Assembly (NCBI GenBank): GCA_043228905.1
Contig: JBHGNT010000015.1
Location: 10,602,001 to 10,666,000 of the forward strand
Direction of reading: 5' to 3'
Length of the DNA stretch: 64,000 nucleotides
Source of the DNA: Azolla caroliniana
Taxonomy: Eukaryota; Plantae; Polypodiophyta
Part shown: in pieces, positions 1 through 64,000 of the stretch
How positions within the stretch are numbered: position 1 is the first letter of the stretch
How the letters are laid out: every line of letters begins with the position of its first letter
Position numbers and translations under genes: made by a program
The notes under the pieces: generated by a model
The model's database searches: none
Told to the model about the DNA's origin: nothing
Seen by the model: the letters and a program-made list of their open reading frames with translations, nothing else

Positions 1-3000
1 TGACGAAGGTGAGTAGAGAGATCCATCTGGATCTTGCATAGCCTCTCCAAATGATCCTCGGCACGAGGGTTGGTAGGTAGCTCCGGAGTGTCGATCACCG
101 ACCAGCGAGGATGGAAACCGGTATAAGCGAAAAATGGGGAGACCCGAGTCGAGGAGTGAATAACATTATTATACGCAAACTCCGTAAAGTGGAGAATCTC
201 GGCCCAATCGTCCTGTTGATAACTCAGGAAACACCGGAGATATTGCTCCAACGTTTGGTTTGTTCGTTCCGTCTGCCCGTCAGTCTGAGGATGGTAGCCG
301 GAGGAGAGGTTGCAGGAGACCTTGAGCATCTTGAAGAGATGCTGCCAAAATTTGGAGACAAATTGCGGGCCTCGGTCATTGATAATACTGTCTGGGAGGC
401 CATGATGCCGAAATACCTCACGCATAACAAGAGCGACGGTTTCCTCGCTAGTGATGGCTTTAGTACACGGCACAAAATGTGCCATCTTCGTGTATCGATC
501 GACGACAGTTAGGATAGCATCGAACCCCTTCGAGACCGGCAGATCTGTGATAAAATCAAGACAAATAGACTGCCACGGCTTACTTGGAATCGGTAAGGGT
601 TCCAACAAGCCATATGGATGGTGTCGTGGCATCTTTGCTCGGCAGCAAGCATCACAGGTCCGAACTTAGTCGTCGACAAAACGGCGCATGTGGGGCCACC
701 AAAAAGATCGTTGCACTAGCTCCAACGTCTTAGTACTACCGAAATGTCCCGCCGTATGGGTGTCGTGACAATGTTGGACGATTTGAAGGCGACAAGAGCA
801 ATCGGGGACATATACGCGCTTTTTGAAGAATAACAAACCATCATGATATTCGAATTGTCGGTAGTCAATACCTGGTTGTTGAGACCGAGAACAGGATGCC
901 CGAGAAGTATCAATGTGCGCCAGGATGTCTTGAGCAAAACTATCCGTCTTCAAGGTTGCACGTATGTCATCGGTAATCCGTGAATCCATCGAGGTGTGAA
1001 AAATCTGCGTTGTGTGCAATCGTGTTGGTCCCAAGATTACTTGCTTTTGATTATCAAATGTTGTGTCACCAGGACGAGGTGCAAGATATGAACGCCGTGA
1101 TAGTGCATCTGCTTTTCCTTGCTGCTTCCCTGATCGATATGTGATTTTGAAGTCGAAACGCGTGAGGAATTGCGCCCACCGAGCTTGCCGTCGATTTAGT
1201 ACGCGAGCGTTCTGAAAATAAGCAAGATTTTTATGATCGCTAAAGACAATGACCTGATGTGGAGAGCCCTCTAAGAAATGCCGCCATTGTACAAATGAAT
1301 CCACGATGGCTAATAACTCCTTGTCATGTATTTCGTAGTTGATTTCTGCGACATCGAATTTGCGTGAATGGAAAGCCACCGGATGCAACTCTTCTTTATC
1401 GCCTTGTTGAGAAAGGATGCTACCGAGGGCGAAATCTGATGCGTTGGCCTCCATGATGAATGGTTTGCTTGTATCCACATGAGCTAGAATCGGTGCTGAT
1501 GTAAAGGCTTTCTTAAGATGCTGAAAAGCCATATTTGCTTCTATGGACCAAAGAAATGCTTGGCCCTTCTTCGTAAGTTGTGTGAGAGGTAAAATAATCT
1601 TCGAGTAATCCTGTATAAACTTACGGTAGAAGTTAGCAAAACCTAGAAAACATTGTACATCTCGTACCGACCGTGGAATTTGCCACTCTAGTACAGTTTG
1701 GATTTTAGCTGGATCCATGGCGATGCTCTCTAAGGAGATGACGTAGCCTAGAAATTCCACTTGCTTGCAGTCAAAGCTACATTTTTCTAGCTTGGCATAA
1801 AGACCATTCTCGCGGAGTTGCTTTAGTACTAATAGTACATGAGAATCGTGCTCTTCCTGGGTCTTCGAATAAATCAATAGATCATCCAGATAAATGATCA
1901 AACAGATATCCAAGAGATCTCTGAATATATCATTTGCCATGTGTTGGAAGACTGCAGGTGCATTGGTTAGGCCAAACGGCATAACAGTATACTCGAAAGG
2001 ACCATACCGCGTGCGAAAAGCGGTCTTCCACTCATCTCCCGGTCGGATCCGCACGAGGTTATACGCTCCTCGTAGGTCGATTTTAGTAAAAAACTTGGCA
2101 CCATTAACTCGCTCTAAAAGACTTGATATAAGAGGAAGTGCATACCTATTCCGGATGGTGACTTTATTCAATCCGCCGTAATCAACGACAAGACGAAGTG
2201 ACCCATCTTTCTTCTTCACAAAGAAGATGGGTGCACCGGCCGGAGATTTCGAATGGCGAATGAACCCGCTTGCCAAGTTCTCCTCTATGTAGGCTCGAAG
2301 GACTTCTAACTCGGTGGGTGACAAGTTGTAAATTGGTCCCCATGGTGGCTTGGTTCCTGGTTGTAAATCGATGGGACAGTCATAGGGACGGTGATGAGGA
2401 AGGGTACCGGCTTTTACCTTGTCAAATACATCGGCATAAGGATGATATTTTGCTGGAAGTTGTACTGAGGAGTCCTTCTTAATAGTGCTGGAAGGATGTA
2501 CTGATATTGCAAATAGGAACATGGCCTCCTTGGGTCCTTCTTCGCGTAGTTGATGGAGTGAAATGGTCGAAACTTGGTGAGTTAATTCTTGGGGTGGTCA
2601 ATGTCGGACTTCTCTTGTTCTCCAATCTATGGCTGGATTATGTAATTCAAACCAAGGTAATCCTAGGACAATGGGATGCTCTGGACTACTAATTATATTA
2701 AATGATATTACACACACAAAACTACCTAGGACAACTTGAATGGGTTCTGATTCTTCTACAATATTCCCGGAAGCAATGGGACGACCATCAATGACTACTA
2801 CAGATGCGGGACAAGGAAGTTTTCTTAAGGATATCTGAGAAGCTTGGGCAAAATTTCAATCCATGAAACAGGAATTAGCTCCGGAATCTAAAAGTGCTAG
2901 GACGGGTACTGGGGGAGTACTTTTAGTACTAACAATGACTTGGGCTAGGAACACATTGCTAACTTGCTTGGAAGGAATGGAACCACTAATGGGCTGTACA

Positions 3001-3017
3001 GATCTAGGGCTGCTGTC
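1..3017 (-). pseudogene. gypsy pol (protease-RT-RNase H-integrase), disrupted
   Basis: ALLDSGANSCF protease (~2860-2900); ORF 666-2522 with YLDD RT and RNase H 'NYEIHDKELLAIV'; integrase H2C2 'HDTHTAGH...FWWP'; in-frame stops. Confidence 0.93.
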
Positions 3018-3656
3018 TGTGAAAGTGTTTTTAGAATTCAAGGTATTGAAGTCTACAAGAATATAAGGTATAGTGCGTTCACATCCGGAGGGCAAGATCA
3101 CGAGCTAAGGTCTTGAGGATAAGTCAAACAAAAAGCAAGTCACGTGGAGAAAAGTAAAAGAAGAAAAAAGCGGGCACCAAAATACAGTCTACAACGAACG
3201 CCCATAACTCTCTCTTTTGACACCCAAATATCACGTGTAAATATGGGTTAGAAAGCTTATGACGAGAGCTATCCGTAGCTTTTTAAAACTCTAAATTTGG
3301 AGCATGGACGAGGGAGATATGACGATTAGAAGATCGTTGTGTCATAGCTAAGAATAGGAGATGGAACAGCTCTAAAAAAAGCGTGGAAAAGAAAGCAAGC
3401 GAAACTTATCTACTAGAGGAGAACTTCATATAAAGCAAGAAGAGTGAGGTGGTGAGGGAGAGCCTTTTTCTTGTGGTGTTTTTCTTGCCTATTCATGTAG
3501 TGTGTTTTTCTAGTGATCAATTCATCTTTGTAGGCTTGAGTTTATGTATCTTCTTTCTCTTGTTTCTATGATCATCACTCCTTATTAATATATCTTTGTA
3601 GATTTGGGTTTCTATATCTTCCTTCTCTCTCTTTTCTATCATCATCTCTCTTTTCA
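3018..3656 (+). mobile_element. solo LTR (family of the 28230-32296 element) inserted at the gag-pol junction
   Basis: TGTGAAAG...CTTTTCA, 5-bp TSD CTGTC (3013-3017, 3657-3661); nearly identical to reverse complement of 31658-32296. Confidence 0.93.
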
Positions 3657-3690
3657 CTGTCCAACCAAACGGCTCCTATTTTGGCTGGAC

Positions 3691-4848
3691 TCAATCGTTT
3701 AACTCTTCATCTAATTGACTAAGGATTTCAAATTTATTTGAGATACTTGGGCTATTAGTACTATGAATACTATCAAACACTCTATTAGTACTATTAATAC
3801 CATCAGACACTCCTAAGGGAAGAATTGACTCGGGTTTAGTACAAGCTACAATTTGATTTACCTGTCTTCTTGGCCTATGGGGACAATTGATTGCGATATG
3901 CCCTGGTCCACCGCAATAAAGACATAATCGATTTGCACGTCGTCGTTGCTTTTCTTCTTCCGATAACGGGCCGCGTCGACGCATGGTATCGATCTCCATC
4001 GGTGTCGAAGTATTTGCTTGAGGTATGTCTCGTGCAAACGGTCTAGCCGCGACTGCAGCGTAAGTGGGCTCCGGCCTAGCGCGTGGTATCTGTAATTGAC
4101 GTTCCGAACGCCATTCGAAAAGGCAGTTGTCACATCGGACTGGTCGACTGATTGCCTCCGTAAGAGACTTTGGTTCTTCGGGGAAGGTTAGAAGTAGATC
4201 TTTGACATCATTTTGCAGGCCATAGCGAAACTACTCCATTAGTGCTTGATCATCCCAGGGTATGTCGGAAGCGAGTAGGCGGAAATCCGCCGCGTAGGCA
4301 GAGGCTGGACGATCGCCTTGACGCAATCCCCGGATCTTGTTGATTGCCGTCCTGATGCTGTCGGTGTCTCCAAAGCAGGCTTTGAACTCACTAATAAAAT
4401 CTTCAAAGTTATTAAGCAAGGGCGATTGTTTTTCTAGAAGTGGAGCGAACCATGCTAAGGTTGAGCCGCTAAGCAACGTGCCTATTAAGCCGACTCGGGA
4501 TGCATCAGTGGGGTATCGGGAAGGATGCATTTGGAAGACTAATCGTACCTGATTAAGGAATCCCCTGAATTGCGATCGCGTTCCATCAAATTTCACAGGA
4601 AGTCCAATCTTCGGCTCTTTATGAAATCCTTGGGGACTTGATCCTTATTGTTGCAATGCCGCTTCAAGTTGTTGCACCCGTAACGCTAACTCCCCATGTT
4701 GTTGCTGCGTTTGTTGCTTTTCTAGAGCGATTTGTTGCAGATCCCCTATTAGCCGTTGGTTTTCTTGTTCCAGGGCAACAAACTTTTCTTTTAGGCACTG
4801 TAACTCAGAGAAAACGGATTGATATTCTTGGGCGCTAACAATAGCCAT
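3691..4848 (-). pseudogene. gypsy gag (coiled-coil N-terminus, capsid, CCHC knuckle), disrupted
   Basis: ORF pieces 4645-4848, 4231-4596 (KFDGTRSQFRGFLNQ) and 3691-3999 (CLYCGGPGHIAINC). Confidence 0.9.
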
Positions 4849-4921
4849 AGTAGAGGGAAAAGGGTAGGAGGATGAGGGAGAACGACAAGTAGGCTGGAGG
4901 AAAGAGAAAATTGGTTCAAAT

Positions 4922-5345
4922 TGTCAGGAATAGTACTAAAGCAGAGATGGAATTAGTACTAAGAAGAGCAGTACTATTAGTACTAAGAGGACGTGACTGC
5001 GTAAGATTCCCGAGAGAGAGGAAGTGAGAAGAGGAGAGGGAGAGTTAGGATGATGACAACAGCTCTTATATTATATGAAAGATAAGTACAAATTGGCTAA
5101 GAGGCTTAAGATTGGTGTTGAACCAATTTGGTTCAAAACAATGCCTTGTGCCTCCTTTTATAGTGTTTTTAGGAATAATCCCGAAGCTTCTAGAATGTTC
5201 CAGAGAGATCTGGAATATACATCAATTTTCTATGATAAAACATAAATGAAAATAATATCTTACAAATTACAATTCATAGTCTAATGGTAAGAGCTCGACC
5301 CATGTAGTATAAGGTCATGGGTTCGAGTCTTGCCATATCATGACA
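4922..5345 (-). repeat. 5' LTR of the chromovirus (TATAAAA at 5162-5156 on minus)
   Basis: TG...CA ends with TIR; homologous to 14044-14422 in opposite orientation. Confidence 0.85.
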
Positions 5346-6463
5346 ATGGATGTGGTAGTGATGATGGTTATGAAAATTACAAGAGGCAAAAGTGTATTGA
5401 TTCTACAAAAAATGAGAGAACATCATATGCTGATATTATTGGTGGGAAAGATGTTATTGGAGATGATTATGATATTGACAATCGTTGTGATTTTGTTAAG
5501 GCTTTGCTTTCCAATTTTATGGAAAAAAATGAGAAAGATGCTAAAGATTGTGTGGAGGAAGATGTTGTCGAGGTGGTGATGGAGACCAACTCTATGTTAG
5601 CAACTTTTGCCAGGTTCTATGATCATGGTGTTATTTTGTATTTCACTAGCAAACTTCCTTTGGTATCATGGATTAAGCATTGGTTGAATTCATTCATAAT
5701 GCCTAATTGTGTTGAGGATGTGTATGTGGGTCTAAGAGGTTTCTATGATGTAGTTTTTCGATCGTTAGAACACCGTACGACTTTGATGGCAAAGGTACCA
5801 ATATTTTTTTATAGAAGATTAGTGCATGTGATGGAATGGGTTCCGGTGGTGGATTATAAAGATTTATTAAAACAACAATGTCCAATTTGGGTGACCGTTG
5901 ATTGTAGTAACTTATTCTTTTGGGATTTACTATCGGGATTGATGTCCCAAATTGGTAAAGTTTTGGTTGCACCTCATGTTAATTCGTTGAACAAATGTAG
6001 ATTTTGCACGTTATGGGATACAAGCTGTAAACTTCCAGGATGGTCGAGTATCGATACATCTCGATTTGGTCGATTTCGTTTTAAGCTTCAATGGGAAACT
6101 TTTGCAGGACATTGTTTTAAATGTGGTAAATTGGGGCATTTTATGGCTGAATGCCAATATCATGGTGAACTATCCCTAGAAAATAATGTCAAAGGGAAAA
6201 ATAAGGAAGATGTTGAGAAGGATATTGTCTCAATGGTTGATATGGTCATGGATGAGGGAACATCTCATGGGTTAGAGCGAGATCCTAAAGTTCATGGTCA
6301 TGTTAGAGGTGTTGGGGAGGAGAATGGAGTATGTAATAATGATGGCCCAAATGTTGAAGATGGAGAGTGGCATCAAGTGGACCATAAGATAAAAGGGAAG
6401 GGTGTTGTTATACAAAGGGAAACAAAAATACTTATGGTACGACATTACCAAAAGATAATTTGA
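5346..6463 (+). pseudogene. LINE ORF1 with CCHC zinc knuckle
   Basis: 'CPIWV...IGKVL' and 'CFKCGKLGHFMAEC', typical of plant L1 ORF1. Confidence 0.8.
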
Positions 6464-6729
6464 GATTGAAGGAGGGGTTTAAGAAAAATCCTTGGCAGAA
6501 ACAAGTGCGAAATCAGAGATTGTCCAACCAATTACAATTCGATTCTTCAGGAAGAGTGGTACGACCTCAATTAAATCAATGACTTCGTTCTCGTGGAGCT
6601 AGAAAACAAAACCCTAATATTGGTGGAGGGGATGTAGTACACACAAATCCTTATGCAGCTCTTAAACAAGTAGTTAGTACATTCATGAATATACTTGCTC
6701 ATAAAGAGCAAGTTCTTACCAAAGGTGTT

Positions 6730-7304
6730 AAATGAAAGTGGTATCATGGAATGTGAGAGGGGCATCTTCTCCTCATAAGAAATATATATTATGGAAAACT
6801 TTATTTGATCAAGAATGGGATGTTTTATGTGCACTTGAACATAAGTGTCATGATTTTGCAGGATCTGTGTTACATTTGCATGGATATTCCGCATATTATG
6901 CAGGATAATTATCACATCATTACTCAGGGGTTGTCATGATTATTCATGATTCGTTTTGTCCACATATAGTCTATAATGATCCATATGGACGTTTTTTGGT
7001 GATGGAAGTCAAGTATTTTGAGGATTTGATATGGTTGGTAGGAATCTATGCACCCAATAATGCTAATCAACGCATTGAGTTATGGTCTTCAATGTATCCA
7101 CGGTTATTAGTGGGACGTGTTGGTTTATTAATGGGTGATTTTAATATGTGTGTTGATGCTTCACAATCTACTTCACGATTCTCATTCATGGATTCTCCCG
7201 AGCAAGTAGTTTGGGACAAATTGGCATCAGAGGTTTTGAAGTTGGATGTATGGAAATGGTTGCATCAAGATGAGGTTGGGTTTACATTTTAGTCTATGCA
7301 ATAC
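6730..7304 (+). pseudogene. LINE ORF2 endonuclease domain, 5' part
   Basis: SWNVRG (tcatggaatgtgagagg ~6744), 'GIYAPN', 'GDFN', 'GFTF'; continues as 'SRLDR...SDHFPI' after 12254. Confidence 0.85.
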
Positions 7305-10300
7305 TGAAAAGAAATGCGCAGAATACCGTTCGGCCACAACCGAGTAGTAAATCACTTGTTTAAGAATCAAACATAGAAATGGGAAGTGGAGAGTACACAA
7401 GAAAATAACACAAGATGTTTACGTGGAAAACCCGAATAGGGAAAAACCACGGGAGTCCACAGACTCCGAACTATCACGATGAAGAGAAAGGGGTACAATC
7501 AGAGACTCAGAGGCAACGACCTCGAGCTCTGTTTCTTCGCCAATGGCGGTTACAACAGAGTATCGCTATGTATCTCTCTCTCTCTCTCTCTCTATACAAC
7601 AGTTACAACAATATGACAACAACACAATCGCACACACAAAGTGATTGCCCTAAGTCATATTTATAGTTATACGAACTTAGGGCTATTTACAAATATAGCC
7701 TCAATGGGCTTATTCAAGACATATTTACAAATCTGTCTTCTCTTCCGGTTCTCCCAAGACTCCTTCAGTTTTCGGATCTCTTCTGGTTCTCTTCGGGTCC
7801 TCTTTCTTTATTCATCACTGGATCCCATCCGAAGAGACCAATTTCCCAACAATCTCCCCCTTCACTCCGGTATGGGATGTCTTGTAAGTCCAATCCGTTT
7901 CCGACATGCGTCTAGCTTGTCGGTTGTCAGCCCCTTGGTTAGCATATCCGACCCGTTCTCCTCCGTGTGGATCTTCGTTAGTACGAACTCTCGATCTTCA
8001 ACTCGCTCCCGGATCCAATGGTATTTGCGTTGGATGTGCTTCGTTCTGGAATGGTATGTCGCGTTCTTTGCAAGGTGGATGGCACTTTGACGGTCGCAGT
8101 AGAGCCAATATTCCTCTTGTCGGATCCCTAGGTCTCCGATGAAGTCCTTCATCCATAATATTTCCTTGCCAGCTTCCACGGTTGCCATGTACTCCGCCTC
8201 CGTGGTTGACAATGCAACCGTCTTCTGCAACCTCGACTACCACGAAACGACTCCCCCTGCATAGGTCATGACATATCCGGAAGTTGACCGGCTAGTGTCC
8301 ACATCCGCCGACATATCCGAATCGGTAAATCCTTCCACGAGGGGTTTACCGGAGCCGAATCGGAGGCACATACTCGAAGTGCCCTTCAAGTACCAGAGTA
8401 TCCATTTTACCGCATTCCAGTGCTCTTTTCCGGGGTTGGTCATGAACCGACTCACCACTCCGATTGCGTATCCAATATCCGGTTGAGTACACACCATTTC
8501 GTACATCAAGCTCTCGACCGCATAGGCATATGGAATTTTCGTCATATCCGCCTTCTTTGCTTTTGTCTTCGGTCTTTGCTTACCGGATAATCTGCAGTTT
8601 GTCGGGAGTGTCGATCCGATCGGTTTTGCTTCTAACATGTTAAACCGTTGAAGCACCTTTGTCACATACTTTTCCTGTGACAACCACAATTGCTTCTTCG
8701 ACCGGTCCCGAATGATGTGCATCCCCAGTATCTGTCTTGCCGGACCCAAGTCTTTCATTGAGAAGGTCCAGTTAAGGGCCTTCTTCAACATCCATATCTT
8801 GACTTGGTCTTGTCTGACAATCAACATGTCGTCCACGTACAGAAGCAATATCAGGAAATCTCCTTCATCAAATTTCTTCACAAACACGCAGTGATCAGCC
8901 TACGTCTTGTGGTACCCTTGATCAGTCATGAAGGAGTCAAACTTCCGGTACCATTGTCAGGGAGCTTGCTTCAGTCCGTATAAGCTCTTCTTCAGCCAGC
9001 ACACCAGGTGCTCCTTCCCTTTCTTCTCAAATCCTTCTGGTTGATGCATGTAGATCTCTTCTTCGAGGTCTCCTTGTAGGAATTCCGTCTTGACATCCAG
9101 TTGCTCTACCTCGAGGTCCATGCTTGCCGCTATGCCCAAGACCGTCCGGATGGATGTCATCTTTACTACCGGGGCAAAGATCTCATCGAAGTCCACTCCT
9201 TCCTTTTGGTGGAAGCCCTTCACCACGATTCGGGCCTTATACCTTGGTGGATTTCCGGTGTCTCCCAGTTTCAGCTTGTACACCCACTTGTTCCGGAGTG
9301 CCCTCTTTCCTTTCAGCAACTCCACTAATTCATATGTGTGGGTCTCATGTAAGGAATCCATCTCATCTTGCATGGCACTCAACCACTTACGATTGTGGGT
9401 GTCTCCCCTTGCTTCTTCAAAGCTTTTCGGCTCCCTCTCATCGGTTAGCAACACATGCTCTGCATTTGGAAATCTTCGAGGGGCTCTTCTCTCCCAGAGA
9501 GGATATCTCCGTCCTTGGTTTTTGACTACCGGTTCCTCTTTTTGTTCCAAATCCGAATCTGATTCGGGATCTTGTCCTTTCAGGTGTCTTCTTCTTCGGT
9601 CGGTTCGGTTTCCTGTCCGTATCGGGCCGGTTCGTCGAGTGTCATCCGGTTATTGGCTAACATCCGGTTTTCAATCGGGTATATCCTTTTGTCCTCAGGC
9701 CGGTTCTCAATGGATGATCTGGAGTTCATTACCTTCTTCTCTGACTCCCAGTCGGCAATGGTCATGTCTTCCATGAAGAATATGTCCAGACTCCGGAACA
9801 CCTTTCTGTCGATCAGATCCCACACCCGGTAACCAAACTTATCATCGCCGTATCCAAGGAATATGGATGGCCGGGACTTCGGATCCAACTTTGCTCTCTT
9901 GTCCTTCGCCACATGCACGTATGTGAGACACCCGAACACCTTCAGATGCCAGTAAGACACATCCTTACCGGTTCATACTTTCTGCGGTGAGTCTCTGCCC
10001 AAGGGTACTAAGGGTGATCTGTTTATCACATAGGTCGTCATTGTCATCACCTCAACCCAAAACGTCTTGGGTAACTTGGCATGTGCGAGCATGGTCCGAA
10101 CTCTCTCCATTATGGTCCGGTTCATCCTTTCGGCCAACCCGTTTAGTTCCGGCGTCTTCAGCACAGTGAATTCGAGTTGGATTCCCTTCGACCGGCAGTA
10201 CTCCTCGAACTGCCCTCGGTATTCTCCTCCGTTATTTGCTTGAACCGCTTTTAGCTTCCGGTTGGTTTCTCTTTCCATTCTCGCATGGAGCTCCTTGAAG

Positions 10301-12250
10301 ATGGATAACACTTGATCCTTTGTCGTCAACGGTGAGACCCACAGCTTCCAGATGTGGTCATCTATAAACGTCACGAAGTACTGCGATCTAGCATGTGACT
10401 TCGTGTCTACTTGACACACATCGGTATGCACCAGCTCCAGTGGTGCATTCCGTCTCATCGGTGGTCTTGACCGGAAGGAGGTTCGGTTTTGCTTGCCATC
10501 CAGGCAGTCGATGCACTTCTCAAGTTGCACGTCCTTCACTAGAATGAGGTTGTCTTCGGCAAGCCTCTTCATCCCCTTCTCACTCATGTGACAGAGTCTT
10601 TTGTGCCATAGCTCACCGACAGTGTTAGATGCTACGTTCACTTCATCCCGGCATATCCGGGCATGCATTAAGTACAGTGTGTTGACCTTCCGGGCTCGAG
10701 CCATTATTCCAGATGCTACCTGTGTAGTCTTCATCATCTAGCTGATCGGCTGATATCGAACCTCCGGAACGTGTTGGACATCCTTCAACAACAACTTGCA
10801 TCCGATTGATGTCGTCAGCAGCACATCTCCTATGTCGATAATTCGGCATGTCCCTTCATTCCCCATCCGGACATAGTTGTGCTCACCGGCTGTGTAGGAT
10901 GAGAAGCATTTCCGGTCCGGGGTAAGGTGGAACGACGCTTCGGAATCGACAGCCCACGTTGTTTTGTTGACAACAAGGTTCAACTCACTCTCCTCATTAA
11001 TGAGCATTAGTTCTTCTTCACTTGACGCGATCACCGTCGTTCCCTTCCGATCCGGGTCTTGCCGATCCGAACCGTTTCGGTCTGGTGACTTCTTCGAATC
11101 GGTACTGTCGGTTCCCTTGTCTTTCCGGAAATGTCGACAGTTCTTCTTGAAGTGCCCCGGCTTGCCACAATAGAAGCAAGTGGGCCTCCCCCTTAACAAC
11201 TAACGTCTCCCAGCTATCCGGGAGGGAACCGAGCAGGAGTAGAGCCAAGTACCTCATCGGCGAGAGGTACTTCCAACGAGGTTGCTTGGTGTATCAGCCC
11301 CTGGAAGGCATTCATGTGCTCCGCCATACTGGAGTCGTCTTGGTAGTGGAGCCTCACTAGCTTCCGAAATACCGAAACCCAATTAACGACTTTCTTGTTC
11401 TGGAACATGATGTCGATCTTCTCCCAGAGTTCATGAGCCTTGCACTCTTCATTGAAGTTGTTGTACAGGCTCATGTCGATGAAGCACCGGATGTATGTCG
11501 TCATCTTCATGTGCATCACCTCCCACACCGTGGCGTCGATCTTATCCAGTCTCTTGTCCCCGAACTGAACCGGCAACCAAAGATCTTTAACCACCAGCAT
11601 GTCCCTCATCTTCGACTTCCACACTAAGTAGTTGGAGCCGGTGAGCTTGAACATGCCGCCGTAAGATTCTTCCATTTTTTGTGTTGTTCACTCTGATACC
11701 ATATTGAAAAGAAATGCGCGGAATATCGTTCGGCCACAACCAAGTAGTAAATCACTTGTTTAAGAATCAAACACAGAAATGGGAAGTGGAGAGTACACAA
11801 AAAAATAACACAGGATGTTTACGTGGAAAATCGTAATAGGGAAAAACCACGAGAGCCCACAAACTCCGAACTATCACAATGAAGAGAAAGGGGTACAATC
11901 GAAGACTCAGAGGCAACGAACTCGAGCTCTGTTTCTTTGCACAATGGCGGTTACAACAGAGTATCGCTCTGTATCTCTCTCTCTCCCTCTCTCTCTATAC
12001 AACAGTTACAACAATATGACAACAACACAATCGCACACACAAAGTGATTGCCCTAAGTCATATTTATAGTTATATGAACTTAGGGCTATTTACAAATATA
12101 GCCTCAGTGGGCTTATTCAAGACATATTTCAAATCTGTCTTCTCTTCCGGTTCTCACCGGGTCTCCTCCAGTTTCCGGATCTCTTCCGGTTCTCACCAGT
12201 TCCTCTTTATTCATCACCAGATCCCATCTGGAGAGACCGATTTCCCAACA
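7305..12250 (-). mobile_element. Ty1/copia (Tnt1/Tork-like) element with paired LTRs, decayed
   Basis: LTRs 7305-7851 and 11705-12250; PBS TGGTATCAGAG (Met-i) 11701-11691; PPT GAAGGGGGAGAT ~7852-7863; 4-bp TSD ATAC. Confidence 0.95.
7862..11675 (-). pseudogene. copia gag-pol (gag, CCHC, PR, IN, RT, RNase H) with stops and frameshifts
   Basis: CFYCGKPGHFKKNC, WAVDSEAS, LWHKRLCH, NGLAERMNRT, YVDD, RTKHIQ; gag is internally deleted near 11195. Confidence 0.93.
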
Positions 12251-12254
12251 ATAC

Positions 12255-14040
12255 AAGGAAACATGGAGTAGGTTAGATAGAATGTATGTTATGCATGATG
12301 AGTCCTTTTTGCTAGAGATGCTTAATATGTCAATTATGCAAGAGGTTGTGACATCGGATCATTTTCCCATATGTTTTGAGTTTAATAAACATGGGGTAGA
12401 TATGTACAAAACATTGCTTCGAGGAGTTCCATTGAGGTTTAATTCTTCTTTATTATTACATTCTTTATTTGTTGCCTATATGCAACAAATTTTAGGCATG
12501 TTTTCAAAACAAGTTATTTCAAAAGGATGGCATGCATGGGATACAACACTACAAAACATCAATGATATGCATCGTATGTATGGTATGACTAATGCTAAAA
12601 GAAGTAAGAAATTGATTGATAAGTTTTCATATATTCTTACACGGTGCAATGTACTATTGATGAATAATCCACATGATGAAGAGCTTTTGGATGTTCAAGT
12701 TCAAGTACATGACATTGTGAATAATTTGTCTTGTCAAAGTTATCAACAGACAAGACTACATCAATTAAAGGAAGGATTTATAGATAATCAATCACAATCT
12801 CATATGTTTTTTCAAGGATTAAGACCACCATATGCTCGTTCAAATGTGGTACAAATTAAGATAGGGGATGACATTGTTGTAGACCCAGTCAAGGTTATTG
12901 AGTTATGCATTACTCATTTTAAGAATTTGATTGGGCCAAAGTTGATTATTAACGAGGATGTCTTGAAAGCACGACAAGAGTTTTATAATGTAATTGGGAG
13001 TGCCGTGAATACAAATATTTGTCAAGAATTGGATGTTGATTTTGAAGAAGTTGAGGTAGAAAAGGTATTGTTACACCTTCGAAATGGTAAAAGCCTTGGC
13101 TGGGATGGTATTACAAATGAAGTTTTTAAGAAGTATGTTAGCATGCTTAAGAGTCCATTCACACAAATGTTTCAACAATGTTGGGATTCTGGTTTCATGC
13201 CTGAGAGCTGGAAGGTGGGCTTAATCAAATTGATACCAAAGGTACCATCTGCGGAGTCATTTCATCAATGGAGGCCTATTTCATTGATGGGAGGGTTGCA
13301 AAGATATTATCCAACAGATTTAAGAAGTTCTTACCTCAACTTATTCATCCATCTCAATATGGTTTTATTACAAGTAGAAATATATTGCATAATGTTTTGA
13401 ATGTTCAAATGGCGACTGATTATGCTCAACATACACATCAAGAAATGGTTATGGTGCAATTAGATTTGGAAAAAGCATATGATTATGTTAATTGGTCTTT
13501 CCTCTCAGGTGTGATGTATAATATGGGGTTTGGTCCTCGTATGTGTTGACTTATCTTTTTGCTAGGGCAAAATGCAACCTCTTGTGTGATGCTTAATGGC
13601 GGAGTCACTCCGAAAGTGTTTCTTACTAGATCTGTGCGGCAAGGATGTCCACTAAGCCCATTGTTATTTGCTATTGTTACACATCCTTTGTTAGTAATGT
13701 TGTCAAATCTTGCGGCCAGTGGTGATATTGTGGGTTTGCATCTTCCTTTTGGTGGACAAATGGTGGCACAAGCATTGGCAAATGATTCTTTTATGTTTTT
13801 ACAAGCCTGAAAAGAAAATCTTAAAAGGAGTATGCAAGTTTGGGATCAATTTGCTTTGGCTTCAGGGTTGTATATAAATTGGAGGAAGTCTCACCTTATT
13901 TCTTATACGAAGAGTGACTTGGAATGTTTGGGATGGTGAGGGTCAATGCTTACACGAGGTTCAATTTATCGACATTTGGGTTATCCATTGGGCATTGATG
14001 TTACAAATGTTCAATTGATTGATTGGATTGGTATACAATC
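12255..14040 (+). pseudogene. LINE ORF2 RT domain
   Basis: WRPISL, QYGF, LDLEKAYD, RQGCPLSPLLF, degenerate FADD ('LANDS'), HLGYPLG. Confidence 0.9.
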
Positions 14041-14043
14041 TAT

Positions 14044-14422
14044 TGTAATACGTAAGATATTATTTTCATTTAAGTTTTATTATAGGAAATTAATGTATAT
14101 TCCAGATTTCTCTGGAACATTCTAGAAGCTTCAGGATTACTCCTGAGAACACTATAAAAGAAGGCACTAGGCATTATTTTGAACCAAATTGGTTCAACGT
14201 TAGTCTTAAGCCTCATAGTCATCTTGTACTTACTCTTCCTATAATATATCATCTGTTATCATCATCTCTCTCTCTCTCTCTCGTCCTCACTATCTCTCTT
14301 GCTCTCTCTTCTCTTCTCTTTCCTCCCTCTCGGGAGTCTTACGCAGTCCCGTCCTCTTAGTACTAATAGTACTTCCCTTCTCTAGTACTAATTCTCTCTC
14401 TGTTTTAGTACTATTCCTAACA
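14044..14422 (+). mobile_element. truncated LTR of the Tcn1-like family
   Basis: Reverse complement of 4922-5271; lacks the outer tRNA-like segment; no matching TSD. Confidence 0.85.
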
Positions 14423-14579
14423 CAAGCATCACGGTGGTCACTATTGAATGGAAGTATTCGTGTAAAGATTCGACATTCTGTATGTGGACAACATTTGGTA
14501 AGATCGTGGCAAGATGCATTATCTCTTTTTGAATAGGGACCATCAAGTGATTGAGAATATTGTAATTCATTACAAAAAG

Positions 14580-15200
14580 AATTTCTTGTATCTTCTCGAG
14601 TGTTGTTTTGGCATGGGAAAGAGAAGTTGAGATCTCAATTCAATCGTTTATTTTGGTTGAGGATTGTACATTTGGAAGATGTGGTTGATAATGAATCTCA
14701 AAGGTTGTCGGATTTTGAAGATGCCAAGAGATGGTTATCTATTCCCCCAAATTATGGATTTATTTGGGAGAAATTACATGATATACCATTGTTGCAAGGA
14801 TCTTTGCCATTGAAAACCAATTTTGCACCTTGGGTAGATTGGCGGTTACAAGACGGTACACGCTTGTTACAGGTCACTACAAATATATTGTATCATCATG
14901 CGATGGCATCATTATCTTGGTTATCTCCTAAAGCAATGAAGGTGTGGAATGTATATAAGTTAGATGCAAGGTGGTACGTGGTTGGCATTCCCATCTACCA
15001 TTTCGTGCAAAGGTATTCATATGGAGAGTCATGATTGGTGGGCTCCCAGAGGTTCGGCCTTAAAGAGACGAAGACTAGGGTCTGGCACTTGTTTCTTTTG
15101 CACGGTTCCATTGGAGGATAGTACACATAGGTTCATCAAATGTCCTATAGCGTGTACCATTTGGAAGTACTTATCGGACATTTGGCAAGTTTTAACCCGT
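14580..15200 (+). pseudogene. LINE ORF2 C-terminus (zf-RVT)
   Basis: CFFCTVPLEDSTHRFIKCPIACTIW; resumes after 20287. Confidence 0.8.
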
Positions 15201-18200
15201 TGTCGTGTTGTTACGCGCGTGCGTGGAGAAAGGCGGGACCACGAGGGTCTTGGACTAGGGAGTGACGGAGCGTAGGAAGTCGTACTTCACCGTTTCTTGG
15301 GGCATCCTAGAAGCACACCGGAAGCAACCGAAGGGAGAGAGAAAAAGAGAGAGAGCGCGTGCTTGACACCGACGCACGCACACACCTACACACACACACA
15401 CACACACAGGCCGACCCGATTCACGCCCTTATGTACAGGAAACGCAGGAAAGGGGAAGCACCCAACACCAGTAGAGACGCGAATATACACAGACACACGC
15501 AAATGTATATATATATAAAAGAAAGAATACATTCCCGGCTTCGAGCCGGACCAAGGTAGGTTACAGTAGTCGTCGGCTGCCAAGCCGCCGGTCGGGGAGC
15601 TCACGGGCTTGTCGCGCCGAGCGGGTCTGCGCTGGAGACGAGCTGAAGCAAACCCTAAGCGAGCACGAAGGAGGGGGGGAGAAGAAGAAGAAGAAGATGA
15701 TGATGATGAATGTAACTAACCCTAAATCTAACGGTATACCCTCTAACGCAAAAATGGGCAACCCTTTCACAAAGGGCGCTCCGTTCCTTTTATAGAACAA
15801 GGAGAGGGATGTGTTACAATCTGGGATAAATCCCGACTTACATGGGATCGTCTGTCCCGACTTGACTACTCTTCAGCGCCATAAAGGCGCCCTCGTTATT
15901 CACACTAAATGTACAAGGGTGAGCACACATGCTGCACCTTGCTGATGTAGCCAATGTTTCCCGGTTTCCGCCTCCGGCCGAAATTCTTCACGACATCCGC
16001 CCCCACCAAACTGCACGTCCACCGGTACGTGCCAAATCCGGTGAAGGGTGAGAGATTTCGGCCGGTGAGAAACCGGTCTTCCGTAATCCGCATCCCGGCT
16101 CGCTGTCGGTTTGCTCCGTCGGCTTCGGTTCTTCCTTCGCGCTTACCTCCCCGTAGGTTCATTCGATCCGTCGATGGGTCCTCTACCGCGATCTCCGTAA
16201 TACACGTACTTCCGCTGGCCCTTGTTCGGCCGTATGAACACCCCGCTCCCCGCCGTATGCCCGATGTCCTCCGCTTGAGGAACGCCCGTAGTGGCCGCTC
16301 GGCCTCCGTTGACCTTCATGTTGTCTCGCGTTGCCTTCGTCCTCTCGCCGCCACCTTCCTTCTCCATGGTCTTACATCGCCGCGTCAGCTCGAACCGCCA
16401 TGGTCTCCAGAACGGTGTGGAGGATCCCTTTTTGGCCTTCTATGCGCTACCTCCGAACCGCGCAACCCATCTCCGCGCTCGCCTTTCTGCTCCGGCACCT
16501 CCGTGTGCCACATACCCTCATCCGTTGTTTAGCACTGCCTGTGCCGTACTCCGGTTCATTGCACGCCTTGTCGGCCCCTTTCCCGGCCAGATCGTGCATC
16601 ACCGCTCACCCACATACTGGTGTCCTCCGCATCCGAGGAACACCCCGTAGTAGCCCGCTTGGCCCTTCCCGTCTTCGTGCTACTGCAACAGGTTCTGAGC
16701 CTTCCGCTTGCCGTCGTCCCCTCGCCCCCACCAAGTTGTCACCCCGGCTTGCCATGTCAGTCTTCGCTACTTCGACGGAGCTACCGAGATCTACGAAGCG
16801 AGTGTGGAGGATCCTCCTCCGGCCTCTCTTGCCATCCCGTGACTCCGACCCTATGCAGTCTACTAGGCACTTGTCACCTCATTCCCGACACCTCCCTTGT
16901 GCCGTCTTCCGCTTCCTTCATTCGGCACCGCCCATGCCGAACACTGTCCCTTAGTCACGCTTTGATACGGCCCGCGATGGCCACTTGCGAGACTCTTATT
17001 CCGTCCCAGGTGTGCCTTTCCGGCCCGACACACCTCCTCGTGTTTGCCCCTACCGGCTCCTTCCGAAACCGTAACCGGCCAGTGAGGGTTTCGCACTTCG
17101 TCCGCCCGTCTTACCGGCTCCCTATCCGCTACCTCGTGTCGTTGGGTCCCGTTCCCTGCCGCCACCGTCCTTCTCCCTAGGTCTCACGTTGCCACGTTGG
17201 CCGAACTGCTGGGGTGTCCAGATTAGTTTGAGGGTCCCATAGGACCGGTCTTCATTTCGTCGCTTGCCGAGATCCGGGTGTCTTTTGTTTGAGTCCCTCC
17301 CGGACTCTCCTCGTGTCTTCCGCGTAGTCAGGTCCCGTTTCCCGCTGCCACCAACCTTCTCTCTCGGTCTCATGTTGCCATGTTGGCCGAACTGCAGGAG
17401 TCTCGGGTTAGGTGTGGGGACCCCGTAGGACCGGACTTCCTTATGCCCACTGACCTTGCCGGAAGGTCCGATTTGGTTCGTCGCCGCCTCGCCGACCTGA
17501 TACCTCCTTGCCGTTTGTCGCCTCTTGTCGTCCGATCACGTTCTCCTGCCGCCACCAATCTCCCCTATAGGACTCACGTCGGCACTCGGGCTGACTGCCG
17601 GATCGGTGTGAGTGTCTTCGTGGGACCTCCCCTTCTGGCTTTGGTTGCCCACCTTGCCGCCGCCACCGTCCCTTACTCTAGGTCTCACGCCTCCTCTTGT
17701 CGTTGGCTGCCGGAGTCTCTAGAATCGGTTCGTGTAAGGTCACAGCTGCTCCGCTCTGCCTTCGCCATTCTCTTCTGTTGGTCCCGTTCACCTGCCGCCA
17801 CCGTCCTTTCCTATAGGACTCACGCCGGCTCTCGGGCCGACCGCCGGATCGATGTGAGGATCTCCGTAGACCGCCCATCCGTAGCCTTTTGCCTTCGTCC
17901 CCTCGCCGCCACCGTTCGTCACTTTAGGCCGACCTCCGGCTCTCGGGCCGACCGCCGGTTTCTGTAGAACTGGTGTGAAGGATCCTCCGCGGGCTTGCCG
18001 TATCTCTGACCCTTATCCCGGGTCTTCCTTCTTTCGTAAGTCGAGAGGGTGGCTCGCTCCACACCCTCTCCCGTGGTACCGACGTACCGTGTTCCCGGCC
18101 TCTTCGTAGGCCTGCTCTCTTCCTCCCTCCCGGAATGGTCATCCGGGAGTCCGCTCCACCCGGTTCTCGTCCGGGTCTTCGTTCGTCCTTCTCCGGATTG

Positions 18201-20283
18201 TCGGGTCCCGTTCTCCTATCGCCACCAACCTTCCAATTCCCGACCTTCGCCCGGTCGGTCTTTCTCCCCATGTAAAAGAGGGTGGCTCGTCCCGCACCCT
18301 CTTCCATATCGGCACTTTCATGCTGAATCTGGCCGCGATTGAACTATCCACGACCGGACTCTGCTCCATCCGAATCGGAATGCCGATCTTCCCGTGCCGC
18401 CTCCATCCTTGGCCTCCTCGCAAGCCGTTTCCCATCCCTCTTCGTTGGCATCGTGCCAGGACTCCTCGTCGGCGCCTTCCTTCTCTCCAGTCTCATGTCG
18501 GCACACGAGCATGACCGCCGGAGTCTCTGGAATCCGCGTGGAGGGCTCTTCTCCGCTCTCGACCCTTTCCTCGGTCGGCAATTCTCCGCAAGTCGAGAGG
18601 GCGTTTTGTTGCGCACCCTCTCCCGTGGTACCGTCGTACCGATCTTCCGCCGTCGCGTGGGGCAAGTCCGTCTTCTCAGTCTCGGCTTGCGGCCTCGATC
18701 TTTCCTCTTCCTCGAGCATCGCCTCGAGAGCTGCGTACGCCTCCGCAATCCGGGCCTCAACGCCAACCCTTGCCAACTCCCTTTTCCGTTCGGCCTCTTC
18801 CCGCTGTGATGGCACGCCGTCACACGCCTTCCTCTTAGCCTTCTCGGCTCGCTCATCGTCTAGCCGTTGGCACACCCTTCCGACCTTCAACCAGTGCTCC
18901 GTAAGCCCATTCGCTCCGTCATCGTCTTCGAGCTCCATCCCGATGGCCTCCCGTTCCGCTCGGTCGATCGACCTGACGAACAATAGGACCTTGTTCGTCC
19001 CCACCAAACCTTGTTCCCGCTCCGGGAGCCGAGCAAGCCGTCGCTCGAACTCTCGGAACGCATTGGTCACGCCCCGGTGGGTCTTTGCCGATGCTACCCA
19101 CTGGTCGAAGTCGTGTCGTCCCCGGCTCTTCCGCCGTCCTCCGTATGCCTTCAGGAGCACCTCTTCGAAGGCCTCCCACGAACTACGAGCCTCACGGAGC
19201 TCCTTTACTTCCGCATGTATCCGGACAGCTACGACCCGACAGAAGAATTACAGCCTCAATGCTTCGTCCACGTCTCGCTCCTCCATTTCCGCGTTGTAGG
19301 CTTCCAAGTAAGATGGGACTTTGTCCCCGTTAAAACGGCTGACTCTTTCGACCACTCGCTCAACCGCTTGTTGCGCTGCTTCTCGCCTCATCACCACTCG
19401 TGCCGACTCCAACACCACTTCGACCACCATCACCGCGAGGTCGTCGTCTTCTGACTCCATCCTCCCTTGCCGCCCTTCACGTCGGGTTCACCAAATATGT
19501 CGCGTTGTTACGCGCGTGTGTGGAGAAAGGCGGGACCACGAGGGTCTTGGACTAGGGAGTGACGGAGCGTAGGAAGTCGTACCTCATCGTTTCCTGGGGC
19601 ATCCCAGAAGCACACAGGAAGCAACCGAAGGGAGAGAGAGAAAGAGAGGGAGCGCGCGCTTGACACCGATGCACGCACACACCTACACACACACAGGCCG
19701 ACCCGACTCACGCCCTTATGTACAGGAAACGCAGGAAAGGGGAAGCACCCCACACCAGTAGAGACGCGAATATACACAGACACACGCAAATGTATATATA
19801 TATAAAAGAAAGAATACATTCCCGGCTTCGAGCCGGACCAAGGTAGGTTACAGTAGTCGTCGGCTGCCAAGCCGCCGGTCGGGGAGCTCACGGGCTTGTC
19901 GCGTCGAGCGGGTCTTGCGCAGGAGACGAGCTGAAGCAAACCCTAAGCGAGCACGAAGGAGGGGGGGAGAAGAAGAAGAAGAAGATGATGATGAAGAATG
20001 TAACTAACCCTAAATCTAACGGTATACCCTCTAACGCAAAAATAGGCAACCCTTTCACAAAGGGCGCTCTGTTCCTTTTATAGAACAAAGAGAGGGATGC
20101 GTTACAATGTGGGATAAATCCCGACTTACATGGGATCGTCTGTCCCGACTTGACTACTCTTCGGCGCCATAAAGGCGCCCTCGTTATTCACACTAAATGT
20201 ACAAGGGTGAGCACACATGCTGCACCTTGCTGATGTAGCCAATGTTTCCCGGTTTCCGCCTCCGGACGAAATTCTTCACGACA
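15201..20283 (-). mobile_element. non-autonomous gypsy-type LTR element with gag-like ORF only and tRNA-Trp PBS
   Basis: LTRs 15201-15995 and 19498-20283; PBS TGGTGAACCCGACGTGA (19493-19477); PPT-like GGTGGGGGCGGA; 4-bp TSD CCGT; no RT/IN motifs inside. Confidence 0.9.
18318..19460 (-). pseudogene. gag-like ORF (one internal stop) with acidic/charged tail
   Basis: RFNGDKVPSYLEAY...SWEAFEEVLLKAY resembles a retrotransposon capsid; starts just after the PBS. Confidence 0.6.
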
Positions 20284-20701
20284 CCGTTGTTGTTTGAGAC
20301 CTCGACAATGGGTTTTTTCTCAATATGCTCAAAATGGATCAAATGATGAGATGGAGATATTGTTCCAATTTTTACGTTATTGGGGTCTACAACACAATTG
20401 GAATATGCGTAATGTTTCATGTTTGATAATATACATGGGGTGAAAGTCTATATAAAGAAGCTTAAAGGTATTCTCATGTGGAATTTTTGGATGTTAGAGC
20501 ATGTGGGAATCATTTCCTCAAATGCATATTCAGGTTTTTTAGTAGCATTACAAAACGGCCCTCTCCCTACATAGGCATATGATAGGTAGAGGAGACTAAG
20601 AAGTGTTGTAACTAAGTGGATTTTACATACAATTAATATAATTGTGTGCTTTTACCAAAAGAGAGAGAGAGAGAGAGAGATGGGGAAGAACCAGCCATTT
20701 G

Positions 20702-22345
20702 TCACTCGTCGACCTTCCCGCCTTCGTCCGCTCTTCCCGGGCCACTATTCTCGTCTTCGCAACCCGGGTTCGGCTCGTCCTCGCACCGTTTCTTGAACGC
20801 CTTGATCCGTTTTCCCGCAACCGGTACCATCATCCGTGTTCCGTCGAGCTTCGCGAGATGGTACATGGCATTGTCATTCGCTCTCATCACCACATAGGGC
20901 CCGAACCATCTCCTTGCGAATTTCCGTGTTGCCTTATGTTGGTTGTCGAGACTATTGTCGTAAACCAACACCCAGTCGCCTTCCTTGATCTTCTTCGGTC
21001 TTAGCCGGTGTGTCCGGTCGAACCAAACCTTGTTCTTCTTCCGCGCCGCGTACAATTTCGCCTTCGCCCGTTCCACGTCCTACGGTCTACACTCGAGCTA
21101 GCAAATCCGCACCGCCAATAGCTCCTCCTGGCTCATTTCGTCTGCCCAGTCGATTGCCGCCCACGAAGAAATCGTCTGCTCCATCGACATGATCGGCTTC
21201 TGCCCGTATATCAGCTCTTCCGGCATGAACCCGGTCACCGAGCTATGCGTAGTTCGGTCCGCCCACAATGCGTAAGGTAGGAGCCGTGGCCAATTCCCAA
21301 CTTGCCCCTCGCACTCCCGTACTAACGCCTTTACGATTGGCCCGTGTCCGCGCTCTATCTTCCTGTTCGCCTCTGGATTGTATGCCGTAGTGAGGGAGAG
21401 TTTTACCCCTAACCGGCCGAACAACTCTTCGGCCTCTTATGCGTCCAAGTCTGCCCGGTCAGCCACGATCTTCCCTACACAGCCGTACCGGCAGATCACC
21501 TCCTCAATCAGGAACCGGCACACGGCCGCAGTCATCTTGTTCTACGGTGCACAACCCTCCACCTGGTTCGTCAGGTCTTCTCACGCAAGCACCAGATACC
21601 GCATCTTCCCAATCCCCATCGCCATCGTCACTAATTCCACCATCCATTTGAAATGGACGGTCGTCGGGTAGATCGGGTGCAGCTCATCTCTGTGCCGGAT
21701 CGTGGAATGCATCTGGCAGCTCTCGCAGGTCATCACGAACTGATGCGCGTCCCAATACATCCCCGGCCACCAATATTTCTCCTTCAGCTTCTCAAACGTG
21801 GCCCATGTTCCACGGTGTCCGGCCCAAGGACTCTCGTGATATGCCGACAACAATGCCTCATGCTCTTCCTTCCTCACTACTACGCGAAGCGGAACGCCGT
21901 TACGCTTCTTCGGGTGCCTCCATATACTCTCATTCCGCAGGAAGAACCGGTACACCTTCTTCCGGATCTTGTTCACCTCATCTTTTGTCCATGCTGCGTT
22001 CGGTGTTAACGTTTTTAAGAACTTACCAATCTGGAGCCACTCCTCGTCGTACTCATTCTCGTTGAACTCACTGAGTGCCGGAGTGCTCCCCTCCCTTGCC
22101 GCTATGCGAGCCGACTCCAAGAATTCTACGCCGACTTCTTCGTCTTTAGAAACCATGTTGTCCTCGTCGTTGAACCGTGCTCTCGAAAGCACGTCGGCCA
22201 TGGCATTGTCTTTCCCGACGATGTGCCGTATCTACGGATTTAGGGACTTGATGTACGCGATCCACCTGAGCATAGCTAGGTCTGGAGTTGCGCATCCGGA
22301 AACCATACCTAGGATAGGTAGGCAGTCCATCTCGATTATTACCTC
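20702..22345 (-). pseudogene. gypsy RNase H end plus integrase fragment
   Basis: ADVLSR, HESPWAGHRG...KYWWPGM...CESCQ, AYNPEANRKIERGH, GPY motif; no LTR visible. Confidence 0.88.
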
Positions 22346-23017
22346 CATCTGCATCCGTGTAGTTGACGTAGTCGAGGCCCGATTGATAGAACTTTGTCGG
22401 CCTTCGATTGCGTCCAGATCTCCTGACTGCCATGATGATCGGTTTGGATCCTTCGATCATCTTTGTTGGCCGACGACATTTGTTGAACCACTTATATTAG
22501 GAGTCCTTTCGGATGACTTGCCCCTGTGATAGGATCTCAGGGATGTCACCACATTCTCCCCTGCTTCGGGATTGAGAGATTTAGCCGACACGGATCTATT
22601 TTTCCCTTTGGCCTTGGGTGTCTCAGTCGGGTCAACTCGCACCTTGTCAACTTTGCCTTTTTCGACTCTCGTTGATTCGGCTTTGTCATTGATGGCTTTG
22701 TCTTTGAGTTCGACTTGTGGACCTCCTACTGATTCGGAGTCAGCAGGTGTATTGTCAGCTTGGTCGACTATTTGTTGAATCTCCGATTCGGCCCGGTGGG
22801 TCAGACTTTCTACTACTTCTCAGTCGATTTCGAAAGAGAACTTTTTGCCCACTATTTTTTGTTGGTTCTGCTCAGAGAGGATAAAGTCTTGATTGAAGAC
22901 TACATCACCACTTCAGATCAATTTCCGATTCTCTGGGTCCTGTAGGCGATAGCCGAAATCCCCATCGGTTCCATAACCGAGAAATATGCATTTTGTTGCA
23001 TGGGGTGCCAACTTGGT
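22346..23017 (-). pseudogene. copia integrase C-terminal fragment (host of the 23018 insertion; other part 33587-33640)
   Basis: Joined across the TSD it reads IFGCEAYTFIPREKRTKLAPHATKCIFLGY...RRSGR. Confidence 0.75.
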
Positions 23018-26000
23018 TGTTGAGCAGCAAGCTCAACTAAAGCCGGATCGGCTGAATAAGCCTGAGCCGACAAGCGAGACGGATCGGTAAGCTGTGAGCA
23101 ACCGAGCCAGCAAGCAATAGAGCCGGTGAGCTGGGGAGCCGGTTAGCCGGATCCAATCAGTAACCGGAAGCCTAGTATTAGCGTAGACTACTAGGCAATT
23201 ATAGTCTCATAGTAAGTGTCAGATGCTCGTGTGAGCATTGAAGTACGCGGTACTTCTGTCAGTCCCACGAGGACTTGTATAAATAATGCTACTGAGCATA
23301 GTTGTATGTACAGAGTGTTTTTATTGTTTTTGAATATAGCCTTGAAGTTCTGCTCTCTCTGTCTCTCCCGTGTACTCTGTGTATTCCCTACCTTCTCTGT
23401 TTTCTAATGCTTCCGCAAGTAATCGTTTACATGGTATCAGAGCGCGAGGGTTGAGAACCTCTGCAGCCGACAAACGCTTGAAAGCAAACCCTAACAGGTT
23501 GTAAAACAGCAGACAAAGAAGTGATGGATAGAGGGATGGCTAGCTCGCTCCCTATGGAGAAACTCGACAGATCCAACTATGCATCTTGGTCGTATAAGAT
23601 GCACCAGTACCTGCTTGGGCATTGCTACTGGAGTTTCGTCGAAGGAGCCAACGAAACAGCACTTGATGCGGCACATAAGGACTTCCCAGTGTGGGAACAA
23701 TCGGTAGGCAGAGTGATGTATTGCTTCGCGTCCAGTGTCGGAGACCAGCTGCCGAGCCACATCCGAGACGCCAAGACGTCGAAGGAGGCTTGGGGGAACC
23801 TAAAGAAGGTTTTCGCCGCGAGCACTACAGCCCCAAAGCTGCAGCTCCGATAGGAGTTGAGCAATGTCCGACAGAAGGACTTGTCGGTGGCGGATTACAT
23901 GGCCCGGATCAAAGAGATCTATGACTCGCTTGCCTTTATCAACGTTACCGTAGAGGAAGACGAGATGGTACAGGTCTATCTTGGGGGCCTGGCACCTAAG
24001 TTCAGAGCGTTCCGAACGGCGGTGTGTACAAGGGAGAATACGCCGTCATTTTTCAACTTACAGTCGATGCTCCTTGTAGAGGAGAACCACGCTGGTGCGT
24101 CAACTAGCGCACCCACTGACAGCCGGATGTTGTACACGGAGGCGGATCGGTCCCGTGGGCTTGGTGGGTCGGCACGCAATGGAGGTGGCCGGCAAGAGCA
24201 GGAACGAAGGCACAGAGAACATGCCGACAACGGTTCCGGGACTCCCACAGGCAGGGGGAGTCATGGTGACACCGGAAGACGCCAAGAGAAGTCAACAACG
24301 GAATGCTGGTACTGTGGCAAAAAGGGCCACAGAGAAAGCGAGTGTTGGAGAAAACGAGCCAATTCGGACAAATCCGGATCCGGCAAGGCCGGCAAGGATG
24401 GCCGGCAAAGCTCGCACTACGCGAAGGGATCGGGAGGATCCAAGAACGGCAATGGGCCAGCTTGGTGATGAAGCACGAGGCGAACTCGATGAAGAAGACC
24501 ACTTCCAAATCGGAGGAAGTGTGGTATGTTGATTCCGGTGCGTCGAACCACATGACGAACCACAGAGAGTGGTTCTCCTTTTTGGAGAAACCGGATCAAC
24601 CAGGAGTAGTCGAAACCGGAGACAACACTCCTCACCCAATTGTGCACGTTGGAGAAGTCCCCTTGAGCCGCGTCGGACAGAAGGGGAAGCTGATGAACGT
24701 ATTACACGTTCCGACAATCACGAAGAACCTGGTGTCGGTCGGACAGATCGTCGACCAAGGGATGCAAGTGCGGTTTACGCACCTCGGGTGCTTCATCGAG
24801 GAAGAGTGCCATATTATTGCGCAAGGGCGCAGAGATGGGAGGATGTTTATCCTCGACACCAATGACGTCAGCACCGCTTTGTTTGCAAAAGGACAGAAGG
24901 TCGAATCGGACATTGACCTGTGGCACAAGCGGATAGGCCACGTCAATTACCGGAGGCTTCAAGACCTGCAAACGAAACAAGTTGTTTTCGGTTTGCCGAA
25001 GTTTAGCGGCCGGAAGGCCCAAGTATGTGAAGCCTGCCAACTCGGGAAGCAACATCGGCTTCCATTCCCCACCGAACATAACCGGAGTCGTAACAAGCTC
25101 GACCTTATCCATTCGGATGTGTGGGGACCAACACAGAATGTTAGTCTTGGCGGGAGTCGATATTTCATCTCCTTCATCGACGACTACACGCCGCACACAT
25201 GGATCTACCTCATTGAACGGAAGAGTGAAGTCTTCGAGTGTTCCCAGAGTCTCCAAAGCATGGTGGAACGGGAATCGGAGAGGAGGATGAAATGCCTGCG
25301 GTCGGAGGGCGGAAAAGAGTACTTTTCCGGCCAATTCAACAGTTATCTGCAGCAAAAGGGAACTCGGTGAGAGTTCAGCTACAGATACACACCGCAACAG
25401 AATGGTGTTGCCGAAAGGAAGAACCGGTCGCTTATTGATGCGGCAAGGGCAATGCTTGAGGAGAAGAGCATGCCCAAATTCTACTAGGCGGAGGCAGTCA
25501 GAACAACTATCTACATCCAGAACCGGATCGCTGACAAGGTGTCAGCTCACGAGCTGTATTTCGGGCGCAAGCCGAATTTGAGACACCTTAAGATCTTCGG
25601 TAGCATTGCATATGTGCATGTACCGGAAGAGAAGTGGAGGAAGCTGGATGCAAATTTGGAAAAATGCATCCTAATCGGCTATGCTCAAGAGCTTAAGGGT
25701 TATAAGTGTTATAACCCCCGGACAAAGTAGGTTCGAGTTAGTTGAGATGTCGAGTTCGATGAATCGGCATCGTGGTACTCCTTACCGGCTCCGACTTTTG
25801 AATCTGACCCGATGCCGGTGGATGAGGCTAGTGAGCCTGAACCGGCCCAGGTAGAGGATGATGAAGCATGGACTCAGGATGAGAGTCCGGAATCGTTCTG
25901 GTTGAGCGGGCCAAACGAGAGACTGAGTCAATCTGACCAATCCGATGAGGAACCGGCGAGTAGTGGACACTCTGTCGTGCACTCCCCGCGCAAGGAACTG

Positions 26001-27030
26001 AGGCGACGGTTCACGCGCAAAGAGAAGGGGAAGAAGATGCCAGAATTCGAAACCGGCAATGATGAGTCGGATAAGTGTGCATCCGACTCCGGGAAGGAGA
26101 AAGGCAGATCTTCGGCAACGAAGACCGAGCCGGCCAAGAAGGGCCTCAAACCGGGTAACAGTGAGTTATGTCGGACCACCCGCCAGAAGGATCCCGTCAA
26201 GCGGTACGGGTACAATGATTACATGGTGCATCACTATGCGTACATGACTAAGGTGGCGGAAGTGCGTGAGCCGGAGAGCTACGCAGAAGCGGCCAAGGAC
26301 ACCAATTGGCATGCCACTATGGAGGAAGAAATGCGGGCACTTGATGTCAACAAGACATGGGACCTGCTTGACCCTCCTCGTCACTGTAAACCGATCGGAT
26401 GCAAGTGGATATACAAGGTAAAGCACAACGCCGACAGTTCCGTTAACCAGTATAAAGCCCGGTTAGTGGCGAAGGGATACGCACAGACCCACGGAATCGA
26501 CTACGACGAGACCTTCGCTCCGGTAGCGAAGATGACGACGGTTCATGTGGTGCTGGCGGTTGCTGCAGCAAGGGGGTGGCATCTTCACTAGATGGATGTG
26601 AAGAATGTGTTTCTTCAAGGTGATCTTGAAGAAGAAGTCTTTATGACTCAGCTCCCCGGCTTTCAATCGAAGATGAACAAGTCGGCGGTATGCCAGCTGA
26701 AGAAGTCGTTGTACAGCCTGAAGCAAGCCCCTCGAGCTTGGAATGCGAAGATCACGCACCGGTTGTGTAAGATGGGGTTTGTGGCCAACAAATCGGACTC
26801 TTCGTTATTCATCTGGCAAGGCTCAGTCGGCCCAGTATGTATACTGTTGTATGTTGATGATCTAGTCATCACCGGACCGGGTGTTCCAGAAATCAACCGC
26901 GTCAAGTTCCTATTGTCAGACACATTTGAGATGAAGGACCTGGGGGACCTTCATTATTTTCTTGGGATCGAGGTGATCCGAACCCCCGACAGCATATTAC
27001 TCTCACAACGACATTACGTCTTGAATATGA

Positions 27031-27781
27031 TGTTAGGAAACAGGTCCCTCCGGATGGGAAGTGAGAAGAACAGTGTTGATGAGCAAACTCGGCCGAGGCC
27101 GAGGCCGAAACCGGATGTGGAGTACCCAGCAACGGAAGACCCGGTGAGAACCGGATGTGGAGTACCCGACAACGGAAGACCCGGTGAGAACCGGATGTGG
27201 AGTACCCCGGCAACAGAAGACCTGGTGAGAACCGGATGTGGAGGACCCGGCAACGGAAAGCCCGATGAGAACCGGATGACGAGTACTCGGCAAGAGCCGG
27301 ATGGTGAAGGCCCGGTGAGAAGTGCTCACCGGATGAAGGGACATATTCGTAAATATGTTTTCTGAGAGTCCATCGGGGCTATATTTGTAAATAGCCGAAA
27401 AGTCATATTAGTATAAATATGACTTAGGGCAAACTCAGTATAGTGTTGTTGTTGTCAATCTTGTTGGCGCAAGATTAGAGCGCGTAACTGTGTACAGGAT
27501 GAGAGAGAGAGAGAGAGAGAGGAAGAGATCATTGCCTTTATTGTAACCGCTGCCTGTGGCAAAGATAGCAAGCTCGAGGTCATTGCCTCGGTGCTTTACT
27601 ATTGTACATTGTGATATAGGGATAGTTTGCAGTCTGTGGGATGTCGTGTTTGGGTTTTCCACGTTAACATCCTTTGTTCTCTTCTCTTCACTGTGTCGTG
27701 CGTGCATTACCCGTTTTCTATGTTTGATCCTAGACTCGGGTGTGGCCAAGTGTTGTGCTTAGGGAGCGTGTATTCCTGTCA
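27031..27781 (+). mobile_element. solo LTR (copia-type) with ~39-bp tandem U3 repeats
   Basis: TGTTAGG...CCTGTCA, TSD TATGA; homologous to 51460-52071; R/U5 motifs shared with the 7305 LTR. Confidence 0.92.
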
Positions 27782-28229
27782 TATGATGTACAAGTTCGGC
27801 ATGACAGAATGCCGACCTGTCTCCACACCCTTGGACCGGAACCAGAAGCTCCATCCCAACTCTGGACTGGCCTTCAACGAGAAACGGTTCTGACAAATTG
27901 TCGGAAGCCTTATTTACTTGACATCAGCTATTCGGTCGGGATGATAAGTCAGTTCATGCAAAAGCCGACCGTGGAGCACCTTCAGTGCGCGCAGCGGATA
28001 CTGCGATATGTAAGCGGCACGAAGGACCGGGGACTGTTATACCGGCGAGGTATAACCAAAGAGCTTGTCGGTTACATGGATTCCGACTGGGCCAGCAATG
28101 CATCAGATTGCCGATCAACCTCTAGATACATGTTTTCCCTAGGTAGTGCGGCTGTTGCGTGGAGCAGCAAAAAGCAGCCAACAGTTGCTCTGTTGAGCAC
28201 TAAGACTGAGTATCGGGGCATTACCATTG

Positions 28230-29530
28230 TGTGAAACTGTTTTTAGAATTCAAGCCATTGGACACTAAAAGAATATAAGGTATGGAGGATTCACATTTGG
28301 AGGACAAGGACATGAACTAACATCTCGTGGATAAGTCCAAATAAAAGCAATAAAGATGGAGAAAAGTTAAAAAGAGAAAAAGCAGACCACCAAACCGCAG
28401 TCAGAAACAAATGCTCATAACTCTCTCGTTTGACACCCAAATATCACGTGTAAATATGGGTTAGAAAGCTTATGACGAGAGCTATCCGTAGCTTTTTAAA
28501 ACTCTAAATTTGGAGCATGGATGAGCGAGATATGATTATTAGAAGATCGTTGTATCATAGCTAAGAATAGGAGATGGAAAAGCTGTAAAAAAAGCGTGGA
28601 AAAGAAAGCAAGCGAAACTTATCTACTAAAGGAGAACTTCATATAAAGCAAGAAGAGTGAGGTGGTGAGGGGAGCTTTTTTCTTGTGGGGTTTTTCTTGC
28701 CTATTCATGTAGTGCGTTTTTGCTAGTGATCAATTCATCCTTGTAGGCTTGAGTTTATGTATCTTCTTTCTCTTGTTTCTATGATCATCACTCCTTATTA
28801 ATATATCTTTGTAGATTTGGGTTTCTATATCTTCCTTCTCTCTCTTTTCTATCATCATCTCTCTTTTCATTTTTGGCGCTCCAGGAAAATGAAAAGAGAG
28901 ATGATTGATAGAAAAGAGAGAGAAGGAAGATATAGAAACCCAAATCTACAAAGATATATTAATAAGGAGTGATGATCATAGAAACAAGAGAAAGAAGATA
29001 CATAAACTCAAGCCTACAAGGATGAATTGATCACTAGCAAAAACGCACTACATGAATAGGCAAGAAAAACCCCACAAGAAAAAAGCTCCCCTCACCACCT
29101 CACTCTTCTTGCTTTATATGAAGTTCTCCTTTAGTAGATAAGTTTCGCTTGCTTTCTTTTCCACGCTTTTTTTACAGCTTTTCCATCTCCTATTCTTAGC
29201 TATGATACAACGATCTTCTAATCATCATATCTCGCTCATCCATGCTCCAAATTTAGAGTTTTAAAAAGCTACGGATAGCTCTCGTCATAAGCTTTCTAAC
29301 CCATATTTACACGTGATATTTGGGTGTCAAACGAGAGAGTTATGAGCATTTGTTTCTAACTGCGTTTTGGTGGTCTGCTTTTTCTCTTTTTAACTTTTCT
29401 CCATCTTTATTGCTTTTATTTGAACTTATCCACGAGATGTTAGTTCATGTCCTTGTCCTCCAAATGTGAATCCTCCATACCTTATATTCTTTTAGTGTCT
29501 AATGGCTTGAATTCTAAAAACAGTTTCACA
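28230..29530. repeat. ~640-bp-arm inverted repeat (LTR palindrome) with 20-bp spacer
   Basis: 28890-29530 is the near-perfect reverse complement of 28230-28869. Confidence 0.95.
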
Positions 29531-29791
29531 TTTAGCCCTCCCCCTTGCTTCTTGGTGAACCATTTATGGTGAACCCTAAGCTACTAATAAAACTAAAGGT
29601 TCTCCTTCGCCTTATTCATGGCTATAGACAAAGAAGGAGATAATAAATAAATAAATAAAAACAAATGATGTGAGTAAAACCCCCGCTAGTCGGTAGGAAA
29701 AACCTCACACTTCTAAACACACACACATACACATTGACAATTGCCATCACCATCTTTCTCCTTGTCAACACAAAGAAAGAGGTTACAACAA

Positions 29792-31561
29792 TTAGTATAT
29801 CTTCATCAACTTTCCAAACAGAAGTAGGTCTATGTGATACATAACTCTTGATAGAAGTAAGCATGTTAACATATGAATAAATCTTTCGAGCGAGCGAACC
29901 TTTTGTACAAATACCTTCAAAGCTTCGAGACTTGTCAGAATTGTCATATTTTGAATTATGTCAATCTTTGCTTCATCAACATGACTTTCTTCTTGGCACA
30001 CCACATTCTCCACATTACCTTGTTTTTTATGTATGACCATTTCATCTAGAATCTCATCTCGAAAAGGAAGCAAAAATAAATCTCGTTTGGTTGAATCATT
30101 CAAGGATTGGAAGTTGACGTCTTTCTCCTTTGGAACAACCACAATAAGTGAGACAAACTTCAAATTCTCCATATGATAAATGAAACTCTCTTGTAACAAT
30201 GCTTTATGATCTTTCTTTTGCACAACCTTAGATTCTTGAAGAGTTTGGGCAATTGGTACCTTCAATTTGATAAGGTCTTTGAAGCAACCTTCTCCTTTTA
30301 TATGTGAATAGACATTTATGAGTAATTTTGGAAACTCAAAAAGAAAAGAACTAAACCTTAGATGCTCTTCTCCTTGGACATCGTTTGAAATCATCTTCTT
30401 TTTCCCCTTTAGGGTGATAATACTTTTCTCTTCAATGACTTCTTCCTCCTCCTTAGACACCATGTGGAATGATTTGTTTTCCCTATCCCACGAATATTCA
30501 TCAATTGTTATGCTTTCCTCTTCTTGCTTGCCAATGTCGATAGATGATTCCTTCTCCTTTATACATTTGATTAGTTGTGGTGGATCCTTTGGTGGTGATA
30601 AGTTAATGATACTCCAATCATGCATTACAAGTAAATCTCTTGGCTCTTGGTCAAATTGTTGTTGAAGAGTTGATGCCCACATAACTTTGTTGCTACTCAA
30701 TGCAAATCCAAAACATAAATCATGCACGAACACCTTCATACACTGCAACTTGGCACTTACCAATGCTTCCTTACACGCATTGATCTCCAAAAGCCAATCT
30801 CCAACTATCACTTCTAGGTTACCTTCTTCATCTTGCAACTTCGTTGTGGGTACTTCACCATCAACAACTTCTTTTGTCATATCTTCCATTTCTTCTTGCA
30901 CATATTCATCATCAACCACCATATCACTTGTTGTATCAATAATGTCCTCAACATGATGTGCATTGGCATCACCATCCATAACATCGCTTCTCATAACTAT
31001 CTCCTTAGATTCGTCTTTCACATCATCATTTTTTATATCATGGTTGTCCTCATGAACTAGATGGGGGGACTCCACATTCATCACCTCTTCTTCATTGTCT
31101 CTGGAATCACCTTCATAGACATCATTATAACTCCAAAAATTAGAATAATGATATGAGGGAACCTGTTGAATCGGACATTGCAAGTAGGCTGGTTGTTGGC
31201 TCATGACCGATCCACAATTATTATAGCTTGGATTTATGGTATATGACGCCGATACTCCATATGCTTCACCGAATAACAACTTCTTCAATTGTTGATCATA
31301 ACTTTGACATACTCGAAGCAAATCATGGAAAGACCTTGGGTACTTCATATGCACTTCATATTGAAAATATGGATCTAGCCCTGCTTTGAATCTTTCCATC
31401 TTGAAGTATACATCTTCAACGCCTCCAACAAGTCCAATCCAAGTGGACCATATATCCAAAAACGTCTTCTCATACTCGAGGTAGCACATTGGTGAAACCA
31501 TACGCAATTGGAAAAGTTCTCTTCGTAGATCTATCGCATCGCGAACTCCATATCGTGCCAT
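29792..31561 (-). CDS. 589-aa gag-like protein fused to an internally deleted RT remnant
   Basis: Open ORF: 'ERFKAGLDPYFQYEVHMKYPRSFHDL' (gag-like), acidic linker, 'VSLIVVVPKEK..LNDSTKRDLFLLPFRDEILD' and 'VDEAKIDII' (RT pieces); no YxDD. Confidence 0.7.
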   Translation of the reverse strand: MARYGVRDAIDLRRELFQLRMVSPMCYLEYEKTFLDIWSTWIGLVGGVEDVYFKMERFKAGLDPYFQYEVHMKYPRSFHDLLRVCQSYDQQLKKLLFGEAYGVSASYTINPSYNNCGSVMSQQPAYLQCPIQQVPSYHYSNFWSYNDVYEGDSRDNEEEVMNVESPHLVHEDNHDIKNDDVKDESKEIVMRSDVMDGDANAHHVEDIIDTTSDMVVDDEYVQEEMEDMTKEVVDGEVPTTKLQDEEGNLEVIVGDWLLEINACKEALVSAKLQCMKVFVHDLCFGFALSSNKVMWASTLQQQFDQEPRDLLVMHDWSIINLSPPKDPPQLIKCIKEKESSIDIGKQEEESITIDEYSWDRENKSFHMVSKEEEEVIEEKSIITLKGKKKMISNDVQGEEHLRFSSFLFEFPKLLINVYSHIKGEGCFKDLIKLKVPIAQTLQESKVVQKKDHKALLQESFIYHMENLKFVSLIVVVPKEKDVNFQSLNDSTKRDLFLLPFRDEILDEMVIHKKQGNVENVVCQEESHVDEAKIDIIQNMTILTSLEALKVFVQKVRSLERFIHMLTCLLLSRVMYHIDLLLFGKLMKIY

Positions 31562-33640
31562 TAGTTTGATGATGAATCGGTAGATCCAACCATCAATTAG
31601 TGGACAACCGTTCCTCCCGTTATACAGAAAGGATCGACCCTCCCTGGAGCGCCAAAATGAAAAGAGAGATGATGATAGAAAAGAGAGAGAAGGAAGATAT
31701 AGAAACCCAAATCTACAAAGATATATTAATAAGGAGTGATGATCATAGAAACAAGAGAAAGAAGATACATAAACTCAAGCCTACAAGGATGAATTGATCA
31801 CTAGAAAAACACACTACATGAATAGGCAAGAAAAACACCACAAGAAAAAAACTCCTCTTCACCACCTCACTCTTCTTGCTTTATATGAAGTTCTCCTCTA
31901 GTAGATAAGTTTCGCTTGCTTTCTTTTCCACGCTTTTTTTAGAGCTTTTCCATCTCCTATTCTTAGCTATGACACAACGATCTTCTAATCGTCATATCTC
32001 CCTCATCCATGCTCCAAATTTAGAGTTTTAAAAAGCTACGGATAGCTCTCGTCATAAGCTTTCTAACCCATATTTACAAATTATATTTGGCTTCCAAACG
32101 AATGAGTTATGAGCGTTCGTTGTAGACTGTATTTTGGTGCCCGCTTTTTTCTTCTTTTACTTTTCTCCACGTGACTTGCTTTTTGTTTGACTTATCCTCA
32201 AGACCTTAGCTCGTGATCTTGCCCTCCGGATGTGAACGCACCATACCTTATATTCTTGTAGACTTCAATACCTTGAATTCTAAAAACACTTTCACACATT
32301 GCCACCTGTTAAGCCATTTGGCTTCGGCGACTACTACAAGACTTACGGATCGAGGTACCGACCCCGATTCTAGTCTACTACGACAACATAAGTAGCATAC
32401 AACTCGCCAAGAACCCTATGTTCCATGCTCGCACAAAGCACATAGAAGTGCATTATCACTTTGTGCGTGAGCGAGTCCTGAGCGGTGAAGTTGAACTACG
32501 GTATGTTCACACGGATCGGCAAGTTGTCGACATCTTCACCAAGCCGCTTGGATCAGACAAGTTGCAGCACTTTACCGATATGTTTGGTGTTCAGCATCTC
32601 GACGTGCCACACTTGAGGGGGAGAACGGGCAGAGACACCAGAATGGGCAAAGGCAAAGAGACTGCTGATTGCGCCGGTGAGGGAAGAATAGAAGGCGGCA
32701 GAGTCAATAAGGACAGAGCCGACCGAAGGAAGAAGGCCAAGACCCGGACATGGTCCGATGTGGTGAAGGGCTTGGAACTAGAAGATGAATCGGGAGCAAC
32801 CGATTCGGACAAGAGCTGGAACGAATCAGAGACAGTCGATTCGGTTCAAAAGACAAATTCAGAAGAACCAAATCAATTCAAGGCCAAGCAGACACGGATG
32901 CAGCGGAAGTCGATGCCATCGCGGAGAAACCGACGGATCGATAAGCGTCGGAGTCATAGCAGCGAAGGAGTTGAGAGGGGCCTATTGAGCAGACATACCG
33001 ACCGAGAAGGTCGAGGCGCGCAGAACAAGAGGGGTTGCGGCAAACAAAACCAAACCGGACGAGGAGTGCGAGCAAGGCAAAGCGACGCCAGGAGAGGTTG
33101 GTTGGAAGAACCGGTTGCCACAGAGACTAACACTAAGATCCAACCTCAAGTTGAGCTTGAGGGGGAGTGTTGAGCGGCAAGCTCAACTAGAGCCGGATCG
33201 GTTGAATAAGCCTGAGCCGGCAAGCGAGACGGATCGGTAAGCTGTGAGCAACCGAGCCGGCAAGCAACAGAGCCGGTGAGCTGGGGAGCCGATTAGCCGG
33301 ATCCAATCAGTAACCGGAAGCCTAGTATTATCGTAGACTACTAGGCAATTATAGTCTCGTAGTAAGTGTCAGATGCTCGTGTGAGCATTGAAGTACGCGG
33401 TACTTCTGTCAGTCCCACAAGGACTTGTATAAATAATGCTACTAAGCATAGTTGTATGTACAGAGTGTTTTTATTGTTTTTGAATATAGCCTTGAAGTTC
33501 TGCTCTCTCTGTCTCTCCCGTGTACTCTGTGTATTCCCTACCTTCTCTGTTTTCTAACGCTTCTGCAAGAAATCGTTTACATTGGTCCTTTTCTCCCTGG
33601 GGATAAATGTGTAGGCTTCGCATCCAAATATACAGAGCCT

Positions 33641-34400
33641 ATCATAGGTCGATTATGGTGTCCGACCACCCTCAAGGACTCGGTACGGTACTATAAGGAG
33701 TGTGATTTATGCTAGCGAATGGGGCAACCCACGAAACATGCGCAAATGCCACATCAACTAGTACTTCCATTCGAACCATTCCAGAAATGGGGATTGGACT
33801 TCATTGTACTATTCAAGCGAACGACGATGTGAACCGGAAACCAATATATTATCGTAGCAATGGACTATTGCACAAATTGGGTGGAGGCAAAGGCGCTCCT
33901 AGACAACACCGTGACGTCCATGACAAAGTTTCTGTATGAGTACATATGGTGTTGGTATGGATGTCCGATTGAGCTGATACGCGACCAAGGGGGACACTTC
34001 ATAGGTCAAGTGGTTGAAAATTTGACAACATTTTACGCAGTAGTCCACAAAAAGAGCACACCGTATTACCCCAGGCGAACAAACTGGCAGAGTTGACAAA
34101 TAAGATGCTTTAGAACATATTGTGGAAAATTGTGAACAAGAACCGAACGGATTGGGGCACGAAGTTGCACAATGCTCTCTGGGCTTACCAGACAACCTAT
34201 AAGATGAACATCTTGTCAACACCGTTCGGCTGGCATTCGGCTTAGAAGCAGTCATGCCAATGGAATTCCAGATTCCTAGCTTGCGACTACAAGTACGCGA
34301 ATGGTTAAGTGAGCAGGAATTGGGACGAGTCTGGTTGGAAACCCTGTGCGAGCTAGAAGAGCATTGGATCTTAAGTTTGATGCAAGTTGGATCTTAAGCT
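33641..34400 (+). pseudogene. gypsy integrase fragment (non-chromovirus-like)
   Basis: LW.PT..KD...Y.KECD.C, PFQKWGLDF, DYCTNWVEAKAL, DQGGHF, STPYYP. Confidence 0.85.
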
Positions 34401-34619
34401 AGATTACATTGTACTTCCAACGTACAACAAAGAAAAAAAATGATAATAGTAATAACCATAACAATAATAATAGCACTATATATATACGAGATTTTGAATG
34501 GTAATAATGAAAAGGCAAGTGGAAAAGGTGTGATGTTAGCCACATTTAAGGAGCACCACACGTCATAATCATACTATAATGATACACAATGTGTAAACGC
34601 AGGAATCAAGAATAGCTGA

Positions 34620-37600
34620 GGAAGATGGGGATACAAAATTTCCGGAAGAACGAAGGGGTCTCATTTCACGATTTCAAGAGCACAAAGTGCGCAGAACTCC
34701 CGAAAAGCACAAGGAATCAGCCTCTGCACCGACCTTGACACAAAAACCAGCGAACCAATGGCGCTCTCTATAGAAGCCAAGGGTTGGCTCACAAAGCACG
34801 GGCTTGAAGGGCTTATCCGGGTAGCAATGGCACCACCACACAAGGAACCGGAGAAGGTCACCATGACCATCAACATCGAGGGAATCTTCGAAGTAATGGT
34901 GCAGGTGGCGACTGAGTTGCTGTTTGGAGGCCTGCAATCAATTGAAAACCCCTCTACCCAAATTTTGATAGATTATTTCGGGGAATTTTCTATAGCAAGG
35001 AAGGCGTACCGGACACCGGGCGGCGAGAATCCCTTATTCTGGGAAATAGCCAAGGTCCTACTGAATACAAATTCATACATCCCTGACCACTCGCCATGCC
35101 GAAGAACCACGTTGGATTCATCATTGCATCGTTTGAAGGCTTGTGGGTGGACTAGCCATTGATCATCGCCAACGCACTGCGAACGGTGATCTCAACAGTG
35201 GTCAACAGCAAAAAAGGTATGGACCGGAGTGGCACAATGGTTGACAGTGCTTGTGCCACCAACACACACCATCAAACCAAAGAAAAGGGCACGAGTGGAG
35301 ACAACGCCAACTCAACCACCGAAACGGTAGCAGCTACTAGCACGGCATACCCCCGGATGGGAAGGAGAAGTATCTCAACAAGTGGCACCAGTTCCGGAGC
35401 CTACCAAAGAAGAACCGGCAAAGCCCAGCAAAGCCCATTAAAATAAAGTTGCGAAGGCGAGAAAGGGAGCAGCCGGAACCAGCGACGACGGCTCACTAGC
35501 AGACCGCAGAAGACGAGGAGCTTGAAGAAGAGGAAGAGCATCTTCAAATACCTCCTAGAATATGTCACCAGGAGCAACATGGGGAAGGCTCGAGTCCGGA
35601 AAGGAACAGTTTACCGACCACCCTCTCAACGGTGGTGGAGCTAGGGCCGGAGGCGCCAACAATAGAGAGACCAGAAGTGTTGCACCAGAACGGGAGACAC
35701 AAGGAATGGAGCAGCCAAGTCTGTGAATGTTAATGTGAGGAAGCGTCAGACAGAACTGGCTCAGCCAGATAGCAACAGAAAATGAGATGAAGGTTTAATG
35801 GAAATGCTTCAAAAACAGAGGAGACAAAGAGAGCAGAATAGAAAACTATATATTCAAAAATTAACTCTAAAACTCTGTAGATACAACGTGCTAAATAACA
35901 CTATTTACACAAGTCCATAAAGGATTGATAGAAGTACTGACAAGTACTTCAATGCTCACAAGTGTGACTGGCACAAACTACGAGACAATGATTACCTAGT
36001 AGTCTAGGCTACTACTAGGCTTCCGGTTCCCGCTCAAATCTGGCTCCCCGATCCGGCCGGTTGTTTCCGGATACCATCCGTATACAGATTCGGTTCATCC
36101 TTCCGGATGTCGATCCGGCTCAAGCTTATTCAGTCGATCTAGATCCGGTTGAGCTTGCTCGCTCAACACTCCCCCTCAAGCTCAACTTGAGGTCGGATCG
36201 TGGTGTTAGTGTCTGCGGCATCTGGTTCTTCTACCCGGCTCCTTCTAGCGTTGCTCCGCCTTGCTCGCGCTCCTCGTCCGGTCCGGTCTTGTTTGCCGAC
36301 CCTTCTGGTTCTGCGCACCTCGACCTCCTCGGTCGGCTTGTCTGCTCAACAGGCCCATTTCAGCTCCCTCGTTGTTGCGACTCCAGCGCTTGTCGACCCG
36401 TCATTTCCTTCGTGTTGGCGTCGACTTCCACTATGTCTGTGTCCGCTTGGCCTTTAGTTGATCCGGCTTCTCCGAATCGGTTTCCTTTGATTCGTTCCAG
36501 CTCCTGTCCGAGTCGGTGTTCTCCAACTCATCTTCCAGTTTCAGGCCCTTCACCACACCAGACCATGTTCGGGTCTTGGTCGTTTTCTTCCGGTCGGCTC
36601 TGTCCTTCTTGACTCTGTCGCCGATGCCGCTTGTTCCGACCTTTTCGGATGTGTTGACTCCTTCGGTCGGCTCGGCTTCCTTTTTCCTCTTGTCTCCCCC
36701 TTTGTTGGTTCTTTCTTCCTCTCCGGCTCCTTGTCCGGTGCCATCCTCCCCCTCAAGTGAGGCACATCGAGATGCTGAACATCAAGCATTTCGGTGAAGT
36801 GTTGCAACTTGTTCGATCCGAGCGGTTTGGTGAAGATATCGGCAATTTGCCGATGCGTCTAAACATACCGAAGTTCTACTTCACCGCTCAAAACCCGCTC
36901 ACGCACAAAGTGATAGTGGACTTCTATGTGCTTCGTCCAAGCATGGAACACAAGATTCTTGGCGAGCTGAATGTTGCTCATGTTGTCACAATAGATCAGG
37001 ATCGAGGTCGAGGTCGGGACCTCAAACCGCAGGTCTTGCAGCAGTCGCCAAAGCTAGATGGCTTCCCAGGTGGCATTGGTAGTGCCTCGGTATTCAGCCT
37101 CAGTGCTAGATAGAGCCATTTTTGGCTGCTTTTTGCTGCTTTCTAGGGTTCATCTTTGGAAGCAAATGTCGGTTGCAGAGGTTCTCAACCCTCGCGCTCT
37201 GATACCATGTGAATGTTAATGTGCAAAAGCATCAGACAAAACCAGCTCAGCTGGATAACAACAGAAAATGAGATGAAGGTTTAATAGAAAAGCTTCAAAC
37301 ATAGAGGAGACAGAGAGAGCAGAACATAAAACTATATATTCAAAAATTAACTCTAAAACTCTGTAGATACAACGTGCTAAACAACACTATTTATACAAGT
37401 CCATAAAGGACTGACAGAAGTACTGATAGGTACTTCAATGCTCACAAGTGCGACTGACACAAACTACGAGACAATGATTACCTAGTAGTCTAGGCTACTA
37501 CTAGGCTTTTGGTTTCCGCTCGAATCCGGCTCCCCGATCCGGCCAGTTGTTTCCGGATACAGATCTGGCTCATCCTTCCGGATGTCGATCCAGCTCAGGC

Positions 37601-39420
37601 TTATTCAGTTGATCCGGATCAGGTTGAGCTTGCTCGCTCAACAAAGTCTAACGCAACAACAGGAGGAGGCACACAGGCCGGTACCGGAATTGGAGATGGA
37701 AGAGTTGACCACACCGAGCTTGGGGAAGGAGCATGAAGTAATGTTGGAGGTAGTACAATCGTTCATTGTACTTAATCAACGCGGAACCTGCCGACAATGG
37801 CTAGAATGGTTGGGCAGGCAGGTTACCGAATTGGCTAACCAAGTGGAAGTGGAACAACAAGTATGGAGAAGCGAACCCACCCCGACATAAAGTTTATTGA
37901 CTGTAACCAAGGAATTGGAGAAGGCGTGAAATCAGATCCGGATTTTAGAAGAAGAGTTGGCAAGGGCCAAGGATTTAGTGGCCATAATGGCGAATATGGT
38001 CCACAACACCATCACATTAATGGAGCCGGTAGAACCGAAAAGAACAAAGGAAGCGGCTCTGATGAAAGAAGTAGAACCAATGGCTAATACGGCACTGGAG
38101 AAAGAGCACGAGTGGAATAAAGAAATCGAAGCGCTCAAGGAAGATTTGGTCACTCAAGCGGCACTGGGAGAGAGAGAGAAAAAGAACTACGGAAGACAGT
38201 CGAGGAAGAGAAATAGAGGACAAAAGATAGTCTCCAAAAGACACAAGGAAACAAGGACCGACTGAAGGAGGAGAAAGAGAATCTGCTGCAGGAAAAAGAC
38301 AAACTTTGGGGAATGGCAGAGATGGAAATTGAGCGGCTCAAGGGAGAAATCTGGCAGGAGAAGGATACAGATGATTGGCTGTGTTCGCAAGTCAGTCGGC
38401 GTCTCAAACAAAAACCAGAGGATTTCGATAAGTTGTACCAGGATCATAAGAAGTTGGAGACAGACTACAACCAGAAGCAGGAAAACCTTAGAGAGGTCCG
38501 AGCAGAGCTGAAGGACAAATCAGAGGCATTGACAGAACAGGGACAACTGATGGCGGAAACAATGACGAAGTTGTTGGAGGAAGCGGCGAAGGAAAGGATG
38601 GAACTGGTGTCAGAGCATCATTAGGTGGTCGAGCGGTCAAAAATGGTGTTGGATAAGGTACAACAACCTACCAAAGCCGGATTATGGAGTATGAAATGCA
38701 AGCGACGACAGTGGAAAACCTCATCAAGCAGCTGAAGAAAGAAAAAGAGGCCATAGAAGACAAAGTGAAAATGGGCATCAAGAGAATCCGGATGATGGTC
38801 GGAGCATGGAGGGACAAGATGAAAATAAAGATAGACGATTGTTCAACGGCTGTATGGAATCAGTGGTCAAAACAAGCGGCGGAACTTCAACTGCCTCGGG
38901 CAGATGCTAAAAATGGAAAGAAAGCTAGCGACAATTTCTATAAGATGGATGAGGAAAGTATAGTCACCATCCAAGAAGAATTGTCGAATGATTTTTATGC
39001 CCTAGCCGAAACACAATTAGAGGCCGTCTGAAAGCTCATTGACGGAATTGAAGATGACCAACTCCGAGTGCAACTACAGTTGGAAGGCTATGAGTGGGAG
39101 CGACGACGGAAGGAAGCAGAGAAAAAAGTGGAGCAGATAAATATTAGTGATGAAGATCAGCAACCGGAGACAAGGGCTTCCACACAACAACAACAGCATC
39201 AATAACAGGTGGATGAGACGGAGACAACGCCGGGAACACAAACAAAAACGGGAGGAACAGAGTTGCAAGGGACACAACCGGATCAGCAACTAGAAACGGA
39301 GCCAGACACACACAGAGCGGAGCAGATGGCAGGAGCAGGACCAGAGCCAGAGCCACGGGAGAAGCAGCCGAAACTGAAGACGGAGCAATAGTAGCAGAGG
39401 ACGGAAACAGAGGAGGAACC
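34620..39420 (+). pseudogene. decayed extra ORF (acidic plus long coiled-coil) 3' of the integrase, split by the 35722 insertion
   Basis: Collinear E/K/Q-rich heptad fragments at 37957-39031; position typical of Tat/Athila-type extra ORFs. Confidence 0.55.
35722..37643 (-). mobile_element. internally deleted 1.9-kb copia derivative, related to 23018-33581
   Basis: LTRs 35722-36168 and 37208-37643; PBS TGGTATCAGAGC 37207-37196; PPT 36180-36169; TSD AAGTC; interior keeps only RNase H and the 3' extension. Confidence 0.92.
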
Positions 39421-39556
39421 ACTCAAACCCCTGGACCATAGCATATTGGATATACTCGATGAAGAGTGATGAAGCTAACCCATGGGTTCGATGTGCAAGG
39501 CACTGTCCCACGAGCATGCCAAGTGTTGGCCCTAAGAGCATGACCTGGAGGAGAAG

Positions 39557-39781
39557 TGTGGACAGGGAAGAGATGGATTAGATGAATATTATGTAAAGAG
39601 TAGTTAATAATTATTAAGGAAAGGAAAGATCCGGTTAGTTGTACCGATCCAAATCCACATTGATTAGTAGCCGGTAGCCAGTAAGGCACCGTTTTGTAAA
39701 CTCGTACTGGATGCCTATAAAAGGATTCAGATTGATGTATAAATCTTCATGTACTCGTACCAGAACCTACAAATTCCTACA
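39557..39781 (+). repeat. probable 3' LTR of the 33641-39420 gypsy element
   Basis: Purine tract GGAGGAGAAG then TGTGG..., TATAAAA at ~39716, ends CCTACA; no partner LTR in the window. Confidence 0.45.
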
Positions 39782-40776
39782 TGTTATATATAATTGTTGG
39801 ATGGTTCTTCACACTAATGGAGACAAACTTCTTGGAGGATAGAGCATGATAAACACAAAGTCATACATTCTATTAAAAATTTCCACTCCAATTCCATCGT
39901 AAATACAATTCACCAAAAAAATACTTAATCATTTTTTATGCAAACTTATTACCTCCGTAAAGCCTAAAGTGTTCATTCTAACTATTGTGATAATAAATTT
40001 GTCTACCTCTATTAATTCAACTTTGAACTTTTAATCATTGTTTACTCATATTTATTACCTCTATAAACTCTAATGTGCTCATTTTAATTATTGTAATAAT
40101 CAAATTTCTACCTCTATTAATGCAACTTAAAACTTTTTAACCTTTAATCCACAAATTCATAATTGTATGTGACTCCAATTTAGTGGAGAAATTAGCTTTC
40201 TTTCCAAGGCTCTAGTGTGGGGCTGCATTTAGTATAGCAATTTGAACCACTTATATAGGATCAAAATATCTATTTTGCTAATGATAAAAATTTGATTGAT
40301 GATATCAAGTAGCAAGGCCAAGCTCATTGACGAATGTCTCTCTTGTTGTTAAGACCATCAATGCGAGAAGCATATACCGGAGATGTTTTTCAAATGCATT
40401 TGCATCTTTTGGAGAAAGCAGCTAAATTAAGTCTTGTTTTGGATGAAATCTCACCAAGAATTAGGTATCTCTAGGTGAGGAGTAATGCTCGTAGCATTAA
40501 GTGGTATCCATGTATGACATATGTCTGCTAAAAGTTCTCTAGTTGAGGTAGTCATAAGAGGCAGGAACATGTCTCATCCCAGACTTACTTGTGGACTTAT
40601 ACATGAACTTCACGAGATCGGAGTAATGGTTATGTGATGGCGGGCAAACCCCTCTCCAGGTGTTAGTTGTGAAGACCAAGCGAATATAGTTCTCTATGGA
40701 GGATCACATAATAGATAATAAATTAGGATGTGTGTATCTAAATCAAAAGTAAAGGTGCTAGACACAGTATTATATT

Positions 40777-40815
40777 ATCCCACATATAAAGACATGTTTG
40801 GGTGTGGCGTATAAG
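40777..40815 (+). promoter_or_regulatory. snRNA USE (ATCCCACAT) plus TATA for U2
   Basis: USE at -66, TATAA at -33. Confidence 0.85.
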
Positions 40816-40842
40816 AAGCAAACCAACTCACTATGGGAATTC

Positions 40843-41047
40843 ATACCTTTCTCGGCCTTTTGGCTAAGATCAAGTGTAGTATCTGTTCTTATCAGTTTAA
40901 TATCTGATACGTGGTCTATCAGGCCACATGATATTAACCTAATTTCTTTCATGGGGGCAGCTCCTGCCTGAGACAGCTTGCTGCCTCTGGGAGCTGCGTG
41001 CGTCGCCTCAGTCTTGCACTGCCTCTGAGGTCACACAGGCGCGCCCC
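40843..41047 (+). ncRNA. U2: U2 spliceosomal snRNA
   Basis: ATACCTTTCTCGGCCTTTTGGCTAAGATCAAGTGTAGTATCTGTTCTTATCAGTTTAATATCTGATA; loop IV TTGCAC; 3' end approximate. Confidence 0.97.
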
Positions 41048-41776
41048 CCTTTCAAATATGTTAAAGAAGAGAATAATAAATCTGAAGAAAAACTGCGGAT
41101 TACAGGAAAACCGCAGCAACACCACATTATTCACAGGATCTGATGAATGTGACACATGTCGATCAGGATATGCTTGGCGGCCGGCGGAAGGACCGACAGA
41201 TTTATATATACATCTGACCGAATTGGCCCATAGCTCTCTTATTTCATACCATTCCTGCTCGTGGCTCACAACAGAGACAAGACGCAGCTTTGCGATTAAT
41301 AATCATATTGTTATATTACATACCCATGGAGGGTTTGTCTTTTTCTTTTTGATTGGATGGATGTCTTGGACTGATTTCAACCACGTTCAGAATTAAGTTA
41401 CGGACGAAGTAAGTAGAAGACACCATGCATCAGAGGAAAGTATAGTGACTGATACATATATTTATATAATATATATATGGGAGAATTAGATGGGATGGAC
41501 ACAACCGTCGTTATGCATAAACATACATGGAGATGCACATGGAAAAAGTATGTTGAGAGGCCGACATATATAAAAATATTAGATCTCACAACCTTGGCTC
41601 AGGCCTCTCCTATTTCATACCATTTCCTGCTCGTGGTTAACACGGCAAAGTGCGAACTTGACTCGAAATCACACATTTCATTTAGTAATATCATGAGAAC
41701 AGTGATATAATGTTATAGGTTTGTAGATTGGCTATACGCAGTCTCTTAAATTAAACATTTTACATTCAATTGAGAA

Positions 41777-41938
41777 GGGGGCCGCGCGAACGCGAGCCCC
41801 CGCTGCCACAAATTATGACGTGCACTCTCCCACTTGGGGAGATGCTAGAGCAAACAGCCCCTCCGATAGTGCAATGGAGGCGCCGGCTCTAAGCCATCGG
41901 CCTTGCTGATCACCGATAGACCCCGCCCAGGTAAGTAT
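41777..41938 (-). ncRNA. U1: U1 spliceosomal snRNA
   Basis: ATACTTACCTGG start, GATCA loop I, ATTGCAC loop II, Sm site AATTTGTGG, TTCG stem-loop IV. Confidence 0.97.
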
Positions 41939-41963
41939 GTTCTAGAATCACTAAGCGCCTTCC

Positions 41964-42003
41964 TTTTATAGGCAACTCGCTTTGTTGCCTTTGTATGTGG
42001 GAC
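41964..42003 (-). promoter_or_regulatory. USE (GTCCCACAT) plus TATAAAA for U1
   Basis: USE at -65, TATA at -32. Confidence 0.88.
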
Positions 42004-42896
42004 AATTCTAATCTAATCTTTCACAATGCTGTTCATTGTATTTATTCTCACTATGACGATACGCACATTGCTTCCTTACTAACTAACCATCCCATTCCCC
42101 CTCCTATACATATGTATATATATGTATGTACACAATCAATCTAGGGTGAACGCCACTATTATTAGAGGGTGGGTGAGTGTGTGTGCCTCTAACCTTGCCC
42201 CGTACTTACTTCGCCCCTTCACGTCTCACATCTTGGACCTTGGTTCCTATCTATATATGTATATAGAGATATCACACCTCATACACACCCAATTCGACTC
42301 GATTTTCATTTATATACATATGTTACATACAATGTTTGGAGACCAAGGTTGTGACGTACAAACCAAGCACTAATGACGAGGGTTACAAAAGTTGTTGAGT
42401 ATCGTGGGAAGGAAACACCAATATATTATGCACATACAACCATACACCCTTGCATTCCATGACCACCATTTGTGAGATGTGATCCCCCCATCGACTTATA
42501 AACGAACATGGTTGAGAAGGCATTTGTGTTGCAACAAGTTGCAAGCTTTGGAGGAAAGGGAAGAAGAAGTGCAACGGATGAGCAAGACTATTCTTGAAGC
42601 CCCAAGGCCAAGAAATGTTGAGTAGGCTTGCAAGGCAAATCCTGCCACTCTATTGAAGACTTCAATGACATGGACATTGGTTGGGTAAAAAGCATATCCA
42701 AATCTAATGCACGTGTTCTTGAAAGCATTAAAGGATCGACCACTATACTAGAATAAAGGGTTCCATGTTTTTGCGAGACACATCCAATATGGTAGTGAAA
42801 ATCATACTTGAGTAGTCCTATGATCTGATGTGGTATTGGCCAACATACTACCGAAAAATGTGTTCGAAATTACTAGTCAATAACAATTTAGCTTGT

Positions 42897-43301
42897 GAAC
42901 CAAACCAAACCAAACCACGAAACCATGGCTTAACAGTTAAAACGATTTGGTTCAAGTTCAAGTTTTTGTAATCGGTTCGGATTGGGGGGGGTCAACACTG
43001 CAGTTTGAGCCTTTATCAACTTAATTTAATGGTTTCTGGTATAAACGGTTTGACAATTTAGGGTCGACACTTGATTATTTTCTTGAATATTGCTTTCACC
43101 AACCTTTTCATTTTTAGGCCTAATTTTCGCATTTTAGGAAAAATATTTAAAATGTTGAAATGTTGAAAGTTTTGAATTAAAACCTAACTTGAAGACAGAA
43201 ACCAAACCGTGAAAATGTGGTTTGAAAATCTCTAAAACCATTTGGTTTGAGTTTGGATTTTTTGTAACAGTTCAGTTTGAACTATTTGGGTTTAAACGTT
43301 T
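42897..43301. mobile_element. ~400-bp AACC/GGTT-rich insertion, MITE-like
   Basis: Two related AAACC..GGTTT modules; absent from the homologous inverted arm near 53530; TIR and TSD unclear. Confidence 0.4.
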
Positions 43302-43829
43302 GTTAGTTGAAAGCAAGTAGGCAATGTTGCCTCAATGTTACTTGTATGTTGTCATCTAAAACACATGATGAGCCCAACATTGGAACTCCTTGTCACCAAA
43401 CCGTTGTGCCTAGGAATCATGCTATGCTTCATTTATATGGTGTCCAAAACAAAAAAATGTAATTTCACATACACAAACCTACCCATAAACACAAGGTCAA
43501 TTACAAAGCCTTCCACTTACCCACTTATCCACATGCGAATAATGCCCATGGTAGTTCTCAAAGAATCTTGCATCTTAGGGTAAATTGGTGCCAAGAGAGA
43601 AAATGCATGATGACACTAAGTGATCATACCATTTCTCAATGACCAATGGACTTCAATGAGAATCATTAATCAAAACATGTGAGGCTAACATGGAGGGAAA
43701 ATGTGAACGAGATCCACTTCCTATCTAGACTTCAAACCTAAATCAAGTCCTGACTGACCTAAGACCTTGGGACAAAACAAAAGTTACCAAATTGGAGATA
43801 AGCGCCAAAATTGATTAGGTTCACAAATG

Positions 43830-44300
43830 GAACTCAAGTATCATGCCTACAACAAAATCTACCCCTATGCCCCTCACAAGCACCAAACGAACTTAATGTG
43901 TGGGTTAATAACATACATGTGGTCGCAACTGATAGTAAGGAAAAGTGAAGTTGGGACCATGACCAACTTTCTATACAAGAACGCAATCATGCATTGTGGG
44001 TGCCCTCTAGAGTTTGTAAGTAATGGATGTTCTCATTTCCTTAACAAAGGATGAGCGTTGAAAGAGATCCTCTAACTAACTACATGAGATGGAAAGGATG
44101 AGCAGAGAGCTCTAACAAGATTCTTTTTAGCTTCCTTACCAAAAAGTTGTCCTATCAAGAAGATCATATTAGAGCCAATAGAGACAATTGGAACGGTTTT
44201 ATTTTGAACTTCCTATGAGGGTACGAGCAAGAAACAATTGTGCCAATGCAGTTTTTAGCACCTAGACTACATATCGATGAAGCGGCTTTAAAAACGAAGG
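43830..44300 (+). pseudogene. highly decayed gypsy integrase remnant
   Basis: 'NFLYKNAIMHCGCPLEFVSNGCSHFLN' and a degenerate GQAESSNKIL. Confidence 0.55.
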
Positions 44301-46762
44301 GCCTAAACCCTAAAGCTTGTGCATTCACATCTCTGACCATTCTTTCGCATAATCCATGAGCATGGCTAACCAACCTAACCTAACCTAAACCGAAGTAGAC
44401 AATGGAAAATATAAAAACTGTGGCATTATTACACGCATACCAAATTTTGATTATAAAAAAGGAGTGCATGTCCCCTAGGACCCATGGTAGCATAATTGGA
44501 AGATATGGAAGCCAGCTATACATTAGGGTTTGGAAGACATGTCCTAATGTATCCAAACCACTTCCTGAAATTCAACTTGATGAGTAGAATTGCCCTTCAC
44601 ACATGTCAAGCCATGACCCACAAAATAACCTGTATTAATAAGCCAGATTATGAACATTTCAATTTTTATAAGAGAATGTCATGATTAGACATAACAAACC
44701 GTAAAGGAATGCTCAGAGTGAAAACCTAAACAAACGAGATTGGATTCGATTTAAATAAGAATTTGGATTTGGGAGCAAGTAGCAGGAAAGAGATAGAAGA
44801 TGCTAAGGATCTGTATTGCTAACAAGTTAATACGACCTGCAACATTGGGTTAATTAAAGAGCCAGTTCATAGATCAGCAGTCATTAATACGCTTGGAAAG
44901 AATTAAACACGGAGAATCTGGATTAAAAACTTGTTTAGGACATTTACCTGATGTACTTACTATTGGCAGGGGCGCTATGCTGCTGATAAAGAACACAGAA
45001 AGCAGTGACTTTCTAACTGGGAGTATGTAACACAGCTTTATTTGTCCTTGAGAGCTTTTTCTTTGTTCTGTTTCTCTTCTTGGTAGTATGTAATCAATGG
45101 AGTCTACTCGAGGTCCAGACAGACCTAACCTTCTTCTCCTTCTCCTTATAGACTGCCTAGGCATGACCAAATTCCTTCCCAAATCCCTTCATCTCTTCGC
45201 AGAGCTTCAAAGGTCTGAGATAGTGCAGAAAGCATGAGAAGCTTCTGAAGGAACATTGAAAGATTCCAGCTTTTTACTGACAGGGTACTAATTCATAGTT
45301 AATGGCTTGTTAGGAAAAATCCCCAGTTTCAAAACCCTGTTTCCCGTATACAAAACCCTGTTACACTTACTGACAATCTGGTATAATTCAAAATCACCAG
45401 TTTCATTCCATCAATTCTCTCATTTCTTTCCTTTTCGTTCCATTCCATTCTTCTTATATATCTCATTTCTTTCCTTTTACTTTCCTTTCATTCTTTTGAT
45501 AGCTGATCCAGATTGAAGGTCTTTGCATACATGTTTACCTACACATTCCCCATTGCTACCTTGTGGAAATTAGCATTCTTCTCACTCAAATTCATTCTAT
45601 TAATCCATCTCGTTCCATTCCATTCCATTTTTAGAGTAATACATACATTACTTTAGTGACCCTCATTTTTCACCATACATTACTTCTTGTTTGGTGCTCT
45701 ACATGTGAACATATATGTATCAAGGGAATGTATGTGTCGAATAGAAATGCAGAAACATTCTACTAAATCTTTACTAATTTCCTACTTCATCTCATGACTT
45801 TCTTGCATTCTCTCACAATCTCCAAATGGTGAATAAGAGACTCATCTGATTAGTTTGCATATGGTATGCGTTGTCAAACAAGAACAAAGAAAGCACAATA
45901 TGAGAAGAATGTAATTAGAATGATCCCCTCTTTCAATTATATACCATTTTGAATCCTATAGAGAAGATACATTAGACAATGTATACTACCATGGATCCAT
46001 TGAGCATGCATATAGTTGATTTGGCCAACAATTTAGCAATGTTGAGCCCATTAAGCCATCGTTATTTGGTTTCTAAATATTTGCCAATTCATACACTAAA
46101 TCTGTAAGCGTAATCAAGTAGATGGATGCAATCACACAAATATAAACCCCCAACTTTATATGAGGCTCAAAATTATGAGATTTGGAATACCGTTAGAGGA
46201 AATTAAAAATGACGGATGGACCCAGAGCACGTTCTGGAAAACACTAGAAATGGTGGAGGCCCCGAGAACAAGAACTGAGCACTTCTCTACATATGGGCTA
46301 AGGATGTGTTGTAAGGGGATGAGTATGTTGCTTGGGCTATTTTGGTTAGTAATGTGTGTGAAGTACCGAGATGTTATGGAAGGCATCAAGGTTTGTGATG
46401 AATCAAATGATACACTTACATTCCGTTTTGACAAAAAGATGCAACAATTTGCCCTATGTGTGGACAAATTATTCAGATTTAATGCAAATTCAATCCTTTT
46501 TTATCAAACTCAATTATGGTTCCAAAAAGAGTTATTGGTAGGTTGTTTCGTTGACATTGTTGTGTTTTTTATCATATGGGGCACGCTAGTAATGACATTT
46601 TTTGGGTATACATAACATGAAACAATCTCTCTGAAACTGGGGACTGAGCTTTGATTTTGAAAGACTGAATAGGCTTGACATTATTAGTTTGGAAGCTTCA
46701 AGTTAGAGTAGATATGGCAAAAATCTACACCAGAATAAGAAGAAGAGTTAAGTATGATGAAT

Positions 46763-46802
<40 letters not shown>

Positions 46803-47867
46803 TAGATCTTCCAGGATTTGACAGGAAAAAGGTGCAACAAATTTTTGAGCTAAAGTTCTTTTTACCCCTTTTCATTGGGTATCGGTTATATATCCTTTGA
46901 TTTAAGACATCAGGCTAAGGATACAAACAGTGTCATTAGATTTAACTGGAAAGTGATGCGGGACACCAGATCCTCTTATGCAATAAAGATATGGATACCA
47001 GAAACCCTAGCAAACAAACAGGATGTTATGTGCAAAGCACAATATGATTCTGTTAGACTATGTAAATGCACATGACAGTCATTCTCTTTGCTGGCAAAAG
47101 CAGTGATAAATTAGCCATCATAGATCACTTCTGTAATTAAGCAGAAGCTATAAACTATGGCCCCTTTAGCAAAAGAGATTTGGTAGCTATAATAAGGCCC
47201 TCTTTAGTTGGATAAGAATCGTTGCAACATCGAGAGATGAATTGAAGAAGAAACAGGCAACAAGGGAATGGTTTAATGGAAAGAAATAAGGAGAGTTACC
47301 ATAATAATAGTGGCAACAGTAATGGCAAGTACACGAACTTGGTTACCCCAAAATCCAAATAAAAAAATTTACATTGTTTCATGACAAAATTACATTGAAT
47401 CAAATTGAAATTATGTTCCAAATATTTAAAAACAACAATATTCATCAACAAAAATCAGATTTCTAAGTCTTTCACTATTTCATACAGAAGTCATGTAATC
47501 GCATTTCCCAGCTGTTGGAAAAGAAACACAAGTTTGTTCAATTTACAATGTTGGGAAACTACTTCTACATTTTGAAATTTATATTACAATTATATATTGA
47601 TAAAACCTGCTTTACGGTATGTAAGAACCTTTGCACCTAGAGATATAATCTGGGAGCAATTAGAGTGGTTGATCACCATTATGGAAGCGATTAGAGTGGT
47701 TGTGGGGATCTGTTTATATAATCATCGAGTGATTACTAGAGTGATTCTGGGGGCTGCCCTTTCAACGCTACCAAATGTCTATAGTAATGTGCGTGTATGT
47801 GGCATTGGCCTGCCTCCTATATATTAAGATGCCAACCTAACCCAAGGCAGATGACAGTAAATTTCAG

Positions 47868-47955
47868 AATCAGTACACACATAACAATCATCGAAATGCA
47901 CAGATCTACCTAATCAGTACACACATAACAATCATCGAAATGCACAGATCTACCT
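47868..47955. repeat. 44-bp perfect tandem duplication
   Basis: AATCAGTACACACATAACAATCATCGAAATGCACAGATCTACCT x2. Confidence 0.9.
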
Positions 47956-48244
47956 ATGCGACTTGAGATGATTCTTTTCTTTGAGGTATGAGAAACGCAC
48001 CGATCTATCTACCTGAGCGAATTGAGATACATACACAACAATGGAAACGAGATCATATGCCGCAATAATTCACACACCAGGGACTGATATAGATAAAATC
48101 CGTTGAAATGTAACAGAAATCAGCATCTATATAACTATCTTGGCAAATACAGCAGCAGGAGTCGATTATCCAGCATCTGCAGTTAAAAATCACGATAACT
48201 CCTTAAATTGATTGTTCCATTCATCATTTTCGAAAGGATTTTTT

Positions 48245-48404
48245 AGAGGCCCACTCCTCCGGAGAGGAGCAAGGGCCTTTGACAAAAATTCTCCGGGGTT
48301 CCCTTGCAGGAGCCGGGGAGGGGGGTTGGAAATAGTTTTCAACCAGCAATTGACGCGTCTCGGGAAGCCCTCACTAACTGCGTCATTGCCCCAAGCGCAA
48401 AGAT
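48245..48404 (-). ncRNA. U4: U4 spliceosomal snRNA
   Basis: ATCTTTGCGCTTGGGGCAATGACGCAG..TGAGG..GCGTCAATTGCTGGTTGAAAACTATTTCCAA; Sm site AATTTTTG; 3' stem-loop. Confidence 0.95.
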
Positions 48405-48429
48405 GAATAACAACAGAGAAGCCCCTCAC

Positions 48430-48470
48430 TATTTATAGCCATAGCCTTCCCTTGCCTTTCTATGTGGGAC
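48430..48470 (-). promoter_or_regulatory. USE (GTCCCACATAG) plus TATAAATA for U4
   Basis: USE at -66, TATA at -33. Confidence 0.88.
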
Positions 48471-50299
48471 GCCCAAATATTGCCTGCTAGACTCAGCCAC
48501 AGACCTAACCATTCATTCCATATTCCATATTCCATACTCAGATGTCCCATGGCACATAGATAAAGAGAAAGAAAGAAAGATATATTAACGTCTTTTCTAA
48601 CACCAAATTATGGCCCTAGAGAGAATCCTCAACGTGAATTGGGATATTTTGCCTCACCAAAATAAAACCCGAATGACCCACCCATATATGCCCATATGAT
48701 GCCTTCCATATGCATGTCCATTTACCTCTGAACATGCAAAAGATATAAATACATGTAGAAAACACTCAAGTATAGAAGAATTGAGATCCTTCAGAAAGGA
48801 ATAATTCCCTCTATTGTGGAGAGCATCACGATTAGCATTAGACAAGAATACAAGTCAAAGAAAACAATATTGAGGTGAGAACGCTTAGAGCATTTGTATT
48901 GTCTGGCTAGTATAACTTGAAAAATCGTCGATGATTATTGCTTACCAATTAATAGTGAATTAACACAAGAGCATTTGGCAAGTATGGGCAAAAAACATGG
49001 CTAATTAAAGACTAAAGATGAGTATATAATAATAATCTTTGAAGAATTAAGCATGGAGAATGAGTTAATAAGAGGATATGTTATAAAAGCATGGTGTTTT
49101 CATTCACAATAAAAGGCTAGTTCATATAAGAATATTCATTAATAAGAAAGATTAATTAAACACAAATAATGAATTAATTATTGACTAAGATGTTTACTTG
49201 AAATGCACAATTGAGAGTAACTACTTTCAAGCATGACATTTGACACATGATAAGATTTGTTTGTCCTTCGGAGCTTCTTATGTCTTCACTTTTTTTTTCT
49301 TTGTTGTAATAAAAAAAGCCTACTTGAGTTCCATAAAGAGCAACATGTAATGGGAAGTAGAACCATCACAAACAAATACAATTACACCCAAAATCAAACA
49401 AAAGAAATGAAAGTAAACCCTAAATGAAACAGAATTGAGCTTGTGGCCATGTTAGGAATGTCAAAAGCAATCTACTACTTGATTAGGAGGCAAAGGTGAT
49501 TTCATGGAAGTTATTTTAAATACAAACCAAGACTACAACATAAGGATTGCACAATACACCAAAATTGTTTATGTGAAAATTCTTTTAAGGGGGATAGAAA
49601 ACCACGAAACAAATTCTAGAAACGAATCACAATCAGTAAATAAAATGGAGTGCATCAACTTCCTTGTCTATATAAAACTCAAATGTTATATAACATGAAT
49701 CAATTTTCCTCTAATTCTTAAAGCCAACAAAGTAAAAGGTACCAAAAAACTCATTCCATGCAACTCCTAGTAATGGTGTATCGTGACCAACATGATACCG
49801 AACATGAGAACGTAATAGTTTATGTGTTAGAGTACATTGTGTCATTGATTTTATGTTAAAACAATGTGGCTTTTATGAATATACTTGTAGGCATCATGAT
49901 ATGCATAAAGAGGTGCAAATTGTTATTCAATCATCTATTAGTGTGTTACGTTGATTACATGCCTATATATCAGCACATTTTACCTCGAGACAGATATTGT
50001 TGGCCGAGGGGTTCTATTTGTTGTATACCCTAATAGTAGTGAACCGTGCAAGAGTTGTTGCCAATCACGCTTGAGTTGTTAGCCATGCAAACCCTAGCCT
50101 CATGAACCATCACTCTCACCTAACTACGACAAACCTAATTAAGAAGTTAACCTAAACCTTAAGCAAGCTTAAATTTATTAAGTAAGTACACACACATCTG
50201 AAGTCACAAAATGACACAATAGTACTCAACCTAACTTGATTAAGAAGGGAAGTCACATGCCAGAAACAAAAGAGGTATGATTAACGTTCAACTAATTAG

Positions 50300-51330
50300 C
50301 ACTTAATGTTAATCAGACAATTCACAAGGCGAAGGTTGTCAAGGTTGGAGAAGAGTGGGCAATTGTTGAAGAGGGTGTTAGAAGATGGAGAGTGATGCAG
50401 TGAAGCTAGTGATGGGTTAATTGTTGTGGGGGGAAGGGGATGGATGGATGGAGCGAGGAGGTTGGTGTTTGTGATCGAGCAACTGTGAGCACTAGAGGTG
50501 TTGTATGTTGAGGTAGGGGAGAATAGGGAGAGTTTGGTTAAATGTGTGTTCATCATAGAGGATTTCATCACCTCAAAGTATTGTTTGAAGGATGAGGAAA
50601 GATTGAGCATTTGGTGCTTAATACAATGTTTATTAAGGTTGAAAGTGAGGCTCCAACTACGTTAGTCATAAGTGTGGAGGTGTTGAGGGTCAAATGGAGA
50701 GGCAAAGTGAAGGCAACACCAAGAACTGAGAGGTTGTATGGGTGTCTAGGTCGAGGATCCCAATGAGAATGTTGATGAGCTCCATCTTGACTCAAATTAT
50801 CCAAAATGATTTGTTGATGGTAGCACAAGTGTGATGAAAGTGGATGGAGTGCAACATTATTGAGTGAAGGTGATTGGGCAACCAATGCTCACTTAGAGGG
50901 TGAAGATAGTGAACAAGGATCTTACATATGTGTGATTCGGTATTTGCAAACCATAGTTGGTTAGGTGGGGGTTAAACATATTGTTCAAATAGTGTAGTCA
51001 TCAAGGGCGTCACTCATTTCCAATCTCTCCCATTTCCAATGAACCCTGATCTCACGTTGTGCATTAGTTCTTTTAGAGTCTCACATGGAACTTTGCCCGA
51101 TTTTGTAGTGGTGCTCATTGCATATTTAGCCATACAACTCCATTTTGGTCCTTTCCCATCTTCTCTCCTCATATTTGAATATCTCCCTCCACTTTTGTTC
51201 TTACTCATCATCCTACTTGGAAAAAAATGAAGGCTTGGATATTTAATTATAGTGGCACATAATGAGGTGCCAACTTGTATGTCCCCGACGATTTGCCTTT
51301 TCATTCACTTTTAAATGTCTCTTCACACCC
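50300..51330 (-). pseudogene. very decayed gypsy gag/protease-like remnant
   Basis: Fragmentary motifs (WDPRPRHPYNL, LGVAF); weak. Confidence 0.35.
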
Positions 51331-51459
51331 ACCCCTTCACATTTGGTTTTGCAATATAGTGCTTTGGCCTTCTATCATGGGTTGCACCTTTGTCCACCTG
51401 TGGGCCTTAGTTAGTTACTTCCTAGAAGGCACTTGAGAGCCTTTTGTGGGGAACCATTG

Positions 51460-52071
51460 TGACAGGGATACACGCTCCCTAAGCACAACACTCGGCCACA
51501 ACCGAGTCTAGGATCAAACACAGAAAACGGGTAAGGTATGCACGACACAGTGAAGAGAAGAGTACACAGGATGTTAACGTGGAAAACCCAAACTAGGGAA
51601 AAACCACGGCAGCCCATAGACTGCAAACTATCACTATATCACAATGTACAATAGTAAAGCACCGAGGCAACGACCTCGAGCTTGCTATCTTCGCCACATG
51701 CGGCGGTTACAACAGAGGCAACGACCTCTTCCTCTCTCTCTCTCTCTCTCTGTACACAGTTACGCGCTCAAATCTTGCACCAACAAGAATGACAACAACT
51801 ACACACTAAGTTTGCCCTAAGTCATATTTATACTAATATGACTTTTCGACTATTTACAAATATAGCCCTGATGGACTCTTAGAAAACATATTTATGAATA
51901 TGTCCCTTCATCCGGTGAGCACTTCTCACCGGGCCTTCGCCATCCGGCTCTTGCCGGGTACTCGTCATCCAGTTCTCACCGGGTACTCCACATCTGGTTT
52001 CGGCCTCGGCTGAGTTTGCTCATCAACACTGTTCTTCTCACTTCCCATCCGGAGGGACCTGTTTCCTAACA
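51460..52071 (-). mobile_element. solo LTR, same family as 27031-27781
   Basis: TG...CA ends, TSD CATTG (51455-51459, 52072-52076). Confidence 0.92.
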
Positions 52072-54520
52072 CATTGCACCTTTGACATTTTGGCCAAACC
52101 AGAATGTTTCTATATGTTTTGTAGGTTAGAGGTTGCCACTTTAGCTCATTGTAATTTGTTATACATTATAGTTGGTGTTATAGATTGTGCTAGTTCAAGG
52201 TCAGATCTTAGGACCGAGGGTCAATAGTTTGTTTGATATGGTCGTCCGAAGTCTCAACTAGCTTTCCATTCAAGATCATTGATGGTCAAAATTGCATGGT
52301 CCCTTGACGCAATCATGCACCTACTCTCATGACAAAAAATTTGTCCCAAAGGACATTGTTGCTTTGAGACTTCTGCAAGCAATAACTATAGATGAACAAT
52401 GGTTTGTCTTGTGGCCATTTTTACTAGGCAGAAGAAAAACATGAGGCAATATGTTGGCTTCCACAAGTAGCAATTGTACATGAATAACAGTTTGTCCTAT
52501 GCCCATTTTTACTAGGAGGGAGAAGAAAAACATAAGACAATATGTCTAATGTCAAAGGGAAAGTAAGGTTTCTAATATTAGCTAGTTGCGGTATATTTTT
52601 AACAAACTTTTGTTGGTAAAGTTGGGGAGGTCTTGTTTGTCAAAGTTTTTAAGTTTACATGCACTTGCTTTTGTGACCTATGCTATTATATAGGGACCCT
52701 CTCCCACAAGTTTGAGTTTCTCCTTATGACACTTTGAGGAGAACACGAGGGTTATGTACCTTTCCTCTAGGTCTTTGTCCTTGATCTTGTTATTGAACTA
52801 GACTTTACTTCTTGGATGACTATCTGTAGATTAGATATGACGAACTCCATTGGCACAATGGTGTCTTGCTTGTAGACTAGCCAAAATGGTGTGTCATGTG
52901 CCTACTTGATAGGAAGTTCAAAAACAAAATAGTGCCACACGTATCTATTGGCTATAATATGATCTTGATAATGATGACTATTTTAATAAGGACACTAAAA
53001 AATATATTTTCAGAGCTATCTCTCCACTTAGCCATGACATCTATGGTGGTAAGGGGAGCTCTTCGATGCTTGCCTAAAAGGCGAACCATGACATCATTAA
53101 GGTAATGAGAACATCAATCACTTCCAAACCTCTAGATCACATTCACATTCTCGTATAGGAATTTGGTTCTTGCATTTTTCTCAGTTTTGGTCACTTTTGT
53201 TTTGTCCCAAGATCTTAGCTCATAGAAATAAGACTTTTGTTTTGATGGGATTAACATGCTCATTGAAAAGAAAATGACACGAGCACTTGGTGCTATCATG
53301 CATTTTGTCTCTTGGCACTGATCTTTGACCCAAGATACAAGATTCTTCGAGAACTCACAAATGGATAAGTGTTTGGCTGGTGGACATCATTTTGATAGGG
53401 CATAAAAATGACTTGAGACAATAAGATGTCATACCTTCGAAACCCTTGGCTTGATCGCTTCGTGAAGATTTTGACATTAGATAACAACATTTGAAGTAAC
53501 ATTGAGGACAAATACTAACTACTTGGTTTCGACAATATTACAAGCATAATATGTTAGTCGATAAACACATCATATGTCTTTGTCAAAAACATGGAGCTCT
53601 TTTTTGTAGCATGCTAGTTAATCCTTTGATGCTTACGACAATACGAGCAATAGTTTTGTCTATGCTTTTTAATCCAATAATTGTCCATATTAATGAAATA
53701 TGCAACAGTATGGTGGGATCTACCCTTCAATCTTGCTAAGTGCACAAATCAATTCCACACTTACAACATTTGCTGGTGCTAGGGTGTCGAGGATAACCTT
53801 AACCTTGTATGGTTGCGTTTCATGAAGTTTTGGCAAAGGAGCCATCTAGTTCAAACAGTTAAAGTACGTTCAACTGAGTTGTGCTTCTATATATTTTTCT
53901 TGATGTAATACCATTAGGTTCAAATATTTGTCAATTGCACTGAACACCATTAAATTGCCAAGAAATGTTGCAATTTTTTTAGAAACAAGTCCAAGTCATT
54001 GTCCTACTATTGGCCATTCTTTGCGGGGCAAACAAATCCCGTTCCTTAATCATGTATGGGAATTGCATGAGTGGCACATCTGGTTGCTGTCTAGGGAGTG
54101 CAAAGGTGTATGGTTGTACGTGCATAATGCATTGGTGTTCCCTTCCCATGCTGTTGTACAACTCTTGTAACCCTCACCATCAATGCCTAGTTGGTACGTT
54201 ACAACCTTGGTCTCCAATAACTGTATGTAGCATACTTATGTATAAAAAGGAAAATTGAGGTGAGCTGGGTGTGTATGAGGTGTGATATTTGTATATACAT
54301 ATAGATAGGAACCAAGATCCAAGAAGTGAAGTGGCTAAGTACCGAGCGAGGCTACAGGGACACGCACTCACCCACCCACAAATAATAGTGGGCTGGTATT
54401 TTATAGATTGATTGTGTACAAAAGAAACACAGCATTATGAAAGATTAGATTCGAATTATCCCACCTAGAGAGGCCACATAGAGAGTTGGGTATAAAAAGA
54501 AGGAGCTTAGATGTAGAAAA

Positions 54521-54672
54521 GGCGGGGTCGATCGGTGATCAGGAAAGCTGATGGTTTAGGGCCGGCGCCTCCATTGCACTGCCGGAAGGGGCTGTTTGCC
54601 ATAGCATCTCCCCAATGTGGGAGAGTGCGCGTCATAATTTGTGGCAGCGGGGTCTCGCGTTCACGTGCCCCC
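54521..54672 (+). pseudogene. U1: U1 snRNA variant or pseudogene lacking the 5' ATACTTACCTG
   Basis: U1 body from about nt 12 onward with loop II and Sm site; USE-like ATCCCACCT at 54458 and TATAAAA at 54491. Confidence 0.88.
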
Positions 54673-55046
54673 CTTATCAATTTAATTCAATGTAGTGCAG
54701 TTGCCCGATTAAATGAGTTCTCCACTCCTACTGTGATTTCTGGAAAGCAAACGAATTTCCACTTGGTGGTAGTGCATGATTTTCATCATAATCCGCCTCC
54801 TATCCTGTTGCAAACGAATCTCTGCAATTAAAACCTCAGTGTGGGATTTCAAGTCTAGTTCTCACTTTTGCCATGTGAGCCTTTCGCTTCGTGACGATTC
54901 TGTCGAGAAGGACCGAAGCAAGGTCTCGAGGCAATTATTTCAAAGACTTCGAGCGAGTGTCAAGCTGCTTGCTATTTCGCCATGACATTTCTTAGAAGCT
55001 CCCGACGGCATTCAACATGGCCTGTATTTGTTTGATTCCTTGAACC

Positions 55047-55182
55047 TCTATTGGAAGGGGTTAGGACGTGTAGATTAATCGATTAGTCTATTGGAAGGGG
55101 TTAGTCTATTTGAAGGGGTTAGGACGTGTAGATTAATCGATTAGTCTATTGGAAGGGGTTAGGACGTGTAGATTAATCGATT
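55047..55182. repeat. ~40-bp minisatellite, about 3.5 copies
   Basis: CTATTGGAAGGGGTTAGGACGTGTAGATTAATCGATTAGT units. Confidence 0.85.
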
Positions 55183-55709
55183 TCTCTCTTCCCAATCGCT
55201 CAGAAAGTCAGTCAAAGCTTACAAACAGGAAATGGTGTTGAATAGGAAAGGCATGATCCGAGGTGGTCAGATCTAACCTCACTGTCGGCCTCTGCCCTCT
55301 CAACATCCATTTTTTCCATGTGCACCTCCATGTATATGCATTAAGGACGTTTGTATATGCATGGCGTCTTCTCCTTAATTCGTCCGGAATTTAATTGCAA
55401 ACGTGCTTCAAATCTGTCTTAAGGCATCTAACAATGTCTAAGAAAGACGGAGCCTCCCTCTATGGTATGTAAAACGAATGATTAAAATAATAGCGAAACT
55501 GCGTTTTGTTGCTCCTGTGAGGAACGGGCCAATTCGGTCAGATGTATAAATCTGTTGGCCGAAGCATATATATCCTGGTTCCATGTGCACATACATTGAA
55601 CGGTTTATGGTTTTTATTCCATAAACTATCAGTCGGATTTTCCGTTTAATTTGAAGAGCCCATTTTAAACTACAGTATATTATTCTTCTCAAATTTGAAT
55701 TTGTAATGG

Positions 55710-55932
55710 AGGGCTGCAAGACTGAGGCGACGCACAAGCATTACCTCAAGAGGCAGTGCAAGATTGAGGCGACGCACACAACTCCCAGAGGTAGCAAGCT
55801 GTCTCGGGCAGAATCTGCCCCCATTAAAAGAAATTAGATTAATAACATGTAGCCTGATAGGCACATATCAGATATTTAACTGATAAGAACAGATACTACT
55901 CTTGATCTTAGACAAAAGGCTCAGAAAGCTAT
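55710..55932 (-). pseudogene. U2: divergent U2 variant or pseudogene with partly duplicated stem-loop IV
   Basis: ATAGCTTTCTGAGCCTTTTGTCTAAGATCAAGAGTAGTATC...; USE at 55997 (-65), TATA at 55964; repeat with 42-bp period at 55715/55757. Confidence 0.88.
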
Positions 55933-56481
55933 AGTTTGCCCATTGCCCCTCTCTGCTTCTTATAGGCTACTGTTAAGAAGGCTTTAATATGTGGGATATA
56001 TATATATATATATATATATCTATGTCTGGCTACCATATTCGCATTATCTGGCACCAAGCAACAATAATAATACCACACAAGCTTTTCACACTACAAACCA
56101 AGCTCATTTCGCCCTTCTCCCATAAATGCCCCATTAAACTATAGAGGCCTAATTTAAATCCATTTTGTGATCCTTCATAGAATTATATTCGCTAGCTCTT
56201 CACCACCAACACCTAGACAATGAAGTAAGTGTGTGTAGCTTTGATACATTGGTTTCTAGTGCAGAAATATGGGAGGTTGGTTGATATTCGTCAAGATTGA
56301 CAACCTCGTAATATAGGACTGTGCCACCGTCAAGCAACCGTTTGGCTCTCTTCACGCTACACCTAGACTCGACCACCAAAACCTTTCTTGAAGTGGGAGA
56401 GTTATTTTTACCTATAACTTCTTATGTAATAAGTTTCACTCTTTTCGTCCCTTCCATGGGTAAGATTTTGGTGGAGAAAAG

Positions 56482-56534
56482 ATGGTAATAAATATTCAAC
56501 CCGATGAAATTAGCAATATCATCCGAAAGCAATT
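56482..56534 (+). other. atpA: plastid atpA 5' fragment (NUPT)
   Basis: Translates MVINIQPDEISNIIRKQ, matching the plastid ATP synthase CF1 alpha N-terminus. Confidence 0.7.
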
Positions 56535-56912
56535 TCGTGGATACACGCGACGAGCTGCACACGCGTCGATGTAAAATCTAGTTCACTTCTGTGCCTTGGG
56601 CGCCAGGACCACGAGAGACCACATACGTACGCCTAACGACCATAGGCGGACGCCCGCCGCATCCTCCATTTATCTTCTCTCCCATTCCAATAGTGTTCTT
56701 CTTTAGCCCGGGCATCGGTGTGGTCGGTTTCTCTACGACGTTCACCATGCGTTGAAAGCCTTCCGTTCTAGTACGTAAAGAAATATTTGGGAAAAGATAG
56801 ATATGCATAAATCTAGAACGTTCATCCACGTGACATCGTCCTTCATATTATCATTAGAAGCGGGAGGCGCCTATGTAACATCTTCCTTCAGTTTTATTAT
56901 CATTGTAGAATG

Positions 56913-57117
56913 AGGGCGCGCCTATGTGACCTCAACGTCAGTGCAAGGCTGAGGCGACGCACGCAACTCCCAAAAGCAGCAAGCTGCCTCGAGCGGGAGC
57001 TGGCCCCATGAAAGAAATTAGGTTAATATCGTGCGGCCTGATAGGCCGCGTATCAGATATTAAACTGATAAGAACAGATACTACACTTGATCTTAGCCAA
57101 AAGGCCGAGAAAGGTAT
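56913..57117 (-). ncRNA. U2: U2 snRNA (array unit 1)
   Basis: Canonical 5' half; USE at 57183 (-66), TATA at 57150 (-33). Confidence 0.96.
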
Positions 57118-59171
57118 GAGTTCTCTTGAAGCCCCGATTTGCTTCTTATAGGCTGCACCCTAACATGCCTCCCCATGTGGGATATACGTATAATCATCTC
57201 AACATTTAAGCAAACTTTGGTCCTCTCATTGCATCGAAACCACCTTAGCCAATCCTAGGGACCACATTTGACACTTGTTGTTTTGGTTGTAGCCACCTTA
57301 TTATCCATCCCTATACCAAGTCGGGATATACATACTCTCCCATCGCCAGGTGCACCTTATAGGTGCGATTCGTTATTGGTGGTTATAAGCCCCCATATCT
57401 GAACCAAACGAACGTTCACGAAATCGTGTGAGCTTCCCGAATCGAACGAGAGTTGTAATGGAGATCCACCCGTTTGCACGTAGTAAATCATTAGGCCCCA
57501 CTGCATGTCGAGGGAAAGAGCATTTACAATTACTTGAACGACCGACGCGCATAAACCTCAAGGAAATATGTTCCGCATCGTTGCAGCTAGGTAGCTACGT
57601 TCTCGCGTTACCCAACCTCAAGTCTCGTCATGACAACGGCACACACTAACGAGCAACCTAATGGCCACGCCGACACGCGCCCTCTTCTCCGCATTGAAGC
57701 TAGTGTGGCCCGTCACATGGTTATTTCATGACCAATGCGTTTCACAATGATGGTCTCGTGACGCCCCCCTAATCAAGTAACGAACGGGGGAGACTCGATG
57801 CGGGATTCGTAAGGGCGGCCCAATGAGAAGTTGGTCTAACCCTAATTCCCCTTAAATGGATGGGGAATGGGCGCGCGCCCATTTCTAAGGCAACATACAC
57901 ACCGTGGCCATGCTTTGCGAAATTTTTACATATGGCACAATCGGGGCGACCGAGGGTAGTAGCACTAATTTCGTTAAATAAGGATGGTCACCGCACCTTC
58001 CCCACAGAAATGCGAGGACGGGCACCGCGACCCTAAACCCCGAAACACACACCATCATACATAGGATACCGATATCGTATAACGAATTCCGAACACGCAC
58101 ACTACATGTATGGGACATGTATAACATCGCATAGGCATACACGCGATCCCATCCACATGCGTACATAAACGGACCTTAAACAAAGACGCAATCCAATGAC
58201 GATGTAATCGAGACGCGTGATCAACGCCTTTGGCCTCTACGGACACTCGACGATCGGGGGAGTATATGAAACAGGAGGTTTGAGGCATTGACCCGATACA
58301 CGTATGACACAACATCTCCTATCGAACATGTACTATATATGGATTTCGAATAACGGAGTGGATAGTGTAATACGTAATGTAGGCGTAAACCTCACAAGCA
58401 ATACATTTAACACGCATACGGTTTCTACGCATAAAGTATGACCAAGACAACATGATCTAACGATCTATACGTCAAAATAGTGACTTCAACATGTACAAGC
58501 AAGGGAGAAGACGATAAAGCACATGAAGAACATCCCTGATGTATCTCAAGGTTTGTGTTGTTGCTATTTCCGTGCTTCGTCTTATATTTCCTCCGGCCTT
58601 GCAACGCACGACCTGAAGTTCTTGCTCCCGACGTTCCAAACTTTTAGAAAGCGTTGTATCTCCTCCTCATATTTGCGCAAATTGTGCGCTTGGGAGACGG
58701 GAAGTGATGCTCAAAATTTACCGATGTGAGACATGCGCCTCAGTGGTCACGTTCTTCAACTGTCGACGGGGATTGCACAAGCGACGCACGCGTGGATTCA
58801 CGTCTCGGCCAGTGCTCAAGGATTGTGCGAGCGTGTTGGTTGTACATGGACATCGCATCGGTGTTTCCCTCCTTTGTTATTCTACAGCTTCGGCAACCCA
58901 TCGCCATTAACGCACGGTTCTACGTCACGACGCGCATGGTTTCTCCCCAGCCGTTGTACTTAAATTAATTACAAGAAGGAGACGGTAGGTGAGGTTGGAG
59001 CGTGTGTTGTGTGATCTATAGATATGAACGGAAACGGGAAGGGGCTAAAACATGGACGAGGTTAAAGTGAACCACTAATAGCGAGTGGGTAGATTGACGT
59101 GAGAGGATGGTGGCGCGATGACGGTTGTGCGTGCGTGCGTGTCATGGTGAATACAGGCGCGGGATAAGAAC

Positions 59172-59212
59172 GTCCCACATACAGAGGATGCAGAGCAAGG
59201 GGGCTATAAAAC
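59172..59212 (+). promoter_or_regulatory. USE (GTCCCACAT) plus TATAAAA for array U1
   Basis: USE at -65, TATA at -32; repeated at +3301. Confidence 0.88.
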
Positions 59213-59236
59213 GGGAGCGTTGCGCTAAGCCAAAGC

Positions 59237-59398
59237 ATACTTACCTGGGCGGGGTCAATCGGTGATCAAGAAGGCCGATGGCTTAGGGCCGGTGCCTCCA
59301 TTGCACCACCGGAGGGACTGCTTGCCCTAGCATCTCCCCAAGCGGGAGAGTGCACGTCATAATTTGTGACAGCAGGGGCTCGCGTTCGCGCGGCCCCC
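59237..59398 (+). ncRNA. U1: U1 snRNA (array unit 1)
   Basis: ATACTTACCTGG..., ATTGCAC, AATTTGTG, TTCG stem-loop IV. Confidence 0.96.
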
Positions 59399-60213
59399 AT
59401 CTCAATCCAGTGATATCAAGTCGGCCACGTTTGGCGGAAGCATTGGTCGCTCATGGCGGATTCGTCTCAAATGATGCGCTTATGCTTGATCGTCAAGTTG
59501 GCCATGTTTGGCGGAAGCGTCGGTTGCGCTAAGAGTCCCTCGGCATTTTGCTTGGCGGAGGCATCTTATTTTTTGGTGGCTTCCCTCGGCCATGCATGTT
59601 ATGCATAATGATTTGGAGGAAGCACCTGTTGCTTTCACATTTTAAATACATTTTCACCTGCTCGGTAGATCAAAATATGGTTTCAGACACCCAACACAAC
59701 ACAGATTTCCACTACCCTGAGAAATGAGAGGAGCATAAAGAGCCATCAAGCGGAGATATACACGTATAGGATATACACATGTCATAGGTCGGAGGTGGCA
59801 CATGGCGTATCCATGGTAAGAGTGAAGAGAATTGTGAGTGGATACACGCGACGAGCTGCACACGCGTCGATGTAAAATCTAGTTCACTTCTGTGCCTTGG
59901 GCGCCAGGACCACGAGAGACCACATACGTACGCCTAACGGCCATAGGCGGACGCCCGCCGCATCCTCCATTTATCTTCTCTCCCATTCCAATAGTGTTCT
60001 TCTTTAGCCCGGGCATCGGTGTGGTCGGTTTCTCTACGACGCTCACCATGCGTTGAAAGCCTTCCGTTCTAGTACGTAAAGAAATATTTGGGAAAAGATA
60101 GATATGCATAAATCTAGAACGTTCATCCACGTGACATCGTCCTTCATATTATCATTAGAAGCGGGAGGCGCCTATGTAACATCTTCCTTCAGTTTTATTA
60201 TCATTGTAGAATG

Positions 60214-60418
60214 AGGGCGCGCCTATGTGACCTCAACGTCAGTGCAAGGCTGAGGCGACGCACGCAACTCCCAAAAGCAGCAAGCTGCCTCGAGCGGGAG
60301 CTGGCCCCATGAAAGAAATTAGGTTAATATCGTGCGGCCTGATAGGCCGCGTATCAGATATTAAACTGATAAGAACAGATACTACACTTGATCTTAGCCA
60401 AAAGGCCGAGAAAGGTAT
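60214..60418 (-). ncRNA. U2: U2 snRNA (array unit 2)
   Basis: Identical to unit 1 copy. Confidence 0.96.
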
Positions 60419-62537
60419 GAGTTCTCTTGAAGCCCCGATTTGCTTCTTATAGGCTGCACCCTAACATGCCTCCCCATGTGGGATATACGTATAATCATCT
60501 CAACATTTAAGCAAACTTTGGTCCTCTCATTGCATCGAAACCACCTTAGCCAATCCTAGGGACCACATTTGACACTTGTTGTTTTGGTTGTAGCCACCTT
60601 ATTATCCATCCCTATACCAAGTCGGGATATACATACTCTCCCATCGCCAGGTGCACCTTATAGGTGCGATTCGTTATTGGTGGTTATAAGCCCCCATATC
60701 TGAACCAAACGAACGTTCACGAAATCGTGTGAGCTTCCCGAATCGAACGAGAGTTGTAATGGAGATCCACCCGTTTGCACGTAGTAAATCATTAGGCCCC
60801 ACTGCATGTCGAGGGAAAGAGCATTTACAATTACTTGAACGACCGACGCGCATAAACCTCAAGGAAATATGTTCCGCATCGTTGCAGCTAGGTAGCTACG
60901 TTCTCGCGTTACCCAACCTCAAGTCTCGTCATGACAACGGCACACACTAACGAGCAACCTAATGGCCACGCCGACACGCGCCCTCTTCTCCGCATTGAAG
61001 CTAGTGTGGCCCGTCACATGGTTATTTCATGACCAATGCGTTTCACAATGATGGTCTCGTGACGCCCCCCTAATCAAGTAACGAACGGGGGAGACTCGAT
61101 GCGGGATTCGTAAGGGCGGCCCAATGAGAAGTTGGTCTAACCCTAATTCCCCTTAAATGGATGGGGAATGGGCGCGCGCCCATTTCTAAGGCAACATACA
61201 CACCGTGGCCATGCTTTGCGAAATTTTTACATATGGCACAATCGGGGCGACCGAGGGTAGTAGCACTAATTTCGTTAAATAAGGATGGTCACCGCACCTT
61301 CCCCACAGAAATGCGAGGACGGGCACCGCGACCCTAAACCCCGAAACACACACCATCATACATAGGATACCGATATCGTATAACGAATTCCGAACACGCA
61401 CACTACATGTATGGGACATGTATAACATCGCATAGGCATACACGCGATCCCATCCACATGCGTACATAAACGGACCTTAAACAAAGACGCAATCCAATGA
61501 CGATGTAATCGAGACGCGTGATCAACGCCTTTGGCCTCTACGGACACTCGACGATCGGGGGAGTATATGAAACAGGAGGTTTGAGGCATTGACCCGATAC
61601 ACGTATGACACAACATCTCCTATCGAACATGTACTATATATGGATTTCGAATAACGGAGTGGATAGTGTAATACGTAATGTAGGCGTAAACCTCACAAGC
61701 AATACATTTAACACGCATACGGTTTCTACGCATAAAGTATGACCAAGACAACATGATCTAACGATCTATACGTCAAAATAGTGACTTCAACATGTACAAG
61801 CAAGGGAGAAGACGATAAAGCACATGAAGAACATCCCTGATGTATCTCAAGGTTTGTGTTGTTGCTATTTCCGTGCTTCGTCTTATATTTCCTCCGGCCT
61901 TGCAACGCACGACCTGAAGTTCTTGCTCCCGACGTTCCAAACTTTTAGAAAGCGTTGTATCTCCTCCTCATATTTGCGCAAATTGTGCGCTTGGGAGACG
62001 GGAAGTGATGCTCAAAATTTACCGATGTGAGACATGCGCCTCAGTGGTCACGTTCTTCAACTGTCGACGGGGATTGCACAAGCGACGCACGCGTGGATTC
62101 ACGTCTCGGCCAGTGCTCAAGGATTGTGCGAGCGTGTTGGTTGTACATGGACATCGCATCGGTGTTTCCCTCCTTTGTTATTCTACAGCTTCGGCAACCC
62201 ATCGCCATTAACGCACGGTTCTACGTCACGACGCGCATGGTTTCTCCCCAGCCGTTGTACTTAAATTAATTACAAGAAGGAGACGGTAGGTGAGGTTGGA
62301 GCGTGTGTTGTGTGATCTATAGATATGAACGGAAACGGGAAGGGGCTAAAACATGGACGAGGTTAAAGTGAACCACTAATAGCGAGTGGGTAGATTGACG
62401 TGAGAGGATGGTGGCGCGATGACGGTTGTGCGTGCGTGCGTGTCATGGTGAATACAGGCGCGGGATAAGAACGTCCCACATACAGAGGATGCAGAGCAAG
62501 GGGGCTATAAAACGGGAGCGTTGCGCTAAGCCAAAGC

Positions 62538-62699
62538 ATACTTACCTGGGCGGGGTCAATCGGTGATCAAGAAGGCCGATGGCTTAGGGCCGGTGCCTCC
62601 ATTGCACCACCGGAGGGACTGCTTGCCCTAGCATCTCCCCAAGCGGGAGAGTGCACGTCATAATTTGTGACAGCAGGGGCTCGCGTTCGCGCGGCCCCC
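62538..62699 (+). ncRNA. U1: U1 snRNA (array unit 2)
   Basis: Identical to unit 1 copy. Confidence 0.96.
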
Positions 62700-63514
62700 A
62701 TCTCAATCCAGTGATATCAAGTCGGCCACGTTTGGCGGAAGCATTGGTCGCTCATGGCGGATTCGTCTCAAATGATGCGCTTATGCTTGATCGTCAAGTT
62801 GGCCATGTTTGGCGGAAGCGTCGGTTGCGCTAAGAGTCCCTCGGCATTTTGCTTGGCGGAGGCATCTTATTTTTTGGTGGCTTCCCTCGGCCATGCATGT
62901 TATGCATAATGATTTGGAGGAAGCACCTGTTGCTTTCACATTTTAAATACATTTTCACCTGCTCGGTAGATCAAAATATGGTTTCAGACACCCAACACAA
63001 CACAGATTTCCACTACCCTGAGAAATGAGAGGAGCATAAAGAGCCATCAAGCGGAGATATACACGTATAGGATATACACATGTCATAGGTCGGAGGTGGC
63101 ACATGGCGTATCCATGGTAAGAGTGAAGAGAATTGTGAGTGGATACACGCGACGAGCTGCACACGCGTCGATGTAAAATCTAGTTCACTTCTGTGCCTTG
63201 GGCGCCAGGACCACGAGAGACCACATACGTACGCCTAACGGCCATAGGCGGACGCCCGCCGCATCCTCCATTTATCTTCTCTCCCATTCCAATAGTGTTC
63301 TTCTTTAGCCCGGGCATCGGTGTGGTCGGTTTCTCTACGACGCTCACCATGCGTTGAAAGCCTTCCGTTCTAGTACCTAAAGAAATATTTGGGAAAAGAT
63401 AGATATGCATAAATCTAGAACGTTCATCCACGTGACATCGTCCTTCATATTATCATTAGAAGCGGGAGGCGCCTATGTAACATCTTCCTTCAGTTTTATT
63501 ATCATTGTAGAATG

Positions 63515-63719
63515 AGGGCGCGCCTATGTGACCTCAACGTCAGTGCAAGGCTGAGGCGACGCACGCAACTCCCAAAAGCAGCAAGCTGCCTCGAGCGGGA
63601 GCTGGCCCCATGAAAGAAATTAGGTTAATATCGTGCGGCCTGATAGGCCGCGTATCAGATATTAAACTGATAAGAACAGATACTACACTTGATCTTAGCC
63701 AAAAGGCCGAGAAAGGTAT
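63515..63719 (-). ncRNA. U2: U2 snRNA (array unit 3)
   Basis: Identical to unit 1 copy. Confidence 0.96.
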
Positions 63720-64000
63720 GAGTTCTCTTGAAGCCCCGATTTGCTTCTTATAGGCTGCACCCTAACATGCCTCCCCATGTGGGATATACGTATAATCATC
63801 TCAACATTTAAGCAAACTTTGGTCCTCTCATTGCATCGAAACCACCTTAGCCAATCCTAGGGACCACATTTGACACTTGTTGTTTTGGTTGTAGCCACCT
63901 TATTATCCATCCCTATACCAAGTCGGGATATACATACTCTCCCATCGCCAGGTGCACCTTATAGGTGCGATTCGTTATTGGTGGTTATAAGCCCCCATAT

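What the first reader, a model, noticed from the sequence alone, without database searches (positions are those of the whole stretch)
28225..32301. Three-LTR retro-insertion whose central palindrome looks like a fossil cDNA hairpin closed by the tRNA-primer copy
Seen: one TSD (CATTG) flanks LTR(+)-20 bp-LTR(-)-PPT-internal-PBS-LTR(-), so both integrated termini are U3 ends (TGTGAAA). The spacer reads CA|TTTT-TGGCGCTCCAGG-AAAA|TG: LTR-PBS spacer, 12 nt of PBS, then the complement of the spacer. The two inner LTRs are near-identical. The outer LTR has a clearly different U3 (it matches the solo LTR at 3018) and a 3-nt rather than 4-nt spacer. Known: plus-strand strong-stop DNA ends in a copy of the tRNA 3' end, and the minus strand starts with the spacer complement after RNase H removes the primer. 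Inference: the strong-stop 3' end was joined to the minus-strand 5' end, making a hairpin; a strong-stop from a co-packaged sister subfamily supplied the other LTR; displacement synthesis opened the hairpin and integrase inserted it. This would be a one-step route to an LTR hairpin locus able to make dsRNA/siRNA against the family.
Basis: partly seen in the sequence, partly recalled or inferred. Interest (0 to 1): 0.82.

Follow-up and report, generated by a model that had tools for sequence, protein, structure and literature searches.

The report
Retrotransposon integrated with captured strong-stop DNA
A 4-kb plant jumping-gene copy sits under one insertion scar with the same end facing outward on both sides and a 1.3-kb mirror repeat closed by 12 bases of its tRNA-primer site; it is likely a one-off copying accident in which a normally discarded DNA intermediate was joined on before insertion, and it would form a long RNA hairpin if transcribed.

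Summary
The anatomy is real. One 5-bp TSD flanks LTR1(+), a 20-bp joint, LTR2(-), PPT, a gag-pol remnant, PBS and LTR3(-), nested in an older Copia whose sequence runs on across the site. Both outer ends are U3 ends. The joint holds a 12-nt PBS copy and an untrimmed U5 end, so it formed in cDNA before integration; nested insertion and autointegration do not fit. LTR1 and LTR2 differ at 6 sites and share 8 changes against a relative; LTR3 differs at 62, mostly in the first 183 nt of U3. Best reading (0.65): one reverse-transcription product captured the first plus-strand strong-stop DNA, a Ty3-like dead-end species ending after 12 tRNA nucleotides, while a sister variant supplied LTR3. Main rival (0.2): tail-to-tail cDNA dimer with later collapse to a solo LTR. 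It is one copy; recurrence, long-read support and siRNA output are untested. The scan noted related same-end integrants before, here and in another genome. New variant of a known kind of accident.

The parts
28225..28229 (.). Left target-site duplication (CATTG)
   Evidence: host sequence continuous across the site
28230..28869 (+). LTR1 (X-type U3), U3 end outward; inferred to be the captured first plus-strand strong-stop DNA
28870..28873 (+). 4-nt LTR-PBS spacer of LTR1
   Evidence: a 4-nt spacer is a normal family form
28874..28885 (+). First 12 nt of the PBS (inferred copy of the primer tRNA 3' end); loop of the palindrome
   Evidence: identical to 31643-31654 (-); weak 3-bp mini-hairpin, -1.1 kcal/mol, no better than shuffles
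28886..28889 (-). Untrimmed 4-nt spacer at the U5 end of LTR2 (inferred 5' end of the minus strand after primer removal)
   Evidence: the family PBS continues with other letters here
28890..29530 (-). LTR2 (X-type U3), 3' LTR of the element; 6 differences from LTR1
29531..29553 (-). Polypurine tract and 5 nt before LTR2
   Evidence: same in L002
29792..31561 (-). 589-aa open frame, a degenerate gag-pol remnant of a non-autonomous sub-lineage
   Evidence: no Pfam hit of its own; relatives carry Retrotrans_gag
31637..31654 (-). Primer-binding site (tRNA-Asn-like; the tRNA label is recalled, not tested)
   Evidence: conserved in family contigs and L001
31655..31657 (-). 3-nt LTR-PBS spacer of LTR3
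31658..32296 (-). LTR3 (Y-type U3), 5' LTR of the element, U3 end outward; 62 differences from LTR1 and from LTR2
32297..32301 (.). Right target-site duplication (CATTG)
3018..3656 (+). Solo LTR of the same family, Y-type U3, own TSD CTGTC (comparison copy)
23018..33581 (+). Host Copia element (LTRs 23018-23431 and 33168-33581, TSD TTGGT) whose RNase H region received the insertion

Best explanation
The 4067-bp insert is a single integration by two U3 ends, and it is likely one aberrant reverse-transcription product of a non-autonomous Tat-like Ty3/gypsy element in which the first plus-strand strong-stop DNA (LTR, spacer, 12 nt of tRNA copy) was joined to the untrimmed U5 end of the full-length cDNA. 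Shown by sequence: one TSD, two outward U3 ends, a U5-to-U5 joint reading spacer / 12-nt PBS / spacer complement, inner LTRs that share 8 changes, an outer LTR of another variant. Inferred steps: (1) minus strand M1 was made from an X-type RNA and primed a first strong-stop that stopped after 12 nt of tRNA; RNase H removed the tRNA. (2) The second strand transfer was intermolecular: a strong-stop from a co-packaged Y-type RNA paired with M1 at the PBS and supplied LTR3 and its 3-nt spacer. (3) This plus strand ran through the internal part, PPT and LTR2, displacing the first strong-stop; at the end of M1 the RT jumped end-to-end onto the 3' end of that strand and copied it back, giving LTR1 (about 0.4 of the 0.65). 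(4) Integrase of the autonomous partner trimmed and inserted the two U3 ends; the remaining nick was sealed by host repair. The palindrome is predicted not to be inherited on re-transposition, since a normal transcript would run from LTR3 to the R region of LTR2. Transcripts that read through the joint would fold into a long hairpin; that is untested.
For: Single event: same 5-mer on both sides, flanks abut with no gap on a second Copia copy and in 4 X1 contigs. Order of ages fits: host LTRs differ at 14 of 415 columns, the arms at 6 of 640 (Fisher P=0.009). Joint made in cDNA: LTR2's U5 end keeps its 4-nt spacer, whereas the solo LTR's CA abuts its TSD; the family PBS continues with other letters at positions 13-16 in LTR3, in L001 and in contigs of 4 runs, where summed depth does not fall at position 12. 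Inner LTRs from one source: against L002's LTR they share 8 changes at LTR positions 297-492, with 2 private to LTR1 and 4 to LTR2; the 8 are clustered (span 195 nt, P=0.0015 for uniform placement), as expected for a segment inherited from one parent rather than for scattered later mutation. X-type U3 is the natural neighbour of this PPT region in L002 (97% over 831 nt). LTR3 is a family variant, not a decayed copy: 42 differences from L002 are shared with the solo LTR, 41 of them in positions 8-183. Ty3 model: the first plus strand ends after 12 nt of tRNA, is displaced, and such dead-end strands accumulate in particles (PMC5371799 section 2.2). Retroviral and LTR-retrotransposon RTs do end-to-end clamping with at least 2 bp of overlap made by non-templated addition (PMC8363836 passages); the captured strand ends in GG and the copied strand resumes with CC, which fits but is not diagnostic. 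Recombination among co-packaged family members is documented for plant elements (PMC6894440, PMC12786077 passages), and the internal frame looks mosaic.
Against: One copy only; the sequence is the same under jump, ligation and snap-back, so the route is not shown. No microhomology lies at the joint, so the jump needs two non-templated bases; 5 of the first 17 possible PBS end points also end in GG (my count), so the GG/CC fit is weak. The 12-nt stop is described for yeast elements and their tRNA, and may match by coincidence. Reviews describe the second transfer as occurring within one molecule and giving identical LTRs (PMC6894440 passages), so step 2 is itself unusual. Whether the internal domain belongs with the X or the Y LTR could not be fixed: window-like internals occur with both spacer lengths. 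Several of the 8 shared letters are rare or unseen in contigs of 4 runs, which arm-to-arm conversion could also explain.
Confidence: 0.65

Rival explanations
1. Two finished linear cDNAs were joined U5-to-U5 by host end-joining, one still carrying 12 nt of primer-site copy; integrase inserted the dimer by its two U3 ends; the left element later collapsed to a solo LTR (LTR1), and either the right element had unlike LTRs from the start or the palindrome arms were homogenised afterwards.
For: PBS remnants at U5 ends are common in HIV-1 2-LTR circle junctions: 8 of 63 wild-type insertions in PMC9198661 (passages); also PMC5618025 (passages). Solo-LTR formation happens in this family (3018-3656). 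Four of the 6 arm differences lie in the outer 173 nt, as centre-out conversion would leave them.
Against: It predicts LTR2 = LTR3, but they differ at 62 sites while LTR1 and LTR2 differ at 6. Rescue needs full-length conversion through a stretch only about 75% alike, or a third rare step. No shared change lies in the innermost 148 nt. X-type U3 already sits next to this PPT region in L002.
Confidence: 0.2
2. Integrase made the central joint: one element's trimmed U5 end attacked the PBS of its own or another cDNA or chromosomal copy in the opposite orientation (autointegration or nested antisense insertion), and later rearrangement left the present layout.
For: Nested antisense insertions that could give LTR hairpins are seen for EVD (PMC11624286 passages). 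An earlier scan note reads a palindromic Gypsy fossil as autointegration-like (e1-10279157; not checked).
Against: An integrase joint puts CA directly on target DNA; here CA is followed by the spacer, and the family PBS does not have these letters at 13-16. There is no second TSD, and recombination between inverted LTRs cannot turn the outer end into a U3 end.
Confidence: 0.05
3. The joint formed in cDNA as in the best explanation, but all three LTRs were identical at insertion and LTR3 with its spacer was later replaced by gene conversion from a Y-type 5' LTR elsewhere; co-packaging of two variants is not needed.
For: The family is abundant, with both U3 types present in all 4 runs laid, so donors abound. 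In the Ty3 recycling model the element's own later strong-stop does the transfer, which would give three identical LTRs.
Against: The tract would have to run from LTR position 8, 7 nt from the TSD, through to the spacer, with no homology beyond the LTR start.
Confidence: 0.07
4. Assembly or fold-back read artefact.
For: Near-perfect 1.3-kb palindromes in repeat-rich regions are a known trouble for assembly (general knowledge). No whole genome was held, and reads of this individual were not available.
Against: The arms differ at 6 sites, 3 of them C-to-T or G-to-A changes on one arm; a fold-back would give identical arms and would not return to the host at an exact TSD, nor place a biologically exact primer-site copy in the loop. 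Arm divergence is lower than that of the host LTRs.
Confidence: 0.03

Closest known systems
Template-switching complex LTR insertions (Sabot and Schulman 2007, PMC1950507; whole text read)
   Same: Three LTRs under a single 5-bp TSD, attributed to abnormal strand transfer between co-packaged RNAs and inserted by normal integrase action.
   Different: Theirs have two internal domains, a shared middle LTR and near-identical outer LTRs. Here there is one internal domain, one LTR is inverted, both ends are U3, the inner pair is near-identical and the outer LTRs differ at 62 sites.
Dead-end first plus-strand strong-stop DNA of Ty3/Ty1, PPT-recycling model (PMC5371799, section 2.2 and passages; the original Lauermann and Boeke papers were not held)
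   Same: LTR1 plus spacer plus exactly 12 nt of primer-site copy is the described shape of that species.
   Different: In yeast it is described as displaced and not inherited; here it appears fixed in a chromosome, in a plant Tat-like element with another tRNA.
PBS/tRNA remnants at HIV-1 2-LTR circle junctions (PMC9198661, PMC5618025; passages)
   Same: An unprocessed U5 end followed by primer-site sequence at an end-to-end joint.
   Different: Those joints are U5-to-U3 in unintegrated circles; this one is U5-to-U5, makes a palindrome, and was integrated.
LTR or TE hairpin silencing loci: EVD nested antisense insertion and Mu killer (PMC11624286; passages)
   Same: Inverted element sequence that could be transcribed into hairpin RNA and start silencing in trans.
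   Different: Those arise from nested or tandem insertion or rearrangement; the EVD LTRs are 1.9-2.6 kb apart, and close inverted LTR pairs were sought there and not found. Here two LTRs are 20 bp apart from one insertion; expression is untested.
Tat clade (non-chromovirus|OTA|Tat; Neumann et al. 2019, PMC6317226; passages)
   Same: The autonomous partner L002 shares the LTR and has RT, RH, a second RNase H-like domain and INT in the order described for Ogre/Retand; 5-bp TSD.
   Different: The window copy is a non-autonomous remnant; no tree was built, so the subclade is open.

Membership tests
Template-switching complex (Sabot and Schulman) | Single TSD around the whole structure | tested here: met
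Template-switching complex (Sabot and Schulman) | Two internal domains around a shared middle LTR | tested here: not met
   one internal domain; LTR1 inverted against LTR2 and LTR3
Template-switching complex (Sabot and Schulman) | Outer LTRs near-identical | tested here: not met
   LTR1 and LTR3 differ at 62 sites
Nested antisense insertion / autointegration product | Trimmed CA end joined directly to target DNA | tested here: not met
   CA is followed by the 4-nt spacer; family PBS reads otherwise at 13-16
Nested antisense insertion / autointegration product | Separate TSD for the inner element (nested insertion) | tested here: not met
   only one TSD, around all three LTRs
Ty3-type first plus-strand strong-stop DNA | U3-R-U5, spacer, then 12 nt of tRNA copy | tested here: met
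   28230-28885 against PMC5371799 section 2.2
Ty3-type first plus-strand strong-stop DNA | The 12 nt are copied from the tRNA, not from the genomic PBS | not testable with these tools
   no host tRNA gene in the window, no genome held; PBS and tRNA copy are expected to be alike over these 12 nt
Tat clade (OTA) Ty3/gypsy, parent family | Extra archaeal-type RNase H domain in pol | tested here: met
   L002: RVT_1 232-390, RT_RNaseH 453-583, RVT_3 632-753, integrase 829-997; reading RVT_3 as aRH is my inference
Tat clade (OTA) Ty3/gypsy, parent family | Placement in an RT-RH-INT tree | not tested
   no reference set at hand
siRNA-producing hairpin locus (Mu killer-like) | Long inverted repeat able to fold | tested here: met
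   28660-29100 folds as one hairpin, -385.7 kcal/mol; trivial for a palindrome
siRNA-producing hairpin locus (Mu killer-like) | Read-through transcript, siRNAs and silencing in trans | not testable with these tools
   needs small-RNA and methylation data from a carrier

The most novel reading that the evidence does not exclude
Capture of the dead-end strong-stop DNA is a recurring exit of LTR reverse transcription in plants: it builds, in one integration, a near-perfect LTR hairpin with two inward-facing promoters, and such loci are founder sources of siRNA that silence their own family. The fossil would also be direct in vivo evidence that plant Tat elements make Ty3-like strong-stops that end after 12 tRNA nucleotides.
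Probability: 0.15. Interest if true: 0.8.

Novelty: new variant of a known kind. Interest (0 to 1): 0.5.

Why it matters
The intermediates of plant LTR reverse transcription are mostly inferred from yeast and retroviruses. This insertion likely preserves one: where the first plus strand stops, where the primer is cut off, and that two variants were copied in one particle. It also shows that this integrase accepts two U3 ends. How a plant first starts silencing a new LTR element is open; close inverted LTR pairs were sought for EVD and not found (PMC11624286). A one-step route to such a pair gives a precise junction to search for in any genome. As it stands it is one copy with no shown function.

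Tried and rejected
Whole-genome search for more such junctions: not possible, no genome held. Metagenome scan with a U5 motif gave 3 loci; 1 of 3 has a normal LTR-PBS junction, none a hairpin joint; too few to speak to recurrence. Viral collection: nothing, by protein or by junction pattern. Sequencing runs: 22 listed, no RNA holder listed; this says nothing on expression. Contigs of 4 runs laid on 28060-28920 had no cover at 28901-28920 and no listed piece bridged the left TSD or the joint (24 of 424 loose ends and 32 of 7564 pieces were shown); contigs drop rare forms, so this is no evidence either way. Linkage of the internal domain to spacer length: contigs break at the spacer, both lengths occur (X1 depth 51.6 and 38.3; X2 527 and 455); inconclusive. 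No loose end at PBS position 12-13 among the 24 of 49 shown. Mini-hairpin in the PBS copy as a snap-back primer: -1.1 kcal/mol, 42 of 200 shuffles fold as well; kept only as a minor route. Pfam found nothing in the internal frame. No tRNA gene in the window, so the primer was not identified. Post-insertion fold-back of a normal element was rejected because it cannot supply the 12-nt PBS copy and a U3 end flush with the TSD. Relation to the PPT-less dual-PBS lineage noted by other agents in this genome: rejected, this element has a normal PPT. Paper searches for this layout: searches listed 4, 7 and 12 papers, none describing it by title or abstract start; searches listed 0. The library lacks most subscription papers, and four primary papers I wanted (two yeast strong-stop papers, the alt-EJ paper, a Ty1 cDNA-end paper) were not held. 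No supplements were read.


Full report
Observation. CATTG stands at 28225-28229 and 32297-32301. Between lie LTR1 (28230-28869, +), TTTT, the first 12 nt of the PBS, AAAA, LTR2 (28890-29530, -), a PPT, an internal domain, the PBS, a 3-nt spacer and LTR3 (31658-32296, -). Both outer ends are U3 ends. The 12-mer occurs only at the joint and at the true PBS; 0.13 matches are expected by chance and 0 of 100 shuffles give 2.

One integration. The insert lies in the RNase H region of a Copia element with LTRs at 23018-23431 and 33168-33581 and its own TSD. The left flank ends and the right flank begins at the same position of a second Copia copy in the window, with no gap. Four contigs of run X1 leave the stretch at 28229 and go on as 32302 does. 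The host LTRs differ at 14 of 415 columns and the palindrome arms at 6 of 640 (P=0.009), so the insert is the younger, as nesting demands. These points, and the 6 arm differences, make an assembly artefact unlikely, though no spanning read was available.

The family. The internal domain holds a 589-aa frame without a Pfam hit. It has 8 relatives among 4536 candidates and aligns to the gag and pol of L001 and the pol of L002. L002 carries RT, RH, a second RNase H-like domain and integrase, the order given for Ogre/Retand-type Tat elements (PMC6317226, passages); no tree was built. Other agents' notes call the organism a fern; I did not test that. The LTR is abundant in the 4 runs laid, with both U3 types present.

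The three LTRs. LTR1 and LTR2 differ at 6 sites; each differs from LTR3 at 62; LTR3 differs from the solo LTR at 19. With L002's LTR as reference, LTR1 and LTR2 share 8 changes, all at positions 297-492 (span P=0.0015), and have 2 and 4 private ones. LTR3 and the solo LTR share 42 differences from L002, 41 of them in positions 8-183. So X and Y are two U3 variants of one family, the inner pair comes from one source, and LTR3 is a normal Y variant. In L002 an X-type LTR follows the same PPT region as LTR2. The 3-nt and 4-nt spacers are both common and both occur with window-like internals, so they do not mark the variants cleanly. Some of the 8 shared letters are rare or unseen in the contigs; that fits a rare parent or arm-to-arm conversion.

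The joint was made before integration. An integrated U5 end has CA directly against host DNA, as in the solo LTR. LTR2 keeps four more bases equal to the spacer. For an integrase-made joint the PBS would have to continue with those four bases; it does not in LTR3, in L001 or in the run contigs. Read on the + strand, the insert is a plus-strand strong-stop DNA followed by a complete minus strand. In the Ty3 model the first plus strand stops after 12 nt of tRNA, is displaced, and accumulates as a dead end (PMC5371799, section 2.2). That is the shape of 28230-28885, though the match in length could be chance, as the tRNA differs.

How the join was made. Three routes give the same sequence. (a) RT jump: a Y-type strong-stop pairs with the X-type minus strand at the PBS, extends to the end of the template, and clamps onto the 3' end of the displaced X strong-stop. 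Retroviral and LTR RTs need at least 2 bp for clamping, supplied by non-templated addition (PMC8363836, passages); the acceptor ends in GG and the copy resumes with CC (a preference of some RTs for adding C is recalled, not checked). Only a paired nick is left for host repair. [quoted passage not shown] (c) Snap-back of the strong-stop on itself, as known for HIV minus-strand strong-stop DNA (PMC6088434, passages); the mini-hairpin here is weak and the strand would then need to reach the PPT. I give 0.4, 0.2 and 0.05. In (a) and (b) a foreign outer LTR is natural, because the element's own strong-stop was not used for the transfer.

Rivals. A tail-to-tail dimer with later collapse draws on known parts: PBS remnants at U5 ends were 8 of 63 wild-type insertions at HIV-1 circle junctions (PMC9198661, passages; also PMC5618025). 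It predicts LTR2 = LTR3, which fails unless the arms were fully converted (0.2). Later conversion of LTR3 alone (0.07), integrase-made joints (0.05) and artefact (0.03) are less likely.

Function. Both inner LTRs have their TATA-like box at position 413 and face the joint; 28660-29100 folds as one hairpin. Nothing here shows transcription or small RNAs. In Arabidopsis, close inverted EVD LTR pairs were sought as the first source of LTR siRNAs and not found (PMC11624286, passages), which is why the layout is worth a genome-wide count.

Comparison and novelty. The nearest described class is the three-LTR, single-TSD template-switching complex (PMC1950507, whole text), which has two internal domains and matching outer LTRs; this insert fails those tests. 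I found no description of this layout in seven searches of a library that lacks most subscription journals. The scan's notes hold other integrants with two like ends: a Copia with two tail ends in this genome (e1-10619871) and a palindromic Gypsy fossil elsewhere (e1-10279157); I did not check them. They suggest such accidents recur as one-offs. Verdict: real, mechanistically informative, single copy, no shown function; new variant of a known kind; interest 0.5.

Noticed in passing
window 40776-63786: Cluster of spliceosomal snRNA genes: 5 U2, 4 U1 and 1 U4 Rfam matches; U1 and U2 lie in a 3301-bp tandem unit whose copies are over 99% alike from 56537 to the window end.
   Followed up: no
window about 30170-30370 (-): The internal frame is near-identical to P0001 except for about 65 aa that carry a 31-32-aa segment absent from P0001/P0002 and present in P0006/P0007; it looks like a recombination patch between sister non-autonomous lineages.
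   Followed up: partly
window 3018-3656 against 28230-28869: The family's two LTR variants differ almost only in U3 positions 8-183 (41 of 42 shared differences), a swapped enhancer-like module; the solo LTR looks Y-type there and X-like at 195-219.
   Followed up: partly
window 27261-27781 and 51460-51983: A second insertion in the host Copia's RT region, 90% like an inverted copy at 51460-51983, ends in CA at 27781 and is preceded by about 40-bp tandem repeats.
   Followed up: no
window 7301-12252 and 15201-20283: Two more LTR elements on the minus strand with LTR pairs 92% and 96% alike.
   Followed up: no
L001 1-2797: Another non-autonomous member of the same LTR family with an intact-looking gag (Retrotrans_gag, zf-CCHC) and a pol remnant, same PBS, 3-nt spacer.
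   Followed up: partly

Follow-up and report, generated by a model that had tools for sequence, protein, structure and literature searches.

Which RNA polymerase transcribes the snRNA genes of the fern Azolla caroliniana, and what in their promoters decides it? The one-helical-turn rule is the textbook case in which the geometry of a promoter determines the RNA polymerase. In angiosperms, the gap between USE and TATA measures 32-34 bp in Pol II genes and 23-24 bp in Pol III genes (Waibel and Filipowicz, via PMC8287931), and the same source states the one-turn rule for vascular plants generally. The initial annotation of a 64,000-nt stretch of Azolla DNA (GCA_043228905.1, contig JBHGNT010000015.1, positions 10,602,001 to 10,666,000, forward strand; hereafter, the window) had described all U1, U2 and U4 promoters as having a short, U6-like spacing, and proposed that this lineage either selects its polymerase by another rule or has switched polymerase. 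The plastid rbcL of this genome matches an Azolla entry exactly. A literature search, whose reach stopped short of one relevant figure and one table, found no prior report on the spacing of fern snRNA promoters.

snRNA genes and their promoters in the window

An Rfam scan of the window identified ten snRNA loci within 40843-63719, comprising five U2, four U1 and one U4 (Table 1). Each exceeds the gathering score of its U1, U2 or U4 model, at 89-146 bits; two are degenerate. All ten carry a type 3 promoter, that is, RTCCCACAT and a TATA at a fixed distance and ~30 nt 5' of the start, in one case with a one-base USE variant. The seven pairs of USE and TATA coordinates listed in the initial annotation proved exact on recheck, and the start-to-start distance of 33 nt, which leaves 22 bp separating TATA from the 11-mer USE, recurs at three additional tandem copies. 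In the nine loci whose 5' end is complete, the USE starts at -65/-66; the U1 at 54518 is truncated. An exact USE 9-mer would fall at one of three set positions with p ~2e-5 per site, and chance is excluded as the source of this arrangement. The internal T4 of U2, the internal T5 of U4 and 3' ends without an adjoining T-run were likewise all seen. No tRNA was found in the window.

Only seven of these promoters are distinct, as a single 3301-bp tandem unit, whose copies are 99.9% identical, accounts for five of the ten loci. The array runs past the window end, with at least nine U1 copies listed on contig C15 at 3301-bp steps. The U1 gene at 41775..42003 is convergent with the U2 gene at 40777..41049. 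Rfam places the U4 end at 48267, and the terminal stem extends to ~48248, like that of other copies. The U1 at 54518 and the U2 at 55731 are likely pseudogenes; the latter scores 98 bits, with an altered branch-pairing region and 3' end. At 58115/61416, a USE-like site followed by a TATA at 34 falls within TA/CA-rich sequence; it has no Rfam match and was treated as chance. Separate from the snRNA loci, a USE/TATA site with the same offset of 32 as these genes (counted as below) is found in the LTR of a retroelement.

Table 1. Coordinates of snRNA loci and USE/TATA promoters in the window
Feature	Span	Strand	USE	TATA	Remarks
LTR retroelement site	20075..20115	-		TATAAAAG at offset 32	in 5' LTR (20283-19498)
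U2 snRNA gene	40777..41049	+	40777-40787	TATAAGAA at 40810	gene 40843-41049
U1 snRNA gene	41775..42003	-	42003-41993	TATAAAAG at 41970	gene 41938-41775
U4 snRNA gene	48248..48470	-	48470-48460	TATAAATA at 48437	start 48404; internal T5
U1 copy, likely pseudogene	54458..54675	+	54458-54468 (variant)	TATAAAAA at 54491	first 9-10 nt lost
U2 copy, likely pseudogene	55731..55997	-	55997-55987	TATAAGAA at 55964	degenerate
U2 gene of tandem unit	56911..57183	-	57183-57173	TATAAGAA at 57150	
Tandem array	56537..64000	.			3301-bp unit, convergent U1/U2 pair
U1 gene of tandem unit	59172..59400	+	59172-59182	TATAAAAC at 59205	gene 59237-59400
U2 gene, tandem copy 2	60212..60484	-	60484	60451	
U1 gene, tandem copy 2	62473..62701	+	62473	62506	
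U2 gene, tandem copy 3	63513..63785	-	63785	63752	

Two promoter classes in one genome

With offsets counted from the T that opens the USE core (TCCCAC), TATA lies at 31-33 in all 75 distinct U1, U2, U4, U5 and U12 promoters among the matches listed, leaving a gap of 21-23 bp. Among these matches, the first TATA starts at 32 in 19/19 U1, at 31-32 in 21/21 U2 and at 31-33 in 22/22 U5 promoters; it starts at 32 in 12/12 U4 promoters and in the sole U12 match. The sequence reads TATAA in 74/75 (class form TATAA(A/G)), and one U5 promoter has TATATA at 31. Neither a TATA at 40-45 nor a USE at -72 to -80 occurs in any of the 75 listed, and in all 75 the gap falls short of the 32-34 bp of angiosperm Pol II promoters, which is one turn longer than in U6/U3. 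Relative to seed plants, the Azolla gap of ~22 bp is 11 bp shorter. In Azolla the USE takes the form RTCCCACATA, followed by a conserved AAAGGC. A CA initiator at +1 was rejected as a Pol II mark, since U3 has it too.

Might the short-spaced loci be pseudogenes or one amplified variant, with working long-spaced genes elsewhere? Two window loci are degenerate, the counts cover only the best-scoring matches (U1, 30 of 42; U2, 30 of 47; U5, 20 of 44), and promoter copies inside one family are related. Identical upstreams and copies missing the 5' anchor patterns were left out of the counts; for U4, 19 loci yielded 12 distinct anchored upstreams. However, the 75 short promoters among the matches listed stem from five families, the sole U12 match included, and many contigs; their spacers have diverged, while USE, TATA and distance stay fixed. 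Moreover, related U2 genes on independent metagenome contigs share the spacing. Such an artefact has already been largely refuted, and we regard it as hardly credible.

The Pol III-type genes of the same genome behave differently. Among the matches listed, TATA starts at offset 34-38 in 41/41 Pol III-type promoters (U6, 18/18; U3, 12/12; 7SL, 9/9; one U6atac and one MRP candidate), against 0/75 of the Pol II type, and the first TATA reads TATATA in 39/41. These counts omit upstreams without a USE, namely 9 of 27 for U6 and 1 of 13 for U3 (degenerate, most such U6 lying beside AG repeats) and 2 of 3 U6atac matches. The U6 TATATA at 34 lies two bases beyond the U1/U2/U4 TATA at 32. Instead of being ~10 bp shorter still, as expected had the rule been kept but shifted, the gap of Pol III-type genes (~24 bp in U6/U3) is 2-4 bp longer than that of the Pol II type. 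Without a 10-bp shift of its Pol III-type promoters, Azolla has no one-turn difference, which supports the proposal that another rule selects the polymerase. The label "U6-like" fits the short spacing only approximately, given that a shift of 2-4 bp and the TATA sequence keep the classes distinct. Likely, it is this shift together with the TATA sequence that tells Pol II and Pol III genes apart in Azolla.

At the level of families, the classes separate 5 versus 5 (p=0.004, with the boundary set post hoc), and their nearest members, a U5 at 33 and the MRP candidate at 34, are 1 bp apart. The MRP candidate, a locus under the Rfam cut-off at 33.6 bits, has a U2-like TATAAG, yet at offset 34 and with a T5 end, which points to register. 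An additional TATA at 30-33 is present in 10/41 Pol III-type promoters.

Transcript ends and internal T runs

A run of T>=4 marks the 3' end of 37/37 Pol III-type genes versus 3/66 of the Pol II type. Within the transcribed bodies, the longest T run is <=3 in all 37 Pol III-type genes, and a run of >=4 occurs in 53/53 U2/U4/U5/U12 bodies, U1 having only T3. The promoters of the Azolla genome fall into two groups without overlap, one with TATAA(A/G) at 31-33 and the other with TATATA reaching 34-38, and the 3' ends divide in the same way.

These counts bear on the idea that U1, U2, U4 and U5 moved to Pol III in Azolla, the short spacing then being plain Pol III spacing. U3 did move to Pol III in plants. 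The 22-bp gap is near the 23-24 bp of Arabidopsis Pol III genes (PMC8287931), and the angiosperm 3' box is absent: in its strict form, CA(N)3-10AGTNNAA (PMC5079582), it occurs in only 2/66 Azolla Pol II-type flanks, compared with 27/63 for seed-plant-type U2. This means that a positive Pol II mark is missing, which counts against Pol II transcription of these genes. A CA-rich 3' flank was considered as a substitute mark and is weak, being found in 18/37 Pol III-type flanks as well. Nevertheless, we find the switch of polymerase raised by the initial annotation unsupported and very improbable: T-run terminators are lacking, internal T4-T5 runs are present, and the geometry never equals that of Pol III genes, whose register occurs in 0/75 promoters. 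In addition, the 32-register promoter also occurs in an LTR, a place where Pol II should be required.

What selects the polymerase?

We favour the reading that Azolla U1, U2, U4, U5 and U12 are still transcribed by Pol II, and that the polymerase is probably chosen by TATA position together with TATA sequence. Both the polymerase used and the deciding feature are what we infer as likely from sequence. USE-bound SNAPc would recruit TFIIIB and Pol III if TBP finds a site at the conserved ~34-38 position. This signal would be dominant, because a TATA at 32 is present as well in some U6 copies. Where 34-38 holds no such site and a one-way TATAAA or TATAAG stands at 31-33, the partners of SNAPc would be TBP-TFIIA-TFIIB and Pol II.

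Alternatively, the genes may still use Pol II and the TATA sequence alone decides, one-way TATAAA/TATAAG serving TFIIB and symmetric TATATA serving TFIIIB, with the offset of 2-4 bp incidental. The near-complete split of TATAA (74/75) and TATATA (39/41) fits this well, and the human case lends it weight, too: there, the 3-nt difference has been argued to be non-causal and U6 tolerates changes of -2/+3 nt (PMC11696126), which counts against a register model. Set against it are the MRP candidate, combining TATAAG with a T5 end, the U5 with TATATA at 31, and TATATA both in moss-type U2 promoters and in U3 contig ends from runs that contain the moss-type U2. We consider sequence alone an unlikely determinant.

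Somewhat less likely still, Pol II transcription could be specified in the 3' flank of the USE and the spacer, setting SNAPc conformation in an insect-like manner, or by lineage-specific factors, the TATA differences being secondary. Drosophila and other insects offer a precedent (PMC1761439), and family-weighted base differences between the classes reach 0.74 at offset 20 and 0.73 at offset 23. Spacers of U6/U3/U6atac are also richer in A+T (0.73-0.78) than those of U1/U2/U4/U5 (0.38-0.54), with 7SL (0.59) and MRP (0.53) intermediate, so promoter features are confounded. In contrast, no base is fixed differently in the two classes across the USE and AAAGGC (offsets 0-16), where the maximum is 0.49 at offset 9, whereas TATA position separates them fully.

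Comparison with other promoter systems

Azolla shares with angiosperms the two elements, the USE core, a TATA ~32-33 nt before the start, the Pol III gap, and the split of genes between classes, with U3 grouped with U6. The differences lie in the Pol II-type gap, which in Azolla is shorter than the Pol III gap and not one turn longer, in the USE (RTCCCACATCG in angiosperms, PMC9845283, versus RTCCCACATA plus AAAGGC) and in the near-absence of the strict 3' box. Human SNAPc promoters resemble those of Azolla in that the upstream element lies near the TBP site in Pol II genes, TBP positions are 3 nt apart between Pol II and Pol III complexes, and a TATA placed where Pol III genes have theirs serves as the Pol III signal (PMC9758055, PMC11696126). 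Human Pol II snRNA promoters are TATA-less, however, whereas those of Azolla have a strong TATAAA/TATAAG; element sequences differ, and the core of plant SNAPc consists of three subunits (PMC10533338). In insects, where PSEA is paired with PSEB or TATA, both classes likewise have two elements at near-equal distance (PMC1761439). In green algae, type 3 promoters are TATA-less for Pol II and TATA-rich for Pol III (PMC8287931). Like Azolla, they lack a one-turn difference; unlike Azolla, where every Pol II-type promoter has a TATA, 8 of 9 algal-type U2 promoters (USE at -68 to -70; the algal label is inferred) have none.

Metagenome U2 promoters of the long, seed-plant type have TATA at 41-44 in 75/89, which matches the published Arabidopsis gap of 32-34 bp (PMC8287931). 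Moss-type U2 promoters have it at 37 in 12/15, as the hexamer TATATA. As the TATATA of Physcomitrium patens U6 lies at 34 (PMC5253467 supplement; counted by eye), a putative Pol III position near 34 is conserved across moss, fern and angiosperm, the moss comparison of U2 with U6 joining different species. The Pol II position, by contrast, is 37 in the moss type, 32 in Azolla and 43 in the seed-plant type, and this variation among lineages makes the extra helical turn a likely seed-plant feature. A conserved helical phase, with Azolla's 32 plus one turn giving the seed-plant 43, was rejected: moss-type U2 at 37 is half a turn off both, so that the phase is not general and the Azolla spacing cannot be called ancestral.

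Further searches around these loci added little. U6 promoter patterns gave 0 matches in genome_contigs and viral_contigs, and Rfam found no U6 or U3 beside U2 in 20 metagenome loci. Contigs of four runs aligned to the Azolla U3 locus with 30 upstream letters visible, with TATATA near -31 and no USE within those 30. Pfam searches of 119 flank ORFs of moss-type loci returned Arf and PPR pieces only, which did not place the lineage.

Implications

A fern without the one-turn difference means that the rule looks restricted to seed plants. We tentatively suggest, at somewhat less than even confidence, that the code was rewritten more than once in land plants, with the Pol III register of ~34 kept and the Pol II register moved (to 37 in mosses, 32 in Azolla and 43 in seed plants). 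The Azolla code would then be reversed in sign, such that inserting 2-3 bases would convert a Pol II promoter into a Pol III one, and the fern's Pol II-type SNAPc promoter would have been taken up by a family of abundant LTR retroelements.

Azolla provides natural promoter pairs that share their upstream element and fall into two classes, both with a TATA, whose positions differ by 2-4 bp, and these make testable the dispute over human SNAPc as to whether a spacing of a few bases or the TATA itself picks the polymerase. There is also a practical side: applied to ferns, the angiosperm spacing would label Pol II promoters as Pol III, which would affect the classification of unknown USE-TATA RNAs—telomerase RNA, lncRNAs and small RNAs—and the choice of guide-RNA promoters in ferns.

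USE–TATA spacing in Azolla snRNA genes

Do Azolla snRNA promoters obey the rule stated for vascular plants, by which Pol II genes carry about one helical turn more between the upstream element (USE, core TCCCAC) and TATA than Pol III genes? The spacing observed here contradicts it. The initial annotation had claimed a short, U6-like spacing for U1, U2 and U4, and this spacing is real and genome-wide. The offset, measured between the T of the USE core and the T that opens TATA, was 32 in all ten snRNA loci (five U2, four U1, one U4) that an Rfam search placed at 40843-63719 of the window; subtracting 10 from it gives the gap behind the 11-mer USE, and 32 equals the annotation's 33, counted from the purine before the T. 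The ten loci hold seven distinct promoters, five of which lie on intact genes; the other two belong to a U1 truncated at its 5′ end (54518) and a degenerate U2 (55731).

A tandem unit of 3301 bp, in which U1 and U2 form a convergent pair, accounts for five of these loci; its copies are 99.9% identical. Near-identical 3.3-kb arrays occur at more than one place on contig C15 and on small contigs, alongside dispersed, diverged U1/U2 pairs. In the unit's spacer (58115 and 61416, minus strand), a USE-like site with one mismatch has a TATA at 34; no Rfam family matched downstream, and the site is probably due to chance. The first 40 kb of the window hold many retrotransposon-like ORFs (recognised by eye; four tested).

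Features located in this analysis
Feature	Location	Strand	Remarks
MRP RNA candidate	L084 (fetched locus):1500-1920		~420 nt; below Rfam cut-off; USE, TATAAG at 34, T5 end
U1/U2 tandem array	window 56537-64000, continuing on C15		also at L098-L114
LTR retroelement	window 20283-15201	(-)	LTRs with TG...CA ends; weak gag match (E=0.04)

The assembly (523 Mb, 1503 contigs) is treated as that of Azolla, a water fern: its plastid rbcL protein matches a database entry labelled Azolla caroliniana without any difference, an identity that does not fix the species. From it we took 20 of 44 U5, 30 of 47 U2, 30 of 42 U1, 19/19 U4 and 1/1 U12 Rfam matches as Pol II-type, and 30 of 48 U6, 15/15 U3, 18/18 7SL and 3/3 U6atac matches plus the single MRP candidate as Pol III-type. 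Identical upstream sequences were merged before counting, and copies lacking a USE (9/27 U6, 1/13 U3, 2/3 U6atac) or 5′ anchors were left out. Among the matches listed, the offset was 32 in 19/19 distinct U1 promoters, 32 in 18 and 31 in three U2 promoters, and 31, 32 and 33 in four, ten and eight U5 promoters; it was 32 in 12/12 distinct U4 promoters and at the sole U12 match. TATAA was read in 74 of the 75 listed Pol II-type promoters, and in none of the 75 does a TATA fall within 40-45 or a USE within -72 to -80.

Among the Pol III-type matches listed, U6 has TATATA from 34 or, in 9/18, a longer TA run beginning at 32; U3 carries TTTATATA at 34 in most copies and a TATA at 36 in 12/12, 7SL offsets span 33-37, and U6atac lies at 36. 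A TATA starting at 34-38 was found in 41/41 Pol III-type versus 0/75 Pol II-type promoters, and one at 30-33 in 10/41 versus 75/75, again among the matches listed. Promoter copies are inter-related, and we take the family-level test as the fair one (5 versus 5, p=0.004, with the boundary set after seeing the data). A rule kept but shifted, with U6 and U3 10 bp shorter still, does not fit: they are instead 2-4 bp longer, and their TATA position is that of Arabidopsis Pol III promoters (gap 23-24 bp, PMC8287931).

Several side observations accompany these promoters. A conserved AAAGGC(A) follows the USE at offsets 10-16 in all Azolla snRNA promoters of both classes, giving an element of ~18 bp. 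Microsatellites of the (AG)n or (CT)n type often border promoter-less U6, U3 and U6atac copies (L019-L030, L044, L250), which suggests retrocopies inserted at simple repeats. Eight 7SL genes (L047-L054) are identical, and a 1629-bp tandem array on contig C19 holds seven of the eight. The MRP candidate would start ~8 nt upstream of its Rfam match if the usual distance applies.

Which polymerase, and how is it chosen?

Pol III termination at T runs is established (PMC10533338). Among the matches listed, four or more Ts end 37/37 loci of the Pol III type, 33 of them with at least T5, versus 3/66 loci of the Pol II type; no run longer than T3 occurs within bodies of the Pol III type, and T4 or longer lies inside 53/53 U2, U4, U5 and U12 bodies, with T3 in U1. 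These patterns argue that U1, U2, U4, U5 and U12 are still Pol II genes, which we hold to be highly probable from sequence. The polymerase switch that the initial annotation had offered as one explanation is very unlikely, opposed by the same terminators and internal T runs. One feature speaks against a plain Pol II assignment: the Arabidopsis 3′ box (PMC5079582) appears in just 2/66 Azolla Pol II-type flanks versus 27/63 seed-plant-type U2 flanks among the matches listed; a CA/A-rich flank stands in its place.

SNAPc occupies the upstream element and serves as a ruler for TBP (PMC9758055). The human complexes of the two polymerases place TBP 3 nt apart, with SNAPc flipped, and whether spacing causes this difference is disputed (PMC11696126). 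From the directly established promoter geometry, TATA sequences and 3′ ends, we infer a mechanism in which a TBP site at 34-38, usually a symmetric TATATA, would license TFIIIB and be dominant; where a one-way TATAAA/TATAAG lies at 31-33 and 34-38 holds no such site, the promoter would enter the TFIIA/TFIIB path. Such a combined code of register and sequence is the reading we lean towards for Azolla. Register alone would be strained, as U5 at 33 and the MRP candidate at 34 leave it a margin of 1 bp. TATA sequence alone is strained likewise: the MRP candidate reads TATAAG, one U5 reads TATATA, and so does moss-type U2, like the U3 contig ends from runs that contain it. An insect-like code in the USE flank or spacer (PMC1761439) is possible, as the classes differ at spacer positions 20 and 23 and in A+T content, but neither the USE nor the AAAGGC extension holds a fixed class difference.

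Other plant lineages

Metagenome contigs scanned for a USE and a U2 5′ end gave at least 130 loci and at least 121 distinct promoters. At least 89 place the USE at -74 to -77, with TATA at 41-44 in 75 and no strict-pattern call in 14 of those listed; we label them seed-plant type because their spacing agrees with that published for Pol II genes of angiosperms, gymnosperms not having been identified among the loci. Outside this group, L131 is a seed-plant-type U2 that lacks 12 bp of spacer, its TATA lying at 31 against 43 in sister copies, and so represents a natural deletion of one turn. At least 15 loci (including L135, L149 and L167) pair a moss-type U2 body with a TCCCATA USE at about -69, and of those listed, 12 have TATA at 37, one has it at 40 and two have none; TATATA at 37 is half a turn off both Azolla and seed plants. 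Their moss origin is likely; for one, 6/19 holder runs are labelled moss metagenome, the remaining organisms being coded. At least nine divergent promoters, mostly without TATA, have the USE at -68 to -70 and may be algal, consistent with PMC8287931. L195 has its USE at -71 and no strict-pattern TATA.

At least six metagenome U2 promoters share offset 31-32. The three that are full-length cluster with the U2 genes of the window at 100/99 support, as does a further U2 copy from L171, which marks these loci as close relatives and is no proof of the trait across all ferns. Azolla U2 (window genes, L085-L114) is 207 nt, ~12-13 nt longer than moss-type matches, and sits on a long branch of the U2 tree.

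In Physcomitrium patens, U6 has TATATA at 34, counted by eye in the PMC5253467 supplement, and for it and Ceratodon a 25-bp U6 gap is stated (10.1101/2023.10.25.562971). Together with the Azolla and angiosperm data, this places the Pol III offset at ~34 in moss, fern and angiosperm. The Pol II-type offset varies: 37 in moss-type, 32 in Azolla and 43 in seed-plant-type promoters.

The Azolla promoters are a variant of the known promoter system, not a separate new one. No account of such spacing in ferns turned up in the literature searched; subscription papers lay mostly outside the search, and an earlier mention is possible, above all for mosses. Bryophytes are covered in Fig. 6 and Table S1 of PMC8287931, which may show their spacing; the search also covered PMC11638000, PMC9845283, PMC12133305 and PMC6765143, and PMC6004067 gave no matches for the terms searched.

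An LTR family with a possible snRNA-type promoter

In the LTR of the window's retroelement, a USE is followed at offset 32 by TATAAAAG; this is the register of Azolla Pol II-type snRNA genes. A family search gave 2374 candidates at first look; in the best 30 genomic copies (L302-L331), which count as one family, the USE core is exact in 27 and TATA lies at 32 in all 30. The chance of such a USE/TATA pair in one LTR family is ~2e-5, and judged by these motifs the family may have captured a SNAPc promoter. If functional, this LTR promoter would link offset 32 to Pol II.
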